Source: Pseudomonadaceae bacterium (lineage in GTDB: Bacteria > Pseudomonadota > Gammaproteobacteria > Pseudomonadales > Azotimanducaceae). From it: a stretch of DNA of 64,000 bases. Below, one piece after another: positions 1-64,000 of the stretch (within the stretch, counting starts at the first letter, position 1; each line of letters begins with the position of its first letter). The notes under the pieces were generated by a model. It made no database searches, was not told the DNA's origin, and worked only from the letters and a program-made list of their open reading frames with translations. The stretch lies in the NCBI GenBank assembly GCA_024743175.1, contig JANSXA010000001.1, positions 521,656 through 585,655 on the forward strand. Reading direction: 5' to 3'. A program made the position numbers and the translations under genes.

Positions 1-1147
1 AGCTGGCAACTGCCAATCCCAGCCGTCCACCACCAGACTGCCCGACTACAGGACGACTGCCGTCTTCGCCAAGATCAGCCAGTTCACCGACCTTAAGCTC
101 CAGCGTCATCTCTTTGCCGTCGCGGACGAGCTCCACCTCAGCCATGTCGCCTGCACGTACTCGACCGACAAAATGTGGCAGCTCAGAGGAGCGTTCAATG
201 GAACGACCGTTGAACGACGTGATGATGTCACCAGCTCGCAAGCCACCTGCCGCAGCGGGGGTGTCGTCAAAAACCTTTGAGATCAGCGCGCCGTGAGGAC
301 GGTCGAGCCCAAAACTTTCAGCAAGATCACGACTGACTTCCTGAATCATCACACCGAGCCACCCTCGTGATACTCGACCGTCTTCTTTCAGCTGATCGGC
401 AACTTCCATCGCGATATCGATGGGAATGGCAAACGAGACGCCCATGAATCCACCCGAATTTGAATAGATCTGCGAGTTGATCCCGATCACATCGCCGTCC
501 AGGTTGAACAGCGGACCGCCCGAATTACCCGGATTGATGGCTACGTCGGTTTGAATGTAAGGCACATAGTTTTCGTTCTGAGCAGTGGGCAGACTGCGCC
601 CTTTTGCACTGACAATGCCGGCAGTGACAGAGTAGTCAAAGCCAAATGGAGAACCAATGGCCAGCACCCACTCACCGACTTTGAGTTTTTCAGATTTACC
701 CAAATCAACCACTGGCAGGTCTTCGTCGGTGGTGACTTTCAGAACAGCCAGGTCAGCGCGCACGTCCCCGCCAACCAGTTCCGCGACCAGCTCACGCCGA
801 TCACTTAAGCGCACAACAATTTCTGACGCGCCATCAACAACATGGTTGTTGGTCAGAATATAGCCGTCTTTGCTGATGATAAAACCACTGCCCAACGACG
901 TCGACGGACGCATATTCGGCACCCGTGGCCGTGATCCTGGGGGGCCAAAAAAGCGGAAAAACTCTTCCAGTTCATCACTACGCGGCTGGCCACGGCGGGA
1001 TTGGCGCGGCTCACCAACGGTACTGATGTTGACAACCGCCGGTGCATTGCGCTCTACCAATTGTGTGAAATCTGGCAGTTCCTTTGCCTGCGCTGCCCAT
1101 GCGGGCGCGAGCAGAATAAAAAACGCAACGATCAATCTAAACTTCAT
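1..1147 (-). CDS. degP: DegP/MucD (HtrA family) periplasmic serine protease with PDZ domain, 3' end runs off the window
   Basis: Not in the ORF track; translated by hand from ATG 1147 (AGGA RBS): MKFRLIVAFFILLAPAWAAQA signal peptide, TNNHVV, DLAVLK, INPGNSGGPL catalytic motifs, PDZ follows; lies downstream of rseC as mucD does in Pseudomonas. Confidence 0.95.
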   Translation of the reverse strand, partial: MKFRLIVAFFILLAPAWAAQAKELPDFTQLVERNAPAVVNISTVGEPRQSRRGQPRSDELEEFFRFFGPPGSRPRVPNMRPSTSLGSGFIISKDGYILTNNHVVDGASEIVVRLSDRRELVAELVGGDVRADLAVLKVTTDEDLPVVDLGKSEKLKVGEWVLAIGSPFGFDYSVTAGIVSAKGRSLPTAQNENYVPYIQTDVAINPGNSGGPLFNLDGDVIGINSQIYSNSGGFMGVSFAIPIDIAMEVADQLKEDGRVSRGWLGVMIQEVSRDLAESFGLDRPHGALISKVFDDTPAAAGGLRAGDIITSFNGRSIERSSELPHFVGRVRAGDMAEVELVRDGKEMTLELKVGELADLGEDGSRPVVGQSGGGRLGLAVAS

Positions 1148-1204
1148 ACTTTGTTTCCTACTAAAGTGTCAGGATATTCATGTTCTGCACTGATTTAGCC
1201 CTGT

Positions 1205-1615
1205 CTATTGACGGGGACTGGTATTAACTTCGACCCGCAACAGCGGAATAAGTTTTGCGCCATGCCTGGTTAATCCGATACCCGCCAGCAGCAGTGCAGT
1301 TGTGATCACGGCAAGGCTGACAAGCGGCGCCGCGGTCATACCGAAGACCTGAAAAGCGTACCCAAAACCCAGCAGAAGCAACAGCGGGAAGCCGAAAAGT
1401 ACAGCTACAACGGTGTTCAGACCACGGCCGGACACAGCAACTTCCGCGTCAATCAGGCTCTGCGTCTGTTTGTCCTTCTGCGGCAAACCTGGCGCAAGCC
1501 ACTTGCCCGCACAACCCTGCTGGCAGCTGGTGCAACCTTCTTCGGCAGCCGTAAAGACACGTTTGCCAGCCAGTTCAGAAATTATAATATTCTTATTAAT
1601 CAATGGGTTAGCCAT
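1205..1615 (-). CDS. rseC: RseC/MucC family positive regulator of sigma E
   Basis: CxxCxxGC motif (GCTSCQQGCAG), two TM segments (FGFPLLLLL), position after rseB. Confidence 0.85.
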   Translation of the reverse strand: MANPLINKNIIISELAGKRVFTAAEEGCTSCQQGCAGKWLAPGLPQKDKQTQSLIDAEVAVSGRGLNTVVAVLFGFPLLLLLGFGYAFQVFGMTAAPLVSLAVITTALLLAGIGLTRHGAKLIPLLRVEVNTSPRQ

Positions 1616-2618
1616 TCTTCTGATGTACGGTTGTGACTATGTTCCGGGCCGTTTCGACCGGTATCTCACCCACCAGTGTGACCAGATAATACTGCCCCTG
1701 TTCTTCGATCTGATGGGTAACTGCTACGGTTGCACCATTCTGCGAGACCATGCTTGCGGCCCCGGCCTTCGGCATGGGTTCAATGTAGATCGAAAATGCC
1801 GCCAGGCCGTCGCTGTACATCAGACTACTGACCTGACTGCCTGAAGCCGGCTTGTGGCGCATATGGGAATCTGTCATCGCAAAGCCCGCCGGTAACCAGC
1901 GTGTACTCCAGGCTGAAGGCATAGGCTCATCACTGTCTGCAGCGGCTGGCGGTTGCCAGGGTTCATCCGCAGCCTGCAGCGTTAGATGACTGACCATGCC
2001 ACCACTGACACCTTCAGGTTCCAGCGCCGAATCTTCAACATCGTCGCCAACCAGCAGCTGATTGAACATGAATATTTCCAGCTTCTGACCACGATGATCA
2101 ACCAGTTCTGAACGCAGCAACAGCGACGTTTCTTTATCGATCCAGATGCGGTAGCCGTATCGATCCTGGTCTTTAGGGCTGATCGCAACCCGCACGGCAG
2201 TGCGACCGGCCGCCCTGCCTTCACCAAAAGTACCGACAGTATAAATATCCGCAATCTGATCAAACTGACGCACAAAGGCACGCGCAAACGGGCCCGCTGG
2301 GATACTTTTTTCCAGCGCGATCAGGTCGTCTCCGGGCATCACGATGCAGGAGACCACTTCACCTGTGCGAATAATCTCCCGCGGCGCACCATTGAGATGA
2401 ACAAGCCGCTCGCGTTGCACCCCATCAACTTCTTTGTGCACAACCCTTAGACTGGCAAGCTCGCCACCGGTGTAATAGCTGAACACCCCATCGTAGCTGT
2501 GGTTAGTGAACGCGGCGTTCATGTCCTGCAGCATCTGCTCTACCAATTGTGCCACTGCAATACAGGGCACCAGGCAAGCAACTGTTGCCAGACACAACAA
2601 GCGAGCCAGGTTCATCAT
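1608..2618 (-). CDS. rseB: RseB/MucB periplasmic anti-sigma E regulator
   Basis: Signal peptide; RERLVHLNGAPREIIR, DRYGYRIWID, YSDGLAAFSIYIE motifs; operon position. Confidence 0.95.
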   Translation of the reverse strand: MMNLARLLCLATVACLVPCIAVAQLVEQMLQDMNAAFTNHSYDGVFSYYTGGELASLRVVHKEVDGVQRERLVHLNGAPREIIRTGEVVSCIVMPGDDLIALEKSIPAGPFARAFVRQFDQIADIYTVGTFGEGRAAGRTAVRVAISPKDQDRYGYRIWIDKETSLLLRSELVDHRGQKLEIFMFNQLLVGDDVEDSALEPEGVSGGMVSHLTLQAADEPWQPPAAADSDEPMPSAWSTRWLPAGFAMTDSHMRHKPASGSQVSSLMYSDGLAAFSIYIEPMPKAGAASMVSQNGATVAVTHQIEEQGQYYLVTLVGEIPVETARNIVTTVHQKNG

Positions 2619-3244
2619 TTTTGGGGTGAGCTCTGACCATTGCTGGTTTCAGCCGGCACGAGGGGCGGCGTACTGCGGAACGTGGCCACTTTTACAAATG
2701 ACGCGAGACTTGCCTGATTCATCGCACGCTGCTGTATGTGATGCAGCATCAGCGCCTGCTGGCGCTGCTGATCAATGGCGGTTGCCTGCTGGTACATCAC
2801 CGGCGCCAGTTCACCGCTACCACTCAATGCTGGTTGCACACCTGCGTAGTCTGCCGTCGGTTCAATTTCGCTGTCGAAAACACCGCCGTTGACCATCACC
2901 AGAACAGCAACCACGGCAGCAACTGCGGTACCTGTAAGTCGCCCTATCCAGGGTGAACGTTGATTCTTCTGCGGATCGATCGATACATCACGCAGCGGCT
3001 GGGAGACATCGGCATCGGCATCTTCAGTCTCATTCAGCGTCTGCCAGATGGCTTCCCGCAGTCCCGGCTGATAGTGCTGCATGTCTTCGCGCATGACGTC
3101 TCGCACCAGCGCAAATCGATACCATTGCTCGCGCAGATCCGAATCCTGTTTGGCTTCATCTAAGACACGGCGCAACTCAAAGGCGTCCGCCTCATTATCC
3201 ATCGCCGCTGAAAGTGATTCTCTGAGCTGTTCCGTCATCACCAA
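2615..3244 (-). CDS. rseA: RseA/MucA anti-sigma E factor
   Basis: N-terminal LRESLSAAMDNE...W.R..LVRD motif, single TM helix, downstream of rpoE. Confidence 0.92.
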   Translation of the reverse strand: MVMTEQLRESLSAAMDNEADAFELRRVLDEAKQDSDLREQWYRFALVRDVMREDMQHYQPGLREAIWQTLNETEDADADVSQPLRDVSIDPQKNQRSPWIGRLTGTAVAAVVAVLVMVNGGVFDSEIEPTADYAGVQPALSGSGELAPVMYQQATAIDQQRQQALMLHHIQQRAMNQASLASFVKVATFRSTPPLVPAETSNGQSSPQK

Positions 3245-3260
3245 TCCCTATCCTACCTTT

Positions 3261-3294
3261 TTCCGTTTCCGGATTTTGTTCCGTTTCCGGATTT
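3261..3294. repeat. 16-bp direct repeat (TTCCGTTTCCGGATTT x2, period 18) in the rpoE-rseA spacer
   Basis: Copies at 3261-3276 and 3279-3294 read directly. Confidence 0.9.
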
Positions 3295-3361
3295 CCCCGT
3301 TTCTCTAACTGCTCCACAGCGCTTGCACTACGCGCTCCCCTATAGACCAGGCTATGACTGA

Positions 3362-3997
3362 TTAGTTCGATTCATCTGTGTTATCCAGTAAGGGTCTGAT
3401 GCGCTGGTCAACAAATTCCCGCGCGCGAAATATTCGACTGCGTACAGTGCCCACCGGACATTCGAGAATGTCCGCAATCTGTTCATAACTGAGCCCGTCA
3501 AATTCGCGCAGGGTCAACGCACTGCGCAGGTCGTCTGGCAACTGCGTCAGCGCATCATGAATGGTAGATTGCAGCTGATCTCGGGCTAACGCTGATTCAG
3601 GATCCTCGCTCTCCCGCAACATGTCTGCATCATCCCGATAGTCCGCATCTTCTATATCAACATCACTGCTGGGTGGACGTCGGCTGCGGGAGACCAGATG
3701 ATTTTTTGCGGTGTTGATCGCTATCCGATACAGCCAGGTATAAAACTGACTGTCACCGCGAAACCTTGGAATCGCGCGATAAGCCTTGATAAAAGCTTCC
3801 TGGGCGACATCTCTGACTTCATCGGCGTCTCTGACATAACGACCGATCAAATTAAGAATACGCACCTGATAACGCGCAAACAGCATGTCAAACGCTGCCT
3901 GGTCACCTTTCTGGACCCGTTTCACGAGTTCCTGGTCTGTATCTTGCGCCAAGTGGATTCCGATTGTTAATAGTCTGGCGAGGCAGGCAAGCTGCAC
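3362..3997 (-). CDS. rpoE: ECF sigma factor RpoE/AlgU (start may be TTG 3952)
   Basis: DVAQEAFIKAYRA, FYTWLYRIAINTAKN, GTVRSRIFRARE motifs. Confidence 0.97.
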   Translation of the reverse strand: MQLACLARLLTIGIHLAQDTDQELVKRVQKGDQAAFDMLFARYQVRILNLIGRYVRDADEVRDVAQEAFIKAYRAIPRFRGDSQFYTWLYRIAINTAKNHLVSRSRRPPSSDVDIEDADYRDDADMLRESEDPESALARDQLQSTIHDALTQLPDDLRSALTLREFDGLSYEQIADILECPVGTVRSRIFRAREFVDQRIRPLLDNTDESN

Positions 3998-4059
3998 CGC
4001 AAAGCCGCGATATTCTGCCGATGTCTGCCGCTATATACTAGGGCGCTTGTTTAACGAAT

Positions 4060-5691
4060 TTGTCAGGTGGGCGCGTGTCACAGAGATTTTCCACAGATGT
4101 GCTGATTATTGGCGGTGGTGCCGCCGGTCTTTGCGCCGCTCTGCAACTGGCGGAGCACGCCCGGGTCACCGTGCTGACCAAAGGCGGCGTTACCAGCGCA
4201 TCAACACACTGGGCACAGGGCGGTATCGCTGCGGTAACCGCCGCGGAAGACACTTTTGGGGATCATGTCGAAGATACGCTGGTTTCAGGCGCTGGGCTGT
4301 GTGACGAGGATATTGTCAACATGACCGTGGCTTCGGCACCCGCGGTGATCCATCGACTCTCAAGCTGGGGAGTGAATTTTGATCAGGAGGGCAATGAGTT
4401 TCATTTAACCCGGGAAGGCGGTCACAGCCAGCGCCGCATTCTGCATGTTGCAGATGCCACCGGCCGCGCCATTAACGAAACGCTCACCGCCAGGGCCCTG
4501 GACCACCCGAATATTGAATTGATGGATGATCGTCTCGCCATTGATCTGATCAACCTGTCGCGCCTGGGCCGCTACCCGAGCCGCTGCGCAGGTGCCTACG
4601 TCTTGAACCGCAGCACTGGACACGTGGAGGTATTCCAGGCGCGATTTGTAATTCTGGCTACTGGCGGTGCCAGCAAGGTTTACCTGTACACCAGTAATCC
4701 AGACAGCTCTACCGGCGACGGCATTGCCATGGCCTGGCGTGCAGGCTGCCGGGTTGCCAACATGGAATTCAATCAATTTCACCCCACCTGCCTGTACCAC
4801 CCGCATGCAGGCAGCTACCTCATCTCTGAAGCCGTGCGCGGTGAAGGTGGCGTGTTACGTCTGCCAGACGGCAGTCGTTTTATGCACAAGTTTGATAAAC
4901 GTGCAGAACTCGCACCCAGAGATATTGTCGCCCGCGCCATCGACCACGAAATCAAGCGTCTGGGAGCAGACTGTGTTTACCTGGACATCAGTCATCGTTC
5001 AAAAGAGTTCATTCTCAGCCACTTTCCGAATATCGCGCAGCGCTGTGCAGACCTGGGTATCGACATCAGCAAAGAGCCTATTCCGGTTGTGCCTGCTGCC
5101 CACTACACCTGCGGCGGTGTTGTTGTCGACCAGCACGGTCGCACCGATCTGCCTAACCTCTACGCAGCTGGCGAAGTCAGTTATACAGGTTTGCATGGCG
5201 CCAACCGCCTGGCCAGTAATTCACTGCTGGAGTGTCTGGTGTTTGGTCACAATGCGGCAGAAAAAATCATCAGCCAGTTAGACCGCCCGTTTGATATTCC
5301 GATTCTTCCGCATTGGGACGAATCCAAAGTGACCGATTCAGATGAGTCGGTTGTGATTGCTCACAACTGGGATGAGCTGCGCCGATTCATGTGGGATTAC
5401 GTGGGTATTGTGCGCACAAATAAACGTCTGGCCCGGGCCCAACACAGGATCGACCTGCTCAAACAGGAAGTGAATGAGTACTACACCAACTACCGGGTCA
5501 ACGATGACCTGATTGAATTGCGTAACCTGTTACACGTTGCCGAGTTGATTGTGCGTTCGGCACTGAAACGCCACGAAAGCCGCGGCTTACACTACAACCT
5601 GGACTTCCCGGAGACCGGAGAGCGTGCACAAGACACCATTATGTTCCCGGGTAGTATTGATCAACTGGATATTCTCAAACCCTCGGCTTGA
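4060..5691 (+). CDS. nadB: L-aspartate oxidase
   Basis: GGGAAG FAD motif, [41 protein letters not shown]; divergent from rpoE as usual. Confidence 0.98.
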
Positions 5692-6023
5692 CGCGGCACC
5701 TGTTCCAGCAGAAAAATGCGCAAAGCCGCCCGTTGCCCCGGCTGAAGTTCGCCGGGAAATATCCAGTGGCTTGCAGCGTAGGTCCTGATACACATCAGGC
5801 CACCCAGCTGCCAGAGCGCTCTGATGTTGTCTTCCTGCAGATAGATGCGCCGGCTGACTCGGGAAAGCCGATACATCTGACGTCGCATCAAGCGCGTGCT
5901 GCATACACAGACCAGACCAACACCCGCGAACCCCAGCCAGAAAAAACTGACCCAGCTCATATAACCTACCCATAAAATAGCAAGGTAAACCCGCCAGGGC
6001 GATAGACTCAGTTCAACGGTCAA
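5661..6023 (-). CDS. YgfX-like small membrane protein (tentative)
   Basis: Two hydrophobic N-terminal segments; overlaps the sdhE stop, matching the ygfZ/sdhE/ygfX/nadB synteny. Assignment is positional. Confidence 0.5.
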
Positions 6024-6292
6024 AGACGACCGTTGCTGGCAATGATTTTGTCGACCACGGTGCGGGTCAGGTCATCTGCGGGTACTTCACGACCCTGCAA
6101 CCAGTCGAAGAGCTGCCAGTCTTCTTCTTCCAGCATGTTTTCGTAAGTGGTCTGTTGATCAGCAGGCAGCGCATCAAAGTGATCACGCACAAACGGCACA
6201 AGTTTCAGCTCGAGCTCAAGCATGCCGCGGCGGCTGCGCCAGTAGATGTGTTTTAAATGCGTCGGAGAATCCATAAAATTGGGTGAATCCAT
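6020..6292 (-). CDS. sdhE: Succinate dehydrogenase flavinylation factor SdhE
   Basis: WRSRRGMLELE (RGxxE) motif. Confidence 0.95.
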   Translation of the reverse strand: MDSPNFMDSPTHLKHIYWRSRRGMLELELKLVPFVRDHFDALPADQQTTYENMLEEEDWQLFDWLQGREVPADDLTRTVVDKIIASNGRL

Positions 6293-6380
6293 AAAATAAG
6301 TTCAGTTCGGTTCGACAGGATCTATACTGTGCTCACCTTATCTTCAGTGGCTGGGAAAACCAGCAGTTTAAGTCGTCACG

Positions 6381-7142
6381 GTGTGTAAGCGACAAGGAGC
6401 AGAGTTGGACACTTCACAAAGCAATTCCTCAGCGCATTCTGGCCTGCACGGTCAGTGGCATCAGGCTGGCGTGATCAGCGTGCTGGGTGCAACCGCCGCT
6501 GATTTCCTGCAGGGATATGTTACCTGTGACACCCGCAGATTGCAGCCCGGCCAGGGTCTGCCTATGGCAATCTGTAATCTTAAGGGGCGGGTTGTGGCCA
6601 GCGGCTGGTTGATACCTGCTGAAGATGGGATTGATGTTATTGTGCATGCAAGCCTGCTCGATGACGTGCGCACGTTCTTAAAGCCCTATGTGACGTTCTC
6701 TAAATGTTCGTTCGCCACGGACTCGGACAGGCACGTTGCGGTTAACACCCCGCAAGCCGATATGGTTCTGACACCACATCTGACGCTACAGCTCGGCAAC
6801 CCTGAGGCTGCTCTCAATGATTGTTCAGATGCTGTGAACACCTATCTGATCAACGCTGGTTTTGCCTTTATCAGCAAACCTGTGAGCGGACAATTTCTGC
6901 CTCAGGTGTTAGACCTGCACAATCAGGGTGCCGTGGATTTTGACAAAGGCTGCTACCTGGGCCAGGAAATAGTTGCCCGCGCCCAGTTTCGCGGCGCGGT
7001 AAAACGTCATCTGGTCAGCTTCAGCGACGCCAGCTTGCCTCACATCGGAGACCCCTGGGGGGACAGCGGCACTGTGATCGCAATCAACAGCCTCGGCCAG
7101 GGTCTGGCGAGCGCGAAGGTGGCGACCAACTCAACCGGGTAG
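6381..7142 (+). CDS. ygfZ: YgfZ family folate-binding Fe-S/tRNA-modification protein
   Basis: FDKGCYLGQEIVAR signature; divergent from sdhE. Confidence 0.93.
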   Translation: MCKRQGAELDTSQSNSSAHSGLHGQWHQAGVISVLGATAADFLQGYVTCDTRRLQPGQGLPMAICNLKGRVVASGWLIPAEDGIDVIVHASLLDDVRTFLKPYVTFSKCSFATDSDRHVAVNTPQADMVLTPHLTLQLGNPEAALNDCSDAVNTYLINAGFAFISKPVSGQFLPQVLDLHNQGAVDFDKGCYLGQEIVARAQFRGAVKRHLVSFSDASLPHIGDPWGDSGTVIAINSLGQGLASAKVATNSTG

Positions 7143-7191
7143 TCCCACGCGGCGATGTTGTCTTGCACGCCAGCACCGCAACAGCAGTGTT

Positions 7192-8373
7192 TTACAACGA
7201 ATACAGGTTCGCGACATTTGTCCGCGTGATTTTGTCGCGGGTTTCAGCGGTGTAGTTTTCAAACATCTCGTTAAGCACCTGGGTAGAACACGGCCAGGTG
7301 GAGTCTGTGTGCGGATAGTCCGACCCCCACAGCAGGCTTTCTTCGCCAATCAGTTCGCGGGTGCCCAGCGCTGCGGTGTCATCTTCGATGGTTGCAAAGA
7401 ACTGTCGCTTCCAGATCTCCATGACGTCGACTGGTGGCGTGCTTGATGAATCCTTTGCATATTCCCGCGCCCAGCCCTGCTGAACCTTGTCCAGCCAGTG
7501 GGCAATCCAACCCGCATTGAACTCCGCCAGCACAAACTTCAGATTAGGATGTTCAGCACACACGCCTCTCACCATAAGCTCAACCATTGTGTCGTGGATA
7601 AGCGCAGGGCTACCCGCATAGTTTACGATTGGGTCACGGCTCGCCGAGGCTTTCAACCAGTCCGGAACGTGGGACATGCAGGCAACATGAAAGGCTACGG
7701 GTAAGCCCGCTTCTTCTGCGAGCGCCCACATCGGCTCGTATGCGTCGTCACAGTAGCGCAGACCGCGCGGCGCGTTACTGGGAATGACAACACCTTTGTA
7801 TCCGAGTTTAATGACCCTTTCGAGCTCAGCAAGGGCAACTTCAGGCCGCTGCACCGGTAAGGCTGCCAGCCCGACAAGGCGCCCTTTTGACGCGACTGAT
7901 TGAGCATGCATCCAGTTGTTGTAATTGCGCTGCAGCGCGATCATGAGATCCAGATCAGATAAGCTGAACATCGGAAACCAGCCCGGATAAAGGATCTCGG
8001 CAGACACGCCGTCAATGTCCTGATCATCCGGGCGGCGCGCGCCATCAGTCAGTCCGGCACGCATGGCGGCGTAACCACCATTGATGTAAGCCTGTATCTC
8101 TGGATCATCGATGGAACCGGCACCCGGCTTCGACGCATGCTCGCGCGGTAGCGGCTTATCATAATCAAGCCGAGTTCCTGCAAGCGCCATATAAGCCACG
8201 TTGCGGGAACGCTTTGGGTTGTTTGGAATGACAATAAATTCACCAGCCCCCTCCTTACTGACAACACGCGGAGCCTCATCGCCAAACTTTTCAGGCAGGC
8301 CTTCAAACACCTCGGGACCCTCCAGAGCATGTGAATCAGCCGATATGGGTCGCGGGTCGTTGAGTAGTGTCAT
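7192..8373 (-). CDS. Amidohydrolase-2 family metal-dependent hydrolase/decarboxylase
   Basis: SADSH, YEPMWALAEEAGLPVAFH, LAEFNAGW, WGSDYPH motifs. Confidence 0.85.
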   Translation of the reverse strand: MTLLNDPRPISADSHALEGPEVFEGLPEKFGDEAPRVVSKEGAGEFIVIPNNPKRSRNVAYMALAGTRLDYDKPLPREHASKPGAGSIDDPEIQAYINGGYAAMRAGLTDGARRPDDQDIDGVSAEILYPGWFPMFSLSDLDLMIALQRNYNNWMHAQSVASKGRLVGLAALPVQRPEVALAELERVIKLGYKGVVIPSNAPRGLRYCDDAYEPMWALAEEAGLPVAFHVACMSHVPDWLKASASRDPIVNYAGSPALIHDTMVELMVRGVCAEHPNLKFVLAEFNAGWIAHWLDKVQQGWAREYAKDSSSTPPVDVMEIWKRQFFATIEDDTAALGTRELIGEESLLWGSDYPHTDSTWPCSTQVLNEMFENYTAETRDKITRTNVANLYSL

Positions 8374-8445
8374 GGTGATTCCTCAGGCGTGAACGGTGTT
8401 TGCGTGTGGTTTGTGCACGCTGAATGTTTTGTGTGCATGGGGAGT

Positions 8446-8473
8446 ATTATGAACACGTTCATTATACTGTCAA
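8446..8473 (-). promoter_or_regulatory. Sigma70 promoter TTGACA-N16-CATAAT for the amidohydrolase, overlapped by the palindrome ATGAAC-AC-GTTCAT (8449-8462; putative TetR operator)
   Basis: Read directly; a TetR gene lies immediately upstream. Confidence 0.6.
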
Positions 8474-8477
8474 GCAA

Positions 8478-9101
8478 TTAAGACCGCTTACCTTTTTCAC
8501 CCAGCAGCCACTGCAACTGAGCAGAAATAGCCTGTTCAGCGGCACTTGCACCGGCAATCAGAGCCAGACGATGCAGGTTGATCGGCAGCGCCAGCGCGCC
8601 ATGCACTGCGCTCAGCACCAACTGCGCCAGCACCGCCGGATCACCCTGACGAAACTGGTCGTCTCGCTGACCGTCAGCTATGGCCTGGACAAAAAGCGTG
8701 AAAAAAGCGTCGTCCGCCAGTGCGATCTGTTCCGGTTGCGGTATGGATTCGGGTCTGACAAAAAGCATCGCACTTCGAAAAACCTGCGGTTCCTCGCCGG
8801 AGAAGCGCACATAAGCTTGTAGAAGCGCCCTGAGCCGCTCAGCAGGATCAGAAATTTCCTGGCCAATATGCGTCATCTGCTGCACCAGCTTGCGCACCGG
8901 TTGGCGCCAAAGTGACTGCAGCAACTCGCTTAAACTTCCAAAATAGGAATAGACCGTTCCTACTGAAACGCCAGCATGCTCGGCAACTGCGCGAACCGAA
9001 ACGTCCCCCAGGCCGTTTTGCGCATAGAGCTCTGCAGCTGCTTCGCGAATGTTGCGGCGAACGCGTTTACGTTGTTCATCTGTCAGAGCAGGTCTGGGCA
9101 T
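8478..9101 (-). CDS. TetR/AcrR family regulator
   Basis: HTH SVRAVAEHAGVSVGTVYSYF. Confidence 0.93.
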   Translation of the reverse strand: MPRPALTDEQRKRVRRNIREAAAELYAQNGLGDVSVRAVAEHAGVSVGTVYSYFGSLSELLQSLWRQPVRKLVQQMTHIGQEISDPAERLRALLQAYVRFSGEEPQVFRSAMLFVRPESIPQPEQIALADDAFFTLFVQAIADGQRDDQFRQGDPAVLAQLVLSAVHGALALPINLHRLALIAGASAAEQAISAQLQWLLGEKGKRS

Positions 9102-9316
9102 TGCGATAGGGCTGCACGTTTGCGCAGCTGCTGTTGGCGTTGTGCGACTTTATCACGATTGGGTTAATCACCTGGCAGCAGATTAAGAGGCGAATTGCGG
9201 CCAGGTCTGAGACGGGACCTGCCGCACAAATACCGCGATTGAAGCCCTGCTGGGCCTGCGAGCGAATAGATCCTGTCTATACTCAGAAGGTATTCACTCT
9301 CCGGACACCCCTATCC

Positions 9317-10153
9317 ATGGCTGAACTTGCCGAATCCATCGCCGCGGACATTCAAACCGCTTTAGACAAAGACCAACTTGAACTGCCTTCTTTACCCGAA
9401 GTAGCGCTGCGCATCCGCGAAGAAGCTGAATCGGAGTTTGTTTCGGCAGTATCGCTGGCGAAAGAAGTCGGCGACGACCCGGGGCTGGCCGCTCAGCTGG
9501 TGCGTATAGCCAACTCACCGATGTTCCGCGCCACCCGCTCAATCGACGATCTGAGCCAGGCTATCAGCCGTCTCGGCGTCGACTATTCAGCCAACATGGT
9601 GACCGGCCTTGCGATGCAGAATATGTTTCAGGCAACCACAGAGTTTGTTGACAACCGCCTGCGCGATGTCTGGAAAAACTCAACGGAAGTAGCTGCCTGG
9701 AGCTCAATCCTGTGCAAAAGATATACCCGCCTGCGCCCGGACCAGGCCACCCTGGCAGGTTTGACCCACTCTATCGGTATACTGCCCATACTCAGCTGGG
9801 TAGAAGAAAATGACAGCCTGATACGTGACAGTATGACCCTTGACCGGGTCATTGAGAGCATCCATCCAACCATCGGTGGCATGATCCTGCGGCACTGGAA
9901 TTTTGCTGACGATATCGTTGTTGTACCCGAGCATTATCAGGATGACCAACACCAGGCAAACGAAGTGGACTACGTAGACATTGTCTGCGCAGCAAACTGG
10001 CTGTTACATCGTGATACAGACAAATCCATCAGCGAACATAAGTGGTCAGGCGCGTCCTCGCTGCAACGCATTGGGTTTGATCCGGAAATGGATGAACTCG
10101 AGCTGGAAGGTCTGGTGGAACAGGTAAATGAAGTGAAAAACGCTTTCCACTGA
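9317..10153 (+). CDS. HDOD domain protein (ORF extends to 9134; ATG 9317 preferred)
   Basis: LPSLPEVALRI, DPGLAAQLVRIANSP, AISRLG, AGLTHSIG motifs. Confidence 0.9.
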   Translation: MAELAESIAADIQTALDKDQLELPSLPEVALRIREEAESEFVSAVSLAKEVGDDPGLAAQLVRIANSPMFRATRSIDDLSQAISRLGVDYSANMVTGLAMQNMFQATTEFVDNRLRDVWKNSTEVAAWSSILCKRYTRLRPDQATLAGLTHSIGILPILSWVEENDSLIRDSMTLDRVIESIHPTIGGMILRHWNFADDIVVVPEHYQDDQHQANEVDYVDIVCAANWLLHRDTDKSISEHKWSGASSLQRIGFDPEMDELELEGLVEQVNEVKNAFH

Positions 10154-10244
10154 TCCAGGCGTACGACAAAACCAAAGGGTTCTGGGAGCCAGTCCGGCTT
10201 TGATGGTAATCTGCGCAGTCTGTTAAGCCACGAGCCGAAGCCAC

Positions 10245-10868
10245 ATGAGTGACGCCTGCTGCAGCGATCTGGATGTCAGCAACCTTGCTGCACGTCAACG
10301 CAGAGTGCTGATCATTGTCTTATTCATCAACATCGCAGCGTTCCTGATTATGGTTGGCGGCGCCTGGCTAAGTGGTTCCGTCTCACTGCTTTCCGGCACT
10401 CTCGACAACTTTGGTGATGCGGTGACCTACGCCCTGAGCCTGGCTGTTGTCGGCGCTGGCTGTTCGGCTAAAGCCCGGGTTGCCTTATTTAAAGGTCTGT
10501 TGATCCTTGGCGCTGCGGTGGCCGTTGCTGTGCAGATCATGTTGCAGCTCAGCGACCCGCAAACCCCACTGTTCACAACCATGGGCCTTGCCGCGGTTGC
10601 CAACCTCGGGGCTAATCTGCTGTGTTTGTGGCTGCTGACCCCCTACCGTCATGACGATATCAATATGTCTTCGGTGTGGGAATGTTCCCGGAACGATGTC
10701 GCTGAAGGCTGTGCGGTTATTGGCGCAGCTGCTGCAGTGTGGATTTTTTCTTCACCGTGGCCCGACCTGTTAGTTGCGATAGCGCTGCTGGTCATGTTCA
10801 CCCGCTCTGCCTGGCGCGTACTGACTGGCGCCTGGCGCGAGCTCTACCCAAGCAGCCAATCCGTATGA
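10245..10868 (+). CDS. Short CDF-family cation efflux transporter (TM domain only)
   Basis: N-terminal DACCS, SLLSGTLDNFGDA, W.CSRND motifs; about 5-6 TM segments. Confidence 0.8.
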   Translation: MSDACCSDLDVSNLAARQRRVLIIVLFINIAAFLIMVGGAWLSGSVSLLSGTLDNFGDAVTYALSLAVVGAGCSAKARVALFKGLLILGAAVAVAVQIMLQLSDPQTPLFTTMGLAAVANLGANLLCLWLLTPYRHDDINMSSVWECSRNDVAEGCAVIGAAAAVWIFSSPWPDLLVAIALLVMFTRSAWRVLTGAWRELYPSSQSV

Positions 10869-10898
10869 ATCTGGCTGAAGAAGCGCGTCAGGCCACTA

Positions 10899-11804
10899 TC
10901 AGTCGCGGGAATCTTTAGCACCGTACATCATCTGTATGCTGGAAAAATCCAACGCGCCGGCGCCGTGATTGGCACTGTGCAGCTGATACAGATTCTGTGC
11001 CAGCGCGCCCATGGGTATTGCACTGCCTGAAGCCTGAGCAGTTTCCATGGCCAGACCGAGATCTTTACGCATCAGATCCACCAGAAACCCTCCGCTGTAG
11101 TTGTTTGCTGCTGGCACGTTGTCCATCACGCCAGGATATGGGTTGTACACGTTTAGTGCCCAGTTACCGCCGGACGAGGCTTTCATAATGTCTGAAAGCA
11201 CTTTCGGATCGAGCCCCTGATCAACGCCCAGGGCTAATGCTTCAGCGGTACCCGCCATCAGGATAGACAGCAGCATATTATTGCAGATTTTGGCAATTTG
11301 ACCGGCTCCTGCGTCACCAGCGTGAAAAATATTTGAACCCATCGCCTGCAGCACCGGCGTTGCGCGGGCCAGAACCTCAGCTTCGCCGCCGACAATAAAG
11401 GTCAGCGTGCCGTTCTGAGCGCCACCAGTACCTCCGGAAACCGGCGCGTCCAACATCGCCACACTGCGCTGCGCTGCGGCAGCAGCAACTGCCTGAGCGC
11501 TACCTGGATCGATTGTAGAGCAGTCAATAACCAGGGTTTGAGGATCCACAATGTCCAATAAGCCGGCTTGATTCCCATCGCCCAGGTAAAGACCCCGCAC
11601 ATGGCGTCCTGCGGGTAACATGCTGATCAACACATCTACACCACTGGCCGCCTGAGCGGCGGACTCACAGGCTTCAACATCACCTGCAGCAGCAAGCGCC
11701 GCCGCTGACAGATCAAACGCCTGGACTGTGTAACCTTTGGCCAGCAGATTGCTGGCCATGGGGCCGCCCATATTACCTAAACCAATAAAGCCTACTTTCT
11801 GCAT
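10899..11804 (-). CDS. mmsB: 3-hydroxyisobutyrate dehydrogenase
   Basis: FIGLGNMGGPMA, DAPVSGG, AKICNNMLL motifs; start at MQKVGF (11804). Confidence 0.95.
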   Translation of the reverse strand: MQKVGFIGLGNMGGPMASNLLAKGYTVQAFDLSAAALAAAGDVEACESAAQAASGVDVLISMLPAGRHVRGLYLGDGNQAGLLDIVDPQTLVIDCSTIDPGSAQAVAAAAAQRSVAMLDAPVSGGTGGAQNGTLTFIVGGEAEVLARATPVLQAMGSNIFHAGDAGAGQIAKICNNMLLSILMAGTAEALALGVDQGLDPKVLSDIMKASSGGNWALNVYNPYPGVMDNVPAANNYSGGFLVDLMRKDLGLAMETAQASGSAIPMGALAQNLYQLHSANHGAGALDFSSIQMMYGAKDSRD

Positions 11805-11817
11805 GTTGTTACCTTTT

Positions 11818-12939
11818 TTACCCCAAACCCGCCAGTGGGTGCGGCGTTTCAAATGACGAAAAATGAGCCATCACGTGCGCTTCAGGTAGTGTATCAATGT
11901 CCCGGTACTGCCAGTGCGGCGACCCGTCTTTCTCGATCAACAGCGCGCGTACACCCTCAGCAAAATCAAGATTTGTCGCACAGTGACAGGCAATGTTGTA
12001 TTCCATACGAAACATATCAGCCAACGACATATCTGTACTGCGACGGAGTTGTTCCAATACAATGCCCGCAGTTGTCGGGCAGCCGCCGCGCAGGTTCTGT
12101 AAACCGCGATCAATCCACCTGGATTGGCCCTCGAGATTCTCCAGTGCCTGCACCTGTCTGGCCAGATTATCCAGAGTGATTGCAAAAGCCGGCAGCTGCT
12201 GGATTTCCCCCTCGGGCAGGTCTACATCCGGCAAACTGGCGAGCGCATCGGCAATCGCCTGTGTATTTGCATCAGCGTCCTTTGAAAAAGACACAGATTG
12301 GAGGACCGTCAGCAGAGTACTTCGCTCTGCATGAGGGACCACATGAGTAGCCAGGCCTACTGTCAGAGCATCCGCAGCATTCACATGGCTGCCAGTCAGG
12401 CCAAGAAATACGGCCTGGTGCGGTGCCATCTGATTGAGACTCCAGGTGGCGCCGGCATCCGGAAACAGTCCAATGGTGATCTCCGGCAAAGCCAGCTTTG
12501 AGCGCTCTGTAGCAACACGAAATTCAGCCGCACTGAACAGACCCATGCCACCACCCATAACCACGCCATGGCCTAAGCAGATCACAGGTTTGGGGTAGGT
12601 ATGCAGTTGGTAGTCCAATGCATATTCCTGCGCAAAGAAGTCAAACGGGTAAGCGTTGACCACTTCTTCTGCCTGGTGGTTGCTGACGATGGCGCGATAA
12701 AGCGCCTGAATATCACCCCCGGCACAAAACGCTTTTTCGCCGGCTCCGGTGAGCAGAACGGCAACCACCTCAGGGCGTTTGGACCAGTTGTCCAATGCCT
12801 GGGTTAACAATTGAATCATCTCAAGATTCAGCGAGTTGAGGGTCGGCTCTACGTTCAGGGTGGCTTCCGCCAACACCAGCTGGGAGGCCAGGCTGTGTTC
12901 GGTCAGGACCACACTACTGTGTTCTGAATCATCACTCAT
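11818..12939 (-). CDS. Enoyl-CoA hydratase/isomerase family, 3-hydroxyisobutyryl-CoA hydrolase-like
   Basis: AFCAGGDI, GVVMGGGMG, PEITIGLFPDAG, DFAEGVRALLI motifs; adjacent to mmsB. Confidence 0.85.
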   Translation of the reverse strand: MSDDSEHSSVVLTEHSLASQLVLAEATLNVEPTLNSLNLEMIQLLTQALDNWSKRPEVVAVLLTGAGEKAFCAGGDIQALYRAIVSNHQAEEVVNAYPFDFFAQEYALDYQLHTYPKPVICLGHGVVMGGGMGLFSAAEFRVATERSKLALPEITIGLFPDAGATWSLNQMAPHQAVFLGLTGSHVNAADALTVGLATHVVPHAERSTLLTVLQSVSFSKDADANTQAIADALASLPDVDLPEGEIQQLPAFAITLDNLARQVQALENLEGQSRWIDRGLQNLRGGCPTTAGIVLEQLRRSTDMSLADMFRMEYNIACHCATNLDFAEGVRALLIEKDGSPHWQYRDIDTLPEAHVMAHFSSFETPHPLAGLG

Positions 12940-12951
12940 CAGACAGGAACC

Positions 12952-13740
12952 TCAGCTGTTGGTCCAGGCTGGCGGTCGCTTTTCCAGGAAAGCGTTGACC
13001 CCTTCACGCTGGTCATTACTGTCAAACAGATCAACAAAGGCGTTACGTTCGACGGCGTAAGCGGAGGCAATGTCTCCCGAACGCGCCTGTTGTATCAGAT
13101 CCTTACAGGCCGCCACCGCAATCGGGCTCTGTTGACCCACGGATTCAGCAAGCTCCAGCGCTCGGCCCCTTGCCTGTCCAGTCTCCACCACTTCCTCTAC
13201 CAGACCGATTTTTTCCGCAGTGTCTGCATCAATGCGTTCGCCACATAGAATCATACGCTTTGCCCACCCCTCACCGACCATCCAGGCGAGGTTCTGAGTA
13301 CCGCCACCACAGGGTAACAAACCTACTGTGGCTTCCGGTAATGCCAGCTTCGCCTGCTGCTCGGCGATGCGGATATCACAGGCTAAAGCACACTCAAGGC
13401 CACCACCCATGGCAAAACCATTAATCGCTGCAATAGTGACCCCACGAAAGTTTGACAATGTTTCAAACGCACGGCCAAAGTGTTCCGCCATAGATTGTGC
13501 GGTGTCTTTGCTGCCGTCGGCAAACAGTTTCAAATCCGCCCCGGCAGAGAAGAACTTGTCTCCTTCTCCGGTTAATACCATGGCGTAGATTGATCTATCC
13601 GCTTCACAATCGTGTACCAGCTGGGTCAATCCCGAAAGGCTTTCGGGATCCCAGGTGTTAGCGGACGGATTGTCAATGGTTACCACCGCGGTGTGACCGC
13701 GTATTTCCAGAACCAGTTTCCGGGTGGTTGATGTCACCAT
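12952..13740 (-). CDS. Enoyl-CoA hydratase
   Basis: FFSAGADL, GFAMGGGLECALACD, LPEATVGLLP motifs. Confidence 0.92.
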   Translation of the reverse strand: MVTSTTRKLVLEIRGHTAVVTIDNPSANTWDPESLSGLTQLVHDCEADRSIYAMVLTGEGDKFFSAGADLKLFADGSKDTAQSMAEHFGRAFETLSNFRGVTIAAINGFAMGGGLECALACDIRIAEQQAKLALPEATVGLLPCGGGTQNLAWMVGEGWAKRMILCGERIDADTAEKIGLVEEVVETGQARGRALELAESVGQQSPIAVAACKDLIQQARSGDIASAYAVERNAFVDLFDSNDQREGVNAFLEKRPPAWTNS

Positions 13741-13809
13741 GGCTTATGCCTCTCCTTTCGACGTGTGAACGGTATTCTTAAACTACAGGGATGAAGTGTG
13801 GACAACCTG

Positions 13810-14505
13810 TCAGTCGATTGCCAGCCAGTCTATGGGCTTGTGGTTGTGTGCAGACAGATAGGCATTGGCCTTGGAAAAATGTTTACAGCCAAAAAAACCC
13901 CGGTGTGCGGACAGCGGCGAAGGGTGAGGTGCTTTCAGCACACAGTTTTTCGCTGCATCCACAATCGATCCCTTTTTCTGCGCATAGCTGCCCCATAACA
14001 TAAACACCAGCCCTTCCCGTGCCTGGCACAACTCGTGGACAACCGCGTCAGTAAACTGCTCCCAACCTTTGTTCTGATGGGAGCCCGCTTTACTCTGCTC
14101 GACGCTCAGCACCGCGTTTAACAACAGAACACCCTGCTCTGCCCAACTGGTTAAACAACCGCGATCACTGCTGATTGTCTGTTGAACGCCTAGATCGCTG
14201 TGTATTTCTTTCAGAATGTTCCGCAAGGATGGGGGCACCGGCGTGCCTGGCAGAACTGAGAAACACAGTCCGTGTGCCTGGTTGGGACCGTGATACGGGT
14301 CCTGACCGATGATGACTACTTTCACTTTGTCTACCGGGGTCAGATTCAGAGCGCTGAACATCTGTTTGCCTGGTGGAAAAATGCGCGCTCCCCGGGCTTT
14401 TTCAGCACGAAGATACCTGCTCAACTGTTGCATGTAAGGCTGTTCGAACTGTGCGCCCAGCAGTTCGCGCCAGGAGGCTTCCAGTTGTACCGAGGTGTTC
14501 GCCAT
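13810..14505 (-). CDS. ung: Uracil-DNA glycosylase
   Basis: GQDPYH, PPSLRN, GVLLLN, HPSPLS motifs. Confidence 0.98.
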   Translation of the reverse strand: MANTSVQLEASWRELLGAQFEQPYMQQLSRYLRAEKARGARIFPPGKQMFSALNLTPVDKVKVVIIGQDPYHGPNQAHGLCFSVLPGTPVPPSLRNILKEIHSDLGVQQTISSDRGCLTSWAEQGVLLLNAVLSVEQSKAGSHQNKGWEQFTDAVVHELCQAREGLVFMLWGSYAQKKGSIVDAAKNCVLKAPHPSPLSAHRGFFGCKHFSKANAYLSAHNHKPIDWLAID

Positions 14506-14531
14506 GGCTTATCGCATCAACTGCTGATGAG

Positions 14532-16010
14532 CTACTGCGGCCGCATCAGTGGAAACAGGAGCACGTCTCTGATCGACGGTGAATCTGTCAGCAGCATGAC
14601 CAGTCGATCAATCCCTATGCCTTCTCCGGCGGTAGGCGGCAGGCCCACTTCCAGGGCGTCGATATAATCCTGATCAAAGTGCATCGCTTCATCGTCACCT
14701 GTGCCTTTCAGCGCAGCCTGGGCAGCAAAGCGGTCCGCCTGATCAACAGGGTCATTCAGCTCAGAAAAACCGTTAGCATACTCACGCCCACCGATGAAAA
14801 GTTCGAAGCGATCTGTCACCGCATCGTTATGATCGCAGCGCCGTGCCAGCGGAGATACCTCTGCAGGATACTGTGTGATAAAAGTTGGCTCGGCCAGGCG
14901 CTCTTCCACCTGAGCCTCAAAGACTTCCAGTTGAAGCTTGCCTACACCCCAGCCAGGGTCTGCTGCAAGATTCAGCGTTTGCAATCGTGCCCGTAACGCA
15001 TCCTCATCATCTACAGACGATTCATCCATGCCGCCGAGGGCAACCAGTGATTCCGCCATAGTCATTTGTGCGGAAGGTTTACTGAAATCCAACTCAAGAC
15101 CCTGATAAGAAATTGTTGGGGAACCCACCACATCTGTACACAACGCTGCCAGCAGCTCATCGGTCAGTGCCATGAGATCTTTGTAGTCGGCATAAGCCTG
15201 ATAAAACTCCAGCATTGTGAATTCGGGGTTGTGGCGGGTGGACAGGCCTTCATTGCGAAAATTTCGGTTTACTTCGTAAACCCGTTCAAAGCCCCCTACC
15301 ACCAACCGCTTGAGGAAAAGCTCAGGTGCAACGCGTAAATACAGTTCCAGATCGAGCGCGTTATGGTGCGTAACAAAAGGACGCGCCGTTGCGCCACCGG
15401 GAATGCTGTGCATCATGGGTGTTTCCACTTCGAGGAAACCCCGCCCGTCAAAAAACTCGCGCATGCGGGCTATCACCCGGGATCGGGTTTTAAACACAGC
15501 ACGCGACTCATCATTCATGATCAGGTCAAGGTAACGCTGACGATATCGAATTTCCTGATCGGTGACACCATGGAACTTCTCCGGCAGTGGGCGCAGAGTT
15601 TTGTTCAACAGTTCCAGGCTTTGGGCCTGAACCGTCAGTTCACCTTTGTCAGTGCGCATAAGCACACCGCGCACACCCACGATATCACCTATATCCGTCA
15701 GATCTTTAAACGCATCGTACGCCTCTTCGCCCATGTCGTTTTTGCGCAGAAAGCACTGGATCTGGCCACTGCTGTCCTGGACCGTGATAAAGCTGGCTTT
15801 ACCCATCACCCGTCGCAACATCAGTCGACCACAAACGCTTGCCGTGAACCGCGCTTCTTCCAGCTGGGGTTTGTCGGCGTCCGCATAAGTAGCGTGTAGA
15901 GTTTCAGCAAGGTCTGAGCGCCGAAAGGCATTGGGATAACCGCCACCTTGCGCCAGCCAACGCTGCCTCTTAGCTTGTCGATTCGCCAACAAGTCTCTTT
16001 CTTCACTCAT
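14532..16010 (-). CDS. lysS: Lysyl-tRNA synthetase (class II)
   Basis: RYRQRYLDL, FRNEG...HNPEF, GIGIDRLVM motifs. Confidence 0.98.
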   Translation of the reverse strand: MSEERDLLANRQAKRQRWLAQGGGYPNAFRRSDLAETLHATYADADKPQLEEARFTASVCGRLMLRRVMGKASFITVQDSSGQIQCFLRKNDMGEEAYDAFKDLTDIGDIVGVRGVLMRTDKGELTVQAQSLELLNKTLRPLPEKFHGVTDQEIRYRQRYLDLIMNDESRAVFKTRSRVIARMREFFDGRGFLEVETPMMHSIPGGATARPFVTHHNALDLELYLRVAPELFLKRLVVGGFERVYEVNRNFRNEGLSTRHNPEFTMLEFYQAYADYKDLMALTDELLAALCTDVVGSPTISYQGLELDFSKPSAQMTMAESLVALGGMDESSVDDEDALRARLQTLNLAADPGWGVGKLQLEVFEAQVEERLAEPTFITQYPAEVSPLARRCDHNDAVTDRFELFIGGREYANGFSELNDPVDQADRFAAQAALKGTGDDEAMHFDQDYIDALEVGLPPTAGEGIGIDRLVMLLTDSPSIRDVLLFPLMRPQ

Positions 16011-16081
16011 CTTCGGGCCGCCTTTTTTCTCTGCTTTGTTGAGCGCATTGCATATCTGGCCTGTGCCGGGCCAGACAACGG

Positions 16082-17180
16082 TTATAAGCCTGCTTTCAAA
16101 CTGGCTTCTATAAATCCATCCAGGTCGCCATCCAGCACGCTGTTCGGATCAGTGCGTTCGATGTGCGTGCGCAGGTCTTTGACCCGGCTCTGGTCCAGCA
16201 CATAGCTGCGGATCTGACTACCCCAGCCTATATCTGCTTTGGCATCCTCGACCGCCTGCTGCTCTGACCGCCGGGCGAACATCTCCAGTTCATACAGTTT
16301 TGCACGAAGCTGTTTGTAGGCACGGTCTTTGTTCTGGTGCTGGGAACGTTCGCTCTGGCATTGCACAACGGTGTTTGTCGGCAAGTGGGTCAGGCGGACT
16401 GCTGAATCAGTCCGGTTAACGTGCTGACCACCGGCACCGCTGGCACGATAAGTATCCGTTCGCACATCTGCGGGATTGATTTCAATTTCGATGTCATCAT
16501 CTATTTCCGGTGAGACAAAAACCGAAGCAAAAGAGGTGTGGCGTCTGCTGCCGGAATCAAAGGGTGATTTACGTACCAGCCGGTGCACACCAGTCTCAGT
16601 TCGCAGCCAGCCGAAAGCATACGGCCCTTCGATCTGTACAGTGGCGCTTTTGATACCGGCAACTTCCCCTGGGCTCAACTCGGTCACTGAGGCTTTGAAT
16701 CCTCTCTTTTCCGCCCAGCGCAGGTACATGCGCAACAGCATGTCAGCCCAGTCCTGAGCTTCTGTACCACCGGAACCCGACTGAATGTCCACAAACGCGT
16801 TGGCGGTGTCCATTTCACCCTGGAACATGCGCTGGAATTCCAGTTCAGCCAGTTTCGCCTGCACAACCTCTAACTCAGCAGCGATATCATCCAGGGCATC
16901 GCTGTCAGATTCATCGCTGGCCAGCTCCGCAAGCTCGGCCAGGTCTGCAAGGCTCGCCTGCATATCACCCAGGCCAGTGACAACCTGTTCCAGCGCAGCG
17001 CGCTGTTGCCCCAGCTTCTGCGCACGATCGGGATCGTCCCAGACAGCTGGCGCTGCTAACTCGCGCTCAACCTCTTCCAGCTGCTCACACTTGCCAGCGT
17101 AGTCAAAGATACCCCCGAAGCGCGGATTCGCGGTCGGTCAGGTCTTTGAAAGTTTCGCGCAACGCGGTTATCTCAGCCAT
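16082..17180 (-). CDS. prfB: Peptide chain release factor 2, translated through a programmed +1 frameshift (25 codons 17180-17106, then 17104-16082; 365 aa)
   Basis: SPF and GGQ motifs; the 5' part [25 protein letters not shown] ends at CTT-TGA-C. Confidence 0.97.
17102..17117 (-). promoter_or_regulatory. prfB +1 frameshift site CGGGGG-TAT-CTT-TGA-C
   Basis: Internal SD-like G-run, slippery CTT and in-frame UGA read directly. Confidence 0.95.
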
Positions 17181-17371
17181 GTTATTTCAGGTCTTTTGTT
17201 AGCGTTAAAAAAAGCAGCAGGTCTATGCTCTGGCGCAGACCAGTGGGCGGCTAGTGTAAGGATTTGGCAGCACTTTTTCGAGGGTTTGAATCACTTAAAA
17301 TGGCTGAACCCATGCACTTGGCCCGGCATACTGGATACTTCCATATTAAGCCTCGCGTTAAGGAGGAAATC

Positions 17372-17635
17372 ATGACCGCCAACATCCGCCCCGCTCTGCC
17401 GTCAGATAAAACCGTCTGCCTGGAACTCCTGGGTAAGCTGGTGGAGGCCACCGAAGGCGCCATCGACACACACGCTGGAGAAGTGTTTGACAGCTTGTTG
17501 GATGGATCACGAGGCCAGGTGCTGCTGGCCGAAGAATCGACCCGGGTACTTGGTCTCGCTGCGGTAAGTTTTAGCCTGGCCATGCGCTACGGTGGAGAAT
17601 ATTGCCAACTCGAAGAACTGGTGCAAACGCCCTGA
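17372..17635 (+). pseudogene. 5' part (84 codons up to the att core) of a GNAT acetyltransferase interrupted by the integrated element
   Basis: Strong AAGGAGG RBS, ATG 17372; ends ...YCQLEELV then QTP-stop in element sequence; joins in frame to 34109-34297. Confidence 0.9.
17603..17623 (+). repeat. Left att core TGCCAACTCGAAGAACTGGTG (21 bp)
   Basis: Exact copy at 34088-34108; flanking bases differ on both sides. Confidence 0.97.
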
Positions 17636-17683
17636 AACGCCCGTGCGATAGGCGTCTTGGAAGAATCTAAGCGATTACTAAGC

Positions 17684-17714
17684 AAAAAGCCCCGGTGACG
17701 AGCCGGGGCTTTTT
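17684..17714. terminator. Bidirectional intrinsic terminator AAAAAGCCCCGG-TGACGAG-CCGGGGCTTTTT closing the late operon
   Basis: 12-bp perfect stem with T-tracts on both strands, 87 bp after the last element gene. Confidence 0.9.
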
Positions 17715-17800
17715 AATTTCTAGGTGTAATTTTCCACGACGCCACTTTCTCGGCGTAGACGACACACGACAACGATAAACGCCATCAAGGTGCTGACATT

Positions 17801-18220
17801 TTAACTGATTGGGACGAGCACGTCTGCCTGATAGTTGGTCTCAGCCAAATATTCGAGCCAAGCGTCAGACTCACCAATGCGCCGCACTGACGTTGCTCTG
17901 AAGATCAGGCCATTGATAGTCGACATCTCCCAACAATCAGCCACACGGTCGCATAACTCTTGCGCCAAGCCGTCGCCCTGCCCCGCCGGTGTGAACACCT
18001 GCACGGACGCTGTACCTTGAATGCGCTTGCGTTTGCCTGCTATGGAAATGCCTATTTGCTGTGCAGCACCAGGCAGTACAGTGAGACGTACCCAGGGCAC
18101 GTTGTTGATCTGGGCAAGCTGGGTAGGCACGCCAGCGAAAACCACACGATACGTAGGCGAGAACGTCGCCCATTGATCGTTGAAGCGTGAGCGAATCTGT
18201 GAGGCAACAGCAGCGGTCAT
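17801..18220 (-). CDS. Phage tail terminator-like protein (DUF4128-like)
   Basis: PWVRLTVLPG...G...VQVFTPAGQGDG.A..L.D.VAD pattern; last gene after head closure. Confidence 0.7.
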   Translation of the reverse strand: MTAAVASQIRSRFNDQWATFSPTYRVVFAGVPTQLAQINNVPWVRLTVLPGAAQQIGISIAGKRKRIQGTASVQVFTPAGQGDGLAQELCDRVADCWEMSTINGLIFRATSVRRIGESDAWLEYLAETNYQADVLVPIS

Positions 18221-18576
18221 GAGACCAGCGTCACTTTATATGCAGCCATTTGGTCGCCGGAAACCACAAGCTGCGCATTCAGCACAGTGAAGGTCTTGCC
18301 GTCGAAAATGACCTCGTCATCGACAGCCGGTCGACTGGAAGTCTTTGCTGCAAGGTAGGTGAGCAGTTGCCCAGTCTGCACAACACCAGATAACCGGCTT
18401 TCATTGTACGGCTGTGGCGGTGAAATTTTGACGTGCTCTTCGGTCGTGGTGTTTGTGACCTTGCCGCTTGCAACATCATAAGCGCTGGTATGGCGTCGCA
18501 GGGTCGCAACCGTGCCGAACGTGTTGTCGATCAGCTTTTCGGCCAGGTCTCGAAATCGTACGTCGTATACTGTCAT
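18217..18576 (-). CDS. Phage head-closure (stopper) protein
   Basis: 119 aa; FG..ATLRR...YD..SG, P..DD.V..DGKTFTV pattern; position after the adaptor. Confidence 0.65.
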   Translation of the reverse strand: MTVYDVRFRDLAEKLIDNTFGTVATLRRHTSAYDVASGKVTNTTTEEHVKISPPQPYNESRLSGVVQTGQLLTYLAAKTSSRPAVDDEVIFDGKTFTVLNAQLVVSGDQMAAYKVTLVS

Positions 18577-18920
18577 GCGAGTTGATCCCAGTGAACATCG
18601 GTCGAGCCGTAGTCGAGTTCGTCCTTGTGGCTTCCCGAGAAAATTAAGTCATAGCGTGCCGGGCTTGCGTCGTCCCGGTTGCACTTCTCGGTCTCTGTTG
18701 GAATGTTGCCCTTGTGCACCCAATGCGTGTACAACGAGCAGGCCAGGCCCATTGAGCCGCAGCGGTGTGCGTTCCAGCATTTATCGCAGGGGCTTTCTTC
18801 AATGTACGGCTGTGCACTGGCACGGTTCCTGCGAGACTTCTCACGAACGAAGACGTTGTCTTCATAAGGCGCGAATTCCTGCTCGCCATAGGGCAGCTTA
18901 GCCACGTTCCCAAGTTCCAC
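18573..18920 (-). CDS. Hypothetical protein with Cys cluster (CxxC...C...C...H)
   Basis: PCDKCWNAHRCGSMGLACSLYTHW; overlaps both neighbours (23 nt and 4 nt). Confidence 0.55.
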   Translation of the reverse strand: MELGNVAKLPYGEQEFAPYEDNVFVREKSRRNRASAQPYIEESPCDKCWNAHRCGSMGLACSLYTHWVHKGNIPTETEKCNRDDASPARYDLIFSGSHKDELDYGSTDVHWDQLA

Positions 18921-19917
18921 GTTGAGAGGTGAGCAGAATCTCTACTTCCCGGGATGCATCAAAGAAAAACTTTTCGCGCTGGGCGTTGAAGTATTCGACT
19001 TCAAGCTCACCCAATTTCTCGCGCTTGGTGGAGCGGTCAAGCACACCCACAAGCTGCGACGCGGAAAGCCCGTCATCGGCGATAGCGGCACGCGCCAGGA
19101 AGATTTGTGCACGCTTCAAAGCCTCGGGAATCTCTGTCGTTGTGTAATAAACAAGGTTTTTGTTTTTGCTGCTCACACCAAGCGGCAACAGTGAGCCGTC
19201 AGGGAAATCGACATAGTCGCGAATCGCTGCCCATTCCCTCGGCCACTCCATGCACTGCCTGGGCTCTACCTTTGAGCCTATCCAGCGCATGCGGTACTTC
19301 TGTGACAGGTAATCCACTGCGTACAACAGCGCTGCATCCAGCACAGCGGTCGACACGCGCGGGCTTGCTGTGAATATTGAGTCGTTTCGGTTCTCCCAGA
19401 ACGTGCGCATCTCTTGCAGCGACACGTATGAGTTCGGGCATGGGCTGGCGTTTGAGTTGGTGCCGTCATTGACTACGATCACGTTGCTTACCTCCAAGTC
19501 TTCGATGGGTGACGGTAGCGGGCTTACAGGAGACCCTACCGGGCTAATTGGGCTCGGCCAGGGTGAGTAGTCCAGCGTTGGGGAAGCCAGCGGCGACACA
19601 GGAGACGGTAGCGGGCTGATTGGGCTCGGAGCAGGGCTCAGCGGCGACGGTGCCGGTGATATCGGACTCGGCATTGGCGATATACGCTGCGGGCTGGGCA
19701 GCGGGCTGATTGGCGATGCAACCGGGCTGATTGGTGAAGGTAGGGGCGAACTCCTTTGCGGACTGGGTCTGGGTGATCCAAGGGGCGAAGGCTGCGGGCT
19801 GATTGGCGAAGGTACGGGGCTCGTGTTGTACGGTGACGCAACCGGTGACGCAGGGGTTGCCCCGAACGCACCGATCTGCTCGTCGAAACCTGAACCATAT
19901 GCACCGATATTCGCCAT
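18898..19917 (-). CDS. Head-tail adaptor (so-called DnaT-like ssDNA-binding family) with an N-terminal Ser-Pro heptad stalk
   Basis: C-terminal NSYVSL.E...F, A.DYL, Q.MEWPR, IPE.LK.AQ..LA, KREKLGELEVEY motifs; about 30 SP dipeptides in residues 24-137. Confidence 0.8.
   Translation of the reverse strand: MANIGAYGSGFDEQIGAFGATPASPVASPYNTSPVPSPISPQPSPLGSPRPSPQRSSPLPSPISPVASPISPLPSPQRISPMPSPISPAPSPLSPAPSPISPLPSPVSPLASPTLDYSPWPSPISPVGSPVSPLPSPIEDLEVSNVIVVNDGTNSNASPCPNSYVSLQEMRTFWENRNDSIFTASPRVSTAVLDAALLYAVDYLSQKYRMRWIGSKVEPRQCMEWPREWAAIRDYVDFPDGSLLPLGVSSKNKNLVYYTTTEIPEALKRAQIFLARAAIADDGLSASQLVGVLDRSTKREKLGELEVEYFNAQREKFFFDASREVEILLTSQRGTWERG
19507..19848 (-). repeat. Protein-level SP-x-SP-x-P heptad repeat region (114 codons)
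   Basis: SPISPQP, SPISPVA, SPISPLP, SPISPAP, SPLSPAP, SPISPLP, SPVSPLA, SPISPVG, SPVSPLP; the DNA copies are diverged. Confidence 0.95.
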
Positions 19918-19920
19918 TGC

Positions 19921-21090
19921 TTAAGCCCTCAGTGCTGCGGCCATTGCAGGGAATCCGCCTACCGGTACTGCTTGGTCTGCGAAACCCCCGGCAGCGGAAA
20001 CAGAAAGATCGCCTTCGGTGTACGGGCTGCTGCCGCCGTCAATGTACTGCGGGTCTGCGGTGATATCGTCGACGAAGTCGTAAGGCGTACCAGCAGGTGA
20101 CACGTTGAGGGGTGAGCCAGTTACCCGCGGGGCTACGCCGCCGAGCGTATTGGTCTCGTTCAGCGGGTTGAATGCGCAGCGGATAGCCATAAGAGGGCGA
20201 CCGCTCGGTTCCCTACTGCCGTTCACGCCGTACCCGCCGTTGTTGGTAGCTACACAGTGCAGCATGATTCCGTTGTTCAGCGAGGCATCGCCGGGGACCA
20301 TATCGAAACCGTCCGTCGCATTACCGTGTGCGGTGCAGTTGATTAGGCGCGAATGAAGCGGTCCTGAGTTGTTGGACTGTTCCGCGAACCCTGCGCGACC
20401 GTTGTATGCCGAAACGCAACCGATCAAAGAAATATGGGCGTCGTTGCCGGTGATACGAAAGCCGTCGCCTGTCCCTTCTGGGGAGATACTAGCCGTGCCA
20501 TTTTCAAGCGCGACCGAGTTAATGCAGGTGTCGCCCGGTTGGAGATTAAACCCGATGTCGATGCACTTCTCAGCACGACAGCCGATATAGGTGTTGTAAG
20601 AAAGAGTTGACGGGACGCTATCGAAGCCGGTTCCCCAGCCATAAGCACCGCAGTTCACGAATACACTGTACTGTGCCCCGACTAAATCGAAACCAGCTTC
20701 GGCATTATCGCCTTGCTCGAAAATAGTGACGACATTTTGCACAAACCAGTAGTCGCCATTGAACTCTAGACCGGTAGCACTCGGGCCAACGTCGGGGGAA
20801 GCCGTTTTTCGAAAGGTAATAACACCGCCGTCGCCCACGACGGAGCCGTAGCCGATTAGCTTGCAGAAGCCTTCGCCGGGTGTGCCGCGACCGCTAATTG
20901 TCCATTGACTGCCGCCTTGCGGCGAAATGTCGAGCGAGTTCATAGAGTAGTCGCCGTCTGCATTGGTGGCGTAGACGGTGTCTGCATTGAACGTGGTGTT
21001 TCTAATCAGTTGGTGTAGCGCGATTGCGTTCGCTTCTGAAGAGCCGTCGCCTAAACCCTTTGATGCTGGTGCGGCATAATATGTAGCCAT
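19921..21090 (-). CDS. Right-handed parallel beta-helix (pectin-lyase-like) protein
   Basis: N-terminal YY..P...G.GDGSS.ANA motif; Cys/Asn ladder repeats GCVSAYNGRAGF, NCTAHGNATDGF, HCVATNNGGYGV; C-terminal DPQYID; GGAG RBS. Confidence 0.8.
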   Translation of the reverse strand: MATYYAAPASKGLGDGSSEANAIALHQLIRNTTFNADTVYATNADGDYSMNSLDISPQGGSQWTISGRGTPGEGFCKLIGYGSVVGDGGVITFRKTASPDVGPSATGLEFNGDYWFVQNVVTIFEQGDNAEAGFDLVGAQYSVFVNCGAYGWGTGFDSVPSTLSYNTYIGCRAEKCIDIGFNLQPGDTCINSVALENGTASISPEGTGDGFRITGNDAHISLIGCVSAYNGRAGFAEQSNNSGPLHSRLINCTAHGNATDGFDMVPGDASLNNGIMLHCVATNNGGYGVNGSREPSGRPLMAIRCAFNPLNETNTLGGVAPRVTGSPLNVSPAGTPYDFVDDITADPQYIDGGSSPYTEGDLSVSAAGGFADQAVPVGGFPAMAAALRA

Positions 21091-21113
21091 GTGTCTACTC
21101 CTTTGTTATGGAG

Positions 21114-21140
21114 AAAAAAGAAGGGGCTCCGAAGAGCCCC
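21114..21140 (-). terminator. Intrinsic terminator GGGGCTC-TTCG-GAGCCCC-TTCTTTTTT after the major capsid gene
   Basis: 7-bp GC stem, UUCG tetraloop and U-tract read directly. Confidence 0.9.
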
Positions 21141-21151
21141 AAACCCCATAC

Positions 21152-22183
21152 TTAGAGAGACTGTATTGCTACAGCGCCCGTGTTTTTCAGTTGAAGCACA
21201 CGGTCCCAGTTGGTGCCTGTGCCGAGCACAGTGTCAGTCGGGTTAATGCCGCCGTTAGCGAGGTCATAGGAGTAACCCATCAAGCCAACATCGAATGCAC
21301 CAGTCGTGTTCTGGATAGAAAACTGAACGTTGTCATTCCCATGCACGGTCTGAAAATCAATATCGAAGGCTTCGCTTTCGGTAATGGTCACAGCGCCAGG
21401 CTTCAAGCCGAGCGTTACATACTCGCTCAATTCGCCGGGGCTGGAAGTGTTAACCAGTGCAGCGGAGTCGCTAACGATCACAGGAATGCCGAGCGTTTCG
21501 GGTCGGCCAGTCTGGACGTTGAAAGAACTCAAGCCGTCGATGTTTGCGGTGATCTGGGACTTAACCAAATCGAACCACACTTTCGAGTGCATCACCCAAC
21601 AAGCAACTTGTGACGCTTGGTCACCAAATTGTGCAAGCGTATCAACCAAGTCGTTAGACGTGATTGTGCGTTGCGGGGATACCGCGCCGCCGATGTCGAT
21701 GTTGAGAGAAGCCTGATTCATGGTTGCTGCAACCAAGGCAGTCAGCGCACGGTCGAGCTTGTAGATCGCTCGGTCTTTGGCGATCTCTTCAGCAAGCAGT
21801 GCAGTAACGTCTGCGGGCACGGTCCCAAAAGTTTTAGCCAGTGCGTCAAAGCTATCTTCGACATACAAAGACTCGTTCAACTTCACAGAGATGATTTCCG
21901 AGCGATTCAGCCGCGTAGGTGTGATCGGCTGGTTACCCGGTGAGGCAGAACCTACCTGTCGACGGGAAATTAAGCCGCCGTGATTGATAAACTGTGCAGA
22001 TGCCGCGTAGTCCCCGGGGTGAATGCTGCTGGTTAAAACCATCCCGCCGTTGCTTGCGGCGTTGAATGCGTTTGAAACCTGCGGGGTCAGTTCGGTGATT
22101 GCAGTTGATAAAAGGTCTGGGTACAGCAAGCCGGAAACCGACAAGTGACCAGTTGAACGAAAGTTTTGTGAGCCTGAACTCAT
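21152..22183 (-). CDS. Major capsid protein (siphovirus Gp13-like type)
   Basis: AFNAASNGG.VL...GD, AKFGD-like AQFGD, LGIPVIVSD and GL.GYSYD.ANGG.NPTD..L.TG.NWD motifs resemble this capsid family as recalled. Confidence 0.85.
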   Translation of the reverse strand: MSSGSQNFRSTGHLSVSGLLYPDLLSTAITELTPQVSNAFNAASNGGMVLTSSIHPGDYAASAQFINHGGLISRRQVGSASPGNQPITPTRLNRSEIISVKLNESLYVEDSFDALAKTFGTVPADVTALLAEEIAKDRAIYKLDRALTALVAATMNQASLNIDIGGAVSPQRTITSNDLVDTLAQFGDQASQVACWVMHSKVWFDLVKSQITANIDGLSSFNVQTGRPETLGIPVIVSDSAALVNTSSPGELSEYVTLGLKPGAVTITESEAFDIDFQTVHGNDNVQFSIQNTTGAFDVGLMGYSYDLANGGINPTDTVLGTGTNWDRVLQLKNTGAVAIQSL

Positions 22184-22297
22184 AACGTGATACTCCGTAT
22201 TTGAAAGTTAATTGCTAACCTTCCCGAGCATCGCGCCGTGCACAGGTCGACTGTGCGGAATGGGAAAGCCTGTATTTTCATACAGTGAGAAAAAATG

Positions 22298-23698
22298 TCA
22301 AGGGTTATTTTCCTCGTCGAAGACTGACTGCCCACCTGCGACCGGGTTTTCGATCTCAGCGAGCGACAGCTCTTCTATTACATCAAGGTCGTCGGGTAAT
22401 AAGTTCCGACGCTTGGCTTCGCGCAACAGTGATGCCCGGGTCAACGCACCAATAGCGTTCAATTCGAGCAAATCTCTCATTTCTGAATCGGCCAGGGCCA
22501 GGGACGCAAAATCTTCGAAAACGTCAACTTGCGCGTCGTCCTGGGGCAAAGCTGTGCCGAGCATGTCGCCAGCGATACGCAGTGCCGCTTCAAGTGCTTG
22601 TTTCAGTTCCCGGGATAACGGGCGCAGGTCGAGCGAGCTTTCGACGTCATCGAGCGCCCTTGCGGTTGCTGTGGCGTTACCCGGACGTCTACCCATTGTC
22701 AGATTCAGGGAGGATGTAGCAATGTGCTGCTCAAGCGCTTCCAGCTCAGTACGTCCAGCCCCTACCCCTTTACCGCTATGCTCGAGGAAAGCAAGCGTGT
22801 CGCCAGCATCCAGCACGGTTAATTGATTAGGTCCAGTCACAATCTGCTTGAACTCGCTTTCACTCTCGCCCGACTCAGTAGTGCGGGTTAGTGTTAATGC
22901 GGGTGCGCGGACTGCGTGCGTTATGTTCTGCTGCTCACTGTTGCTGACCCAGTGCTCAACGTTTAGATGAGCCAGGTCTTCAAGTAGCGGTCTACCACCC
23001 GCAAAGCCAACACCGCGGAACTGGGCACTCACTAAAGGCACGTAATCGAAACCGGTGTCGACATCTTCAATCAACTCAGGTTCGTCGCTGCCTTCCATCT
23101 CTTCATAGATGCGCAGCCGGTTCGGTTCATAAACCCAATACTGACATTTCTTTTTTGTCTCGAAATCGTCGCGCTCGGTCACGTCGAACTGAATCACGGC
23201 GAAGTTATAGACCTCAATGCCGTCGACAATCTGAGTATCCCAATCAAGCAGCTTGCTCGGGTGTATCAGCTTCCAGTAAGGAATTGCTGCCTGCTCGTCT
23301 GCAAGCGTCTCAGCTTCGATGCGCTCCCGGTCTACCAAGATATGCGCAACGCCATAATCGACACCTTGCGTGCACAGGTCACGTGAGAACGCTGCCAGGT
23401 CGTCGCCGGTTCCGGTGACATTGCCTGCAAACTCAATCATGCGGGCGGGGACTTTGTCAGTCGGTGCCGGGGCTCGGGTTAAGAGCTTACCGACAACACG
23501 GTCAGCAGCCTTGCTGTAGAAATTGGTCAGCGTCGCACGCCGTAGCCGCCGGGAATATCCTTCAGCAGATTCGTGCGGGTTTGGTGGTAGGTACTGCTCA
23601 GCGGCGGCACGCATAGCGACAGTGCCGCCGCGCAAGTCATCTGACATCTTCCATAAGGGGGCGAACATTTTGTTCTGCTGGTTCGGTTCAATTTTCAT
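22298..23698 (-). CDS. Phage portal protein (DUF4055 type)
   Basis: GG..AMR.AAE.YLP..P.ES...Y..RL.RA...N, PLLEDLAHLNVEHW..NS.Q.NI.H motifs; ATG 23698 one base after the upstream stop. Confidence 0.88.
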   Translation of the reverse strand: MKIEPNQQNKMFAPLWKMSDDLRGGTVAMRAAAEQYLPPNPHESAEGYSRRLRRATLTNFYSKAADRVVGKLLTRAPAPTDKVPARMIEFAGNVTGTGDDLAAFSRDLCTQGVDYGVAHILVDRERIEAETLADEQAAIPYWKLIHPSKLLDWDTQIVDGIEVYNFAVIQFDVTERDDFETKKKCQYWVYEPNRLRIYEEMEGSDEPELIEDVDTGFDYVPLVSAQFRGVGFAGGRPLLEDLAHLNVEHWVSNSEQQNITHAVRAPALTLTRTTESGESESEFKQIVTGPNQLTVLDAGDTLAFLEHSGKGVGAGRTELEALEQHIATSSLNLTMGRRPGNATATARALDDVESSLDLRPLSRELKQALEAALRIAGDMLGTALPQDDAQVDVFEDFASLALADSEMRDLLELNAIGALTRASLLREAKRRNLLPDDLDVIEELSLAEIENPVAGGQSVFDEENNP

Positions 23699-23699
23699 G

Positions 23700-24293
23700 C
23701 TATGCAGCCTCACTGATTATGCGAATCGCTTCGCGCATTGTTTTACCTTTCCCGATCAGCTCTTTAATTTTCGCTTGCCGTTCCTCGGGTGTTTGGGGTG
23801 CGGTATCGCGCACTTCGGGCTTGCTGGTTTTGCGCGGAGCACCACCACCACCGCCGGGAGACTTGGCATTGAATAACGTGCCGTGATCGCCCGCTTCTTT
23901 GATGCTGTTTAGAGCATCGACGAGGGACAGCGGATGCTCCGCGTCATCGCGTAGAATCTTGCCGTTATCACCTTTCAGCACGTACTCGCCGTCTTCTGTC
24001 TTGGTGATGCGGTCAGCGAAGAACGAACGTGCGTACCGGTTACCACCCGCCGCTTCGAGTGCATCGCGCAAGGCAATGTCTTGCTGTAGGCGAGAGACCT
24101 CTTCGGGCTTGGCTGTGTTCTTCAGCTCTTCACGCAAAGCTTTCACAGTCGAGTGCACCTTTTCCGCACGTTGCTCGCCATAATTGAAAGCCTCTTCATG
24201 AACGAAAAAGTCTTCATCCTTGGGCTGCACGTACTGGGCTTGTTCCTCTTCGGACAGCTCATTAAATTCGTCGGGGTTCAGTTTAATTTTCAC
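23700..24293 (-). CDS. Capsid scaffolding protein (putative)
   Basis: Acidic N-terminus, coiled coil, LF.....GGGG followed by a short C-terminal helix. Confidence 0.65.
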   Translation of the reverse strand: MKIKLNPDEFNELSEEEQAQYVQPKDEDFFVHEEAFNYGEQRAEKVHSTVKALREELKNTAKPEEVSRLQQDIALRDALEAAGGNRYARSFFADRITKTEDGEYVLKGDNGKILRDDAEHPLSLVDALNSIKEAGDHGTLFNAKSPGGGGGAPRKTSKPEVRDTAPQTPEERQAKIKELIGKGKTMREAIRIISEAA

Positions 24294-24861
24294 TTGGGAA
24301 GTTTCCTCTTTCCGTTTGCATAAGTTTCAGCAGCGACTCGTGTGCGCCAATTTGTTGATTGACACGGAAGGCGTTGTCTCGATCTTTGTAGGGGGTCAGC
24401 GTTTCTCGGTAAACGTTCAGCAGGTCGTCAGAAACGCCGGTAATCTCTCGGGGCGTGTGCAGCAAAGCCAGCCCGACGGATTTGTGCGCGTCTGGGTTTG
24501 CGAGCAAGTCCATCTTCCCCGCAGCGGAACTGATCAGGTCTCGGTAGCGTTGCAGCAGCTCACCGCGGTCGAAGTCGGAGATCGGCGGCAACTCTTCACG
24601 TTGCAGATGTTCAGAACTGCGCAGGTTACCGAGTCGTTTTTCAACCGCGGCAATGTCTTCGTCGAGCATAGAGCCAATCTCAATGCCTGCTTCATTAAGC
24701 TGTTTCGCAACGCCCTCTTCGGTAAGGTCGGCATCCTCGGTCAACACAGCGCGCAAGTCGCTGTGTACGTCTAACCGGGTCGTGAGCGTCTGGTACGCTG
24801 GGGTTAAGAATTCATCGTCTGCGAACATGTGCTCGTAAACGATTCGCTGTGCGTTTTTCAT
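24283..24861 (-). CDS. Hypothetical acidic helical protein in the head module
   Basis: 192-aa ORF overlapping both terL and the scaffold gene (translational coupling). Confidence 0.65.
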   Translation of the reverse strand: MKNAQRIVYEHMFADDEFLTPAYQTLTTRLDVHSDLRAVLTEDADLTEEGVAKQLNEAGIEIGSMLDEDIAAVEKRLGNLRSSEHLQREELPPISDFDRGELLQRYRDLISSAAGKMDLLANPDAHKSVGLALLHTPREITGVSDDLLNVYRETLTPYKDRDNAFRVNQQIGAHESLLKLMQTERGNFPSEN

Positions 24862-26258
24862 AAAGCAAATTCCCTTGATCGTCGTTTGACGGGTTTAAAG
24901 TTAACTAGGTAACGGATTCCATCTATCGAATGGTCCGGACCGACTAAATCTTCTCGTCGGGTCTTGTGGTGCTCGACAGTCAATGTCGTATCACGCGCAT
25001 AGTCGCAGTTGGCGGTGTAGTAAAGTGCAGCGCCAGTCGCTTCAGGATTGTTACAGTTGGCAAACCGCTGTCGCATCATTGCCCAGCCGTGCGCCCGGTC
25101 TTGTTTTTGTGACTTACGCAGACTGACGCCGTTAGCGCGAAGTATCGCGCCGGGGCTATCGACGCCCAGGTCGGCAAACGCTGCACTATCAAGCACGCCG
25201 TGTGGTTGTCCGGGTAGCCCCCAATGACGCCACATAGACGTAACATGCTCGGCCACTTTAGCGGCTGGCATTTGGGAGCCCTTGTCTAAATCTTCCGGTA
25301 CAGCGGTATGAAATTCGTCAAAGACCACACTGTCGTTTTCCTTGAAGAACTGGTCTTCATGCATCGTGGGCCGCGTGAAAGTCGCCACCAAAGAAAACGC
25401 AGCCGGTGACGCACTACCCCAGTCCGCACCAATTTCGATCTTTACGTTATTCGGTAATTTCGACCAAGGCTTCAGAACGCAGCGGTCTTCTTCGAACGAC
25501 GATCCAAAGAAAGCACCTACCCGAATATCCCACGCACCGAACTCAAAAGCGTCGGCAAGCTCCGGGTCATCTTTGCGAATCTGGGCAAGCGAAGCACGGT
25601 ACTGATCGTAAATAATAGGGTTGTCTTTCGGGGTAGACGGGTTAAACAACCAAAGCCGCTTGGTGTCTGGGTCGCGGTACTTGACCGGGGGCAAGTTGGG
25701 GAACTCTTTAACAAATCGAGAACGTACGGCGCTGTGACCGATGCCGCCCGGGTTTGCAGTAACAATAAGTCTAAGGGGCACGTGTGCGGGACCAGACAAC
25801 GACGTCGCGATGCGGTCGAACAAAGTAAGGTTCGGCCATTGCTGAATTTCCTCGCACCAGATTAGGGTAAAGCCCGCGCCTTGCACCTTTGTCCATGTAT
25901 CCGCCGTCTCGAACTGCTCCCAACGGACGACAGCGCCATTCTTGAAGCGCGTGCGGCGTTCCTGCTTGTTGTGGGTGAAGGCGTCGGGACCGAGCATCGT
26001 GCGCCAGGTGTCGAAACACTCTTCTTGTAGGGTTGCGATTTCAGACCAGTGACGCCGGTAGATAAGGACATGTGAATCTGGGCCGTAATCAGCGATGTGA
26101 TGACCAGTGATGCCTGCGGAGACCTTAGTTTTCCCGCCCCGGCGACCACCTCCGCTAAAGAGCCCTGTACCGAGACCCGTTTCGTCACGCTCTTCAAACG
26201 TGAGCGCCCGCGCCTGGGGCTCGTTCCATTCGATATGTCCGCGCGTTTCACTCGACAT
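24858..26258 (-). CDS. terL: Terminase large subunit
   Basis: Walker A GGGRRGGKT, Walker B LIWCEE, motif III VTANPGG, nuclease motifs IGADWG and DHSIDGIRY. Confidence 0.93.
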   Translation of the reverse strand: MSSETRGHIEWNEPQARALTFEERDETGLGTGLFSGGGRRGGKTKVSAGITGHHIADYGPDSHVLIYRRHWSEIATLQEECFDTWRTMLGPDAFTHNKQERRTRFKNGAVVRWEQFETADTWTKVQGAGFTLIWCEEIQQWPNLTLFDRIATSLSGPAHVPLRLIVTANPGGIGHSAVRSRFVKEFPNLPPVKYRDPDTKRLWLFNPSTPKDNPIIYDQYRASLAQIRKDDPELADAFEFGAWDIRVGAFFGSSFEEDRCVLKPWSKLPNNVKIEIGADWGSASPAAFSLVATFTRPTMHEDQFFKENDSVVFDEFHTAVPEDLDKGSQMPAAKVAEHVTSMWRHWGLPGQPHGVLDSAAFADLGVDSPGAILRANGVSLRKSQKQDRAHGWAMMRQRFANCNNPEATGAALYYTANCDYARDTTLTVEHHKTRREDLVGPDHSIDGIRYLVNFKPVKRRSREFAL

Positions 26259-26922
26259 CGGTGATGTCCTCGGCAGTCAGGTCGATGACCTTCTCGTCTG
26301 GGGCTTGGGGTTTGGCTATCTGGGGCAGATTGAACGTGTACTCGTGTTTGATGGTGGACTCGTTGCCCTTCTGCAAGATTTCCGGATCGAAAGCCTTAGC
26401 CACGAACTCGGCAGCGCGTGTGTCGCCTTCCATTGCCTTTGTGATCTGGGCAGTAGCAATCTGCTTGATGACGTCGCCGCGTCCGGCTTCAAGTGCCGCC
26501 GCTATGGGCGGGTGCTTCTTGACCCACTTATTGAGCGTAGTCAGTTCGATACCCAGCTCTCGGGCAATGTATTTCATTGAGGGTTGCGCCGCGGCCAGTA
26601 GGCGTAAGCGCTGAAGCCCGTCGGCAGTAAGGGTCTGCACCTCGTTTGCGGCTTTGGGGAGCCACCCGCGGGCCTCTGCTTCGGCACACGCCTCACCCAG
26701 CGCTGTTTGCACTGTGGGCGCGTATATTGCTTCGACTGCGAGCTTCACCCGCAAGGATTTCTTGCGCCATGTGCGCCACGTAGAGGCAGCGACACCAGTG
26801 TGCCGGGTGAGTTCTTGTATGTTGGTGACGTGTTTAGGTCGCTCCTTGATCATTTTAAGGAGCGCACTTTCAGTATGTGCGACGGGCATCGGTCTTATTA
26901 CGGCAGCATCGTGCTGGAACAA
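26248..26922 (-). CDS. Terminase small subunit-like protein with two HTH motifs
   Basis: IQELTRHTGVAASTWRTW and MKYIARELGIELTTLNKW HTHs, then A.EGD..AA.F; overlaps the terL start. Confidence 0.7.
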   Translation of the reverse strand: MFQHDAAVIRPMPVAHTESALLKMIKERPKHVTNIQELTRHTGVAASTWRTWRKKSLRVKLAVEAIYAPTVQTALGEACAEAEARGWLPKAANEVQTLTADGLQRLRLLAAAQPSMKYIARELGIELTTLNKWVKKHPPIAAALEAGRGDVIKQIATAQITKAMEGDTRAAEFVAKAFDPEILQKGNESTIKHEYTFNLPQIAKPQAPDEKVIDLTAEDITDVE

Positions 26923-27081
26923 AGAACTGTATAGATGTCCAGCAAAATAGGGAAGATACCTTGTTTTACAACGACTTACAGCGACTTACTGGGACAACTA
27001 AGGGTGTGCGGTATGCTGGCAAAGGCTGGTAGCACCCGGGATAATGATCCCCGTCACCAGCCAGCCAGCCGATGACAAACG

Positions 27082-27174
27082 AAAAGCCCCGAGAGGTTTC
27101 TCCTTGCCTCCCGGGGCTTTTTTGTGGGCGTATAGAAAGAAGCCCCGGCAAAACCCTCATTGAGCCGGGGCTTC
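27082..27174. terminator. Two tandem GC-rich hairpins (27082-27123 bidirectional terminator-like; 27139-27174) between the early and late operons
   Basis: AAAAGCCCCG...CGGGGCTTTT and GAAGCCCCGG...CCGGGGCTTC. Confidence 0.7.
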
Positions 27175-27479
27175 CCAGTGCTCTTGGCGGGGAGCACTGT
27201 GTTGTGGCGATGGAAAGTCCCACTACAGAAAACCATCACCGCGAAGCCATGATACCGAACGCCTGCACGGTGAACACAAAAGCCTATTCACTATTTCGTC
27301 TATTTCGTAAAACGAAAAATAATTTCGCCTGTATCAACCCCTTTTGCTTAGGCACTGCTTAGATTTATTCATAAACCCTATTGCAGCGGGCATTTCTACC
27401 AGTTCAATCGACTGGTGAGCGATGAATCGAGCCCACGGGGAGCGTGAGACAACCTAACCCGCTACTCCCCCCAAAGTAA

Positions 27480-27680
27480 GAAAAACCATAATTCCAGAAT
27501 TCCAGAGTAATTTAGGGGGTCTCTATATATATATGTGTAAATCAGGGGCAAAAGTAGGGTGAAAACAGTCAAAAAGAGAGAGTCTTAGTAAAATATAGAT
27601 ACATACATACATTACTCTGTAATAACTGTTTATCCCTACAAAAACCCTTGTAAATCAATAACTTATAATTCCAGAAGACT
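27480..27680. promoter_or_regulatory. Putative replication origin of the element
   Basis: AATTCCAG at 27490, 27498 and 27667; inverted CAGAGTAAT (27503)/ATTACTCTG (27611) around an AT-rich core with a (TA)n run; exact IHF consensus AATCAATAACTTA at 27653-27665; directly downstream of the primase-helicase. Confidence 0.6.
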
Positions 27681-27688
27681 TTTCGGGT

Positions 27689-30343
27689 TTATTCTGTACT
27701 TGTCTGGTTTATCCACTCCGGGTTGATCTCAAAACGGGGTGTTTTCTTCCCGCGCTTCGAAATTACAGAAGATTCCCGAATAATCCCGAAAGAATTCAGC
27801 GTCCGAAATATGGAATAAATGTCCTTATCCGTGTGCCCGGTATGTTTACCGAACACCTTCATAACGCTCGTCACGTCGCTCAACGTAAAGTAGCCTAGCT
27901 CTTCGTATCTTTTGCTCCTACCACAGCGTTTCAGCACCTCTGCTAGCTTCTTAGCGTCCTGAACCTGCACGACACGCAAGTCCAGCAGTGCCGACATGTG
28001 CTGCTGATACCGCTCCGCCATACGTATGCATGTCTCTACAGCACGCAGCGACACGGGCCTTGTTTGAAGCCACTCCCGCCCCTCGGAATCTGTTTTACGC
28101 TCAAGCTTGGATAACCCGGCAAGCTCGTCTGCGCCTTGGTTCAGCAGCGCGTGTACACCGCACAGCATGAGCACGTGTCGCCCGTTCTTAGCGTGTATGC
28201 CGCGCTGCACAGGGTCGAGTTCCCGATCCCTGGCTATGCGTTGCTGATCCCAGTTGTACCGCGCGAAGCGCCTGTCTGCTTCGTCGTCGAACGTCACGAC
28301 AAGGTCTCCGTCTAACTGCCGACACTGAAAGAGTACGGCGCGAAGAGCCTTATTCCACGCGCCCTCTGTTTCCTCAAGCCTTTTTTGCCAAAGCCGCTCT
28401 TCTTGATAGACCGCGTCGAAGTCGGTCTCGTCGATGTGTTGATTGTGCGTAAATCCGTCTGGGACGACGATATTCAAGAAACGGAAAATCCACCCATTCT
28501 CTAGGTCAGCACCTTCAATGGTCTTGCTGATACTTTCCGGGGTTGATACACCACCAACCGGGCAATACCCGCGGTCTGCGTTCATGTGAATAATGTCGTT
28601 CGGGTCGATGCCTGCACGAATCTTGCTGTAAGGGTCGTTTGACCATGCAGAAAGGTAGTATTCGGCGTCTGCACCTTTGCCATTTGCGCGATACTGCCCG
28701 AACTGCTTAACGAAGCTGGACATTTCGTCAGACATGTAGCCCATGCCGTTAGGGTTTTGCGATAGTTGCTTGATGCGAGCCTCAATGGTGGCGTCTTTGT
28801 CGTAGACGACTTCTCGTATAGGTCGCGGTCCGCGCTCTTCGGCCTCTTCGCCGCCCATCTGCCCAGCCTCCTCCCACTCACGCAGCCTCTTCTCGTGGGT
28901 GCGTTGTCGCTCCCTTTGGAACTCTACTATAGGCTTGGTCACGCGCCCCCATGAGCCGGTTTTCTGGAAGCCTGGGGGCATGATTATCTGCACCCACGGG
29001 CTCGGTGTTTGCTCAAAGTCGTGTAGTGCCTTGACGGTCGTGCGTGCGCCAGCGGCGAGACCGACGGCGAATATCATCATCGAGCAGACCGCTTCCACGG
29101 GCTGATTAGATAGATGCGCTATCGCTTCGCAGTACCGGTACTGATCAACCGACAGGAATTCCTTTGCTGGGAATGTCAGCGCCTCGACTTGCTCTTCGTC
29201 GTCAATGGTCAACGGATTGAAGGGCTCCGGGGGCTCCTGTCTGTGGGTATCGTCGGGACGTTCCCAGCCTTGTTCTTCAGCATGCTTGAATATTGAGTCA
29301 ACGCGGTAGCAAGGTCCGTTTTGCTGCTCGTAAAGGATCGTGCCTTCAACGCTTCGTGCGTCGTGCCATATCTCCTTGATCTTTTCGGTGCCGTCATACT
29401 TGCGCGCTTTGGTCTTGTGCAGACCACCAGCAGACCACTTGTCGGCCAGGTCAAACAGGGCTTGGGCGTGCTCTTCATGCTCACACGCATGTCGTGACAG
29501 CGCCATGATTGCCTTGCCCCAGGAGAACGGTGCCTTTGTGTCCCAGTAGGGTGCGTCTGGGTCACAGTGGGATAGCGCGGCGGTCAGTTCATCCATTGCA
29601 AGGGGCATGGGTTGCCATTCGTCACGTATGTACTCAGGCACGCGGGTGTGGTCGGTCTTGCCGTTGAACTTTGGTAGTTCTGTCGGCTTGGGCACGTGTG
29701 TAGACAGCGGCTCTGAGTGCGGCCAGTCAACCGCACCGAACTCGACAAGTTCATAGTCAGCGTCCAGCAAACCGCCTTCACCACCCCCGGGCACGGCGAC
29801 CGGCTGCGAGCATACGGGGTTTGGGAATATCTCTAACTCTTGATCGGCGACACCTTTCTGCCCTTCTTTAAAGTCTATTTCTTCGCATATGCCGCGCAAT
29901 GCCTTGCGGACGTGACCAAAGTACGTCGGCTGCTCCCATCTGGCATACAAGTGAATGCCTTTGCCGCCCTTCGACTTGAACGCAATGAGATGCACGCCAT
30001 GCTGCTTTGCAGTCGCGGTGATTTTTTTCGCTGCGTCTACCATTTGCGCCCAGGTTGTTGCGCCGTCGTGATCATCAAGATCGAACTGCGCAATCTGCAC
30101 CATCGGTTGCCAGTTTTCGGGTCTCTCCGCCCGGGGTTTCATGCGTATGATTTCGTCGCACAGGTAGAACGACACGGGTTTGCCTTTGCTCACCAGTTCG
30201 GTGAACAACCTGCTCTTAAGTAAGCCGGACTCGCAGGACTGCTTGCCGGGCTTGCCTTTGTTTTTGGTGCGGTGCAGGAACGTCGTGTCGGTGCCTACGT
30301 AGGGGTGAATGTACTGACTGAAAAAGTTGAGTCTGGGTGTCAT
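27689..30343 (-). CDS. Primase-helicase fusion (AEP-like primase + PriCT-2-like + DUF3987/YfjI-like ATPase)
   Basis: FDLDDHD and KSKGGKGIHLY primase motifs; L..ALSHCDPD..Y...W...IMAL; PPGFQKT P-loop; MSDEMSSF; NGWIFRF. Confidence 0.8.
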   Translation of the reverse strand: MTPRLNFFSQYIHPYVGTDTTFLHRTKNKGKPGKQSCESGLLKSRLFTELVSKGKPVSFYLCDEIIRMKPRAERPENWQPMVQIAQFDLDDHDGATTWAQMVDAAKKITATAKQHGVHLIAFKSKGGKGIHLYARWEQPTYFGHVRKALRGICEEIDFKEGQKGVADQELEIFPNPVCSQPVAVPGGGEGGLLDADYELVEFGAVDWPHSEPLSTHVPKPTELPKFNGKTDHTRVPEYIRDEWQPMPLAMDELTAALSHCDPDAPYWDTKAPFSWGKAIMALSRHACEHEEHAQALFDLADKWSAGGLHKTKARKYDGTEKIKEIWHDARSVEGTILYEQQNGPCYRVDSIFKHAEEQGWERPDDTHRQEPPEPFNPLTIDDEEQVEALTFPAKEFLSVDQYRYCEAIAHLSNQPVEAVCSMMIFAVGLAAGARTTVKALHDFEQTPSPWVQIIMPPGFQKTGSWGRVTKPIVEFQRERQRTHEKRLREWEEAGQMGGEEAEERGPRPIREVVYDKDATIEARIKQLSQNPNGMGYMSDEMSSFVKQFGQYRANGKGADAEYYLSAWSNDPYSKIRAGIDPNDIIHMNADRGYCPVGGVSTPESISKTIEGADLENGWIFRFLNIVVPDGFTHNQHIDETDFDAVYQEERLWQKRLEETEGAWNKALRAVLFQCRQLDGDLVVTFDDEADRRFARYNWDQQRIARDRELDPVQRGIHAKNGRHVLMLCGVHALLNQGADELAGLSKLERKTDSEGREWLQTRPVSLRAVETCIRMAERYQQHMSALLDLRVVQVQDAKKLAEVLKRCGRSKRYEELGYFTLSDVTSVMKVFGKHTGHTDKDIYSIFRTLNSFGIIRESSVISKRGKKTPRFEINPEWINQTSTE

Positions 30344-30464
30344 TTTTTGTCTGCCTTTTATCTTAAAGGCAGACCTCGGGGGCGGGGCGGTGAAGAGGGG
30401 AACACCTAGCCGGGCACTACTCGCCCGGCTTACTTTCTGTGCGCCTTCGGCCTGCGGGAAGGGG

Positions 30465-31478
30465 TTACTTGTTACTTATGTGATGCGGGTTGCTCTTGAT
30501 CGACTGCTCGCATAGGCGTTCGATGTGTTGCTGTCGCCTGTCCATGCAGTCGCTCGGTATCAGGTAGGCCAGACGTGACAGCCATTCCTCCTGCGTCAGC
30601 GGCTCCAACACAATCGCACGTCGCTCGAACGCCTCGCGGCGCACCGTCTCGTAATCGTAGAACTGCGCACGCATCTCGGCTTCGAATGTGAGCCACCGGT
30701 CGGCTCGCTCTAAGTGGTTGAGCGTGTCTATATCCTCGCCCTTGTTCCACAAATTTCCAGCGCAATTAGTGCCGAACACAAGCGGCTCTTCGTAACGCGA
30801 GCCCGGCACTGTGATCTCGAACCAGTAGCCCGGTATTGAATCCAGTTGGCTAATTTTTGAGACGTGCCCGGTTCGATTCTCGGGGTTATGGTCTACCAAT
30901 TCGTCAGCAAGTGGATTGATTGGTTTGTGCCGGTCTACCAACACATCCTCGGCAATGCCACGGGCGAAAAAATTTAGCTCGTGATTGATTCGGTCGAGAA
31001 TGAGTTGCTCGGGGTCGTCACTCGTAGGTCCGCGCTCTTTGCCTGGGTTTTCCATCCGCCGCAAGTGCTGCTTGAGTCGCAGCCCGAGTGCGTCGAGCTT
31101 GGCTTCCCACTCGGGCTGCGTCATGTCATCCAAAACGACGCCGCTTGCTTCGAAGAACTTTTGCTTCACGTGCGCGTAGTCGAGCATCTTGCCGCACGCT
31201 TGGTCCCAGTCGCGCAGCAGTTCGTTGAACTTGGCGTCGAAAGGCCCGTGTTCAGAGTTACGCAAGTCATCGACTAGCTGGTCTTCGTTGTAGTCGTGTT
31301 CGGGGTCGTTGGCTATGCATGCACGCATATGCCCCGCCACTTTGAGCGCGTAGTCTCTGTCTTCGTGGATAAGCGCAACTTCGTCGACGGCGAAACTCAC
31401 TTGGTCGCCGTTATCGGTAATCAAGTGAAAGCCGATCTCTGTGTCGTATCTGTTCATTGTAGTTATAGCGTTAGTCAT
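30465..31478 (-). CDS. Hypothetical protein with an internal two-fold repeat
   Basis: DYAHVKQKFFEASGVVLDDMTQPEWEAKL vs DYETVRREAFERRAIVLEPLTQEEWLSRL. Confidence 0.75.
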   Translation of the reverse strand: MTNAITTMNRYDTEIGFHLITDNGDQVSFAVDEVALIHEDRDYALKVAGHMRACIANDPEHDYNEDQLVDDLRNSEHGPFDAKFNELLRDWDQACGKMLDYAHVKQKFFEASGVVLDDMTQPEWEAKLDALGLRLKQHLRRMENPGKERGPTSDDPEQLILDRINHELNFFARGIAEDVLVDRHKPINPLADELVDHNPENRTGHVSKISQLDSIPGYWFEITVPGSRYEEPLVFGTNCAGNLWNKGEDIDTLNHLERADRWLTFEAEMRAQFYDYETVRREAFERRAIVLEPLTQEEWLSRLAYLIPSDCMDRRQQHIERLCEQSIKSNPHHISNK

Positions 31479-31785
31479 CTTGTTTTCCTTCTTTTCTATT
31501 AGGTAATTCTTTCACCCACCCAGGCACGCCGGGTAACGGTGATCCTGCGAGCTTTGCTTCGCGCCGTTCTGAATTGGTCATCTCTTTGATCCACTGCCTT
31601 GCTGTGTAGCCATTTCCATGCAGCCACGTCAGCGCCTCGTCTAAGTGAAAATTCCGCAGCAATGGCAGCGTTGCCCTGCTTAGTGCGTTCGGCCAGACCT
31701 TCATGTCTGGATCATTGAGCGATTGCTCGAACTCACCCGGCTGTGCAGGTTTGAAAATCTCGTCGAATTTATCTTTGTCAATCAT
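31471..31785 (-). CDS. Hypothetical protein
   Basis: 104-aa ORF with 8-nt overlaps to both neighbours. Confidence 0.65.
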   Translation of the reverse strand: MIDKDKFDEIFKPAQPGEFEQSLNDPDMKVWPNALSRATLPLLRNFHLDEALTWLHGNGYTARQWIKEMTNSERREAKLAGSPLPGVPGWVKELPNRKEGKQDD

Positions 31786-32074
31786 TTACGTATTCCTTTT
31801 CTGCTTCTTCTAACTTTTTGATTAAGGCACGGGCTATCTCAGCCGCTACGCCGTCTACAATTTTTATGCGTTGTGCTTCAGCTTCCCGGCGCAATTGCCG
31901 CTCGCGCTTGAGCGCACCCTTCAGCTTGTCGACCTCTTTGCCGGACGACCAACCTTCCAGCACAAGCGCTTCTAGTCGCATGACATCGTCGCCGAAATGT
32001 GTTGTATAGGGCTGATAGCCTGGGGGTTCAGGGTCCAGCTTTTCGAACTCGTCTAAGGGTATTTCTGGCTTCAT
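31778..32074 (-). CDS. Hypothetical coiled-coil protein
   Basis: 98-aa ORF in a coupled chain of overlapping ORFs; LKRERQLRREAEAQR coiled coil. Confidence 0.65.
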   Translation of the reverse strand: MKPEIPLDEFEKLDPEPPGYQPYTTHFGDDVMRLEALVLEGWSSGKEVDKLKGALKRERQLRREAEAQRIKIVDGVAAEIARALIKKLEEAEKEYVND

Positions 32075-32421
32075 GCGTCACCTGCCTTAAGCCGTTCGAC
32101 TTCTTCAGCACTGAGCATGAAGTAGTCAGGCATACCCAGCGGCACGACGGACTGACGAGCGGCTTCCGTGCCGTGCTGTTCAGCGATCAAGTCGTGATAG
32201 AACCGGGTCATTAAGGGGAGGATTACGAAGCTGCGCCCGCGATCACCTCGGGTGCCGGGCACCTTCAGAATACGATCTTTGTGCAGTTCGTTGAAGTAAG
32301 TGAGACTGGTGTTTTGCTCACCAGTTAAAGGCGACTGGTTCGCCTCTTTTACGGGTGCAAGAGGCACCCAGCCGTAATACAACGTTTCCATATTGCGCGT
32401 ACCAAACAGTCTCCCGCACAC
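32071..32421 (-). CDS. Hypothetical protein, first gene of the early operon (possible excisionase/regulator; alternative ATG 32391)
   Basis: ATGA overlap with the next ORF; function inferred from position only. Confidence 0.55.
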   Translation of the reverse strand: MCGRLFGTRNMETLYYGWVPLAPVKEANQSPLTGEQNTSLTYFNELHKDRILKVPGTRGDRGRSFVILPLMTRFYHDLIAEQHGTEAARQSVVPLGMPDYFMLSAEEVERLKAGDA

Positions 32422-32654
32422 CGCTCACAGGGGATTAATTGGTCTCAGTACGTGCTTTATGCTTTCCGGGTGGAGTGTCGCAATCGGTCGGATTTTAACC
32501 GCCGTGCCGCTTGAAGCGCCAGAAAGGCTCTCGCCTAGACTTTTCTAACCTCGGCGGCGTCCGTGCGGTATCCGTTGGGGGGTCGAATCGGAATTTCTAG
32601 AATCGACGTCGGCGCCAGCCAGGCCAGGTCAATGGAAATGCCAATGACCTGGCT

Positions 32655-32683
32655 ATCCTACGACGACGAATAGCGCTTTACAA
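32655..32683 (-). promoter_or_regulatory. Putative sigma70 early promoter TTGTAA-N17-TAGGAT followed by the hairpin GCCAGGTCATTGG-N5-CCATTGACCTGGC
   Basis: Read directly; the spacer is exactly 17 nt. Confidence 0.5.
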
Positions 32684-32729
32684 GAATTTTTTCTTTTAAG
32701 AACAGAAGGATACGGCGCAAAGCTCGACA

Positions 32730-32747
32730 ACTTGACATATGTCAAGT
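32730..32747. promoter_or_regulatory. Perfect 18-bp palindrome ACTTGACATATGTCAAGT overlapping the integrase stop codon
   Basis: Self-complementary by direct check. Confidence 0.7.
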
Positions 32748-33989
32748 CTGCTCGAAGAGTTTCGCTAAATGGTTGTTATATTTCTGCAATGCGTCCGCTC
32801 GCACATCTAGGTCAGGCGGCTTGCGACTGTAGTGCGCGGTGATGCTGCCCTTTTTCTTATGGTTTAGCAGCCAGGCAATAACAAGCTCGTTGTAACCCAG
32901 TTGATCATACAGCGTTGCGCCCATCGTGTGCCGCCATCGGTGCTGGGGATTGTGTCGATAGAAGTCCGGCAACGGCTCCTTGTGGTTCAACAGCGAAAGT
33001 GAGTAACGCACGTTCCTAGGCACCTCGGAACCTTGCAGCGCCACGCGAAAAACCTTGTCACTATCGCCAGCTACGCACTTCGCATCATCCAGAATGCAGC
33101 GCATTTGCGATGTAATAGGTAGCCGGTGCACCTTGCCGTTTTTGGTGGTTGCACTCGGCAGTACAACAGTATCGGATTCGACCATCGACCAAGTTAGTTT
33201 CGATGTTTCCGTACGTCTGCACCCAGTATATGCAAGCCACAACGTGAACAACCGGTCACCTTCGGGTAAGCCCTGCGGCCACCACCTGCATAGCGCATCG
33301 CCAAGCCACTTTAGCTGCTCGTCCGTGTATGGTTTTTCGTAGGGCGACAGTTCGTCCTCGTCCTCTTTTTCTGGCGGTAATAGTCTTTTTGTAAGAATGT
33401 GCGTTGGTGGTTGGTAGGTTTTGTCGTGCGACTCAACGTACCGCAGTATCGTTCGCAGGTATCGAAACGTATCTCGCGCCTGCTTGGGCGTGCCAATCAT
33501 GCCTTTCTGACCTTTAATCTCGCCGCGTTTGATTTGATTGAAACGTCTCTCAACATCCTTTGTTGAAATCTCCCGGTACGGACGTTCAAACCAGTCGCCG
33601 AGATAACGCTTTAGTTGGTCCGGCACTTGCCCTGCGGTCGCCGCCTTCAAATCGCGTGACTGCATCCAATCAAGCATGACTTGCCGTAGCGTTTGTCCGC
33701 CTCGCTTTTGCGTCCAAGGGTCTTTGTTGTCACCGAGTTCTGACAGCCAGCGAATAGCCACCTTGCGGGCAGACTTCACGTCGGGTTGCTTGATGACCTT
33801 GCGGAAGGTCGAGCCGTTCGCACGTCTACCAGACAGCACAAACGATTTCCGTCCGCTCTCGTGTAGTTCCAACCCAAAACCTGCCGGGTCTGTGAACCAT
33901 TGGAAATTCGACAGCTCCGGGTCGTACTTGGCGGCGTCGACATTTTTCTGTGTTGGCTTTACTCGTGCGCGCGTTTTAGGTGCCTTCAT
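32742..33989 (-). CDS. int: Tyrosine integrase with N-terminal arm-DNA-binding domain (ORF extends to 34028)
   Basis: Arm domain GFGLE...SGRKSFV; catalytic residues in YTGCRRTE (R), TKNGK (K), HRWRHT (HxxR), LLNH (H) and TAHY (Y). Confidence 0.93.
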   Translation of the reverse strand: MKAPKTRARVKPTQKNVDAAKYDPELSNFQWFTDPAGFGLELHESGRKSFVLSGRRANGSTFRKVIKQPDVKSARKVAIRWLSELGDNKDPWTQKRGGQTLRQVMLDWMQSRDLKAATAGQVPDQLKRYLGDWFERPYREISTKDVERRFNQIKRGEIKGQKGMIGTPKQARDTFRYLRTILRYVESHDKTYQPPTHILTKRLLPPEKEDEDELSPYEKPYTDEQLKWLGDALCRWWPQGLPEGDRLFTLWLAYTGCRRTETSKLTWSMVESDTVVLPSATTKNGKVHRLPITSQMRCILDDAKCVAGDSDKVFRVALQGSEVPRNVRYSLSLLNHKEPLPDFYRHNPQHRWRHTMGATLYDQLGYNELVIAWLLNHKKKGSITAHYSRKPPDLDVRADALQKYNNHLAKLFEQT

Positions 33990-34087
33990 CTTGCTTATTT
34001 CGTGCTTAGAATCTAAGCAAAATAGCACATTACAGGGTATTACAACACCAGCAGAAGGCGCTATAACACGGTACTACGTCACACGAG

Positions 34088-34108
34088 TGCCAACTCGAAG
34101 AACTGGTG
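34088..34108 (+). repeat. Right att core TGCCAACTCGAAGAACTGGTG
   Basis: Identical to 17603-17623. Confidence 0.97.
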
Positions 34109-34297
34109 GTTGATCCCGCTGCGCGTGGCAAAAACGTCGGCGGTCTGCTGCTAGAAGCGACTCTCAAACTCGCGCGAGAACGAGGCTGTGCGGAATATGG
34201 CTTGTATCTCGTCGCGACTACGGAGAAAAATCTGCCGTTTTACCAGAAGTATGGCTTTGAACGTGTTGGCAGCGAGCTGCGCCAACGCCTGGTCTGA
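34088..34297 (+). pseudogene. 3' part of the interrupted GNAT acetyltransferase
   Basis: CQLEELVVDPAARGKNVG (GNAT motif A) and N...FYQKYGF (motif B); an in-frame TAA at 34064 shows no replacement 5' end. Confidence 0.9.
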
Positions 34298-34308
34298 AGC
34301 TTCAAAGA

Positions 34309-36012
34309 TTATAGCGCTTCGAGAAAATCGACCATGAGCTGTGGCGTAGGAATCTGGCCATAGTCGTTGACACTCAACTTGTAGACAACCCGGACCTGTT
34401 CGGTGCTTGCAGACACAGGTGCCTGGCGGAAGGCAATCGCATCTATGATTCGGGTGTCCTTCTTCAGCACCATTTTAAGGTGCTGCTCTCCAACCACGCG
34501 CTGACTCACCAGTTCAAACTCGCCACAAAATGAAGGTTCCGGAAACCCACTGCCCCAGGGGCCGGCTGCAGCCAGATGTTCAGCCATCTGCAGCGATAAC
34601 TCGTGGGCCTCGAGGGCTCCATCCGTAATCAGGCGTGCCTGCAGCATCTCAGCGTGACTGAAGTGTTGCACGGCTTTGTCGAAGATCACCGCAAAGCGCG
34701 GCAGGTGAACGCGTTTTATGCTCAGTCCCGCTGCCATGGCATGGCCACCAAACTTCAACAGTAGCCCGGGATGACTCGCAGCAACCCAATCGAGCACGTC
34801 CCGGATGTGCAGGTCGGTAATGCTGCGAGCGGACCCTTTAAGTTCATCCGGCGCCGCATCGCCGGCATCGGCGAAAGCAATCACCGGCTTATGAAATTTT
34901 TCGCGCAGACGTCCCGCGACAATGCCGACAACACCCTGATGGAACGATTCGTGATAAACCGTCAGACCCACGCGATCGCTATCCGCCTGATCCTGAGCCA
35001 GCAGCAACTCGGCATCACCTACCATGTCCTGTTCCAACTGGCGGCGGGCCTTGTTCAGCTGATCCAGCGCCGTGGCCAGACGTCGCGCTTCTGGCAGGCT
35101 GTCGGCCAACAGACATTTAATGCCGATACTCATGTCTTCCAGACGCCCGGCCGCATTCAGCCGTGGGCCCAGGGCAAACCCTAAGTCCTGTGCTGACAGC
35201 GTTGCCAGCGATCGTTTTGCTATTTCTGCCAGGGCTTTAATGCCGGGCAGACAGCGGCCTGCACGCATGCGGGCAACACCCTGATGCACCATAATTCTAT
35301 TGTTGGCATCCAGCGGCACAACATCCGCCACCGTACCCAGAGCAACCAGATCAAGGTATTGCGCCAGATTCGGCGCGGGTCGCTGATCGGTGAACCAGCC
35401 GCGGTTGCGTAAGAGCGTGCGCACAACACCCAGCACATAGTACGCCACACCAACACCCGCCATGTTGCGACTGGGGAAGTTCGCGTCCGGCAGATTTGGA
35501 TTTACAATGGCAAAAGCACGGGGCAGTTCTGCGCCTGGAAGATGGTGATCAGTGACAATCACATCAATGCCTAATTCCCGAGCGCGATCCACACCCGCCA
35601 CACTGGACACGCCATTATCGACAGTAATAATCAGATCTGGCTGGCTTGTGTGGGCGAGGTCTACAATTTCCGGCGACAGCCCGTAGCCGTATTCAAAGCG
35701 ATTGGGAACGAGAAATTCAACATGTTCAGCGCCAAAATCCTGCAGAATCTTTACACACAGGGTGACGGCAGTGGCGCCATCAGCGTCAAAATCACCAACA
35801 ATCATAATCTTCTGCTGCTGCGCAACAGCATCCGCCAGCCGCTCTGCAGCCTTCTGCACATCCGGCAATTGAGCCGGTGATGCAAGTGACTGGAGTGAAC
35901 GGTCCAGCTCCTGACTGGTTTGTACACCACGGCCGGCATAGATGCGACGTAACAGTGGTGGCTGCAGATCCGCCAGTAGCTCAGGATTGACCTGACGGGT
36001 CAGAATTTCCAT
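34309..36012 (-). CDS. recJ: ssDNA exonuclease RecJ
   Basis: GDFDADG, PNRFEYGYGL, TDHH, LGTVADVVPL, FGGHAMAAG motifs. Confidence 0.98.
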   Translation of the reverse strand: MEILTRQVNPELLADLQPPLLRRIYAGRGVQTSQELDRSLQSLASPAQLPDVQKAAERLADAVAQQQKIMIVGDFDADGATAVTLCVKILQDFGAEHVEFLVPNRFEYGYGLSPEIVDLAHTSQPDLIITVDNGVSSVAGVDRARELGIDVIVTDHHLPGAELPRAFAIVNPNLPDANFPSRNMAGVGVAYYVLGVVRTLLRNRGWFTDQRPAPNLAQYLDLVALGTVADVVPLDANNRIMVHQGVARMRAGRCLPGIKALAEIAKRSLATLSAQDLGFALGPRLNAAGRLEDMSIGIKCLLADSLPEARRLATALDQLNKARRQLEQDMVGDAELLLAQDQADSDRVGLTVYHESFHQGVVGIVAGRLREKFHKPVIAFADAGDAAPDELKGSARSITDLHIRDVLDWVAASHPGLLLKFGGHAMAAGLSIKRVHLPRFAVIFDKAVQHFSHAEMLQARLITDGALEAHELSLQMAEHLAAAGPWGSGFPEPSFCGEFELVSQRVVGEQHLKMVLKKDTRIIDAIAFRQAPVSASTEQVRVVYKLSVNDYGQIPTPQLMVDFLEAL

Positions 36013-36024
36013 TTGTTGTCTTGT

Positions 36025-37299
36025 TCAGTCAAAGCCTTCAACGCGAATTCGTACAATTTCACCGGCTACCTGCGGCAGCTCTCTGACTTCATCCATGGCT
36101 GCCTCTATGTCAGCTTCGCTACTCATCTGCGTCAGCATGACAATGGCAACCGTGGTCTGACCCGCTTTCGGTTCTTTCTGTATTGCCGCCTCGATGCTGA
36201 TGCCATGCTGGGACAATGCCTGGGCAACACGCGCAAACACACCAGGCTCATCCTTGGTCGGGATTCGCAGATAGTTGCCGCTGCGTACCTGTGCCATAGG
36301 TAGAATGGGTACACTGGAAACTTCTGCGCCAGCGGATGCAATGCGCATGTTGGACCCTTTACGTTGCGCCAGCGATACCACATCGCTGAGCACTGCTGAG
36401 GCGGTTGCGCTACCACCCGCACCTGGACCGCTGTACAGCGTATCACCGGCGGCGTCACACTTGACCAGCACCGCATTCATAACGCCATCAACATGCGCCA
36501 GAAGCTGACTGTTGGGTACAAGTGTTGGGTGCACTCGAGCCTCTATGCCTTCGTCTACCTGGCGCGCGATGCCCAGGTGTTTGATGCGATAGCCCAATTC
36601 ATCCGCATAACGAATGTCATCCGCGGTGACCTGAGCAATACCTTCGATGTGCAGCTGCGCAAAATTGAACGGCTGATCGAAGGCCAGCGCCAGCAGGATG
36701 GCCAGCTTATGAGCCGCATCAATACCTTCCACGTCAAAGGTTGGGTCAGCTTCGGCATAACCCAGTTCCTGAGCGCGGACTAACGCATCTGCGAAGCTGG
36801 CACCCTCTTCTTTCATCGCGGTAAGGATGTAGTTGCAGGTGCCGTTGATGATGCCCATGACATGTTCAAACCGATTCGCAATCAGGCCACGCTCTATGCT
36901 GGAAATAATCGGGATTGCACCGGCAACCGCTGCTTCAAAACCAATCGTGTTACGCAAATCCTGAAGTTCATTGCCGTGTTTTGCGATAACCGCTTTATTG
37001 GCTGTTACTACAAGCTTATCGGCACGTACAGCCGCGTTGATCAGATCCAGGGCTGCTTCTTCCCCGCCAATCAGCTCAATCACCATGTCCACGTCGTCTG
37101 CCAACAGACTGTCGAGGTCGGTAGAAAAGCTTGCACCCAACAAATCTATCTCAGGTTTTGGTGTTCGGCTGGCAACCCGGGTGACCACCAGCTCCACGCC
37201 ACCACGCGCGGCGATCAGCGACTGGCGCTGAGCGATAATCTCCAGGACGCCGCAAGCAACGGTGCCAAGGCCGGCGATGCCCAATCGAATCTGCTGCAT
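36025..37299 (-). CDS. hom: Homoserine dehydrogenase with ACT domain
   Basis: GLGTV, VTANKA, FEAAVAGAIP, GIINGT.NYIL, GYAEADPTFDVEG.D motifs. Confidence 0.96.
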   Translation of the reverse strand: MQQIRLGIAGLGTVACGVLEIIAQRQSLIAARGGVELVVTRVASRTPKPEIDLLGASFSTDLDSLLADDVDMVIELIGGEEAALDLINAAVRADKLVVTANKAVIAKHGNELQDLRNTIGFEAAVAGAIPIISSIERGLIANRFEHVMGIINGTCNYILTAMKEEGASFADALVRAQELGYAEADPTFDVEGIDAAHKLAILLALAFDQPFNFAQLHIEGIAQVTADDIRYADELGYRIKHLGIARQVDEGIEARVHPTLVPNSQLLAHVDGVMNAVLVKCDAAGDTLYSGPGAGGSATASAVLSDVVSLAQRKGSNMRIASAGAEVSSVPILPMAQVRSGNYLRIPTKDEPGVFARVAQALSQHGISIEAAIQKEPKAGQTTVAIVMLTQMSSEADIEAAMDEVRELPQVAGEIVRIRVEGFD

Positions 37300-37310
37300 T
37301 GTCTGGTCGC

Positions 37311-38063
37311 CTAATTCAGACCGATCGCTTCTGCCAATGCGGCAGCTGGCATATAACCCGGTAACAGGCGGCCATCAGCAGTTACAATGGCCGGCGTGCC
37401 CGTCACGCCCACCTTACGGCCCAGATCGTACTGTTCAGCAATCGGGTTTTTGCAGTCTTTCATATCAATATTCATGCCGGATTTCAGAGCGGTGAGTGCT
37501 TCGGTGGGTTCATCGGCACACCAGGCAGATACTATTTTTGCATGGGTTGGTGTACCCAGGCCGCCACGCGGGTAACCCAGATATCGCACTTCAATGCCCA
37601 GAGCGTTAATGTCGGCGATTTCCTGATGTAGTTTTCGACAGTAGCCACAATCAACGTCAGTGAAGACACTGATATAAGATTTGGTTTCACCGGCTGGACT
37701 GAACACCACCATATTCTCCAGCGGCTCAGCCTCCAGCAGCGCCCGCCTTTTTGTCATGCGCCGGGTTTCTGCAAGATTCTCAACTTCAGAAGTCAGTCGA
37801 TACATGTCTCCGGAGAACAGATACTCGCCATCAGCACTGCCATAAAGATTCTGTCCACCTTCCAGCTCAACCACAAAAAAACCTGCCATCGGGGTGGCTA
37901 CAACAGATTCGATGGGCAGGTCTGGCAGCAGTTCTGCAAGTTTTGCCATAAGCTTGTCGCTGCCTTCGGGGTACGGCTGAGCCGCAGCAGAAAAAGGCGT
38001 GGCAACCAGCAAACTCAAACCAAGACTTGCTGCAATTACCAGGTTCAGGGATTTACTGTTCAC
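37311..38063 (-). CDS. dsbC: Thiol:disulfide isomerase DsbC
   Basis: Signal peptide, FTDVDCGYC, GVTGTP; downstream of xerD. Confidence 0.95.
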   Translation of the reverse strand: MNSKSLNLVIAASLGLSLLVATPFSAAAQPYPEGSDKLMAKLAELLPDLPIESVVATPMAGFFVVELEGGQNLYGSADGEYLFSGDMYRLTSEVENLAETRRMTKRRALLEAEPLENMVVFSPAGETKSYISVFTDVDCGYCRKLHQEIADINALGIEVRYLGYPRGGLGTPTHAKIVSAWCADEPTEALTALKSGMNIDMKDCKNPIAEQYDLGRKVGVTGTPAIVTADGRLLPGYMPAAALAEAIGLN

Positions 38064-38102
38064 GTGTCGTTCATTCCTTTCGGCTATCGGGTATTGCTTG
38101 CT

Positions 38103-39008
38103 TCACCCGCGAGGGTGATGTGTACGTACTAGATTCTGCAGTCGCTGCTGGGCTATGTGCGTGTAGATCTGAGTTGTAGAGAGATCACTGTGGCCCAACA
38201 TCATCTGCACTGCACGCAGGTCAGCGCCATTATCCACTAGATGAGTGGCAAAAGCATGGCGTAATGTGTGCGGTGACACCGTTGTCGGGATGCCCGCAAC
38301 GAGCGCATATCGCTTTATCGCATGCCAGAATGTCTGCCGGGTCATCTGCTGGCCGCGGCGACTCGGGAACAGCACACTGCCGGCTTCTCCGAGAAGTTCG
38401 TCACGCGCCGCCTGCAGATATCTGCGCAACCACAGTAGACTGGTCTCACCCATGGGTACCAGACGTTCTTTGCCACCTTTACCGGTCACTCGAACTACAC
38501 CCTGGCGCTGGTTGATACTTGTGAGTTGCAGCGAAATCAGTTCTGAAATGCGCAGACCGGTGGCATACAGGACCTCAAGCATCGCCCTGTCACGCAGACC
38601 CAGAGCAGTTTCGACATCTGGCGCAGCCAGCAGCGCTTCAACCTGCGCAGCTGAAATAACCAGCGGTAGAGCCCGTCCGGTTTTAGGGTGCGCAAGCAAC
38701 GCTGTAGGATCCTCAGCAAGTACCTCTCTGAGCAACTGATGCCGATAAAAGCCCCGCAGCGCGCTCAAACTGCGCGCCGCACTTCGGCTGGCGATACCCT
38801 GACTGAAACGCTGCGCAATATATTCCATAAGATCTGATGATCGTGCGTTGAGCAGATCTCGCCCACGGGGCAGCAACCACTTCTGCACATTCTGCAGATC
38901 ACGGCGATAGGCAGCCAGCGTATGCTCGCTGAGACCTCTTTCTAACCACATGGCGTCTAGGTAAGTGCTGATAACCTCATCTGGCGAGGACACGGCAACT
39001 GCTTCCAA
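38103..39008 (-). CDS. xerD: Tyrosine recombinase XerD
   Basis: LYATGLRISEL, GKGGKERLVP, HTLRHAFATHL, LGHSDLSTTQIY motifs; xerD-dsbC synteny. Confidence 0.97.
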   Translation of the reverse strand: MEAVAVSSPDEVISTYLDAMWLERGLSEHTLAAYRRDLQNVQKWLLPRGRDLLNARSSDLMEYIAQRFSQGIASRSAARSLSALRGFYRHQLLREVLAEDPTALLAHPKTGRALPLVISAAQVEALLAAPDVETALGLRDRAMLEVLYATGLRISELISLQLTSINQRQGVVRVTGKGGKERLVPMGETSLLWLRRYLQAARDELLGEAGSVLFPSRRGQQMTRQTFWHAIKRYALVAGIPTTVSPHTLRHAFATHLVDNGADLRAVQMMLGHSDLSTTQIYTHIAQQRLQNLVRTHHPRG

Positions 39009-39127
39009 AAAGATAATACTGAATCACGATTTTAGTCCGAAAGTGACACAGATTGACACGCCGGGACGGCGGTTCTTTCGAGTTTCAGCGCGCGGGGCGG
39101 GCTCATCCGGATACCCAAATTCAGATT

Positions 39128-39140
39128 TAACTTATTGAAT
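39128..39140. promoter_or_regulatory. IHF-like site (ATTCAATAAGTTA on the minus strand; one mismatch to WATCAANNNNTTR)
   Basis: In an AT-rich tract about 50-65 bp upstream of a sigma54 motif. Confidence 0.55.
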
Positions 39141-39191
39141 TTTAAAGATATTTATTTATAAGGCGTGAAAAAGGATGGGTTAGCGTAAAGT

Positions 39192-39207
39192 TGGCACGGG
39201 ACATGCA
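39192..39207 (+). promoter_or_regulatory. Sigma54 -24/-12 promoter TGGCACG-GGAC-ATGCA
   Basis: GG(39193-4)-N10-GC(39205-6) with the TGGCACG consensus; no ORF downstream on this strand. Confidence 0.7.
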
Positions 39208-39217
39208 GCTTAGAAAG

Positions 39218-39430
39218 CGAGCTTCAATGCAGTATGTCACCGTCCCCCCGACATATTGGAGCACCGCAGCTGAACGGACGTCTCTCCCGTGATGCTGACC
39301 AGCTTGCTAAGCGATCTCTCTCCCCCTCTCTCCCAAGCTTAGCAAGCTGGCTCTATTTCTAAAGCCTCCTGCTCTCTCCATCTTTCCCGATATTCTGGGT
39401 CAGATTTCAGGGGTAGAGAGATTGCCTAAA
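39218..39430 (+). ncRNA. Candidate sRNA with 3-4 hairpins bearing CU-rich loops
   Basis: Stems 39230-38/39250-58, 39274-77/39287-90 and a perfect 14-bp 39299-312/39337-350; loops ACCGTCCCCCC, ACGTCTCTC and GATCTCTCTCCCCCTCTCTCCCAA. Confidence 0.6.
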
Positions 39431-39435
39431 GCAGT

Positions 39436-39789
39436 CTACTTGATCTTTTCTTTGATTCGCGCAGCCCGACCTGACAGTTCACGCAGATAGTACAACTTCG
39501 CCTGGCGCACATCACCGCGTCGCTTCACTTCAATACTGGCAATCAGTGGGCTGTGGGTCTGGAACGTACGCTCAACGCCAACGCCATGGGAAATCTTCCG
39601 CACAACAAAGGCTGAGTTCAGGCCGCGGCTTTTAATGCCAATAACAACGCCTTCAAAGGCCTGCAGACGCTCACGATCACCCTCTTTGACTCGGACCTGG
39701 ACACTGATGGTATCGCCAGGTGCAAACTCAGGGATGTCCTGATTCAGCTGGTCGTTCTCAATCTCTTCAATGATTTTATTTTTACGCAT
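39436..39789 (-). CDS. rplS: 50S ribosomal protein L19
   Basis: [33 protein letters not shown] motifs; ATG 39789 with GAGG RBS. Confidence 0.98.
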
Positions 39790-39797
39790 GTTAAGCC

Positions 39798-40568
39798 TCA
39801 CTGCTTTTTCGTAGTGTTCTGCTGTTCTTTCGATGCGGCAAAACACGCTGTTAACAACTTTCTGTCCGCATCAGAGAATACTCGTCGTATGAGCATGTCC
39901 GGGCGCTGATGGAAAGTTCGTTGTAACGCCTCCCGGCGTCGATATTCAAATATTCTCTGGTGGTCACCACTGAGCAGAACGTCAGGCACGCTGCCTTCGG
40001 CGGTATCCACGGGGCGCGTATAGTGAGGGTAATCGAGCGTTCCATCAAGATGTGATTCGTCAATTATTGACAAAGAATTACCTAACGTACCGGGAATATG
40101 TCGCGCAATCGCATCACAGACCACAAGCGCAGCTAATTCACCGCCGCTGAGTACATAGTCACCAATAGACCAGCGCTCATCCACATAGTGATCGACAAAG
40201 CGCTGATCCAGACCCTCGTAGCGCCCACAGACGATGATCAGGCTGCCTGTCTGGCTTTCCTGTACCGCCGTTGCCTGCTGGAAAACCTCGCCCTGGGGGT
40301 CCATGAGCACCACCTTCGGCGTATCCGGGGCCGCGGCTCGAGCCGCTTCCAGTGCTGACACCAGCGGTGCCGTCATCATCACCATGCCGGCACCCCCGCC
40401 ATAGGGACGATCATCAATCGTACGGTGTTTATCTTTCGCAAAATCGCGTGGGTTAAAGGTCTGCAGCTGCAGGCTGCCGGCTTCCAGAGCACGAGCAAAA
40501 ACCCCACCACTGCGTGCTGCATCGATCAGTTCCGGTAATACGGAAATAATCCCTAACCACATGGCCAC
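39798..40568 (-). CDS. trmD: tRNA (guanine-N1)-methyltransferase
   Basis: [31 protein letters not shown] motifs. Confidence 0.98.
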
Positions 40569-40569
40569 A

Positions 40570-41097
40570 TCACCAGTCCTGCTCCCACTGCACCGTTATC
40601 CGACGGGTTTCCAGATCGACCTGTTCTACATAGGGATCTACAAAGGGGATCAGCAGCTGTGGTTCCAGACCTTTCACTACCAGCACATCATGGACACCGG
40701 TTTCCATCAGATGATCCACCACACCTAACACCTGGTTGTGCTGATTGATGACTTCGCAACCCGTCAGGTCCTGCCAGTAGAATTCGTCTGCATCTGTTGT
40801 GGTGTTGAACGCAGCCCGCATCACGCCGATGAGAGTGCCCGTCAGCACCGCAGCCTGATCGCGATCTGTGACCCCTTCAAATCCCGCTACAAAGCCCTTT
40901 TTGTGCGGCCGGATACGGTGGGATGGCGATTTCTGCCAGCCGGATGCAGCCGATGCCTGCAGCAGCCAGGGTTCGTAAGACAGCAGATTTTCCAGTGGCT
41001 GAGTAAAAGACTGGACATTGACCCAGCCTTTGATGCCATAGGGGGCGCCGATGCGCCCCACCACAATGACCCTGTCGGCAGTATCCGCGACGGGCAT
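40570..41097 (-). CDS. rimM: Ribosome maturation factor RimM
   Basis: GRIGAPYGIKGWV, EFYWQDL.GC, LIPFV motifs. Confidence 0.96.
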   Translation of the reverse strand: MPVADTADRVIVVGRIGAPYGIKGWVNVQSFTQPLENLLSYEPWLLQASAASGWQKSPSHRIRPHKKGFVAGFEGVTDRDQAAVLTGTLIGVMRAAFNTTTDADEFYWQDLTGCEVINQHNQVLGVVDHLMETGVHDVLVVKGLEPQLLIPFVDPYVEQVDLETRRITVQWEQDW

Positions 41098-41115
41098 GAG
41101 AGGGGATTAAAGCGT

Positions 41116-41379
41116 TTAAGCAGCAGCCGCGGGAGCGGCTTTTCGTGCCTGCTTGATCAGCTTTTTAACGACGTCTGATGGCTGAGCGCCGACCGACATC
41201 CAGTAATCAACGCGGTCGAGATCCAGCCTCAATGACTCGGATTGACCTTTTGCCAGCGGGTTGTAAAAACCCAGTCGTTCTACAAAGCGACCATCGCGAC
41301 TCTCTGAGCGATCTGCCACCGTAATGTGGTAGAAGGGGCTTTTTTTGGAGCCGTGACGGGCCAGACGAATTGATACCAT
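41116..41379 (-). CDS. rpsP: 30S ribosomal protein S16
   Basis: [28 protein letters not shown] motifs. Confidence 0.98.
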
Positions 41380-41519
41380 GTGTTGCTCTGTCTACTTTAA
41401 AGTTAAATCGAAAGTGTGAAATTTCAGGCGGCGTATTCTATAGCAGGTCTTTTAGAATGCAAGCGCACAAGATTGCACCCTGCAGCCCCCCTGCTGCCTC
41501 CGATCAGCGTGTATAATGT

Positions 41520-42887
41520 CTATCTACGAGGCATACCCGGCGGCGGTTTCATGCCCTGCAAGCCGCGCATCATTTTCTGCATGCCGCCTTTTTTTGACAC
41601 CTTCTTCATCATCTTCTGCATCTGTTTATGCTGTTTGAGCAGACGATTAACATCCGGCACTTCAGTGCCGCTGCCTTTTGCTATTCGCTGTTTGCGTGAG
41701 CCATTAATGACATCCGGAAAGCGGCGTTCATGCGCGGTCATGGAATCAATGATGACTCCCATGCGTTTGAACAAACCGTCGTCAAGCTGGGCCTGGGCAC
41801 CGGGTGGCAACTGTCCCGCGCCTGGCAGCTTATCTAACATACTGGATATACCGCCCATGTTCGCCATCTGATCAATCTGATCGCGAAAATCTTCGAGGTC
41901 GAATTTGCGCCCACGGGTGATTTTCTTGGCAAGCTTCTGGGCCTTGGCTTTATCAACTTTGCGTTCCGCTTCTTCGATCAGCGAGAGCACGTCACCCATA
42001 CCCAGAATACGCGAGGCCAGACGATCAGGATAAAAGGGTTCCAGGGCATCGGATTTCTCACCCATACCGAGGAATTTAATGGGTTTGCCGGTGATGGCTC
42101 GTACCGACAGTGCAGCACCACCGCGGGCGTCACCATCAGCTTTAGCTAACACCACACCCGTTAACGTGAGCGCCTGGTTAAACGCCTGGGCGGTATTGGC
42201 GGCATCCTGGCCGGTCATTGCATCGACGACAAACAGGGTTTCAACCGGCTGCAAGGATTCCTGCAGGCTGCGAATCTCACCCATCATCGCTTCGTCTACA
42301 GCCAGCCGCCCCGCTGTGTCGACAATCAGAACATCAGCAAACTGTTTTTTTGCTTCAGCTACCGCACGCTCTGCAATAGCCAGCGGCGCTTCATCCGCTG
42401 TAGATTCAATAAAATGGGCTTTAACTTCTCCCGCCAGGGTCTGCAACTGTGCAATGGCTGCCGGTCGATAGACATCGGCGCTGACCACAGCGACTTTTTT
42501 CTTTTCCCGCTCATTCAGATATCGGGCCAGTTTTGCGACTGTGGTGGTTTTACCTGCACCCTGCAGACCTGCCATCAGAATGATCACCGGCGGCGCTGCT
42601 GCCAGATTCAGAGCATCGTTCGCATCACCCATGGTGTGCACAAGTTCGTCGTGCACTATTTTGACAAACTGTTCACCGGGGTTCAGCGCATTGGATATCA
42701 CCGTACCCAGTGCTTTGGTTTTGACCTGCTCGATAAACGTTTTCACGACCGGCAACGCAACGTCTGCCTCTAACAGCGCCATGCGCACATCACGCAAGGC
42801 ATCGCTGACGTTTTCTTCCGAGAGCTTGGCGCGACCGGAGATACCGCGCAGGGTTTGGGTTAATTTATCGGAGAGATTTTCGAACAT
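41520..42887 (-). CDS. ffh: Signal recognition particle protein Ffh
   Basis: GLQGAGKTTT, DTAGR, DGDARGGAALS motifs; Met-rich C-terminus. Confidence 0.98.
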   Translation of the reverse strand: MFENLSDKLTQTLRGISGRAKLSEENVSDALRDVRMALLEADVALPVVKTFIEQVKTKALGTVISNALNPGEQFVKIVHDELVHTMGDANDALNLAAAPPVIILMAGLQGAGKTTTVAKLARYLNEREKKKVAVVSADVYRPAAIAQLQTLAGEVKAHFIESTADEAPLAIAERAVAEAKKQFADVLIVDTAGRLAVDEAMMGEIRSLQESLQPVETLFVVDAMTGQDAANTAQAFNQALTLTGVVLAKADGDARGGAALSVRAITGKPIKFLGMGEKSDALEPFYPDRLASRILGMGDVLSLIEEAERKVDKAKAQKLAKKITRGRKFDLEDFRDQIDQMANMGGISSMLDKLPGAGQLPPGAQAQLDDGLFKRMGVIIDSMTAHERRFPDVINGSRKQRIAKGSGTEVPDVNRLLKQHKQMQKMMKKVSKKGGMQKMMRGLQGMKPPPGMPRR

Positions 42888-42955
42888 GAATCTTTACGCG
42901 TTGATTTGCGGAGCCCGTATTATAGCCATATCGGTCCTGTTCGACTAAGCGCTTA

Positions 42956-43864
42956 ATGCTTCAAGAGCAGGGTTTGATGTGCCAAACTGCAGCATATAGA
43001 CCAAATGAGCTCACACTGCTTGAGTATCGACATTTTCCCAGCGCACATTCCTGTAGCCCTTTCGGGACGCTCACCGTGACACTGACCGCCTCAATTGCCG
43101 CCATTGCATTGTACTGCGCTGGCCTGCACCTGCGTTGGCGTCAACGCGAACAAACCGTACCCAACCGAGTGACCCTGGCAATCACGCTGGGCGCGCTGAC
43201 GTGTCATGGGTTTGCCGCTTTCACTCTGATCAACAGCAGCTACGGCCTCGACCTCAGCGTGGTGCCCGTCAGTGTCCTGGTGGCTTTCATTATTGTTGCC
43301 GTGGTCGCCGTCGCCAACATTCGTCTCCCGGTCGAAAACCTCTATCTGTTCCTTTTCCCGATTTCCATTGTGGTTTTACTCGCAGCTAATCTTATTGAAC
43401 CCGGTGGAGAACCACTGGATAGCCTCTCTGGCGGCCTGCTACCGCACATTCTATTGTCCCTGGCGGCTTACAGCGTACTCATGATGACCGCCTGCCAGTC
43501 GATTCTGCTGGCGTTGCAGGAAAGACGACTACGCCATCCCGGCGAACAGGCTTTTACCATCCTGCCTCCGCTGGAAACCATGGAAAGGCTGCACCTGGTC
43601 ATGTTGTGGATTGGCCTGAGTCTGTTATCCGCTTCTATCTTGAGCGGCTTTGTATTTCTTGAAGATGTTTTTGCGCGCCAGGTGTTGCATCACGTGGTGC
43701 TGACCTCGTTAGCGTGGCTGGTTTACCTCGTATTTCTCAGTGGCCACTACCTTTACGGCTGGCGGGGTATGACATCGGTAAAGTGGAGTCTGAGTGGGTT
43801 CAGTTTGCTGTTGCTGGGGTATCTGGGCAGTAAGTTTGTCGTGGAGTATCTGTTAACCAGATAA
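42956..43864 (+). CDS. Cytochrome c assembly (CcsA/YpjD) family inner-membrane protein (true start probably near GTG 43076)
   Basis: PHI.LSL.AYS, LPPLETMERL, H..LT..AW..Y, Y.GSKFV.E motifs; divergent from ffh. Confidence 0.88.
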   Translation: MLQEQGLMCQTAAYRPNELTLLEYRHFPSAHSCSPFGTLTVTLTASIAAIALYCAGLHLRWRQREQTVPNRVTLAITLGALTCHGFAAFTLINSSYGLDLSVVPVSVLVAFIIVAVVAVANIRLPVENLYLFLFPISIVVLLAANLIEPGGEPLDSLSGGLLPHILLSLAAYSVLMMTACQSILLALQERRLRHPGEQAFTILPPLETMERLHLVMLWIGLSLLSASILSGFVFLEDVFARQVLHHVVLTSLAWLVYLVFLSGHYLYGWRGMTSVKWSLSGFSLLLLGYLGSKFVVEYLLTR

Positions 43865-43894
43865 GCGAACGGAGATGTTGGAGATTTTCAGAGA

Positions 43895-45184
43895 TTGAAC
43901 GGCGAAGAATTTCCCGTATGGGTGCTGTTAAGCAGCATTGTGGTCTTAACCTTTTTGTCGGCATACTTTTCCGGCACGGAGACCGCAATGATGGCGCTGA
44001 ACCGCTATCGTCTTAAACACCTGGTCAAGCAACGCCACAAAGGTGCCCGTAAAGCCAACCGTATGTTGCGTCGCCCTGATCGTCTCCTGGGCGTTATTCT
44101 GGTGGGCAATAATCTGGTTAATTTCTCTGCCGCCACCATTGCGACAGTTATTGGTCTGCGCCTGTACGGTGACACTGGAGTGCTGCTGGCACCCTGGGTG
44201 CTGACGATCACGTTCCTGATTTTTGCAGAGGTGGCGCCAAAAACTCTGGCTGCATTGCACCCTGAAAGCTGGTCATTCCGCTCAGTTTATGTGCTGCAAC
44301 CGCTCCTCAAACTGCTCTACCCGGTGGTCGCGTTCATCAACTGGTTCAGCAACGCGTTGGTACGCTTGTTTTCCCCAAGCCAGGGTGAAGATAACGAAAA
44401 CCTCTCCACCGAAGAACTCAAAACCGTTGTCAACGAAGGCGCTGTTTCGGTTGGCGAGCGTCAGAGCATGATGGTCCGCCTGCTGGACCTTGAGTCTGTT
44501 ACCGTTAACGACATCATGGTGCCACGCAGCGAAATTGTTGGCATCGATATCGAGGCGGAAATCAACGACATCCTGGATGCAGCAGCAACCAGCCAGCACA
44601 CGTTGCTGCCCATCTACAAAGAGTCTATAAACAATGTGCTGGGCATCCTGCATCTGCGACGCATGGCTCGACTGGTGACCATCGACGACTTTACCAAAGC
44701 CGATCTGATGCAGTTAACACGTGAACCTTACTTTGTGCCTGAAGCAACCCCTCTGCATACTCAGCTGTTGAACTTTCAGAAGGAAAAACAGCGCATAGCC
44801 ATGGTGGTTGATGAATATGGCGACGTGCAGGGCATTGTTACACTGGAAGATATTCTGGAAGAAATTGTTGGCGAGTTTACCAGCGATTATGCCTCCAATA
44901 TGGCGGAAATATCGCCACAGGAAGATGATGCTTATGTCATAGACGGGTCCGCAGTGGTCCGCGAGATTAATCGCGCGTTACATTGGGAGCTGCCGCTGAC
45001 CGGCCCGCGCACCCTGAATGGCCTGGTGCTTGAATACCTGGAAACAATTCCAGAATCCAACCTGTGTATACAGATAGATGAATATCAGATCGAAACGCTG
45101 CAGATTAACGACAATATGATCAAGAATCTGAAAATCCGCCGGCTTGAACCGTTCAAGCCGGTGGATCATGAGGAAGAAGACTAG
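43895..45184 (+). CDS. HlyC/CorC (YfjD-like) CNNM-CBS domain protein
   Basis: FSGTETAMM, IL.GNNLVN, EVAPKTLA, VVDEYGD..G.VTLEDILEEIVG motifs. Confidence 0.93.
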   Translation: MNGEEFPVWVLLSSIVVLTFLSAYFSGTETAMMALNRYRLKHLVKQRHKGARKANRMLRRPDRLLGVILVGNNLVNFSAATIATVIGLRLYGDTGVLLAPWVLTITFLIFAEVAPKTLAALHPESWSFRSVYVLQPLLKLLYPVVAFINWFSNALVRLFSPSQGEDNENLSTEELKTVVNEGAVSVGERQSMMVRLLDLESVTVNDIMVPRSEIVGIDIEAEINDILDAAATSQHTLLPIYKESINNVLGILHLRRMARLVTIDDFTKADLMQLTREPYFVPEATPLHTQLLNFQKEKQRIAMVVDEYGDVQGIVTLEDILEEIVGEFTSDYASNMAEISPQEDDAYVIDGSAVVREINRALHWELPLTGPRTLNGLVLEYLETIPESNLCIQIDEYQIETLQINDNMIKNLKIRRLEPFKPVDHEEED

Positions 45185-45212
45185 CTTCCGGACACCCCTG
45201 CCAGAGCCATTA

Positions 45213-46904
45213 TCATGACTTAGCCCAGCGACGATTCATGGCAGAAATGATGGCATACAGCGAAGCCGTGATGGTATTTCTACTCACACCGATGCCATAA
45301 CAACGACTGCCATCAGACTCATCGTCAATGGCGAGGATGGATATGGCCTGGGCATCACTGCCCTCCCCCAGGGAATGTTCGTGATAAGCCACCACGGTGA
45401 GAGGCTCGTTTAGGGTTTCCACCAGCGCGTTAACAAACGCTTCAATTGGACCGCTACCCTCAGCATCAACGGTGACCGTGCTTTCGGATACTTCAATTCT
45501 GGCGACACATCGCTGATCCTGTTCTCGTCCGCTGAGCAGATCATAATCAATCAGCTTGTAGGGACCCTCCTGATTGGTATAGGTCTCAATCAGACGATCA
45601 AATATTTCGCTGGGCTTAACTTCACGGTCCAACTCCTCAGTAAGCTTCTGCACTTCTGCGCTGAACTCCACCAGAATGTCGCGAGGCAATGCAACGCCGT
45701 AATGCTCCTCCAACAAAAAGCCTATGCCGGCCTTGCCGGACTGGCTGTTGACCCTGACAGATTCTTTATATGAACCGCCAACATCAGCAGGGTCGATGGG
45801 CAGATAAGGCACTTCCCAGCTGTCTCGATCAACTTTAGACATGCCTTTACGGATGGCGTCCTGGTGAGAACCGGAAAACGCGGTAAATACCAGGTCACCC
45901 GCATAGGGATGACGCTCTGCAACCACCAGTTTGTTAACCGCTTCGACTGTTTCACGAATCTTCGGCATAGCGCGGAAGTCCAACGCCGGATCTACGCCCT
46001 GACTGAACAGATTCATCGCCATGGTGACAAGGTCGCAGTTACCCGTACGTTCTCCGTTACCGAACAGCGTGCCCTCAACGCGGTCTGCACCAGCCATTAA
46101 GCCCAGCTCGGTCGCAGCCACACCGGTGCCACGGTCATTATGCGTGTGCAGGCTGATGACCGCAGAGTCTCGACGGGAGAAATTACGAGCAAACCATTCG
46201 ATCTGATCGGCATAGATATTGGGGGTCGACATCTCCACCGTAGATGGCAGGTTGACAATCATCGGCTGCTCAGGGGTTGCACCCCAGGTATCAGCTACCG
46301 CTGTGCAGATTTCTGCCGCAAAATCGAGTTCGGTGCCGGTGAAACTTTCCGGCGAATACTCAAAGGTCACATCAGCATCAAAGTCTTTTAAACCCTGCTT
46401 GACGATTTCAGTACCCTGCACGGCCAGGTCAATGACACCTTGTCGATCCATTTCAAAGACAACTCGGCGCTGCAGTTCAGAGGTGGAATTGTAAAGATGG
46501 AAAATCACGCTGGGAGCGCCCTGCAGCGCCTCCACTGTGCGCTCAATCAGCTCCGCCCGAGCCTGACACAACACCTGGATACTGACACCTTCAGGAATTC
46601 GATCTTCATCAATTATCCGACGGATAAAATCAAAGTCAGGTTGGGAAGCTGCGGGAAATCCCACCTCAATTTCGGCAAAGCCAATCTCCAGCAACAGATC
46701 CCAGAGTCGCAGCTTCTCATTCACATTCATCGGATCGATCAGCGCCTGATTGCCATCGCGCAGATCAACACTGCACCAGCGCGGTGCCTTCGTCAGCACC
46801 TTGCGTGGCCATTGACGATCCGGCAGATCGATGGGTTTAAACGCGTGGTATTTTTGAAAAGGCATCGCGCCCTGGGCGCGTCCTGAAATATGACGTTGGC
46901 TCAT
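45213..46904 (-). CDS. leuA: 2-isopropylmalate synthase (yeast-like/LeuA2 type)
   Basis: WCSVDLRDGNQAL, EIEVGFP, SLHTHNDRG, GERTGN, AFSGSHQDAI motifs; ATG 46904 with AAGGA RBS. Confidence 0.97.
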   Translation of the reverse strand: MSQRHISGRAQGAMPFQKYHAFKPIDLPDRQWPRKVLTKAPRWCSVDLRDGNQALIDPMNVNEKLRLWDLLLEIGFAEIEVGFPAASQPDFDFIRRIIDEDRIPEGVSIQVLCQARAELIERTVEALQGAPSVIFHLYNSTSELQRRVVFEMDRQGVIDLAVQGTEIVKQGLKDFDADVTFEYSPESFTGTELDFAAEICTAVADTWGATPEQPMIVNLPSTVEMSTPNIYADQIEWFARNFSRRDSAVISLHTHNDRGTGVAATELGLMAGADRVEGTLFGNGERTGNCDLVTMAMNLFSQGVDPALDFRAMPKIRETVEAVNKLVVAERHPYAGDLVFTAFSGSHQDAIRKGMSKVDRDSWEVPYLPIDPADVGGSYKESVRVNSQSGKAGIGFLLEEHYGVALPRDILVEFSAEVQKLTEELDREVKPSEIFDRLIETYTNQEGPYKLIDYDLLSGREQDQRCVARIEVSESTVTVDAEGSGPIEAFVNALVETLNEPLTVVAYHEHSLGEGSDAQAISILAIDDESDGSRCYGIGVSRNTITASLYAIISAMNRRWAKS

Positions 46905-47051
46905 GCCAATATTTCCTTTGTTTGTTGCTGCGCTGCTGCGCAATATAGTCTCTTTCTAAATCGTCTCAGAGAGACTCAGCCAGGGTAAATCTGGTATCGA
47001 GTCTTACTGGTGTCTGAGTATCATCTGGGTGGGTGTTTATACCCTGGGGTG

Positions 47052-47144
47052 TTAAATAGTTGCCGGTGCTACCGGCAGCAGCAGTGTCGCCGCCAGGAGA
47101 GGCAGCGAAGACAAGGGCAGAAGTGGCAAGCTCTTAATGTTCAC
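47052..47144 (-). CDS. Leu-rich leader peptide MNIKSLPLLPLSSLPLLAATLLLPVAPATI (10 Leu of 30)
   Basis: Translated by hand from GTG 47144 to TAA 47052; ends 147 nt upstream of leuA. Confidence 0.75.
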   Translation of the reverse strand: MNIKSLPLLPLSSLPLLAATLLLPVAPATI

Positions 47145-47150
47145 GCCGCA

Positions 47151-47179
47151 ACTATAGTCTGAGCTGAATTGTTTGCCAA
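47151..47179 (-). promoter_or_regulatory. Sigma70 promoter TTGGCA-N17-TATAGT for the leuA leader
   Basis: Exact 17-nt spacer; the leader GTG begins 7 nt after the -10 box. Confidence 0.7.
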
Positions 47180-47192
47180 GCACTAGTGCTGG

Positions 47193-48377
47193 TCACAATC
47201 CTGGCTTTACCGCCGCAGCGGCTGTGCTGGCCTTTGAACGTGCGTCCTCAATAGTTTCGCCAAGCGCTAAAGCAACACCCATGCGCCGTTCGCCCCGCAC
47301 CTGCGGCTTACCAAACAGACGCAACTGAGTATCCGGCTGTGCTAACGCCTCCTGCAGGCCGTCAAAGGTGACCTGATCAGAATCTCCGCTGACCAGTACC
47401 ACCGCTGAAGCGGCTGGCCCACGACACGCAATGTTGGGTATTGGCAACCCGAGGATCGCGCGGGCATGCAGCGCAAATTCAGATAAATCCTGACTGATCA
47501 TTGTGACCATACCCGTATCGTGGGGCCGCGGACTGACTTCGCTGAAATACACCTCATCGCTTTCGATAAAAAATTCCACGCCAAACAGGCCATATCCACC
47601 CAGTTCCGCAGTGACCAGGGCGGCAATTCGTTCACTTTCAGCCAGCGCCACAGATGACATCGGCTGGGGCTGCCAGGATTCCTGATAGTCTCCTCCCGCC
47701 TGGCGGTGACCGATGGGTGCACAAAACGAGACGCCGTCAACGTGCTGCACTGTGAGCAAGGTGATCTCGTAGTCGAAATCGACAAACCCTTCGACGATAA
47801 CCTTACCGCCACCGCCACGCGCACCCTCCTGGGCGTAATCCCAAGCCGCCTGCGCCTGTGCAGCGTCTTTCACCAGCGATTGCCCTTTACCGGAACTGGA
47901 CATGACGGGTTTAACCACACACGGAAAGCCGATCTGCTCTATTGCCAGCGCGTAGGCCCGGGCATCTTCTGCAAACACAAAGGGTGAGGTTTTTATCCCA
48001 AGAGCGTCTGCTGCAAGCAACCTTATTCCTTCACGATCCATGGTCAGCTGTGCGGCTCTCGCCGTTGGTACAACCGCTAAACCCTCACGCTCCAGTTCAA
48101 CCAGGGTTGCCGTCGCAATGGCTTCGATTTCAGGGACAACCAGATGCGGCTGCTCCTGAGCAATGACCGCGGCTAGAGCAGTTCCGTCAAGCATGTTGAC
48201 CACATGACTGCGATGCGCCACCTGCATAGCAGGGGCATGGGCATAACGATCCACCGCTATCACCTCCACACCCAGACGCTGTAATTCTATCGTCACTTCT
48301 TTTCCCAGTTCGCCACTGCCGAGCAGCATGACCCGGGTGGCGGTTGCGGACCCCGGCGTGCCAATAACAACACCCAC
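47193..48377 (-). CDS. purT: Formate-dependent phosphoribosylglycinamide formyltransferase
   Basis: [40 protein letters not shown] motifs. Confidence 0.97.
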
Positions 48378-48379
48378 GA

Positions 48380-48931
48380 TCAGAGGTCCTCGGCGGCGAC
48401 AGCTTCAGCAGCGCCCTGAGGGATCATGTCTTCTCTGAATCGGCGTGCGTTCTCCACGTAATGTGCAGCCCCCAGGCGTATGTTCTGCGCCTGCTCAGGT
48501 GAGAGTGTTTTCACAACTTTACCCGGAGAACCCAGAACCATGGAGTTATCCGGAATTACTTTTCCTTCAGTTAACAGGGCGTTAGCACCGATAATGCAGT
48601 TTTTACCTATCTTTACACCATTCAGCACAACAGCATTAATGCCAATCAGCGACCCCTCGCCGATGGTGCACCCATGCAACATGACTTTGTGGCCGATGGT
48701 GACGTGGGGACCTATTTCCAGCGGGTAGCCCATGTCCGTATGCAACACCGAGCCATCCTGGACGTTGGAGCCTTCACCCACGGTTATCAGGTCGTTGTCG
48801 CCACGCAGCACCACGTTAAACCAGATATTGGCGTCTTTCTTGAGCAGCACGTTGCCTACAACGGTTGCGTTGTCTGCAACCCAATACTCACCCTCGGCAC
48901 GTACTTTGACGCCTCCCAATTGATACAACAC
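48380..48931 (-). CDS. Gamma carbonic anhydrase (YrdA) family protein
   Basis: [28 protein letters not shown] hexapeptide repeats; GTG 48931 with GGAG RBS. Confidence 0.93.
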
Positions 48932-49109
48932 AGCATTCTCCCCGACAAAAGAAACATGAAAAAACAGCGCCCATGGTAAGCGCACACCCTCACAAAACAA
49001 CCCATCCGGCACATAAGTACCCTCACAAATCCCTTACAGCTCGACGTTAGGTTATCTGGCGCCACTGATGCATAGTCCTAAGCGTTAGGGGTTCAATGAA
49101 AGAGACACA

Positions 49110-49505
49110 ATGAAACAGAAACTACCAGCGTTTGATGTACTGGTAGACATGGCACGTAATGATCCGCAGCGTCTGGAGAAACTGCGTCGCATACTCACTG
49201 AACACGTGATTGCGGGTGCCACCACGGAACAAAAACGCAAACGTCTTGAAGGCTTACAGTTTCGGGTTGACCTGGAGCGCGAACGTGCACGTTCGCCCCT
49301 GGCTGCAACCATCAGAATTTCAGAGATGATGTGCCATTCTCTGGCAGACCTTCATCGATCAATGGTGACGCCCCTGGTTGCTGAGCAGGAAGGTGAAGAA
49401 TCTCCAACGGCGACCGTGCTGGCTTTTCCGAAGCCTGCGCGCAGTTTTTTCAACTTTGACGACGCAGACGATGACCCTTCTGATGAAGGAGAGGACAAAG
49501 ACTAA
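49110..49505 (+). CDS. DUF3135-like protein
   Basis: LP.FD.LV.MA.NDP..LE.LR, LEGLQFR.D..R.R pattern. Confidence 0.7.
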   Translation: MKQKLPAFDVLVDMARNDPQRLEKLRRILTEHVIAGATTEQKRKRLEGLQFRVDLERERARSPLAATIRISEMMCHSLADLHRSMVTPLVAEQEGEESPTATVLAFPKPARSFFNFDDADDDPSDEGEDKD

Positions 49506-49534
49506 TCAGCAGCAGCTGGTTATAATCCGGCGCT

Positions 49535-50074
49535 ATGAAATTCTGCAGTAACTGCGGCGCTACGCTGACGTTCACTATACCGCCAGGTGACAACCGTGAG
49601 CGGCACGTGTGCAACGATTGCGACACCATTCACTACGTTAACCCGCGCATCATCACCGGTTGTCTACCGATCTGGGACGATCGAGTGCTGCTGTGTCTAC
49701 GCGCCATCAACCCACGCAAAGGTTACTGGACGCTGCCTGCGGGCTTCCTGGAAAACGGTGAAACCATTGCCGCCGGTGCGGCTCGGGAAACCGAGGAAGA
49801 AGCCAATGCCAGGGTGTCTGACCTGGAGCTCTATACGGTTTTCAGTCTGCCGCATATTTCCCAAGCCTATATGTTTTATCGTGCGCAGTTGCGCGACCTG
49901 GATTTCAGCAGCGGCGAAGAGAGCCTGGATGTGCGCCTGTTCAAGGAAGACGAAATCCCATGGGATAACCTGGCCTTCCCCGTCATCAACAAGTCGCTGC
50001 AATACTATTTTGACGATCGCAAAAGCGGGCAGTTTCAGTTTCGCTCGGAAGCCATAGAATTCAAACGGCGTTAG
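49535..50074 (+). CDS. Nudix hydrolase with N-terminal zinc ribbon
   Basis: FCSNCG...C..C..IHY.NP; Nudix box GFLENGET...GAARETEEEA. Confidence 0.93.
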   Translation: MKFCSNCGATLTFTIPPGDNRERHVCNDCDTIHYVNPRIITGCLPIWDDRVLLCLRAINPRKGYWTLPAGFLENGETIAAGAARETEEEANARVSDLELYTVFSLPHISQAYMFYRAQLRDLDFSSGEESLDVRLFKEDEIPWDNLAFPVINKSLQYYFDDRKSGQFQFRSEAIEFKRR

Positions 50075-50098
50075 CCTTTCGTCGGACGCTTCAAGCGA

Positions 50099-53000
50099 TC
50101 AACCCAGTGCCACCCTGGCATTGCGAAACAGGCGCATCCACGGCGCGTACTCACCCCAGCTTTGATCCTGCCAGACATTCTGTCGGCTGAGATAGACACG
50201 TTCCGGGTGGGGCATGGTGATCAGGACTTTCCCCTGATTGGCGGTTACTCCCGCCAGACCTGCCGGTGCGCCATTGGGATTGTGTGGATACAGCTGGGTT
50301 GTTTGTCCCGCCGGATCCACATAGCTCATAGCCACCTGATCCATCTGTTGTAACTGCGATAAATCAGTGTGCTGACGAAACTCTGCTCGCCCTTCCCCAT
50401 GGGCTACAGCAACGGGCAGAATGCTGCCCGCCATTGAAGCCAGCCAGGGTGAAGTGTTGTTTTCTATCCGGGTCATTACTGTTCGCGCTTCAAACTGCTC
50501 GGAGCGGTTGGCAACAAAGCGCGGCCAGTGCTGTGCACCAGGTATAAGGCTGTGCAAGCCGCTGAGCATCTGGCAGCCATTGCATACCCCCAGCACCAGA
50601 CGGTCTGCGTTGAAAAAATCTTCAAACTGACGGCGGACAGCTTCGTGAAACAGCACGCTTTTTGCCCAACCACCGCCGCCACCCAGGACGTCGCCATAGG
50701 AAAAACCGCCACAGGCAACCAGACTGGAAAAGTCCTGCAGATGTGCACGCCCTTCTATCAGGTCGCTCATATGCACATCAACACACTCAAACCCTGCCGC
50801 GGTGAACGCAGCAGCCATTTCGATCTGCCCATTCACTCCCTGCTCGCGAAGAATCGCAATCTTAGGTTTCAAGGCTGACACGTAGGGCGCAGTGACATCT
50901 TCAGCGACATCAAAACTGGTCTTTGCATGCAGGCCCGGATTGACCTGAGCAGAGCTCAGCAACCCCTGATATTCTTCGTCAGCACAGGTTTCATTATCCC
51001 GCAGCCGCGCCATCGCGTGACTGGTTCTGGCCCAGACCTGCTCGAGTTCCGCGCGGGTATTGGAAATGATGTTCTGACTACCCTGGGAGACAGTGATCTG
51101 CTCTGCAACAGTGGCATGACCCAGACGCATGACATGACACGGCGCGTGGGCCAGGAAGTCATCTACATCTGCTGACGCAACCTGCAGAACGATGCCTATC
51201 TCTTCGGTAAACAAAGTTGCCAACACATCAGCCTCCTGAGGCAATGTGATCTGCAAACCACAACGCCCGGCAAACGCCATTTCCAGCAACGTGACAATCA
51301 GGCCGCCGTCAGAGCGATCGTGCTGAGCGATAATCTGTCCTGCCCGCCTTGCCTGCAGCACAAAGTCCAGCATCGCTCGGAAGCTCTGTGCATCGTCAAC
51401 ATCCGGCGCATCATCACCAAGTTGCCCGTAAACCTGCGCAAGCACACTGCCACCAAGCGCTTCACCGCCTGTATGCAGTAGCAGCAATTCGTGCTCGCGC
51501 TGGGGCTGCACAACGGGTAACGACGTTTTTGTGACGTCATCAACCGGTGCAAACGCAGACACAATGAGTGTCACCGGCGACACCACGGACTTATCCTCGC
51601 CATTTTCCTGCCAGCGGGTCTGCATCGATAAAGAGTCTTTGCCTACCGGTATGGCGATACCGAGGCTGGGACAGAACTGTTCACCCACTGCAACCACTGA
51701 ATCAAACAGACTCTGTTCTTCCAGGTTAGAACCCGCTGCCGCCATCCAATTAGCTGACAGAACCACACGTTCTATGCCTTCCAAATCAGCACTGACGAGA
51801 TTGGTTAAGGCTTCCGCAACCGCCATTCGAGCGGCAGCGGCGGGATTAATCAGCGCCAGCGGACTGCGCTCACCCATGGCAAAGGCTTCACCACGGACGG
51901 TGGTATATCCGCGCATGGTGACAGCTGCATCAGCCACCGGCACCTGCCAGGGACCTACCATCTGTTGACAGGCCACCAGGCCGGTAATGGAGCGGTCGCC
52001 GATGGTAATCAGAAACTGTTTGCTGGCGACGGCAGGAAACTGCAGTACGCGACTCAAAGCCTCTTCGATTTGAACCGTCGCCAGGTCCAGTGGAGGCTGA
52101 ACAATTTGCTGGCGAGCAAACTGCCGAGACATTTTTGGCGGTTTGCCTAACAACGTCTCTAACGGTAGATCAATGGGGTAATTATCAAACTGCTGATCAA
52201 ACACCTTGAGCTGCCCATCATCTGTTGAATGGCCCACTACAGCGTAGGGACAGCGCTCTCTTTGACACAGGGCTTCAAAGCGATTCAGTGCAGCAGCATC
52301 AATCCCTAACACGTACCGTTCCTGAGCTTCATTGCACCAGAGCTCTAACGGCGACATACCTGAATCGGCGCTGTTTACCGCACGCAATTGAAAGTGCCCT
52401 CCGGCGTGCGCATCATGGATCAGCTCAGGCAGCGCGTTGGATAACCCACCGGCTCCAACGTCATGGATCAGTCGGATTGGGTTGTCGTCACCCAGCCCAC
52501 AACAGGCGTCGATGACTTCCTGACAACGTCGTTCCATTTCCGGATTGCCCCGCTGTACCGACGCAAAATCCAGATCCTCGGCACTGCTGCCCGAAGCCAT
52601 ACTGGATGCCGCGCTGCCACCCAGACCAATCAGCATAGCCGGGCCACCCAGCACAACAAGGGCTGTGCCCACCGGAAAATCCTGTGCATGCACATGCTCT
52701 TCGCGAACGCTGCCTACACCACCGGCAATCATGACGGGCTTGTGGTAACCACGCACACCCTGTTGCAACTGCATCTCAAAGGTACGGAAATAGCCGCTAA
52801 TGGCCGGGCGTCCGAACTCGTTGTTGAAACTGGCCGCACCTATAGGTCCTTCCAGCATGATGTGCAGTGGATCTGCTATCTGCGCAGGCTTGGAGGTTTC
52901 TAACTCCCAGGGTTGTGCTAGACCGGGAATATTCAGATGCGAGGTGGTAAAGCCGCTCAAGCCTGCCTTGGGTTTTGAGCCTCGGCCTACAGCACCTTCA

Positions 53001-53959
53001 TCTCTGATCTCACCACCCGATCCCGTTGCTGCACCTGCAAACGGTGCAATGGCAGTAGGGTGATTATGGGTTTCCACCTTCATCAGCACATGCACGGGTG
53101 CCTGTTCGAAGCGGTAGACATGATCGTCAGATGATGCTGAGAAGCGCGCTTCCTGACTGCCCTGAATCACCGCAGCGTTGTCCGAGTAGGCGCTGAGAAC
53201 ACCCCGCCCATTGGTCTGCTGGTAGGTGTTCCTGATCATGGCAAACAGCGACTTCGGCTGCAGCTGCCCATCAACGTGCCATTGCGCGTTAAAGATTTTA
53301 TGCCGGCAGTGTTCACTGTTGGCCTGGGCAAACATCATCATTTCCGCATCGGTGGGATTACGCTGGGCGGATCTGTAAGCCTGTTCCAGATAATCAATTT
53401 CGTCCTCTGACAGCGCCAGTCCAAGCGTGAGATTAGCTGCGGTTAACGCATCCCTGCCTTGTTCCAGGAGATTCACGTAGCCTACTGGTGCCGGCGGTTG
53501 GTGCTGAAAAACCCCCTGGAAGTCTTCGTCGAACAGCACGGTTTGAGTCATACGGTCGTGCAGGTGTTCCAACGCCATATCCTCAGCCTCATCATGAGAT
53601 TCAACAAACCAGCGGACACCCCGTTCAACACGAATAATCTTTGTCAGACCACAGAGCGTGAAGATGTCTGTTGCTTTGCTGGACCAGGGAGAAATTGTCC
53701 CGGTCCGAGGCACTATCGTGAGGACGCGACTCCCCGCAGGCTGTGGCAGGCCCAGTTGCGGCCCATAGTGCAACAGTTCCTCGACCTGGTGCAGTTCTGC
53801 CTGGTCCAAAGGCTCAGCTGCAAGCAGGATGTGCACAAACTCAGCATAGCTGATGCGGGGCTCAAAGCGCCGCATCTTGGACAGCGCAAACGTACTCAGT
53901 GCCGGTGCACCAGCAAGCACCAGTATTTCCTCGCTATCCGATGAAAGACGCTCTGACAC
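50099..53959 (-). CDS. purL: Phosphoribosylformylglycinamidine synthase (large fused PurL)
   Basis: [50 protein letters not shown] motifs. Confidence 0.98.
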
Positions 53960-53986
53960 TATCCGAAACTCCTTCTTGCTTGATGC

Positions 53987-54481
53987 CTACACCTGCTGCT
54001 GTGATGCGGCTTGCGCCCTTTTAGCGCTAAAAAATTCGGACAGGATCTGCCCGCAGGGTTGAGACAGTATCCCACCGGTCACTGCCAGCTGATGGTTTAA
54101 CCAGTCATTGTGTAAAAGAGGATGGCTCTGCACAGTACCTGCCTTGGGTTCAGCAGCACCATAAACAAGACGTTGAACCCGCGCCTGAACTAACACCCCT
54201 GCACACATCATGCAGGGCTCCAGGGTCACGTACAGGGTCACTTCAGGCAGCCGGTGATTATTCAGTTTCTGTGCGGCACTGCGCAGCGCAACCACCTCAG
54301 CATGCGCGCTGGGATCACAGGACATAATGGTCTGGTTGTGACCGCTGCTTATCAAGACATCATCTGCCACAACGACTGCACCAACGGGTACTTCCCCCTG
54401 TTCCCTTGCAAGGTGCGCCTGCTGCAGGGCACGTTGCATCCAGTACTCATCACGCGCAAAGTCAGGCGCCAGGCCGCTCAT
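53987..54481 (-). CDS. tadA: tRNA adenosine(34) deaminase
   Basis: GEVPVGAV, HAE, TLEPCMMC motifs. Confidence 0.95.
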   Translation of the reverse strand: MSGLAPDFARDEYWMQRALQQAHLAREQGEVPVGAVVVADDVLISSGHNQTIMSCDPSAHAEVVALRSAAQKLNNHRLPEVTLYVTLEPCMMCAGVLVQARVQRLVYGAAEPKAGTVQSHPLLHNDWLNHQLAVTGGILSQPCGQILSEFFSAKRAQAASQQQV

Positions 54482-54688
54482 TTACACGCAAGGCTCATCA
54501 CTGAACTGAGCAAACGCAGCTTCACGTTCGGCCTTCGACATACCCTGCGTTTCGTCCACAAACCGATTGCGAGCCTGCCGACTTGAGAACACCCAGATAC
54601 AGACACTGTCTGCACTGTGATAGATAGCCTTACACTCATCGTCGATTGCACATAATTCCGGCGGTATCTGCACAGGTATACAGAACAT
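54482..54688 (-). CDS. 68-aa hypothetical protein coupled to tadA
   Basis: TAA abuts the tadA ATG (TAAATG); GGGAG RBS. Confidence 0.65.
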   Translation of the reverse strand: MFCIPVQIPPELCAIDDECKAIYHSADSVCIWVFSSRQARNRFVDETQGMSKAEREAAFAQFSDEPCV

Positions 54689-54689
54689 T

Positions 54690-54704
54690 TCACTCCCACT
54701 CGAT
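54690..54704 (-). repeat. Distal att copy of the guaA 3' end (ATCGAGTGGGAGTGA)
   Basis: 14/15 identical to the guaA end ATAGAGTGGGAGTGA at 62354-62368; both read IEWE-stop. Confidence 0.85.
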
Positions 54705-54888
54705 TATCAATCGACTATTTTTACCTTTTATTATCAATGGCTTATTTCTCCGCCAATCGGTAATACCATGAAAAATACCATGCTCAGAAAACCCTTCAAA
54801 ACACTCGAGAATTTGAAAAAATCGCTATCGGCCGCTGCCGGAACAGCGACTCATCTTATGCCACAGGGGGGTTGTCGTCCCCATAGTC

Positions 54889-55520
54889 TCACACTCGCCC
54901 CTGCAAAGCCTGGCGAGTAAACTTTCTCGCGGCGTTCTGCCTACCGGCATTGTCGTTCACCTCGACGAGTCGCCGAATCCGCTCGCAGACTTCGTCGGCC
55001 TGATTCAATCGGGTGGCAGCATCCATCGCCTGGTCATACGCCTCCACCACATCGATGCTGGTCACCTCGTAACCCCTCATTCAACCAACGCAGCGCCGCC
55101 ATGGGGGCACCCAGAGCAAATGCCGGTGCCCATGCCGATGCCGATGCCCATGCCCATGCCGAGTCAAGTTAGTCCCTGGCTGCTCTGGCCAAGGTTTTCG
55201 GATCACAGTGACCCTGATTGGCGAGTACCAGTGCCAAGTCAAATAACTCGAGCTCCTTTGCGGTTGCATTCCACTTGCCCTCCTCTACCGGCGCGGTTTT
55301 GATCAGATCGGTAAGTACTTCCGACTGAGCCATCAACGGATCGCGCTTCACTCTGGCACGATAGCGCGCGAGATACGAATTACCCTGGGCCGCAATCAAC
55401 CCATAGCGACTATAGGCCTCGTCATGGAGGCCCGAGGAGACCAGGATCTCTTCGCAGACCTGATCAATAGCCGAATCAGGTTGCTTGAGCCCCTGGAGGC
55501 CTCGGCGCGGTCTGACCCGC
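54889..55520 (-). pseudogene. Degraded C-terminal fragment of a conserved hypothetical protein
   Basis: Segments AEASRG / CEEILVSSGLHDEAYSRY...EEGKW...CDPKTLARAARD / PAFALGAPMAALRWL / GYEVT are broken by frameshifts and a stop; 5' boundary approximate. Confidence 0.65.
55121..55162. repeat. Hexamer tandem repeat TGCC(C/G)(A/G) x7
   Basis: TGCCGG TGCCCA TGCCGA TGCCGA TGCCCA TGCCCA TGCCGA. Confidence 0.9.
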
Positions 55521-55903
55521 CTGTGGTTGTCGCAACAAATTTGATTGTGCGTGGGAAAAAAACTTGAAAATCAGGACTGTCAGCCAAGCTCCCGGCAATC
55601 TGACCCATCAAAGTGGAAAACCCTTTTACGCCCCTCCCGCTGTGCGATTGCGGGTTAGGCTCGGTGTGAATGAAGCGGTCTTTTATGATGCTGATAATTT
55701 CGACATCACACGCACGGGGTGATGCCCATCGCACTTTGACCGAGACCGATCGGCCCTGTCAGGACTATGTTCCCTACCTTAAACCACTTCCTCATCCGCG
55801 CTGTCGCAACAACGCCTGGCTCAGAAAACAAGACTGGTTTGCAGATGAACTCGTCCAGCTGAAACGGCCGGTTGGTCAGCGGCTAGATTAAAAACTGAAG
55901 GCT

Positions 55904-57373
55904 TTACTTCTCACCATTTGCTATCGCCACTCTTTCTAGTTGCGCAGCATTATGCCTATCGTACATGGCAAATAAATTTGCCTCAAACTGTACTTTCTCA
56001 GGCGTATTGCATGACAGCTTGCTCATGAACGCTCTAGTGGCTGCCGTGACGTCTGATACTGTCAATCGCTCTTCGTCGCCATGCATCCGATTCAGAATGC
56101 TGTCTGAGACCTCAGCTTGGTAAGGATCTGCTCGGCTTATGGGCACGAGTCTCTCATAGAGACGCTCTGGCACGGTATGCCTGATGGTATTCGAAGACGT
56201 CACCCGCTCTGACTCAATGCCTAAGCCGTAATCGGTTTTGGTAATCGCTATCCAAGGGATGGAAATTGTTTTCGGTTTCGGCCCCATACATTGCGAAAAC
56301 GTATCGTCATAACGGAAGAGATAGGTGACGTAGGCGGCAGGTAAAAGGCTTTGATTGGCGACCCATTCATCCATGGCAGCTCTTTCGCGCTCTGTCAAAA
56401 ATCCTTTCCCTGACAATAAAGAGCTCAAATCCTGATAGGCCCGGTTTCCATCTCCCGTCATGGCCTTGACATAGGGCGCCGCGAAACGACGATCAGACAC
56501 GGCCACCTTATTTGGCAGGTTTCGATAAATCGCCTCGACATAAGCGCCACCTGTTGGCAAACCCTGGACCAACTGCGCATCTTTACCCTGTAGCTCTTTG
56601 TCATCAAAAGGATTGCTCGTTGGAGCCACCGACGCATACATGCTTTTCTCGGGAATGCCCTCGCGGGTCAGTTTTACTGTGGTGAGATACTGCCTCAAGA
56701 CCGGCGTCAAAGTAGACGGCATTAACGTCGCAGCAGTTTTGGGAGAGGCCGTTTTGCGATCAATCGCAAGCTTACCAGCCCATTGGCGATCACCCGCAAG
56801 GGTAAATTGACCATAAAGGCTGGATTGCGCCATGACGTCCTCAGAACCGCCGCCGCAATTTTCAGACATTAATTCAGGATAGACTTTGGAATGCTCTGTT
56901 ATCTGCCCTCCATCCGTCTGAATATAATATCGGCTAGTGCTATATCGTGCGGTTACGGGGCGAGGATGTTTGTCAGCGATACGAATATTTACGGGCAGAA
57001 CACAATCGCGCACTGGGTCATGGGCAAAACCGTCATAGATTCTCTCCGCATACGAGCTGCCCTTTGTCTCATATAAAACGAGGTCGAGCGATCGGTTTTG
57101 CGCCGCCAGTCGCCATGGCCCTTCGAGGTTTGCAGTGGCGGGGATATTGCTCGCGGCTTCACGCGCTTTTTGAACACGGTCGCGTTCTTCCTGCCGACGT
57201 TGCGCAGCAGGTTTTTTCATTTCAACACCCGCTTGCCCAAACAGGTCTTCCAACGCGCTGCTAATTTCCTTCGTCGATTGAGCAGATGCAGTCACAGGCG
57301 CCAAACCAAATGAACTCGAGGCAATCACAGCAAAGAATATCTGACAGGAGATCTTGCAACTGGTGGCTCTCAC
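55904..57373 (-). CDS. Secreted hypothetical protein
   Basis: Hydrophobic N-terminus ending ASA-Q; C-terminal two-Cys domain. Confidence 0.8.
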   Translation of the reverse strand: MRATSCKISCQIFFAVIASSSFGLAPVTASAQSTKEISSALEDLFGQAGVEMKKPAAQRRQEERDRVQKAREAASNIPATANLEGPWRLAAQNRSLDLVLYETKGSSYAERIYDGFAHDPVRDCVLPVNIRIADKHPRPVTARYSTSRYYIQTDGGQITEHSKVYPELMSENCGGGSEDVMAQSSLYGQFTLAGDRQWAGKLAIDRKTASPKTAATLMPSTLTPVLRQYLTTVKLTREGIPEKSMYASVAPTSNPFDDKELQGKDAQLVQGLPTGGAYVEAIYRNLPNKVAVSDRRFAAPYVKAMTGDGNRAYQDLSSLLSGKGFLTERERAAMDEWVANQSLLPAAYVTYLFRYDDTFSQCMGPKPKTISIPWIAITKTDYGLGIESERVTSSNTIRHTVPERLYERLVPISRADPYQAEVSDSILNRMHGDEERLTVSDVTAATRAFMSKLSCNTPEKVQFEANLFAMYDRHNAAQLERVAIANGEK

Positions 57374-57613
57374 GGTCGCCCCTTTTCTGAAAATTGATGC
57401 AGTTGAGTATACCCAATGGGAGTGATCAAGTGGTTTTTGACAACCCAGTTACCCCGCCACATTTGCTGTTCGGCGGGCGCTGACACGCTTATGACTGTCG
57501 ATGTCGACCAAGAATTCTGGGCTAGGTCACACCGTTGGGCTCGCTATACTTGCTGTGACGTTGACTTCACCGCCACGGCGTTCGCAGACCTCAATATCGA
57601 AAACAAATGTTCA

Positions 57614-58522
57614 TTATTCCGGCCCGGTATGCGTAACACCCAAGGCCTCCAGTCGGCTGGTTAACAGCGCAATGGCTTTGGCATAGCGTTGCGACAATGA
57701 TGCGGCCTGTGCATCGGGTAAGTCACGAAGGCGCTCAGGGTCAGTATTGTCCAGCAGATCGCAAAGCTTCACTTGCATTGCACCTACTGCCCCCTGGTCC
57801 GCCAACCACTCGATACGTTGCGCATAGGTGCGGTCATCATCCGGTTTTTTGGTCAGCGCACTGACGATGTCAATGGTATCGTCCGAATAACCCCGTTGGT
57901 GCAGGTCATCTGCGGTGATACCGCAATCTTCCATCACGTCGTGCAACAGGGCAGCGTGGCGGACATCCTCTCCCGCATCGGGAAACACCGCCTGCAAGCG
58001 CATATGTACACGCAGCGGATGTTGGGCATAAGCGTGGCCAGCTTTGTCGGTTTGCCCGGCATGCAGTTTGATGATCCAGGAAACCGTGTCATGTACGCGT
58101 CGCTCTCTTGCCCAGCGATCCCATGTCTCATCCGTGACCTTGTCGTGATCAAAAATGCCATAGACATCGAGTGTATAAATCTGGCCGGCAAGATCCGCAT
58201 GGAAGTCCTCGTCGACGCCGGGCAGGCCCTTGCCCTCGGTATCGGTGACACACTGGGCCAGCAACAATAATTCATCCCTGAATAACAACTCGACGGGGGG
58301 TTCTCCCCAGACGTTTTCCATCGCTTCGCTCAAGGACTCAACCTTCTGCGGACGACGTTCTTCCGGGCCAGGAATAAGGTAATGCAATTCCGTAGCCCAG
58401 TAGTGATTAGCGCAATACCGCACAATTGCCTTGATCGCCGCCCATTCCTCGATGGAGGCATCGACGGCGGCGAAGGCATAGTCTGTGCGTTCAATGGTGA
58501 TCATAACCCTGGCCTCAGACAC
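57614..58522 (-). CDS. RelA/SpoT-type HD hydrolase (small alarmone hydrolase-like) with an unknown N-terminal domain
   Basis: HAGQTDKAG..Y..HP.RV, AALLHDVMED, V.ALT, VKLCDLLDN motifs. Confidence 0.8.
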   Translation of the reverse strand: MSEARVMITIERTDYAFAAVDASIEEWAAIKAIVRYCANHYWATELHYLIPGPEERRPQKVESLSEAMENVWGEPPVELLFRDELLLLAQCVTDTEGKGLPGVDEDFHADLAGQIYTLDVYGIFDHDKVTDETWDRWARERRVHDTVSWIIKLHAGQTDKAGHAYAQHPLRVHMRLQAVFPDAGEDVRHAALLHDVMEDCGITADDLHQRGYSDDTIDIVSALTKKPDDDRTYAQRIEWLADQGAVGAMQVKLCDLLDNTDPERLRDLPDAQAASLSQRYAKAIALLTSRLEALGVTHTGPE

Positions 58523-58524
58523 AC

Positions 58525-59733
58525 TTACTGTTTGATGGAGAGGCTTTCAGCTCTTTTCATGGCACTCCGACCGCGCGACTTATCGCTGAAATAGGCCTTG
58601 AGCAGTGCATCAACCTCATCAAAGGTAGTGAGAGATAATGCCTGGTTTGCCGTCACAGCTTGCTCCAGCGGTTTACTGGCCTTTTGCAGCTGCTCCAGCG
58701 CGTATTCATAATAATCAATCTGGCGTCTGACCCGCTTGCTATTGCCATGGATATCTCGATGCGAGTAGGCCAGATTCAGCCCGATATCCGCGGCCGTGAT
58801 GTACAGTTCGAGCCAATCGGATTCCCTGGCTAAGACCCGCTTGTTCTCTGCTTTCACGGTATTACTAATCGCTTCACGGGCATCGGGGTTATCGTTGTAG
58901 GTGAGCCAGTTCCGGTAGGCTGTATCGCGAACCAGCTTCAAATGACCCGCATCATCAATCTTGAAGTTCAATTTATCCGGATTAATCCGTTCATCGGCAA
59001 TCCTCCGTTCTTCAGGCCTGAATTTCAGCACCAGCAGCTGCTTTGAATGCGGGTTGGCGTTGGGAAAATCAGGGCATATTTGCTTAATCTTAGGAATAAT
59101 GGTGTTCTGTAAATACGCGGCAGGATTGGCAGCCAGCAGCGAGCTTTTTACCTGGTCATTCTCGTATTCAGCAATCACGCTGACATACGCGTGTTGGCAC
59201 CAGGCTTTGCCGGCTGAATAGAAATGAGAGTGTGTAACCAGCCCCGGCGCTCTGTGGAGAACGTAATCAGTAAATTCTGGGTAGTCGTCGACCGATTTTT
59301 TAGCCCGGCTCACAGCAGCGGGGTTCGGCTTGGGCTGATCCCTGGCACCGCACAGTACCGGCAGATCATCCCACTTGCCGCTACTAAAATCACCGTAGAC
59401 CGGAAAGAGATCGTCCCATGACACCATCTTGCGCTGGTCCCGGTCATACCAAGAATTGTGCCCCCTTAAGCCCATGTAAGGCGCATCACCAGCGAGCTGA
59501 CGATACTCCTCGGCAGTGAAGTTGTGGTTATCCTGGGATTGAAAGGCTTTGTAGCTAATCAGCCCAGGTAGCCTGGAACAGGACGGCCGCTTATCCGGAT
59601 CAAGGTATTGCTTGAACGGGATAACAAAGACATTGCCGTATTCGGTGGTGATGATGTCCTGTGCGTGCGCGGACGATATGCCCACTACCGCAGCCATAAG
59701 GTTTAACAGTAGCTGCCTGTGCCAACGAAACAT
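58525..59733 (-). CDS. Secreted hypothetical protein (ORF extends to 59817)
   Basis: ATG 59733 with GAGG RBS; signal peptide ending AHA-Q; stop lies 2 nt before the HD gene. Confidence 0.75.
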   Translation of the reverse strand: MFRWHRQLLLNLMAAVVGISSAHAQDIITTEYGNVFVIPFKQYLDPDKRPSCSRLPGLISYKAFQSQDNHNFTAEEYRQLAGDAPYMGLRGHNSWYDRDQRKMVSWDDLFPVYGDFSSGKWDDLPVLCGARDQPKPNPAAVSRAKKSVDDYPEFTDYVLHRAPGLVTHSHFYSAGKAWCQHAYVSVIAEYENDQVKSSLLAANPAAYLQNTIIPKIKQICPDFPNANPHSKQLLVLKFRPEERRIADERINPDKLNFKIDDAGHLKLVRDTAYRNWLTYNDNPDAREAISNTVKAENKRVLARESDWLELYITAADIGLNLAYSHRDIHGNSKRVRRQIDYYEYALEQLQKASKPLEQAVTANQALSLTTFDEVDALLKAYFSDKSRGRSAMKRAESLSIKQ

Positions 59734-60085
59734 TGTAGGGTCCCTCATTCTGGTTAGTGGGCGAGTCGGAATCCGCCTCTGGCCATAGGGTAACTGCCAG
59801 CCATGAGCCTCTAGCAACCAAAACCCGATAGCGTAACCGCATGGCCGGAAATTCGGGCCATTGGGCCCATGAAACCGTCAGGGTCATACCCGACTTCGAC
59901 AACAGCGTCGCCAGTCTTGCGGTGAAGTCCAGCGGGTTTCCTTTCCATATGTATGAAAACGATAACTCGGAATTACCTATGCTGCCGGGTTTTAAACCCC
60001 ACCCTGCCGTCGAGGGGTTACGACTCGTAATGTTGCGATGTTATACTCGTTAGTCAAGTATCGGAGTCTAGGGAAATTGCGAACG

Positions 60086-61573
60086 ATGACCCAAAAAATA
60101 GTTCTGACGTTGATCTTTTTCAGTCTGCCAATCAGTGCTACTTACGCCAACACAGACTGCAACATCGAACAACTGGCAGGCGAATACAAATCAGCTTACG
60201 GGGCGATGGAGTGTGGGGCGGCTTCAGGCCGACTTGATTGCTGCTACGGTAATGTTCGCTCGTGTGATAAGAAACTGGAGCTTACGCTATCCTCGCGCGG
60301 TAACGAGCTGACGGGCAAATGGATTGAGGGGAGCCAGAACGGGGCAGCACGGTTTACCGTCACAAGAGATTGCAGCGTAAGTGACGGCTTCTGGGGTAAT
60401 GGTCGACGCGCCACCTCGCCCTGGTCGGTTGCACGCGTGGGACAAGCAAAGAAAGCACCCGCTCCGACCCAAGGTACTGCCAAGGCCACGGTCAGCCGAC
60501 CTGCCCCTGCTCAATCCATTAGCTCATCATCAAGCTCACAGTCAGATACCGCCACTGGAATGCGCATCGAAAGTGCTCTCGCCGCGCTGGGATACGACCC
60601 GGGCCAGGTGGATGGCGTAATCGATGGGAATACCCGGCTTGCTATTGTCGATTGGCAGCGCAAGACCGGGCACAACGCAACCAGGGGGTTGTCGACGCGC
60701 CAGCTGGAGTATATGGAAGAGCAGGCGGTCGAAGCACGTGCGCTTGCTGAGCGCCGCGCCCAACTCGAGTCCATAAGCCCGCTGGCTCGCTTTAACAGGC
60801 GTGTAGAGCGCAATGAAGCCGTCGTCCTGTTGGATACGAAAACCCGCTGCGAAGAAACAGGCGACCCGCTGGTCGTTATCGCCGAGAGCGAAGCGGCCAT
60901 ACCCGAGAGTGGCCGCGTGCTGGGTGCTTTGCAGAACGCCATCAGCTCCATGCGTTCCGAGTGTCGCAGAAACTGGCGGCGTTTTGACGTTCCCGTCTAC
61001 ACACCGGCAGGTGCAAAGCTGAGCGAACGCTACATGTATATGTACAAATCAGGCGTGATCCTGCCCTACTCTGTTCTTACCGCAGAATATCTGGATTTTC
61101 TCAGCAATGACCCAGGGTACCCGTTTGCCCGGGTGGCTCCCCCCCTGATCAATATAGCCAGTGGCTTGTGGGAGCGGGAATTTACCCGCGGCGGCTGGTC
61201 TCAGTCCATGGGTGGCGATGCACATTGGCAAACCATCGCATTTCAGTTCGCGCTGGCGGATGCACAACTGTGCAAAAACCAGGTCGGTAAGACCGTAACC
61301 TACAAACACACTATTACGCAGCAGGACGAATATACCGTGGATACCACTACGGTCACCTATGAGTTTGATGCAGACTGGGAGCCGATTATTCTGCAGATAC
61401 TTGCAAACGGAAACCACATCGGCATTCCCATGGGCACCGGCGCCAAGCATCTGATCCGGACTTTCGGATGTGATTCAGAGGAAGTGGCCCGCCTGCGGCG
61501 CAACCCGATTACCGTGGTGGCAAAAACGCTGGGTATGCCATTGCCGCCCGGCGCAGGACACGTTCAGCAGTAG
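60086..61573 (+). CDS. Secreted protein with a peptidoglycan-binding (PG_binding_1-like) domain (ORF extends to 60038)
   Basis: Signal peptide ending TYA-N; LAALGYDPGQVDG.ID.NTR.AI.DWQRKTG motif; Cys-rich N-terminus. Confidence 0.8.
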   Translation: MTQKIVLTLIFFSLPISATYANTDCNIEQLAGEYKSAYGAMECGAASGRLDCCYGNVRSCDKKLELTLSSRGNELTGKWIEGSQNGAARFTVTRDCSVSDGFWGNGRRATSPWSVARVGQAKKAPAPTQGTAKATVSRPAPAQSISSSSSSQSDTATGMRIESALAALGYDPGQVDGVIDGNTRLAIVDWQRKTGHNATRGLSTRQLEYMEEQAVEARALAERRAQLESISPLARFNRRVERNEAVVLLDTKTRCEETGDPLVVIAESEAAIPESGRVLGALQNAISSMRSECRRNWRRFDVPVYTPAGAKLSERYMYMYKSGVILPYSVLTAEYLDFLSNDPGYPFARVAPPLINIASGLWEREFTRGGWSQSMGGDAHWQTIAFQFALADAQLCKNQVGKTVTYKHTITQQDEYTVDTTTVTYEFDADWEPIILQILANGNHIGIPMGTGAKHLIRTFGCDSEEVARLRRNPITVVAKTLGMPLPPGAGHVQQ

Positions 61574-61769
61574 CCTATCCTCCGATGAACACCGGCGGCC
61601 GCCGGTCGAGATAGATTTGCAATATCTCGATCAGGGTTGCTGTCGGGATCTTTGCAGATCGCCATGTCGGCCATGCGCCGGCAGCAGCGCTCAGCCCATA
61701 GCCCGCACCGTGGAGTGCGCGCTTGTCCCGTCCCCTTTCGCCGAGACCTAACCCCGCTCAGTTATAAGT

Positions 61770-62182
61770 GTGAGTGCATCACTGGCGTACCTGCTGGATA
61801 CCAACATCCTGTCCGATCTAGTCCGCAATCCGCAAGGCTTATTAGCCGCAAAATCACCAAGGCAGGCGAGGAAACTGTTTGCACCAACATCATTGTAGCC
61901 GCAGAACTCCGCTATGGCGCAATCAAGTCAAATTCTGCAAAACTTGCGGAACGCGTTGACGTGATACTCTCGGCACTGGAAAACCTGCCACTCGAAACAC
62001 CCGCCGACCACCAGTACGCATCTTTACGACATAACCTCACACGTCAGGAAACACCGATTGGGCCAAATGATCTACTGATTGCTGCACAAGCCCTTGCGAA
62101 TGACCTTACGGTGGTAACTGCAAATATCGGTGAATTCTCGCAGGTTCCTGGACTGAAAATAGACAACTGGTTGCAGAACTAG
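61770..62182 (+). pseudogene. vapC: VapC/PIN toxin with a 1-nt frameshift near 61836-61845
   Basis: YLLDTNILSDLVRNPQG is in one frame; KIT...AELRYG...IGPNDLLIAAQAL...TAN..EF..VPGL..DNW is in another. Confidence 0.8.
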
Positions 62183-62353
62183 CCATCGACGCCAGACTGG
62201 ACCGTGGAGAGAAATCTTCGTGACTGCTGTCACAAATAATCATTGACAGTCTTCCCAGAAAAAACTGTCCACTCTCGATTCGCTGAGAAATATGTCTTTG
62301 TCGTTAATACCTGCAGTTGCTAGTCGGTGCCAGACATTGCCCGCCAGTTCCAG

Positions 62354-63934
62354 TCACTCCCACTCTATGGTTGCTGGTGGCTTGCTCGAAACATCGTAAA
62401 CAACACGCGAGACCTCAGCGATTTCATTGATGATCCGATTGGCGACCAGCTCAATAAAATCATAAGGCAGACGTGCACTGCGCGCCGTCATGAAATCTAT
62501 GGTTTCAACCGCGCGCAGAGCAATCACGTGTTCATAACGCCGGGCATCTCCTACTACGCCAACGGATTTAACAGGAAGATAAACAGCAAAGGCCTGGGAT
62601 ACCGCATCATACAAATCCGCATGGCGCAGCTCTTCAATAAAAATTGCGTCCGCACGACGCAGCACGTCAGCGTACTGTGGTTTCACCTCACCCAGAATTC
62701 GAACACCCAGGCCGGGCCCGGGAAAAGGGTGCCTGAACACCAAAGATTTAGGTAATCCCAGTACGAGGCCAATCTGTCTGACTTCATCCTTGAACAGTTC
62801 ACGTAGCGGTTCCACCAGACCTAACGCCATACGTTCCGGCAAACCACCCACATTGTGATGGGACTTGATGACGTGTGCGTTACCATGTTTGGACGCTGCA
62901 GACTCGATGACATCCGGGTAAATAGTGCCCTGTGCCAGCCACTTGACCGCTGGAAGCGCTTTGGCTTCCCGTTCAAAAACATCTATGAAGGTGTTGCCAA
63001 TGGCTTTGCGTTTGTCTTCCGGGTCTTCAAGACCGGCCAGTTTTTGATAAAACTCCTGCGTGGCGTCCACAGTTTTGATTTTCAGCGGCAGCGCATTACC
63101 AATGCCGCTGTCTTTACCAAAAGCCATTTCAACTTCATTGCGCTCATCCAGGCGCAACAGCCCGTTATCAACAAAAACACAGGTGAGCTGTTCACCGATC
63201 GCACGCGCCAGCAAAGCCGCCACCACGCTGGAATCCACGCCACCAGACAGGCCCAGGACCACCTCGTCATCACCCACCTGTTCGCGCACATTCGCGATCG
63301 CATCTTCAATGATGTTTTCAGCCGTCCAGTCACCTCTACAGCCACAGATTTCCAGCGCAAAAACCGCCAGCAAAGCGTTACCGTTAGCCGTGTGGGTGAC
63401 CTCTGGATGAAACTGAACACCGTAAATATGCCGGTCACTGTCTTCCATTGCCGCGATCGGCGCACTTGATGTACTTGCGGTTACAACAAAACCTGGCGGC
63501 ACTTCTATGACCTTGTCACCATGGCTCATCCACACATCAGCGCTGCTGATCTGGGTTGCTCCTAACGACCCGATCAAGGCGCTCGGCTGTTCTGCTGTAA
63601 CTTTGGCGTGGCCAAATTCCCGCTTGGCTGATTCCTGCACACGCCCGCCCAGCTGTTCCGCCAGCGTCTGCATGCCATAACAGATACCCAGTACCGGCAC
63701 ACCCAGATTGAGGATAGCCTGCGCCAGACGTGGCGTTTCGCCCAGGGTCACGGTTTCCGGCCCGCCAGACAGAATGACGCCCTGTGGCGCAAATTCGCGC
63801 AGAAACGCCGCGTCGATATCGTAGCTGTAGATTTCACAGTAGACGCCACATTCGCGTACGCGCCGGGCAATCAATTGTGTGTATTGCGAACCAAAGTCGA
63901 CTATCAGCAACCGCTGATCATGAATGTCATGCAC
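62354..63934 (-). CDS. guaA: GMP synthase (glutamine-hydrolysing)
   Basis: [38 protein letters not shown] motifs. Confidence 0.98.
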
Positions 63935-63939
63935 GTTTT

Positions 63940-64000
63940 TCAGCTTCTCGGGTAGTTGGGGGCTTCTTTGGTGATAGCCACATCGTGCACATGTGATTCA
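63940..64000 (-). CDS. guaB: IMP dehydrogenase, C-terminal end only
   Basis: [19 protein letters not shown]-stop, immediately upstream of guaA. Confidence 0.9.

Follow-up and report, generated by a model that had tools for sequence, protein, structure and literature searches.

Integration of a mobile element within a protein-coding gene, with the gene being restored upon excision, is well known. SpyCIM1 in mutL of Streptococcus pyogenes, and the skin element in sigK and SPbeta in spsM of Bacillus subtilis, are phage-related elements that split a gene and can restore it by excision, and established gene switches are either widespread or fixed across the lineages that host them. The comK prophage (phi10403S) of Listeria monocytogenes and the Sa3int phages in hlb of Staphylococcus aureus are examples of active lysogeny (PMC7397523, PMC6597384, PMC12607152).

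The locus described here lies in a window of 64,000 nucleotides (the whole stretch of DNA that was analysed) and contains a gene for a GNAT acetyltransferase that is split by an inserted element. It resembles the comK prophage and Sa3int systems in that an integrase drives the insertion within a protein gene, no substitute is supplied for either half, and the open reading frame is whole again after precise excision. In contrast, the comK prophage and the Sa3int phages, all of them complete tailed prophages, are common in their host species, and experiments have shown their excision to be condition-dependent, whereas the element here is tail-less, is found in one sample only and has left no sign of excision in assembled contigs. 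As with SpyCIM1, skin and SPbeta, of which SpyCIM1 is satellite-like, a small or defective phage-related island splits a restorable gene. Those islands are a conserved feature of their lineages and excise in step with growth phase or sporulation; the element here shows neither such conservation nor such coupling. The most probable explanation is that a 16.5-kb, capsid-encoding, tail-less element inserted site-specifically into an accessory GNAT gene, which would make this a recent inactivation and not a host-controlled switch. The features of the locus are collected in Table 1.

Table 1. Features of the interrupted GNAT locus and of the element, in window coordinates.
Feature	Position	Strand	Details
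prfB (main frame), conserved left neighbour	16082..16963	-	
GNAT 5' part	17372..17635	+	84 native codons, then element-supplied Q-T-P and TGA
attL, 21-bp core copy	17603..17623		encodes C78-Q-L-E-E-L-V84
AGAATCTAAGC, candidate arm-type integrase site	17662..17672	+	39 bp from core
GC-rich hairpin, A-run and T-run either side	17684..17714		dG -21 to -23 kcal/mol, either strand
Tail-terminator / neck-like protein, 139 aa	17801..18220	-	PF13554 9.4e-8, phrog_179 1.2e-20
Head-closure Hc1-like protein, 119 aa	18217..18576	-	phrog_161 3.6e-12
Head-tail adaptor Ad1-like protein, 339 aa	18898..19917	-	phrog_477 2.1e-26, PF20557
Beta-helix protein, 389 aa	19921..21090	-	PF13229 8.5e-6
Major capsid protein	21152..22183	-	PF20036 4e-67, phrog_247
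Portal protein	22298..23713	-	phrog_145 2.2e-87
Scaffolding protein	23700..24293	-	phrog_206 4.9e-10
Large terminase	24858..26258	-	phrog_2 8e-20
Small terminase (HTH)	26248..26922	-	phrog_309 6.4e-12
Prim-pol and DUF3987 helicase-type replication protein, 884 aa	27689..30343	-	PF13148 7.4e-30, PF21686
Four ORFs (337, 104, 98, 116 aa), no family match	30465..32421	-	
P4-type tyrosine integrase with arm-binding domain	32742..34028	-	PF00589, PF13356
AGAATCTAAGC, second copy, candidate arm-type site	34008..34018	+	70 bp from core
attR, 21-bp core copy	34088..34108		exact direct repeat
GNAT 3' part	34109..34297	+	residues 85-146, motifs A and B; no promoter, no ATG
recJ, conserved right neighbour	34309..36012	-	transcribed towards integrase gene

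Joining the flanks (17372-17623 and 34109-34297) with one repeat copy kept gives 441 nt in a single frame, encoding a 146-aa GNAT acetyltransferase that matches Pfam Acetyltransf_1 (PF00583) at 5.7e-13 and 49.6 bits, against a gathering cut-off of 20.7. The break falls after V84, and motif A (RGKNVG, R90-G91-K92-N93-V94-G95, of the Q/RxxGxG/A pattern) is located wholly in the 3' piece. On the left side, a strong Shine-Dalgarno sequence (AAGGAGG) precedes the ATG and the junction reads ...EELV-QTP-TGA, with the stop codon at 17633-17635; on the right side there is an in-frame TAA at 34064-34066. An earlier note on this DNA had described a GNAT gene split by an element, cut just before the acetyl-CoA motif A and rebuilt as a 146-aa enzyme by joining through the 21-bp core, with no replacement half supplied by the element, and all of this is borne out. 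Its further statement that the 3' half has no start codon is true of ATG, but an in-frame GTG is present at 34106, inside the core, and opens a 63-aa ORF (34106-34297) in the ORF list; this ORF has no convincing Shine-Dalgarno sequence and its product would miss strands β1-β4. The acetyltransferase is null in the element-carrying strain, and the two GNAT fragments are best annotated as one interrupted gene.

The 21-bp repeat TGCCAACTCGAAGAACTGGTG is present in exactly two copies in the window, and in just these numbers in the whole 4.72-Mb genome; it is the sole exact direct repeat of at least 15 nt that brackets the element, and the chance of an exact 21-mer pair in 64 kb is, by our own estimate, about 5e-4. 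The core encodes the invariant CQLEELV of the GNAT family, within the invariant RYGGEYCQLEEL block, and is identical at 21/21 positions in relatives whose GNAT protein is 90-93% identical. Inside the element, each core is accompanied by a candidate arm-type site, and GAATCTAAGC has only two copies within the window. The hairpin next to the left end is read as a bidirectional terminator, which would stop both the truncated GNAT transcript and the late operon of the element. A search of IMG/VR with the 21-bp core returned zero matches.

In the proposed mechanism, the element, by means of its P4-type tyrosine integrase, would have recombined with a 21-bp chromosomal site that lies in the GNAT gene, with prfB and recJ on either side. 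This event would have duplicated the 21-bp core. What is left of the gene is an 87-aa stump (84 native residues followed by QTP) and a 3' piece that lacks a promoter and contains the entire acetyl-CoA-binding half, so that the acetyltransferase is null. Exact restoration of the gene by conservative site-specific excision would make the event reversible in principle; such excision would most likely take place only at helper-phage induction, with the element leaving, and not as a switch under host control.

The empty site is seen directly in sister strains. In contigs of runs X3, X4, X5, X6 and X7, position 17602 is joined to 34088 with 21 shared letters and 16,485 bp skipped; X3-X6 have 1-3 differences per 2.5 kb of flank, whilst X7 is about 3% divergent (runs X8, X9 and X14 were left out of these site calls owing to low coverage). 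The rebuilt protein is identical to that of the four near-identical strains (X3-X6), because the only two in-gene differences, at 17389 and 34180 (CGC>CGG and GAA>GAG), are third-position synonymous changes. The element is confined to sample S1, one of the six samples that hold the species-level lineage of the host. Tyrosine recombinase residues, exact end repeats and a single-copy empty site in relatives, which are features of an att-flanked integrative element, are found at this locus. The lack of the element in sister strains implies a very recent arrival, and the insertion, besides being recent, is rare in this population; its recency makes the intact state of the GNAT halves uninformative, for or against a maintained switch. 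The occupied and empty alleles of one strain lineage form a natural before/after pair in public data.

The source genome is a metagenome assembly in 18 contigs, which raises the question of an assembly or binning artefact, with foreign DNA misjoined at a short repeat. This is extremely unlikely: two separately assembled runs of the sample each yield a single contig, of 66.7 and 79.7 kb, that spans 16500-35500 and differs at no position, and the element has the same depth as the flanks (34-35x). The 21-bp repeat is also shorter than the 31-letter words of the runs' contig index, so that a false join would not be expected, and the junctions are built precisely as site-specific recombination leaves them, the integrase gene lying 60 bp from attR.

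Outside the sister strains, relatives with the 90-93% identical protein carry the GNAT gene intact in the same prfB-GNAT-recJ context, and the intact 146-aa gene is found in a lysS-prfB-GNAT-recJ-hom-dsbC-xerD context in CP121329.1 and at two further loci (L013 and L014). Homologues number 851; of the 120 that were listed, the majority have a length of 146 aa. The dN/dS of 0.07-0.09 indicates that the gene is under strong purifying selection; the expectation of an intact gene in related genomes is confirmed by near-identical strains with the empty site and, at the same locus, by related species, and the alternative of a degraded gene in strains that lack the element is contradicted. The gene is missing from 20 of the 40 genomes of the genus and is hence accessory. 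In terms of function, NCBIfam equivalogs for substrate class all score far under their cut-offs, and the best PDB match is the uncharacterised N-acetyltransferase 3fb3 (6e-11). A role as the toxin of a toxin-antitoxin pair was considered and rejected, the only neighbours being prfB and recJ, with no adjacent antitoxin gene.

These observations bear on whether the insertion acts as a regulated gene switch by active lysogeny, in which condition-dependent, reversible excision (upon stress, helper infection or a change of growth phase) would restore the GNAT gene and the element would re-integrate or stay episomal. In silico, the element interrupts a functional gene that precise excision restores; this gene is under purifying selection, neither half is replaced, and the element has an intact integrase and perfect att cores. 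In addition, recJ reads towards int with no terminator-like site in between, and host transcription could reach int. However, active lysogeny also involves prevalence or conservation at the site in the host lineage, as in the known switches, and here one sample is occupied and five runs are empty. No second split GNAT copy was found in the genus (40 genomes), in the order (400 genomes) or at the best 80 GTDB loci (62 weaker loci lie outside this count), and half of the genus does without the gene. No attB or attP junction is present in contigs of the source-sample runs X1 and X2, the latter being SRR18498042, or of run X12, although contigs drop rare variants, and the attP junction, composed of the core and the two ends of the element, has no match in JGI metagenome contigs. 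RNA data from runs X13 and X15-X17 yielded nothing of use for the gene. Nor does the element have a recognisable excisionase or regulator in Pfam and PHROGs searches of its small ORFs, and it contains no HTH_17 match; if there is one, it would have to be among the four unassigned ORFs between the replication and integrase genes. A regulated switch is therefore unlikely. The earlier note had left the choice between a switch and a mere target, and the evidence leans to the target; the GNAT insertion by itself offers no new mechanism, and nothing raises the case to that of a regulatory switch.

The element-specific DNA (17624..34087, 16,464 bp) contains 18 closely packed, unbroken ORFs in the same orientation, and all recognised genes are on the minus strand. 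Pfam and PHROGs searches reveal a complete head module with neck genes, and no match to tail tube, tape-measure, baseplate or holin/lysis genes; the last gene matches a tail-terminator family, despite the otherwise tail-less gene set. The presence of the head module without tail or lysis genes suggests a capsid-forming, satellite-like element.

Among the closest described systems are the capsid-forming PICIs (cf-PICIs), with which the element shares an integrase, a primase-replicase, TerS, TerL, portal, capsid, head-tail adaptor and connector and a length of about 16 kb (PMC10085698); no tail tube, tape-measure or holin gene is recognised in it. Of the cf-PICI definition used in SatelliteFinder (PMC10085698), the shared genes just listed are all present, whereas an AlpA/MerR/Stl-type regulator, a prohead protease and an HNH gene were not found, a scaffold protein taking the place of the protease. 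Reliance on the tails of a helper phage for induction and transfer also belongs to that definition. The element further differs from cf-PICIs in that its capsid protein is Gp13-like and not an HK97 Phage_capsid match, in carrying the tail-terminator-like gene and in its host, an uncultured marine member of the Pseudomonadales. Nothing in IMG/VR exceeds about 35% identity to its proteins, the portal included, and none of the loci of portal relatives there has a GNAT match. The unassigned ORFs of the element have no defence-system matches.

The same gene content could also belong to a decayed tailed prophage that has lost its tail and lysis genes, is immobile and has permanently inactivated the GNAT gene. 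Tail, lysis, repressor and excisionase genes are all unrecognised, and the element has never been seen outside one sample or in the attP form, which would fit such a remnant. Decay of this kind is nevertheless improbable, given the packed, co-oriented and uninterrupted ORFs, a clean end, where the neck genes are followed by a terminator that lies 60 bp from a perfect att core, and the very recent arrival. A sister element in the same genome also argues for a designed small genome over random decay: it is of nearly the same size (15,962 bp), is inserted in tRNA-Thr(CGT) between perfect 54-bp repeats with its target regenerated, and has the same architecture as the GNAT element up to the capsid gene.

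The integrase of the GNAT element, to which the proposed site-specific insertion is attributed, has a complete catalytic set: R (AYTGCRRTE), K (TTKNGK), HxxR (HRWRH), H (LLNH) and Y (AHY). No solved structure is near enough for an alignment check, a scan of genome contigs revealed no relatives, and among 5.8 billion proteins nothing exceeds 27% identity except the integrase itself; contigs bearing it come from the source sample only, in the integrated state. In its Arm-DNA-bind_3 and Phage_integrase architecture, and in using a conserved host sequence as attB, it is similar to the P4-type integrases that act at tRNA 3' ends; unlike these, it targets the middle of a protein gene and the target is not regenerated.

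As the core consists of the invariant CQLEELV codons, the choice of site is probably owed to a conserved, recurring sequence and not to the role of the enzyme. There may also be a selective reason for GNAT as the target. Occupancy itself could be functional, in that loss of the enzyme aids the element, for example if the enzyme hinders the development of phages or satellites, or in that helper-triggered excision re-activates the enzyme in a response to infection. Such a role is very unlikely; if it is real, it would be the first case of a gene switch carried by a satellite in a free-living marine bacterium.

With insertion into a conserved target as the preferred reading, the locus provides a case of a satellite-like element with its att site in the best-conserved codons of a protein gene, whilst its sister element uses a tRNA gene, and is useful for the study of how integrases choose conserved targets. 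The integrase of the sister element matched Phage_integrase alone. Candidate tailed prophages are also present in the same genome, with tape-measure matches on contigs C18 and C7.

The 21-mer TGCCAACTCGAAGAACTGGTG occurs as two direct copies, with no further copy in the window or the 4.72-Mb assembly; no other exact direct repeat of at least 15 nt in the window brackets this region. The left open reading frame, preceded by a strong AAGGAGG Shine-Dalgarno sequence, ends at the left copy, past which it continues for Q-T-P and then stops, whilst the right copy runs in frame into the 3' piece, a frame that is shut upstream by a TAA. Fusing the flanks through one repeat copy gives 441 nt encoding a 146-aa protein, with Pfam matches above the gathering scores to Acetyltransf_1, Acetyltransf_7 and Acetyltransf_10. 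The break falls after V84, so that acetyl-CoA motif A (R90-G-K-N-V-G95) and all downstream residues lie in the 3' piece. The earlier note's reading of the two halves stands, except that its statement that the 3' half has no start codon needs qualifying: an in-frame GTG within the right copy opens a 63-aa ORF spanning the whole C-terminal half. No clear Shine-Dalgarno sequence was seen ahead of this GTG, and its product would be without the N-terminal half of the GNAT fold.

Five other public runs contain the empty site: X3, labelled with an organism name, X4-X6, from one algae-metagenome study, and X7, from another study. Over 2.5 kb of flank, the X3-X6 strains show 1-3 differences from the window, and X7 is ~3% divergent. 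Contigs from all five join 17602 straight to 34088 and leave out 16,485 bp, the two sides sharing 21 letters. The only in-gene differences in X3-X6, at 17389 (CGC>CGG) and 34180 (GAA>GAG), are both synonymous, and the excision product would therefore be the exact protein of these four sister strains; the proposal of a 146-aa enzyme rebuilt by excision was correct. A search with the rebuilt protein gave 851 homologues; of the 120 listed, most have a length of 146 aa, and the best identities are 93, 90, 90 and 87%. In the two closest relatives on long contigs (a JGI metagenome contig and the complete MAG chromosome CP121329.1), the gene lies between prfB and recJ in the order lysS-prfB-GNAT-recJ-hom-dsbC-xerD-rplS, as in the window flanks. 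The intact gene that the earlier note's reading calls for in related genomes is thus present, and the empty-site contigs of the five runs are more decisive evidence of it than the relatives' loci.

Against the relatives 93% and 90% identical in GNAT, dN/dS is 0.07 and 0.09, with similar values in both gene halves. An orthologue is found in half (20/40) of the other genomes of the GTDB genus, uninterrupted every time. Among 400 genomes spread across the order, the family is nearly confined to the host genus, and two partial matches occur in a single genome, that of the window. The gene is under selection but accessory, being dispensable for half of the genus. With each GTDB species represented by one genome, it was full length in all 80 best loci, whose hosts are marine Pseudomonadales (labelled Ca. 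Azotimanducaceae, SAR86 and Cellvibrionales), Rhodospirillaceae and a few Myxococcota. Across these loci, which show identities of 52-72%, the 146-aa family is patchy over marine Gammaproteobacteria, Rhodospirillaceae and some Myxococcota. This patchiness, set against its near absence from other parts of the host's order, suggests that the gene itself spread horizontally. Every NCBIfam equivalog scored far below cut-off, giving no substrate class, and the best solved-structure match is an uncharacterised N-acetyltransferase.

Element DNA was found only in the two source-sample runs, which represent one sample of six. In each of these runs, assembled separately, one contig (66.7 and 79.7 kb) spans 16500-35500 with zero differences and at the depth of the flanks, making an assembly artefact extremely improbable; the observation holds and is now strongly supported. 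Skin in sigK and SpyCIM1 in mutL are gene switches that are prevalent in their lineages and excise in a condition-dependent manner. The same holds for the comK prophage and for Sa3int in hlb (PMC7397523, PMC6597384, PMC12607152). The window element differs from these known switches in its occurrence in a single sample. No other interrupted GNAT copy was found among the genomes searched (40 of the genus, 400 of the order and the 80 best GTDB loci), no excisionase is recognisable in the element, and half the genus does without the gene. Neither the empty chromosomal site (attB) nor the circle junction (attP) appeared in contigs from the source runs or JGI metagenomes, which counts weakly, as assembled contigs drop rare variants. 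The suggestion that the integration state could switch the acetyltransferase on or off is thus unsupported, and a regulated switch is improbable. The intact gene halves are uninformative on this point because the insertion is so recent. A plain recent insertion into the GNAT gene is the probable explanation, and the case, which adds one more instance to a known phenomenon, is of modest interest by itself.

The att core encodes C78-Q-L-E-E-L-V84, within the invariant GNAT-family block RYGGEYCQLEEL. It is identical at 21/21 positions in relatives 90-93% identical in GNAT, despite differing synonymous sites nearby, whereas other species of the genus depart from it at 4-8 positions; the stretch is too short to separate DNA conservation from protein constraint. 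The integrase would appear to exploit a strongly conserved stretch, much as tRNA-targeting integrases do. The repeat AGAATCTAAGC is present in both element arms, and its 10-nt core GAATCTAAGC has just these two copies in the window; the arm-binding domain of the integrase may use the pair as arm-type sites.

Every recognised gene of the element is on the minus strand, and a strong hairpin 60 bp from the left att copy, after the last genes, is read as a bidirectional terminator.

Features of the element and the split GNAT gene, from right to left, with element genes in transcription order
Feature	Position	Strand	Remark
3' piece of GNAT	34109-34297		
63-aa ORF	34106-34297		starts at GTG 34106
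Right att copy	34088-34108		
TAA	34064		shuts right frame
Integrase	32742-34028	-	arm-binding and catalytic domains; R, K, HxxR, H, Y present
Right arm repeat	34008		
Four ORFs	30465-32421	-	no family match
Prim-pol/DUF3987 replication protein		-	
TerS, TerL		-	
Scaffold, portal, Gp13-like major capsid protein		-	
Beta-helix protein		-	
Adaptor, head-closure protein, tail-terminator-like protein		-	last genes
Left arm repeat	17662		
TGA	17633-17635		stop of left ORF
Left att copy	17603-17623		
Left ORF start	17372		

Within the adaptor gene, a Ser/Pro-rich stretch at 19514-19834 repeats with a period of 90-93 nt in four diverged copies (repeat family D1). On the minus strand, recJ ends 11 bp from the GNAT stop, facing the integrase start 280 bp on (34028-34309). 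Because recJ is transcribed towards the integrase gene, with no terminator-like site seen between them, read-through from the host gene could contribute to expression of the integrase.

No tail tube, tape-measure, baseplate, holin or endolysin gene was recognised in the element. In overall build it matches the capsid-forming PICIs (PMC10085698), but the SatelliteFinder core components AlpA/MerR/Stl regulator, protease and HNH are missing. Portal relatives in IMG/VR share no more than 35% identity, and no other sequence among 5.8 billion proteins exceeds 27% identity to the integrase. By analogy, the element would work like a cf-PICI; it is not filed as a member, because several core components are missing and its proteins are remote from anything known. 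As a divergent marine capsid-forming satellite, it is a more interesting object than the GNAT split.

A second tail-less capsid element of 15,962 bp lies outside the window in the same genome (C1:87435-103450), inserted at the 3' end of tRNA-Thr(CGT) and bounded by perfect 54-bp repeats. Its order (int, AlpA-like gene, primase, TerS, TerL, scaffold, portal, capsid) is that of the window element up to the capsid, the capsids being 48% and the portals 36% identical. Past the capsid it has no recognisable neck genes, and carries instead a Pycsar defence pair (PycC 6.3e-88, PycTM 1.3e-49) and a DUF4238 gene. That one genome holds two elements alike in design and almost equal in size argues against an immobile remnant of a decayed prophage, which we consider unlikely. 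Since the sister element regenerates its tRNA target, the two show that regeneration of a tRNA target is the usual strategy of the family and the GNAT insertion an unusual case. Elsewhere in the genome, tape-measure (PF10145) matches in long open frames at C18:192787-193098 and C7:281900-282244 each lie within ~30 kb of an HTH_17 match; these regions are candidate resident tailed prophages that could give tails or help to both capsid-only elements.

Follow-up and report, generated by a model that had tools for sequence, protein, structure and literature searches.

The window, meaning the whole stretch of 64,000 nucleotides that was analysed, contains an integrated element with phage head and neck genes. 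The question raised by this locus is whether these genes are the remains of a prophage or belong to a satellite that forms its own capsids and takes its tails from a helper. It resides in a marine bacterium of the Pseudomonadales that is associated with algae.

Insertion site and gene content

The element, here called C7, is a mobile island of 16,485 bp with a perfect 21-bp direct repeat, TGCCAACTCGAAGAACTGGTG, at both ends. In three other public runs (X3, X4 and X6), contigs of sister strains link position 17602 straight to 34088. In these contigs 16,485 bp are missing and 21 bp are common, and the flanks are more than 99% identical. Because sister-strain contigs join the two positions, the boundaries are defined by true empty sites and not by the repeat alone, in agreement with the first-pass annotation, which had described both att cores as intact. 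A GNAT acetyltransferase gene (146 aa) is intact in the joined empty site and interrupted by the element. C7 is a recent insertion into this gene by its own tyrosine integrase, and its presence is strain-specific, near-identical strains being without it.

C7 has 17 intact open reading frames, all on the minus strand, with a coding density of 90% (Table 1). Pfam and PHROGs matches agree with the gene order given by the first-pass annotation, from the integrase through small ORFs, primase-helicase, terS and terL to the tail terminator. They also bear out its description of head and neck genes without tail or lysis genes: no Pfam or PHROGs match to a tail tube, tape measure, baseplate, holin or endolysin was found in the element, which has no space left for tail or lysis genes. 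A prohead protease likewise had no match in C7, where a phrog_206 scaffold is in place, and an HNH domain was found in none of the 17 proteins.

Table 1. Features of the C7 element and its insertion site (positions in the window)
Feature	Position	Strand	Evidence or remark
GNAT acetyltransferase gene, split, 5' part	17372-17635	+	now ends ...CQLEELVQTP (stop)
attL core, 21-bp direct repeat	17603-17623	.	perfect repeat; exact empty-site breakpoint in runs X3, X4, X6
Bidirectional rho-independent terminator hairpin, late-operon end	17684-17715 (about)	.	about 60 bp from attL
Tail terminator, last gene	17801-18220	-	phrog_179, PF13554
Head closure protein Hc1	18217-18576	-	phrog_161; 41% identity to L006 Hc1
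ORF115, Cys-rich	18573-18920	-	no Pfam/PHROG match
Head-tail adaptor Ad1	18898-19917	-	DnaT_2, phrog_477
Right-handed beta-helix protein, 389 aa	19921-21090	-	PF13229 8.5e-6
Hairpin terminator/attenuator after MCP gene	21123-21140	-	
Major capsid protein (MCP)	21152-22183	-	Gp13-like PF20036 4e-67, phrog_247
Sigma70-like promoter TTGACA-16-GAAAAT with overlapping SOS box	22270-22301	-	upstream of MCP gene
Portal protein	22298-23713	-	DUF4055, phrog_145; 76% identity to L159
Scaffolding protein, 197 aa	23700-24293	-	phrog_206 4.9e-10
ORF192, lineage-specific	24283-24861	-	61% identity to L161 ORF194
Large terminase TerL	24858-26258	-	phrog_2 8e-20; 78% identity to L161
Small terminase TerS	26248-26922	-	HTH; phrog_309; 61% identity to L161 relative
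Intergenic control region	26923-27688	-	AT-rich, short repeats, candidate ori; read from sequence
PrimPol primase + DUF3987 helicase fusion, 884 aa, replicon	27689-30343	-	DUF3987 7e-30; LigD_Prim-Pol 1e-7; phrog_2373 helicase
ORF337	30465-31478	-	candidate regulation/excision module
ORF104	31471-31785	-	candidate regulation/excision module
ORF98	31778-32074	-	candidate regulation/excision module
ORF116	32071-32421	-	candidate regulation/excision module
Tyrosine integrase	32742-34028	-	Arm-DNA-bind_3 + Phage_integrase; phrog_1
attR core, 21-bp direct repeat	34088-34108	.	perfect repeat + empty-site contigs
GNAT gene, split, 3' part	34088-34297	+	fused to the 17372 part gives an intact 146-aa ORF

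The four ORFs between the integrase and the primase (30465-32421) had no Pfam, PHROG or PADLOC match, even at E<=1, and no AlpA, MerR, Stl or repressor-type regulator was recognised among them with Pfam and PHROG; they could conceivably include a novel type of regulator. The PrimPol-helicase had only three matches, all weak and partial, in 50,697 phage records. The control region before terS measures 767 bp, and the GC fraction of that kilobase is 0.468. Two hairpins read from the sequence at about 27081-27172 appear to be terminators closing the early operon. Immediately upstream of terS, GTAAGTCG is repeated in tandem (26972-26989) and may be an operator of the late promoter. An SOS box, CTGTATGAAAATACAG, overlaps the best sigma70-like promoter in C7. 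Sites of the form CTGTAT-N4-ATACAG occur only five times in the 4.7-Mb genome, and the host lexA and recA genes carry boxes of the same CTGTAT type as the island. At the other end of the late operon, the clean stop noted at first reading was confirmed as a bidirectional hairpin.

Relatives of the head and neck genes

The nearest capsid relatives belong to full siphophages of 55-72 kb, with an MCP identity of 48-51%. These uncultured phages (the L006 type, loci L006-L013, known from contigs of 55-72 kb) have an SPP1-like head module with a DUF4055 portal, MuF, a scaffold, a Gp13-like MCP, the series Ad1-Hc1-Ne1-terminator and a Phage_tube_2 tail tube. Their gene order is terS-terL-portal-...-MuF-scaffold-MCP-..-Ad1-Hc1-Ne1-terminator-tube-TAC-TMP. 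The C7 portal falls in the same clade, and the neck genes are arranged alike. The phages, however, are 3.5-4.5 times larger than C7 and have their own tube, chaperone, tape measure and distal tail genes, whereas C7 is without MuF and Ne1, has a shorter scaffold and does not carry TerL directly upstream of the portal. C7 has the order terL-ORF192-scaffold-portal-MCP; about 220 portal-relative loci were inspected, and in every full-length relative TerL is followed directly by the portal and the C7 order was found in none.

When the C7 TerL was compared with those of the full phages that have related capsids, no significant similarity was seen; to the TerL of the C1 element described below it is 24.5% identical (E 2e-20). 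The scaffold is about 80 aa shorter than in phages (197 aa vs 275-284 aa) and aligns to phrog_206 positions 105-249 only, the full-phage scaffold aligning to 8-247. A derivation of C7 from a colinear full phage by one deletion was rejected: MuF and Ne1 are absent, TerL is unrelated, the scaffold is shortened and the order is changed. The closest relatives are therefore not the colinear phages, identical bar one deletion, that the first-pass annotation had named as the observation against its reading. We consider the L006-type phages a likely source lineage and candidate helper type, and another kind of element than C7.

Identity to the tailed-phage group is higher for the tail terminator (up to 62%, with L006), adaptor (44%) and Hc1 (41%) than for the portal (31%). 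The terminator is the sole phrog_179 match in the genome, and its L006 counterpart directly precedes the L006 tail-tube gene. In Ad1, the C-terminal domain accounts for the similarity to the 199-aa full-phage adaptors; a Ser/Pro-repeat extension of about 140 aa at the N-terminus (about 19507-19848) is without counterpart there. Related full phages have a Neck1/tail-completion gene between Hc1 and the terminator. Neck1 is absent from C7, and head-tail joining may therefore need a helper protein.

The MCP forms a singleton cluster, its closest relatives being about 50% identical. It scores 227 bits with the Gp13-like family PF20036 and 18.2 bits, under the 24.2 cut-off, with PF05065. The beta-helix protein had a marginal tail-fibre PHROG match (E 0.0014) and no phage homologue in tblastn of the phage collection; its ORF lies in one frame with that of the adaptor, with a single TAA between them. 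ORF192 had no family match in Pfam or PHROG searches, and its AF2 model consists of helices only (pLDDT 42.8). Comparison with ORF194 gave pN 0.25 and pS 0.74.

The same genome contains a second island, on contig C1, of 15,962 bp (about 16.0 kb), which is integrated in a tRNA gene with 54-bp tRNA repeats at its ends. It has the same head-gene order as C7, including a 193-aa ORF in the position of ORF192, and no tail genes; its integrase differs, it has a D5 primase instead, and it carries a Pycsar defence system as cargo. Neither a beta-helix gene nor recognisable neck genes were found in it by profile matches. Identity to C7 is 49% for the MCP, 36% for the portal and 24% for TerL. The two MCPs are sisters in the MCP tree (SH-aLRT 97); the C7 branch is long (0.94), so this grouping could be partly due to long-branch attraction. 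In the portal tree, both portals share one clade with L006-type phages (support 97), within which the C7-C1 node is unresolved. An independent tail-less copy, the absence of which the first-pass annotation had named as an observation against its reading, is thus at hand in the C1 island.

A further, independent relative, from sample SRR22824269, is 68% identical and colinear with C7 over 4.4 kb and keeps terS-terL-ORF194-scaffold-portal. Its pN against C7 is low (0.16-0.28) and its pS saturated (0.63-0.80), indicating strong purifying selection on the genes in common. Three members of this very rare lineage were found, all with the compact order; two of them, C7 and C1, are tail-less over their full length. 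Judged from these sequences, the compact order is a distinct, recurrent and selected architecture, not a one-off deletion.

A proposed satellite cycle and its alternatives

We consider it probable that C7 is an integrative capsid-forming satellite, which would depend on a helper for lysis and for tails because its gene content is without these parts. The earlier reading of C7 as a capsid-forming, tail-hijacking element gains support from the architecture, the C1 island and the signs of purifying selection. Points against it are the rarity of the lineage, the absence of Neck1 and of a recognised regulator, and the failure to find a helper in the host genome or in 400 host-family genomes. An SOS signal, helper infection or both would lead to excision, and the PrimPol-helicase would replicate the element from the AT-rich region. 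The late operon would be transcribed, capsid and neck genes being additionally driven by the LexA-box promoter, and small heads would assemble with the shortened scaffold and possibly ORF192. Genome sizes of 16.0-16.5 kb, compared with 55-72 kb in related phages, suggest a T=4-like capsid size, and the scaffold length likewise points to small heads. Since the terminase of C7 and those of the related phages are not homologous by sequence, the C7 enzyme would package C7 DNA alone; Ad1 and Hc1 would close the filled head. Heads would then join tails of an L006-type helper siphophage, with its SPP1-like head module and Phage_tube_2 tail tube, and the helper would lyse the cell. The terminator, the C7 structural protein most conserved relative to this group, probably caps helper tail tubes, or replaces their cap, for docking on satellite heads.

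Alternatively, C7 could be the non-functional remnant of a siphophage of about 50 kb in the GNAT gene from which the tail and lysis region and further genes were deleted. Its head and neck genes do come from the same clade as those of the full 55-72 kb siphophages, and C7 stops exactly where the phage tail-tube gene would start. No helper was found either: with the probes used, the host genome gave no match to a tail tube or tape measure and no sign of another prophage, and a search of 400 host-family genomes gave no related portal. We nevertheless regard such decay as unlikely. The empty site in strains more than 99% identical leaves little time for several deletions and rearrangements to have occurred, and at least four differences go beyond a single deletion (MuF, Ne1, TerL, and the reordered and shortened scaffold). 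Integrase and att cores are intact, none of the 17 ORFs is interrupted, the coding density is 90%, and the last gene is followed by a clean bidirectional terminator. The C1 island repeats size and order with other integration and replication modules, and the compact order is kept under purifying selection in another sample.

It is quite improbable that C7 forms an autonomous minimal particle that needs no helper tail, with a stub of adaptor, Hc1 and terminator, the beta-helix protein as receptor-binding appendage (attached via the Ser/Pro stalk, or joined to the adaptor when the TAA is read through) and release upon host lysis of other cause. The place of the beta-helix gene between MCP and adaptor, its marginal tail-fibre match, the frame shared with the adaptor across one TAA, the adaptor extension that the phage adaptors do not have, and again the failure to find a helper in the host genome or the 400 family genomes would fit such a particle. 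C7, however, is without DNA-ejection, needle/nozzle, MuF or lysis genes, its terminator resembles a protein that caps a long tail tube in related phages, the C1 paralogue is without beta-helix and recognisable neck genes, and a shared frame is expected by chance in one of three cases. We give hardly any weight to a capsid cassette, GTA-like or related to defence, that the host has domesticated for its own benefit and that does not mobilise itself. Head genes without a tail and the Pycsar system of the paralogous C1 island point that way; C7, on the other hand, is missing from near-identical strains, encodes an integrase and a replicon of its own between att sites, and has no counterpart in the 400 host-family genomes in which a related portal was sought. 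Its own TerS moreover implies specific rather than random packaging.

Comparison with known satellites

If C7 is such a satellite, it leads a cf-PICI-like life on an SPP1-like head module without protease and HNH. The cf-PICIs, islands of 10-18 kb that make capsids themselves and take tails from phages, have originated on three separate occasions (10.1101/2022.09.08.507074; PMC10085698; 10.1101/2025.02.11.637232). We compared C7 with the SatelliteFinder definition (PMC10085698; 10.1101/2025.02.11.637232, methods) and with the prototypes EcCIEDL933 and KpCIDSM30104 (10.1101/2022.09.08.507074). Like cf-PICIs, C7 is integrative, falls in the size range of about 15-18 kb and has co-oriented genes and a tyrosine integrase, followed by a primase-type replicon, its own TerS (phrog_309) and TerL (phrog_2), portal, capsid, adaptor and connector, and is without tail and lysis genes; its tail terminator is a tail-end component that might count as "forbidden" in SatelliteFinder. 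The PrimPol-DUF3987 fusion would, by its domains, be a functional equivalent of the cf-PICI primase-replicase, and the connector roles are taken by proteins of other sequence families (portal phrog_145, Ad1 phrog_477, Hc1 phrog_161). As in cf-PICIs, the structural genes are far from phage genes (below 50%) on a branch of their own, and defence cargo at the distal end is possible in related islands, here the C1 paralogue.

The module itself differs, as the first-pass annotation had proposed: HNH endonuclease, which cf-PICIs require for cos packaging, and prohead protease are absent, a scaffold is used, and the families of capsid (PF20036, Gp13/SPP1-like, not PF05065), portal (DUF4055) and adaptor (DnaT_2/Ad1 phrog_477) are others. 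For the capsid, its contrast with the HK97-type module of cf-PICIs holds at family level and not at the level of fold, the Gp13-like MCP still having the HK97 fold. Also unlike cf-PICIs, C7 has no recognised AlpA, MerR or Stl regulator, has the order terS-terL-ORF192-scaffold-portal-MCP-neck, adds a tail terminator, a beta-helix protein and a Ser/Pro-stalked adaptor, disrupts a protein-coding gene upon insertion, and resides in an alga-associated marine host.

In SaPIs, LexA controls the morphogenesis operon, to which the SOS box upstream of the C7 MCP gene is analogous. C7 further resembles SaPIs and classical PICIs (SaPI1, SaPIbov1) as an integrase-plus-primase island, and the small SaPI capsids fit an island of about 15 kb. 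SaPIs, however, remodel helper capsid proteins (CpmAB, Ccm) and, unlike C7, are without their own capsid, portal or TerL. Helper-dependent satellites that encode a capsid also exist outside the enterobacterial cf-PICIs, namely the cf-PISP of Vibrio crassostreae (PMC13230959) and MiniFlayer/MulchMansion of Streptomyces (PMC10690885). The former differs from C7 in being episomal and belongs to the cf-PICIs by phylogeny (capsid of PF05065, with protease and HNH); the latter are without replication genes and of unrelated lineages. Since three independent origins have already been reported for cf-PICIs, it is plausible that C7 represents another independent origin of the capsid-forming lifestyle.

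Insertion site and gene content

The source genome (4.72 Mb, 18 contigs), whose contig C7 includes the window at 521656-585655, was obtained from a phycosphere metagenome. Its RecJ and homoserine dehydrogenase fall into 90%-identity clusters with "Pseudomonadales bacterium" proteins and with contigs of bacterial origin within Symbiodinium assemblies, and the host is a marine bacterium associated with algae and dinoflagellates. The att repeat of the element lies within a GNAT acetyltransferase gene on the plus strand, flanked by prfB and recJ. When contigs of other public runs were aligned to positions 16300-35800, one contig in each of three runs with >99%-identical sister strains (X3, labelled 'organism A', and the algae metagenomes X4 and X6) joined position 17602 to 34088, skipping 16,485 bp with 21 bases in common; only 1-3 letters differed per flanking piece. 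Joining the flanks restored a 146-aa GNAT ORF. The exact empty sites and the restored gene indicate that the element is a discrete, recently acquired insertion. Its exact sequence was found only in runs of the source sample, without independent observation elsewhere. In neighbouring prfB, the N-terminal portion of the PCRF domain is missing from the longest ORF (293 aa; 16082-17102), as expected from the programmed +1 frameshift known for release factor 2, which we take to be ordinary.

Seventeen minus-strand ORFs fill 90% of the element, and their families were assigned by Pfam and PHROGs searches. These searches identified no tube, tape measure, baseplate, holin or endolysin gene, and the leftover gaps are too small to hold one. 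The first-pass annotation had placed the ends exactly where the empty sites join, had described head and neck genes without tail or lysis genes, and had the late operon end in a bidirectional terminator close to att; all three descriptions were borne out. No RNA family was found in the element with Rfam.

Features of the element and the C1 island (identities refer to uncultured full siphophages of the L006 type)
Feature	Position	Strand	Assignment or remark	Identity to full phages
att direct repeat	17603-17623 and 34088-34108		perfect, 21 bp
Bidirectional hairpin	~17684-17715		closes late operon, ~60 bp from att
Tail terminator	17801-18220	-	phrog_179 / PF13554	62% (L006), 48% (L008)
Head closure Hc1	18217-18576	-		41%
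ORF115	18573-18920	-	no assignment
Adaptor Ad1	18898-19917	-	DnaT_2 / phrog_477; ~140-aa Ser/Pro-repeat N-terminus	44% (adaptor domain)
Beta-helix protein	19921-21090	-	right-handed beta-helix
MCP	21152-22183	-	Gp13-like, 4e-67
Portal-MCP gap	22270-22301		promoter TTGACA-16-GAAAAT with CTGTATGAAAATACAG
Portal	22298-23713	-	DUF4055 / phrog_145	31%
Scaffold	23700-24293	-	phrog_206
ORF192	24283-24861	-	no assignment
terL	24858-26258	-	large terminase
terS	26248-26922	-	small terminase
Tandem direct repeat, ~10 bp	26963-26990		GTAAGTCGCT/GTAAGTCGTT
Primase-helicase	27689-30343	-	884 aa; PrimPol + DUF3987
ORF116, ORF98, ORF104, ORF337	30465-32421	-	no assignment
Palindrome	32730-32745		CTTGACATATGTCAAG
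int	32742-34028	-	tyrosine integrase
C1 island	G000:C1:87435-103450		second island of the source genome; 54-bp repeat of a tRNA 3' end (87435 / 103397), 15,962-bp spacing
Tandem repeat, C1 island	C1:92730-92760		GTACTACTTT, twice

The six unassigned ORFs (116, 98, 104, 337, 192 and 115) gave no credible Pfam, PHROG or PADLOC match at E<=1, and an AF2 single-sequence model of ORF192 reached a pLDDT of 42.8, too low to be of use. No homologue of the beta-helix protein was found among 50,697 phage records or PDB sequences. Its ORF and that of the adaptor share one frame, with one TAA and one codon between them (...LRA*AMANIGAYG...; 19915-19926). The shared frame could be fortuitous, the result of a recent nonsense mutation, or the sign of a read-through fusion.

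The spacer between primase and terS (767 bp) is AT-rich, with a pair of hairpin terminators; directly upstream of terS it carries GTAAGTCG repeated in tandem. Tandem repeats directly precede the first late gene of the element and occupy the analogous position upstream of that of the C1 island; those of both islands are candidate targets of an activator of late genes, which the helper may encode. Between portal and MCP lies the element's best sigma70-like promoter, and a strong SOS-box candidate (CTGTATGAAAATACAG) overlaps its -10. This candidate is one of only five CTGTAT-N4-ATACAG sites genome-wide, and boxes of the CTGTAT type also occur at the host's lexA (two boxes) and recA. The rarity of the box and its type make SOS control of a capsid and neck gene promoter likely, putatively through LexA. 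A perfect palindrome at the 3' end of the integrase gene, opening the 320-bp spacer before ORF116, is a candidate operator.

Compact and full-length relatives

Independent tail-less copies of the architecture had been sought, and one was found in the source genome itself. The paralogous C1 island (16.0 kb) has its own integrase and shares the order terL-x-scaffold-portal-MCP with the element. It reads int, small ORFs, a D5-type primase (853 aa), a 174-aa ORF, TerL (470 aa), ORF193, scaffold (214 aa), portal (36% identity to that of the element), MCP (49%) and three unassigned ORFs, followed distally by PycTM and PycC, a complete Pycsar system, and a DUF4238 protein. Tail genes are missing from it, and no adaptor, head-closure or terminator gene could be recognised; for its ORFs of 256, 159 and 75 aa, Pfam, PHROG and PADLOC searches yielded no credible match at E<=1. 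Its TerL is related to that of the element (24.5% over 441 aa, E 2e-20) and not to TerL of the full phages; pairwise comparison detected no similarity between ORF192 and ORF193 or between the TerS candidates of the two islands. The C1 island is likewise absent from the sister-strain runs. To its left, an O-antigen ligase/TPR protein region (C1:85479-87425) is also absent or divergent in these runs, and the tRNA locus of the island therefore lies in a variable surface-polysaccharide region. Elsewhere on the element's contig lies a third int-primase island, ~11 kb long and without capsid genes (C7:163618-174761; tRNA-end repeats of 33 and 25 bp). Its integrase (356 aa) and primase (793 aa) show weak similarity to their C1 counterparts; this island could represent either a PICI/P4-like satellite or a defence island.

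A closer relative was found in the Logan run SRR22824269, in which two overlapping contigs (L161 and L159) match the element colinearly, with 68% identity at the DNA level. Identities are 61% for terS, 78% for TerL, 61% between its ORF194 and ORF192, 64-68% for the scaffold and 76% for the portal. Nei-Gojobori counts gave pN of 0.16-0.28 and pS of 0.63-0.80, the latter saturated. The shared genes, including ORF192, are under purifying selection.

Among 5.8 billion clustered proteins, the MCP of the element forms a cluster by itself; its best matches beyond that are 48-51% identical, and MCPs of cultured phages reach only ~31%. All traced MCPs of the 50% class lie in full siphophage contigs (up to 72 kb, some incomplete). 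In the MCP tree, the proteins of the two islands are sisters (SH-aLRT 97) beside a clade of 47 rows to which the traced full-phage MCPs belong, a pairing for which long-branch attraction is possible given the long branch of the element's MCP. The portal tree unites the element and L159, the C1 island and five L006-type phages in one clade (97) whose inner branching order is not resolved.

Full phages are arranged as terS(Terminase_2)-terL-portal(DUF4055)-small genes-MuF-scaffold(275-284 aa)-MCP-x-x-Ad1(199 aa)-Hc1-Neck1-terminator-tube(Phage_tube_2)-chaperone-tape measure, and the element stops exactly at their terminator/tube boundary. It is not a full phage minus one deletion, in agreement with the earlier proposal: MuF and Neck1 are missing, its TerL has no significant similarity to that of the full phages (best E 0.09), its scaffold aligns solely with the C-terminal half of the phage scaffold, and its order differs (terL-ORF192-scaffold-portal-MCP). 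At 220 loci with related portals (60 genome, 80 IMG/VR and 80 metagenome; all <=36% identity), the portal directly follows TerL wherever the contig is long enough, usually with MuF next. TerL-based degenerate scans of JGI metagenome contigs and IMG/VR detected no TerL relatives.

Nature of the element and its presumed helper

The gene content, the precise recent insertion and the recurrent, compact, selected architecture of 16.0-16.5 kb, together with a private terminase, a shortened scaffold and neck proteins that match those of a tailed phage group, suggest that the element is probably a capsid-forming satellite needing a helper for tails and lysis. A decayed prophage would account for head proteins akin to those of full siphophages, and is unlikely beside the selected genes and the differences that exceed one deletion. 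A mini-particle independent of any helper is very unlikely for an element without lysis genes. We consider it extremely improbable that the element is a domesticated cassette. A GTA-like version of this explanation, and likewise a plasmid-like element, were rejected because the island is strain-specific and att-bounded and has an integrase.

As a satellite, the element would excise and replicate, package specifically its own DNA into a small capsid, and take its tails from the helper; the roles of terminator, ORF192 and beta-helix protein are likewise putative. A resident helper was sought by tblastn with full-phage tube, tape-measure, MuF and neck proteins, with ~1,800 ORFs from prophage loci, and with phrog_179. 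Beyond the two islands, these probes detected no tube, tape measure, MuF or Neck1 homologues and no other prophage-like regions in the source genome, and among 400 host-family genomes (44 genera) only the source genome had a related portal. The presumed helper is therefore not resident, and may be virulent or rare.

A more elaborate joint reading, which we regard as unlikely, goes further. Capping of helper tail tubes by the satellite's own terminator, while they are being assembled, would redirect tails to satellite heads, so that the satellite would go beyond docking on finished helper tails; this idea is based on the terminator being its most helper-like protein and on the absence of the helper's Neck1 gene. 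The beta-helix protein, on the adaptor's Ser/Pro stalk and possibly via TAA read-through, would form a neck appendage giving chimeric particles a helper-independent adsorption or polysaccharide-binding device. LexA would gate expression of the capsid and neck genes.

Comparison with capsid-forming satellites

The capsid-forming PICI satellites (cf-PICIs) measure 10-18 kb, encode int, regulator, pri-rep, terS, terL, HNH, portal, protease, PF05065 capsid, adaptor and connector, lack tails and holins, and have three independent origins; specificity for tails resides in their adaptor and connector, and free tails can join tail-less capsids (10.1101/2022.09.08.507074; PMC10085698; 10.1101/2025.02.11.637232). 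The element differs in HNH, protease, capsid family and regulator, features that define the family at sequence level, and should not be filed as a cf-PICI. Extra features are its tail terminator, an SOS box, and a beta-helix protein whose ORF shares a frame with that of the Ser/Pro-stalked adaptor. The term 'tail terminator' is absent from the cf-PICI preprints (10.1101/2022.09.08.507074; 10.1101/2025.02.11.637232), and no description of terminator-based tail capture by cf-PICIs was found in these or in PMC10085698. By analogy, the element would work like a cf-PICI on a scaffold-dependent, SPP1-like head module.

The terminator gene indicates a testable tail-capture mechanism, and the two 16-kb islands in one genome, with their 55-72 kb relatives, provide a natural system for relating scaffold length to capsid size. 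In a host living with algae and dinoflagellates, such elements could also carry defence systems between strains, such as the Pycsar system of the C1 island. Our findings further suggest that profile-based tools such as SatelliteFinder may overlook whole satellite lineages. To our knowledge, the capsid-forming satellite lineages known so far share a single type of module (PF05065 capsid, protease and HNH-cos terminase). The element apparently represents a further, independent lineage that is rare among the data now available; its morphogenetic module is distinct, and it may have a new tail-capture device. If so, an SPP1-like head module that depends on a scaffold and lacks a protease would have been miniaturised to the same head-only, tail-stealing lifestyle, strengthening the case for this lifestyle as a recurrent evolutionary outcome.

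Follow-up and report, generated by a model that had tools for sequence, protein, structure and literature searches.

Capsid-forming phage satellites examined to date attach their heads to the tail terminator of a helper phage by means of an adaptor and a stopper that they encode themselves, and this contact determines which tails they can take over. The locus considered here, a gene on the minus strand of a 64,000-nucleotide stretch of DNA from a Pseudomonadaceae bacterium (the window), raises the question of why an element without a tail should encode a tail terminator of its own, and what such a protein could do during assembly. The initial annotation had suggested that the element could cap helper tail tubes with this protein, so that the tubes fit only its own heads.

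The protein encoded at 17801–18220

The gene at 17801–18220 (−) of the window is an ORF of 139 aa with an ATG start. In a PHROG profile search, residues 5–134 of the product matched phrog_179, "tail terminator", with an E value of 1.2e-20, and the score against Pfam PF13554 (Phage_tail_terminator_5) was 32.7 bits, above the curated gathering cut-off of 27 bits. The family comprises 2242 representatives at E ≤ 0.001. A profile made from 97 of its members was searched against solved structures and matched 2l25 (8.6e-12), the FCWL1/T1 terminator chain 9jlf_D (1.6e-6) and 10lj_B, "Terminator protein gp14" (4e-6). The resemblance of this last gene to a siphovirus tail terminator, as first noted by the initial annotation, is thus borne out by the Pfam score, the PHROG match and the profile matches to solved terminators. 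Membership of the gene in a defence system was also considered and rejected, as it has no PADLOC match.

An AlphaFold2 model of the product, computed with an alignment of the 97 sequences, reached a mean pLDDT of 95.4 and a pTM of 0.87; the alignment was needed for a confident model, the pLDDT without it being 36.6. The model shows an N-terminal helix, long beta-hairpins and a second helix, i.e., the terminator fold. The top match of a Foldseek search against the PDB was chain 9jlf_D of the phage FCWL1 head-to-tail interface (TM 0.73/0.77), and further top matches were the T1 stopper–terminator complex (9l0e), lambda gpU, T5 p142 and the 80alpha/SaPI1 gp52 neck, so that the fold passed the Foldseek check with phage terminators as its best PDB matches. 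Among predicted viral structures, those annotated as siphophage terminators were matched with TM scores of up to 0.89. Sequence, profile and predicted fold taken together, 17801–18220 (−) encodes a genuine siphophage tail terminator of the T1/FCWL1 type. Since 9l0e is a complex of the T1 stopper with the T1 terminator, a terminator of this type touches the stopper directly. The phage proteins named above (the T1 and FCWL1 terminators of 9l0e and 9jlf, which belong to PF13554, together with lambda gpU, T5 p142 and 80alpha gp52) are of the same family by profile and fold and have a similar length of about 130–140 aa. However, each of their genes lies between a tail-completion gene and the tube gene of the same phage, directly upstream of the latter, and both of these neighbours are absent in the window.

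The element at 17603–34108 and known satellites

The terminator gene is the final gene of an intact, integrated capsid-forming phage satellite at 17603–34108, the single late operon of which ends in it. The element measures about 16.5 kb and is bounded by an exact 21-nt direct repeat, TGCCAACTCGAAGAACTGGTG, at 17603–17623 (attL core) and 34088–34108 (attR core), with 16,485 bp between the two copies. The repeats lie in a GNAT acetyltransferase gene, the frame of which reaches the left repeat and picks up again beyond attR, showing that the element splits this gene; the insertion site is flanked by prfB/lysS and recJ. Every long ORF from 17.8 to 34.0 kb is on the minus strand, and no pseudogenes were seen in the element, all of its ORFs being intact.

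Read in the direction of transcription, the element begins with a tyrosine integrase at 32742–34028 (−) (phrog_1 at 6e-31; PF00589), which is followed by four ORFs of 337, 104, 98 and 116 aa at 30465–32421 (−) without a Pfam or PADLOC match, the 98-aa ORF showing two marginal PHROG matches (E 0.004 and 0.009), and by a primase-polymerase with a DUF3987 helicase at 27689–30343 (−) (PF13148 at 7e-30; PF21686). The packaging and head genes are a small terminase (TerS) of the HTH type at 26248–26922 (−) (phrog_309 at 6.4e-12), a large terminase (TerL) at 24858–26258 (−) (phrog_2 at 8e-20), ORF192 at 24283–24861 (−), for which no family match was found in Pfam, PHROG or PADLOC, a scaffolding protein at 23700–24293 (−) (phrog_206 at 4.9e-10), a DUF4055-type portal at 22298–23713 (−) (phrog_145 at 2.2e-87), and an SPP1 gp13-like major capsid protein at 21152–22183 (−) (PF20036 at 4e-67; phrog_247). 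A right-handed beta-helix protein of 389 aa at 19921–21090 (−), which matches PF13229 at its cut-off and a tail-fibre PHROG weakly, precedes the head–tail adaptor Ad1 at 18898–19917 (−) (phrog_477 at 2.1e-26; PF20557 at residues 147–315), which bears a long Ser/Pro-rich N-terminal extension. The last three genes are ORF115, a Cys-rich orphan at 18573–18920 (−) with no match in Pfam, PHROG or PADLOC, the head-closure protein or stopper Hc1 (119 aa) at 18217–18576 (−) (phrog_161 at 3.6e-12, with a weak match to the lambda gpFII family PF05354), and the terminator gene. The stop codon of Hc1 and the start codon of the terminator gene overlap as ATGA, and ORF115 and Hc1 overlap likewise.

Downstream of the terminator gene, a terminator-site scan placed a hairpin with a T-run at 17688–17704 (−), i.e., the GC-rich inverted repeat AAAAAGCCCCGG...CCGGGGCTTTTT, which closes the late operon about 100 nt from the att core. 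As these are the next features after the gene, it is indeed followed by no tail genes. ORF, Pfam and PHROG scans detected no tube, tape measure, chaperone or baseplate/tip genes between the att cores, and no holin or endolysin gene in the element; the tube, tape measure, tail tip and lysis genes that mark an intact siphovirus prophage are thus absent. The missing HK97-gp10-like neck gene was likewise confirmed, as Pfam and PHROG searches found no tail-completion gene of the HK97 gp10 or lambda gpZ type (phrog_169) in the element.

Two further stretches of the element stand out. ORF115 overlaps both the adaptor and the stopper gene, and related phages have nothing at that position; a search of 5.8 billion proteins returned no homologue but ORF115 itself, and the idea that it is a displaced tail-completion protein was ruled out because it shows no similarity to one. 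The interval at 26923–27688, which separates the primase-helicase gene from that of TerS, spans about 770 bp with no convincing ORF, has the lowest GC content of the window (0.47), and may hold an origin, a pac site or a late promoter.

The element is comparable to the cf-PICIs, whose prototype is EcCIEDL933 of E. coli O157:H7 (10.1101/2022.09.08.507074; 10.1101/2025.02.11.637232) and in which the neck proteins, i.e., adaptor and connector, set tail specificity (10.1101/2025.02.11.637232). Both are integrative, fall within 10–18 kb, encode their own replication, terminase, portal, capsid, adaptor and stopper proteins, and lack tube, tape measure and lysis genes. Of the features by which cf-PICIs are recognized, the window element thus has the integrase, the att sites and the length, as well as its own portal, capsid, TerS, TerL, adaptor and connector. 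However, cf-PICIs are further recognized by an HK97-type capsid with a prohead protease and an HNH gene, and no protease or HNH match was found in the window element; they are also expected to have no tail-associated genes, whereas the window element has the terminator, though neither a tube nor a tape measure nor distal tail genes. As for an AlpA-type regulator, the four ORFs between integrase and primase gave no family match in a check that covered ORFs shorter than 85 aa only in part. When EcCIEDL933 was examined directly, its neck genes proved to be Hc1 (phrog_25) and Ad1 (phrog_40) only, and no terminator was found, its small uncharacterised ORFs not being terminator-like; the premise that the known prototype has no terminator of its own therefore holds. 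EcCIEDL933 also differs in its HK97-type capsid with protease, its HNH endonuclease and its P27-type TerS, and its neck ends at Hc1/Ad1, whereas the window element combines an SPP1 gp13-type capsid and a scaffold with a primase-polymerase/DUF3987 replicase and the added tail terminator. Full-text searches on satellites and PICIs gave no report of a satellite-encoded tail terminator; the phrase occurs in one satellite paper, where it refers to the helper phage. Because tail profiles count as "forbidden" for cf-PICIs in SatelliteFinder (PMC10085698), satellites bearing a terminator may be discarded as prophages, which leaves a blind spot in the census.

Related phages and constraint on the terminator

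The four closest homologues of the terminator are 54–59% identical to it in a multiple alignment (56–61% by BLASTP) and lie in siphophage contigs wherever the contig is long enough. Two uncultured siphophage contigs, L001 (Logan SRR17165174) and L006 (IMG 3300023214), hold the closest relatives of the terminator, capsid, Ad1 and Hc1 proteins, with identities to L001 and L006 of 61% and 56%, respectively, for the terminator, and 50% and 42% for the capsid protein. Unlike the window element, both represent complete phages: they encode a tail-completion protein and a 410-aa PF18906 tube as well as chaperones, a tape measure and distal tail proteins. The gene order of the relatives is capsid protein, Ad1, Hc1, tail-completion protein, terminator, tube, chaperones and tape measure, where the tail-completion protein has 133–161 aa and matches phrog_169 ("tail completion or Neck1") with E values down to 1e-37, and the tube has about 410 aa and belongs to PF18906. 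The order Ad1–Hc1–tail-completion–terminator is found in all related phage loci with a visible neck, with the tube next wherever the contig continues. Five HMMs of our own, built for the proteins of this neck order, were run over 26 further loci found through their portal or capsid protein, and every terminator-bearing locus among them (L048/L049, L056, L061–L063) keeps the order of the relatives, as do prophages of Rhizobium and Bradyrhizobium. Among cultured phages, 73 records contain a relative, and those listed are siphophages, e.g., the Pseudomonas PAE1 group and Dinoroseobacter R5C.

Thus, the terminator lies between the tail-completion and tube genes in the related phage loci with visible flanks, whereas in the window, alone among the loci examined, the tail-completion gene is missing, Hc1 directly precedes the terminator gene and nothing follows it. 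Had a phage simply been truncated at the 3′ end, the tail-completion gene would still be there, which makes it look as if the terminator was retained specifically.

The genes in the tube position beside PF13554 terminators vary. In a Bradyrhizobium prophage (L039/L040), the terminator lies upstream of a 163-aa protein in this position, and in L001, L006 and L038, it lies upstream of PF18906 tubes of 313–410 aa, showing that the terminator family is not tied to one tube family.

A second element with the same layout was not found. Searches with homologues of the terminator yielded phages only, as did those with portal, Hc1 and capsid-protein homologues and the contigs bearing the capsid proteins, and pattern scans of genome, viral and metagenome contigs found none. 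Among 401 genomes of the same order, the terminator protein had a match in two, including the window's own, and among 400 genomes of the same class, PF13554 had a match in three, again with the window's own among them; with so few matches in the genome surveys, the gene is too rare for a census of its contexts.

How far the satellite proteins have diverged was judged against the distance between the two phages. The satellite and L001 are 50% identical in the capsid protein, 40% in the Ad1 domain, 43% in Hc1 and 61% in the terminator, and L001 and L006 share 72%, 50%, 52% and 67% identity in the same proteins, showing that the terminator is the least-diverged structural protein of the satellite. 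The five closest terminators, that of the satellite included, have 53 invariant columns in common, and in a tree, the satellite terminator nests within the phage clade. It also forms the longest terminal branch of this clade (0.52, compared with 0.24–0.46), and carries 11 private changes at sites that are identical in the other four sequences, compared with 2–8 for the others. The branch length and the private changes could fit either a working protein adapted to a new partner or a mild relaxation of constraint.

Helper tails and the role of the terminator

The 4.72-Mb host assembly, which is 98% complete, contains a single PF13554 gene, namely that of the satellite, and no PF18906 tube, i.e., the type paired with the closest relatives of the terminator, was found in it. 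A lambda-like siphovirus prophage is present on contig 18 (G000:C18:~178000-201000; loci L035 and L036), with a gpA-like TerL, a portal, a protease–capsid fusion and a decoration protein for the head, a gpZ-like tail-completion protein (phrog_27), a gpU-like terminator (phrog_37) and a gpV-like tube (phrog_158; L035 15506–15934), a tape measure of 630 aa, and an ORF of 1561 aa downstream of the tape-measure and minor-tail genes. As the only complete tail gene set found in the genome, this prophage is a candidate helper, and a possible one, although its tube and terminator families differ from those of the satellite terminator's relatives.

The same genome harbours a sibling satellite of 16.0 kb at G000:C1:87435-103460 (locus L032 2435-18460), with 15,962 bp between 64-nt repeats at the 3′ end of a tRNA gene. 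Like the window element, it encodes an integrase, a primase, TerS, TerL, an ORF of about 193 aa, a scaffold, a DUF4055 portal and a gp13-like capsid protein; the capsid proteins of the two elements are 48–49% identical and the portals 36%. Unlike the window element, the sibling continues after the capsid gene with uncharacterised ORFs and defence-type cargo (the Pycsar effector PycTM with a cyclase, and DUF4238), and no adaptor, stopper or terminator is recognizable in it. Comparison of the two elements therefore identifies the neck end as the variable region of this satellite lineage.

In siphophages, the terminator hexamer joins the finished tube before head–tail joining, and is found on tails rather than capsids (PMC11661146); a single molecule of the tail-completion protein (lambda gpZ, SPP1 gp16.1, HK97 gp10) sits in the lumen of the neck (PMC11661146). 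Since terminators are added to the tube before joining, a terminator made by a satellite would compete with that of the helper and cap helper tubes. We regard it as plausible, if somewhat short of probable, that the satellite terminator acts in this way and re-keys helper tubes to satellite heads. The satellite would make its own terminator in the lytic cycle of a helper siphophage, while the helper tails assemble, and this protein would compete with the helper's terminator for tube ends. The docking joint between stopper and terminator would then be satellite-encoded on both sides, and the interface between satellite and helper would shift one ring down, to the stacking contact between terminator and tube, with the tail-completion protein, the tape measure and the tip still supplied by the helper. 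Re-capped tails would join satellite heads preferentially, and helper heads would lose tails. Such capping of helper tubes fits the known assembly order. However, only a single element with this layout was found, the host genome has no PF18906 tube, and the resident siphovirus prophage has a terminator and a tube of the lambda type, all of which speak against it, as may the long terminal branch and the private changes of the satellite terminator.

The same evidence bears on the other explanations. The terminator may simply be left over from a head–neck block captured from a siphophage, in which case it would be made but idle, and the heads would dock on the helper's terminator as in cf-PICIs. 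That the layout is a singleton in all searches, that the protein exceeds the rest of its clade in branch length and in private substitutions, and that the sibling in the same genome does without recognizable neck genes would all agree with such a remnant. However, the ORF is of full length and keeps the 53 columns invariant across the five closest sequences, it is the best-conserved structural gene relative to the phages, the tail-completion gene upstream was lost, whereas the terminator stayed and was coupled to Hc1, and the element is compact (16.5 kb for a small head), so that we consider this explanation unlikely. Indirect evidence, namely that the gene is intact, joined to Hc1 by ATGA, least diverged and kept while the tail-completion gene was removed, points to a gene in use rather than a leftover. 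One such use, which would place the protein on the head, is a terminator-like hexamer that sits on the satellite stopper as a docking ring, through which the head joins the helper terminator or unterminated tubes. The gene order and the ATGA coupling with Hc1 agree with this arrangement, as does the tube-like stacking fold of terminators, but we know of no precedent for stacking one terminator on another. In addition, the siphophage terminators that have been studied sit on tails, not capsids (PMC11661146), which makes a head-side ring distinctly unlikely.

The protein could also be dispensable for the satellite particle and act purely by interference, poisoning the tail ends of the helper or serving as a decoy for helper stoppers. 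Functions that interfere with tail assembly are common in satellites (PMC11364771), and the distal end of the operon, where the gene lies, is the site of accessory genes in cf-PICIs (10.1101/2025.02.11.637232). Against this, the gene has no match in PADLOC, it is coupled to the stopper gene rather than forming a separate cassette, and its closest relatives are all ordinary structural genes; such a role appears quite improbable. That the element is not a satellite at all, but a prophage in decay whose tail and lysis modules have gone, would agree with the phage origin of its structural genes and with the lack of an identified helper. We nevertheless consider this very improbable, given the exact att repeats directly outside the integrase and terminator genes, the satellite-type primase-helicase for replication, the lack of pseudogenes, and the second element, of 16.0 kb and with the same order of head genes, at a tRNA gene in the same genome. 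Finally, it is barely credible that the element needs no helper tail, i.e., that the rings of portal, adaptor, stopper and terminator form a stub "tail" with the beta-helix protein as a receptor-binding spike. The beta-helix protein would in that case be tethered by the Ser/Pro-rich arm of the adaptor, and the siphovirus neck would yield a minimal podovirus-style particle, for which a helper, if any, would be needed for lysis only.

If the satellite terminator does cap helper tubes, an own terminator moves the hijacking interface to the contact between terminator and tube, so that the helper range could be widened or re-keyed, and the satellite gains a built-in means of taking tails away from the heads of its helper.

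Two more elements were seen besides the window element and its sibling. An element of about 8 kb on contig 7 of the host genome (G000:C7:280514-288411; locus L037 2514-10411) encodes an integrase, a TerS (phrog_12559) and a 651-aa protein resembling a tape measure, which shares 23% identity with that of the resident lambda-like prophage; the element could be a mini-satellite with its own tail ruler. The window element, the sibling without recognizable neck genes and this mini-element with TerS and a tape-measure-like protein together suggest that the boundary between satellite-supplied and helper-supplied parts is evolutionarily movable. The other, a 15.5-kb Logan contig (SRR23274236; locus L044), carries a DUF3987 helicase, a resolvase, ORFs of TerS and TerL size, and a gp13-like capsid protein that is 40% identical, with a reverse-strand cargo gene in the place expected for the portal; it may be another relative of the window satellite lineage.

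Follow-up and report, generated by a model that had tools for sequence, protein, structure and literature searches.

Appendages of the phage neck

Appendages of the phage neck include the pre-neck appendages of phi29 (gp12) and the whiskers of T4. In Klebsiella phages of the KP32 type and in CBA120-type phages, a second depolymerase without a virion anchor of its own is held non-covalently via a short conserved peptide or domain; the peptide lies at the N-terminus of the enzyme and docks on another spike. Minority extended forms of a structural protein are likewise known, such as the A1 readthrough protein of Qbeta and gene 10B of T7, which are made within the same reading frame by a leaky stop or a frameshift. 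To our knowledge, none of the satellites described as cf-PICIs has been reported to carry either a beta-helix gene or an adaptor with an extension. Neck structures have been described in lactococcal phages, whose neck passage structure has carbohydrate-binding modules (PMC6669499), in A-1(L), which has neck fibres (PMC10966104), and in Bas63, which has a collar and whiskers (PMC12609058). Like those of phi29 and T4, these structures place glycan-binding or beta-helix proteins at the head-tail junction rather than at the tail tip, and they consist of distinct fibre or collar proteins that bring anchor domains of their own. In cf-PICIs such as EcCIEDL933 and KpCIDSM30104, whose tail-less capsids are released on induction and join helper tails, the fit to those tails is set by the adaptor and the connector, and the paper on these elements (bioRxiv 10.1101/2025.02.11.637232) uses neither the term beta-helix nor the term depolymerase.

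A capsid-forming island with an insert after the capsid gene

The window, meaning the whole stretch of 64,000 nucleotides analysed, holds an integrated island with these outer features:

17603..34108, minus strand: integrated capsid-forming, tail-less island of 16.5 kb, with att core TGCCAACTCGAAGAACTGGTG at both ends and the integrase at 32742-34028
21123..21140, minus strand: terminator-like hairpin GGGGCTCTTCGGAGCCCC and T-run after the major capsid gene, at the upstream edge of the insert; the hairpin is common to L012
17801..18920, minus strand: remaining neck module (ORF115, head closure Hc1 and a tail-terminator-like gene), collinear with L012

Like the cf-PICIs, which are integrated elements of 10-18 kb with an integrase, a replication module, their own packaging and capsid module and no tail or lysis genes, the island falls within a size range of about 10-18 kb, lies between att sites (a 21-bp repeat at 17603 and 34088) and has an integrase, here of the tyrosine type. 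It encodes its own TerS, TerL, portal, capsid, adaptor and connector, and has neither a complete tail module nor lysis genes. The initial annotation had called it a tail-less element, and the gene content agrees: integrase, prim-pol, TerS, TerL, scaffold, portal, MCP and neck genes are present, tube, tape measure and lysis genes are absent, the only tail-related gene on the island is tail-terminator-like, and there was no Phage_tube_2 anywhere in the genome. The island differs from cf-PICIs in its scaffold, its extra tail-terminator-like gene and the lack of a recognised HNH endonuclease or head protease; neither gave a Pfam or PHROG match in the module, which instead has a scaffold-like protein (phrog_206) and ORF192, without assigned function. 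Its host, an uncultured phycosphere bacterium, also sets it apart from them.

Positions 1-966 of the closest relative, L012, align to window 22084-21117, and positions 996-2632 to 19479-17850. Judged by this alignment, window 21116-19480, which comprises the beta-helix gene and the Ser/Pro region, is a 1.6-kb insert relative to L012, because L012 passes straight from the capsid gene to a 195-aa adaptor. The element was found in one sample only, and none of the RNA runs holds the locus.

A sister island in the same genome carries Pycsar defence cargo after its MCP, and the space after the MCP may be a cargo hotspot.

Two ORFs in one frame, separated by a single stop codon

The insert and the adaptor gene contain the following features:

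19921..21090, minus strand: right-handed, Pel9A-like beta-helix protein of 389 aa, polysaccharide lyase/depolymerase-like, with an AAGGAG RBS and the stop TAA at 19923-19921
19926..19930, minus strand: Shine-Dalgarno-like GAGGG, 9 nt 5' of ATG 19917, within the end of the beta-helix ORF
18898..19917, minus strand: 339-aa ORF, by translation one frame of putative docking-motif peptide, Ser/Pro tether and Ad1 adaptor
19858..19908, minus strand: double motif NIGAYG-x5-QIGAFG, residues 4-20, the counterpart of the cis motif D[LIV]G[AV]xQ and of DIGLG-x6-DIGLG in L013
19498..19857, minus strand: Ser/Pro-rich (xSP)n putative tether of about 120 residues, from open-frame and codon analysis
19480..19495, minus strand: internal GGAGG (19495-19491), 8 nt and GTG (19482-19480), the start of the canonical 194-aa adaptor
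18898..19482, minus strand: Ad1 head-tail adaptor domain (PF20557 DnaT_2, phrog_477), from profile matches

As had been claimed from the sequence at the outset, 21090-18898 on the minus strand is one frame, which translates as 389 aa, TAA, Ala and the 339-aa ORF. The TAA and the GCA that follows it are all that separates the beta-helix ORF from the ORF at ATG 19917, and readthrough of the stop would give 730 aa (about 76 kDa). The beta-helix ORF ends in ...ADPQYIDGG...GDLSVSAAGGFADQAVPVGGFPAMAAALRA and the stop, and NIGAYG and QIGAFG stand after the TAA as residues 4-9 and 15-20 of the 339-aa ORF. The ribosome-binding site that had been noted is present (GAGG at 19930-19927, 9 nt ahead of ATG 19917), and the layout of stop, 3 nt and start is of the coupling type. 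Two independently assembled runs from the same sample both reproduced the TAA, which is not an assembly slip because the two assemblies match the sequence with zero differences over 19400-20400, at a word depth of about 34x.

The beta-helix protein has a precomputed match to PF22842 and a match to PF13229 of 25.9 bits, exactly at the cut-off. Pel9A and the phage K1 capsule depolymerases 9k4a (3.8e-12) and 7w1c were its best sequence-profile and fold matches, with AlgE epimerases also among the profile matches and 1ru4, the Pel9A structure, the best match in Foldseek (E 7.6e-6). Pel9A and the K1 lyases/depolymerases are likewise right-handed parallel beta-helices with repeated xNC...DGF rungs, at an identity to the protein here of 16-18% only; in contrast to them, it has no N-terminal particle-binding domain. 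The protein may bind or cleave polysaccharide. An NCBIfam search gave no matches.

The notion that the stop had shortened this protein did not hold, as its homologs, encoded by stand-alone genes, have 348-383 aa against 389 aa here, hence it is not shorter. The related claim that a C-terminal motif lies beyond the stop was borne out within the protein's own family, in which most full-length homologs run on into Y/F-x-D-[LIV]-G-[AV]-x-Q; many parallel beta-helix proteins end in such a motif, which was checked within this family alone. In most stand-alone homologs D[LIV]G[AV]xQ lies about 20 residues beyond the position of the window stop, and in most family members it forms the C-terminal end together with a short tail. 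Of the ten further full-length members examined, seven have the motif or a degenerate form of it just past the window stop; the homologs with the motif in cis are P0002, P0003, P0004, P0006, P0010, P0011 and L018. All family members open directly with the beta-helix, and their C-terminal end is likely, on this sequence evidence, to be the attachment end because the family has no N-terminal anchor domain. The family is small and phage-borne, and in other phages its members are located in virion modules. Scans of genome collections with the beta-helix and with the MCP found no relatives, both were absent from sixty and 100 related genomes, and viral and metagenome scans added only homologs of the cis type or partial ones. 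The motif was absent from the other beta-helix proteins of the genome that contains the window, and a literature search for DIGAYE gave an author name only.

The adaptor matched PF20557 at 78.7 bits (cut-off 27) and phrog_477 at E 2.1e-26, and the order of MCP, adaptor and head closure is identical in the window, L012, L013 and L020. The best match to PDB structures was an E217 neck chain at E=7, and in BFVD DnaT-like phage proteins matched at 1e-5; no usable match emerged when PDB sequences were searched with the adaptor, with its profile or with its C-terminal 75 residues. ATG 19917 had been taken as the adaptor start; the canonical start is instead GTG 19482. The source gene call (P0017) begins at this GTG, the resulting 194-aa form has the Ad1 length of about 190-205 aa, and aligned adaptor homologs all start at M-x-[LI]-V-V-E-D-G, with the exception of P0023, which was called with a 12-residue extension. 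The Ser/Pro-like N-terminus of P0023 was considered as a second tether and rejected as probably a gene-call artefact, an in-frame GTG being the family start. No other SD on the island is as strong as the GGAGG ahead of GTG 19482, and this strand of the island has only two GGAGG-N5-10-start sites, including this one. The ordinary short adaptor is probably produced as well, from this strong internal start. The 339-aa form departs from 88 of 88 adaptor homologs (133-206 aa), none of which has an extension like that in the window.

The N-terminal extension of 145 residues contains 42 Pro and 33 Ser. Its codons form the sole open frame of six ahead of GTG 19482, and 2.2% of dinucleotide shuffles of the stretch stay open. 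Each of the 6 Ser and 4 Pro codons is used, and the region is periodic at the protein level with no tandem repeat in the DNA. In the AlphaFold model of the 339-aa protein, residues 1-145 have no secondary structure (block pLDDT 42-65), and the adaptor domain (146-333) is mostly above 80, with a weaker part at 231-260 (55-69). An AlphaFold model of a 417-aa readthrough product, built on an alignment of 10 sequences, was weak at the C-terminus, where residues 374-417 had a pLDDT of 24-29 and were not confidently placed.

The same split is seen in the complete siphophage L013. Its distant homolog P0009 (27% identity to the window beta-helix) aligns through residues 4-358 of 359 with residues 3-389 of the window protein (E 9e-21), with which it has two indels in common, and in the alignment it stops where the window ORF stops. 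The next ORF, in another frame and overlapping the P0009 stop as TGATG, has the N-terminus MAHDADIGLGVGGGDADIGLG and opens with a double xIGxxG (DIGLG-x6-DIGLG) whose 11-residue spacing is identical to that of the window; the carrier has 124 aa, and its gene lies next to that for the tail tube. With no slippery heptamer at the L013 junction, a frameshift there was rejected. The strict double motif occurs once in the 9.4 M six-frame residues of the window's genome, and of all the loci retrieved it is present only at the window and L013 junctions. In a gene-fission test the motif was fused in cis in seven homologs and adjacent and separate in the window and L013, the latter being one example only of a second split locus. 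The initial annotation had asked how homologs are arranged; most carry the motif in cis, and L013 keeps the split. By these alignments the split is old and kept, because in L013 the beta-helix ORF stops at the same aligned residue and the ORF after it opens with this double motif too.

A putative docked beta-helix at the neck

We lean, by a little, towards the reading that a long form of the adaptor keeps the beta-helix at the neck through non-covalent binding, and that the internal GGAGG-GTG start also gives the plain 194-aa adaptor. A cf-PICI-like tail-less satellite would have gained the 1.6-kb module between its capsid and head-tail adaptor genes. In a lineage common to L013, the gene would have split just ahead of the motif, and the motif, duplicated 11 residues apart, would have come to form the N-terminal end of the protein encoded next. 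This protein would, in the satellite, be an extended adaptor made up of the motif peptide (about 20 aa), the Ser/Pro tether of about 120 aa and Ad1. Ribosomes stopping at the TAA would restart at ATG 19917, and synthesis of the long form would be coupled to that of the beta-helix; the motif peptide would bind its former parent, and a non-covalent tether would thereby link the enzyme-like domain to the adaptor ring at the neck. Plain adaptor would come from the GGAGG-GTG start, giving mixed rings. We infer the use of both starts, the binding of the peptide to the helix and the location at the neck, and the display of a polysaccharide tool at the neck of a tail-less satellite would fit this anatomy. 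An evolved split had been among the options proposed at the outset and is favoured by the conservation in L013; the broader interpretation stood in part, having missed that the beta-helix and Ser/Pro region are an insert and that the short adaptor has an internal start. In contrast to the anchor domains of known neck appendages, the proposed anchor is the Ad1 adaptor, acting via its N-terminal Ser/Pro tether and an enzyme-derived peptide. Unlike in the KP32/CBA120 type, the peptide comes from the C-terminus of the enzyme family and is carried by the proposed anchor, and, unlike for Qbeta A1 and T7 10B, the evidence favours a true stop and two initiation sites (ATG 19917 and GTG 19482).

The beta-helix might instead be a moron-like gene in a variable spot after the capsid gene, acting free in the cell or lysate, with GTG 19482 as the sole start of the adaptor and the Ser/Pro frame poorly translated or a functionless leftover. 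Such cargo would fit with the absence of the insert from L012, the Pycsar genes after the MCP of the sister island, a gene call of 194 aa behind the strongest SD of the island and the lack of any extension among the 88 adaptor homologs. However, 145 codons are free of stops when so few shuffles remain open, the (xSP)n periodicity is written with all synonymous codons, ATG and GAGG lie exactly where the partner ORF starts in L013, and, with no stop ahead of the adaptor, any initiation at 19917 must yield the fusion. We consider free-acting cargo unlikely.

UAA is generally the least leaky bacterial stop, and programmed readthrough to give a minority of covalent 730-aa beta-helix-tether-adaptor, as had been suggested, appears highly improbable. 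The two ORFs do share one frame with only TAA-GCA between them, and the cis homologs show that the motif was formerly contiguous with the helix, but the L013 partner is in another frame, such that the in-frame state (a one-in-three chance) is not conserved, TAA-G is an ordinary context that likewise ends the MCP and adaptor genes, and no ochre suppressor occurs among the 35 tRNAs found, an incomplete set. A recent nonsense mutation or sequencing error in a single 730-aa gene, the other option raised, would also leave the halves in frame, and the element comes from one sample; against it, the two run assemblies agree without variants at about 34x, P0009 stops at the same residue despite 27% identity, a start codon with its RBS comes immediately after the stop, and no fused beta-helix-adaptor protein was found among 1.8 billion cluster representatives. 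The conservation in L013 and the read support make such an accident very unlikely.

Returning to the docked beta-helix, we suggest, as a tentative extension that may well prove wrong, that the double xIGxxG peptide could be a portable plug, hanging the enzyme on any virion protein that bears it, namely the 124-aa protein in L013 and the adaptor in the satellite. Satellite capsids would so obtain a neck-tethered tool for binding or cutting glycans, whatever tail they borrow, with its dose set by the two in-frame starts. Satellites of the cf-PICI type are thought to control head and neck only, with host range inherited from the borrowed tails. If our reading is true, a protein on the adaptor ring that recognises or degrades polysaccharide would give the satellite a helper-independent say in adsorption or in passing capsule, biofilm or algal mucilage, and split-and-dock would be a simple, transferable means of attaching cargo to phage particles.

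A single stop codon between two open reading frames

Translation of the window placed the beta-helix ORF and its downstream partner in one reading frame, separated by a single TAA as the initial annotation had described. Both ORFs lie on the minus strand of an island:

21090 to 19923-19921, minus strand: beta-helix ORF, 389 aa, ATG to TAA (translation)
19917 to 18898, minus strand: second ORF, 339 aa, its ATG opening after TAA-GCA (translation)
17603-17623 and 34088-34108: 21-bp direct repeats bounding the 16.5-kb island that contains both ORFs

The ribosome-binding site proposed for the second ORF was likewise found, with GAGG 9 nt upstream of ATG 19917. Across 19400-20400 we detected zero differences in two separately assembled runs at ~34x word depth, both runs being from one phycosphere metagenome sample and so not biologically independent. 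Because the two assemblies agree, the TAA is real in the sampled population, and the read check that the annotation had called for at 19921-19923 reproduced it.

The 389-aa protein is predicted to be a right-handed beta-helix. It scored exactly at the cut-off for PF13229 and carries a precomputed assignment to PF22842 (Pel9A-like); its family profile matches the phage capsule depolymerases 9k4a (3.8e-12) and 7w1c, AlgE epimerases and Pel9A. The AlphaFold core (pLDDT 70-89 over ~110-300) had Pel9A as its best Foldseek match. The family is rare, with 15 matches in 1.8 billion cluster representatives, none of them a fused beta-helix-adaptor protein; full-length members are stand-alone and 348-383 aa long. 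Most members carry Y/F-x-D-[LIV]-G-[AV]-x-Q ~20 residues past a conserved DLS(L/V) segment, ahead of a glycine-rich run and a short hydrophobic terminus. The corresponding position in the window lies immediately past the TAA, at NIGAYG, and the claim that the stop cuts off the C-terminal motif therefore holds within the family. Since the helix starts directly, lacking an N-terminal anchor domain in all members, the C-terminal end is likely the attachment end. In two T7-like phage contigs (L027 8001-10864 and L028 5493-8356), the interval between a gp18-like small terminase gene and TerL contains a member with the motif in cis, an ORF of 154 aa and another Pel9A-like gene, which suggests a paired, virion-borne beta-helix set.

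An adaptor ORF whose Ser/Pro extension belongs to an insert

The C-terminal 194 residues of the 339-aa ORF are, by profile, an Ad1 head-tail adaptor (PF20557, 78.7 bits; phrog_477, 2e-26), for which PDB searches found no solved structural homolog. The first 145 residues comprise MANIGAYGSGFDEQIGAFG and then ~120 residues of (xSP)n. The Ser/Pro stretch is the sole open frame of six, and 145 codons stayed open in just 2.2% of dinucleotide shuffles. All synonymous codons are used (6/6 Ser and 4/4 Pro), TRF found no DNA repeat in the stretch, and the frame is open, indicating that the periodicity is kept at the protein level. AlphaFold (83 sequences) gave residues 1-145 no secondary structure and modelled the adaptor domain with confidence over most of 146-333, less so at 231-260 (pLDDT 55-69). 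The locus turned up in no RNA run.

The adaptor nearest in sequence (78% identity, 195 aa) is on contig L012, where the major capsid protein (MCP) gene is followed by the same terminator hairpin, ~30 nt, and the adaptor directly. L012 1-966 aligned to window 22084-21117 and L012 996-2632 to window 19479-17850; the homology flanks a gap, making window 21116-19480 extra. By this alignment, the stretch coding for the beta-helix and the Ser/Pro region is inserted DNA. Homology restarts exactly at GTG 19482, which has GGAGG 8 nt upstream and starts the source's 194-aa gene call. Aligned adaptors start at the same residue, with the exception of one homolog called with a 12-residue extension. The ordinary adaptor is probably made from this internal start as well.

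The tail-less satellite island

The island interrupts a GNAT acetyltransferase gene, which contains the 21-bp att core, with recJ on one flank and prfB-lysS on the other. The island encodes an integrase, a prim-pol/DUF3987 replication protein, TerS, TerL, a scaffold-like protein, a portal and a Gp13-like MCP, as well as the neck genes ORF115, head closure Hc1 and a tail-terminator-like protein (17801-18220; PF13554, phrog_179), the last island gene and the sole such gene in the genome. The 16.5-kb island contained no tube, tape measure, baseplate or lysis genes, in keeping with the annotation's tail-less element, and the genome contained no Phage_tube_2 gene. The island fits the published operational description of cf-PICIs (bioRxiv 10.1101/2025.02.11.637232), although neither the HNH nor the protease in that description was recognised. 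An intrinsic-terminator-like hairpin (21123-21140) directly after the MCP gene, kept in L012, probably lowers neck-gene expression relative to capsid protein. Just one further GGAGG-N5-10-start site exists on the island coding strand, at 28858, in frame within the prim-pol/helicase gene; translation may begin there to give a shorter protein with the helicase only.

A related, head-only sister island in the same genome (contig C1 87000-106900, L005; site 13926-15140) encodes homologs of TerL, scaffold, portal and MCP (MCP 49% identity) and no adaptor, Hc1 or terminator. Right after its MCP gene is a Pycsar pair (PycTM, E 1.9e-31; PycC, 6e-88).

Origin of the split and a docking proposal

L013, a complete siphophage with MCP, adaptor, Hc1 and terminator of the island's kind, carries a beta-helix homolog after its tail tube gene. 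Residues 4-358 of its 359 aligned with 3-389 of the window protein (E 9e-21, 27% identity); the two share two indels and end at the same place (...TAALAG* and ...AAALRA*). The L013 partner ORF (124 aa) overlaps the beta-helix stop as TGATG in a different frame. It begins MAHDADIGLGVGGGDADIGLG, which has two motifs at the 11-residue spacing also seen in NIGAYGSGFDEQIGAFG of the window partner. The strict pattern [DNQ]IG[ALV]-x7-[DNQ]IG[ALV] has a single occurrence in the window's genome (9.4 million six-frame residues), at the locus described here, and among all fetched loci it was present only at the window and L013 junctions. Comparison of L013 6752-9454 with L020 2335-3642 placed the pair between the tail tube and tail assembly chaperone genes in L013 only; the sister phage (L020/L021) has neither gene, and L020 has a 37-aa ORF there. 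The pair thus moves as a module.

Of the explanations the annotation had offered, a recent nonsense mutation is excluded because the split, at 27% identity between the two examples, is old and kept; together with the agreement of the runs, this also excludes sequencing error. Programmed readthrough of the TAA is unlikely, since the in-frame arrangement is not kept in L013, TAA-G also closes the MCP and adaptor genes, and no ochre suppressor was found among 35 tRNAs, an incomplete set. The evolved split stood, being kept in L013 in another frame, while most stand-alone members retain the motif in cis. Its second part, non-covalent docking, is favoured by the pattern of parts fused in some members and, in others, split but adjacent and translationally coupled, which is classically a sign of parts that have kept their mutual binding. 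For the junction itself, an AlphaFold model of the readthrough product from a 10-sequence alignment gave pLDDT 24-29 over 374-417. The chief competing reading makes the beta-helix mere cargo inserted at a variable site, with the short adaptor as the sole adaptor product. An extended adaptor occurred in 0 of 88 related adaptors (133-206 aa), a count based on gene calls, which would miss long forms as the call at the window locus did, and none of 5 readable loci had a meaningful open frame upstream of the adaptor; no stop precedes the window adaptor, so any initiation at ATG 19917 gives the 339-aa fusion.

In the docking hypothesis, ribosomes starting at ATG 19917 would make the 339-aa form, a long adaptor isoform with a ~120-residue tether, whose split-off motif peptide would bind the beta-helix non-covalently, and the GTG 19482 start would add ordinary adaptor. 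At ~0.3 nm per residue of extended peptide, the tether could reach up to roughly 35 nm (an estimate). The hypothesis has a single element and a single distant parallel behind it, and its central interaction is inferred. Phi29 gp12 is a neck-borne glycan binder, and anchor-less depolymerases dock non-covalently in KP32- and CBA120-type phages. Other neck-borne glycan binders are the lactococcal neck passage structure (PMC6669499), the A-1(L) neck fibres (PMC10966104) and the Bas63 collar (PMC12609058). Unlike in these systems, the Ad1 adaptor would itself be the anchor in the window. The locus has a clear anatomy, and the docking hypothesis is cheap to test; what would also be new is that the docking peptide comes from the putative enzyme's own split-off end and that its bearer is a tail-less satellite.
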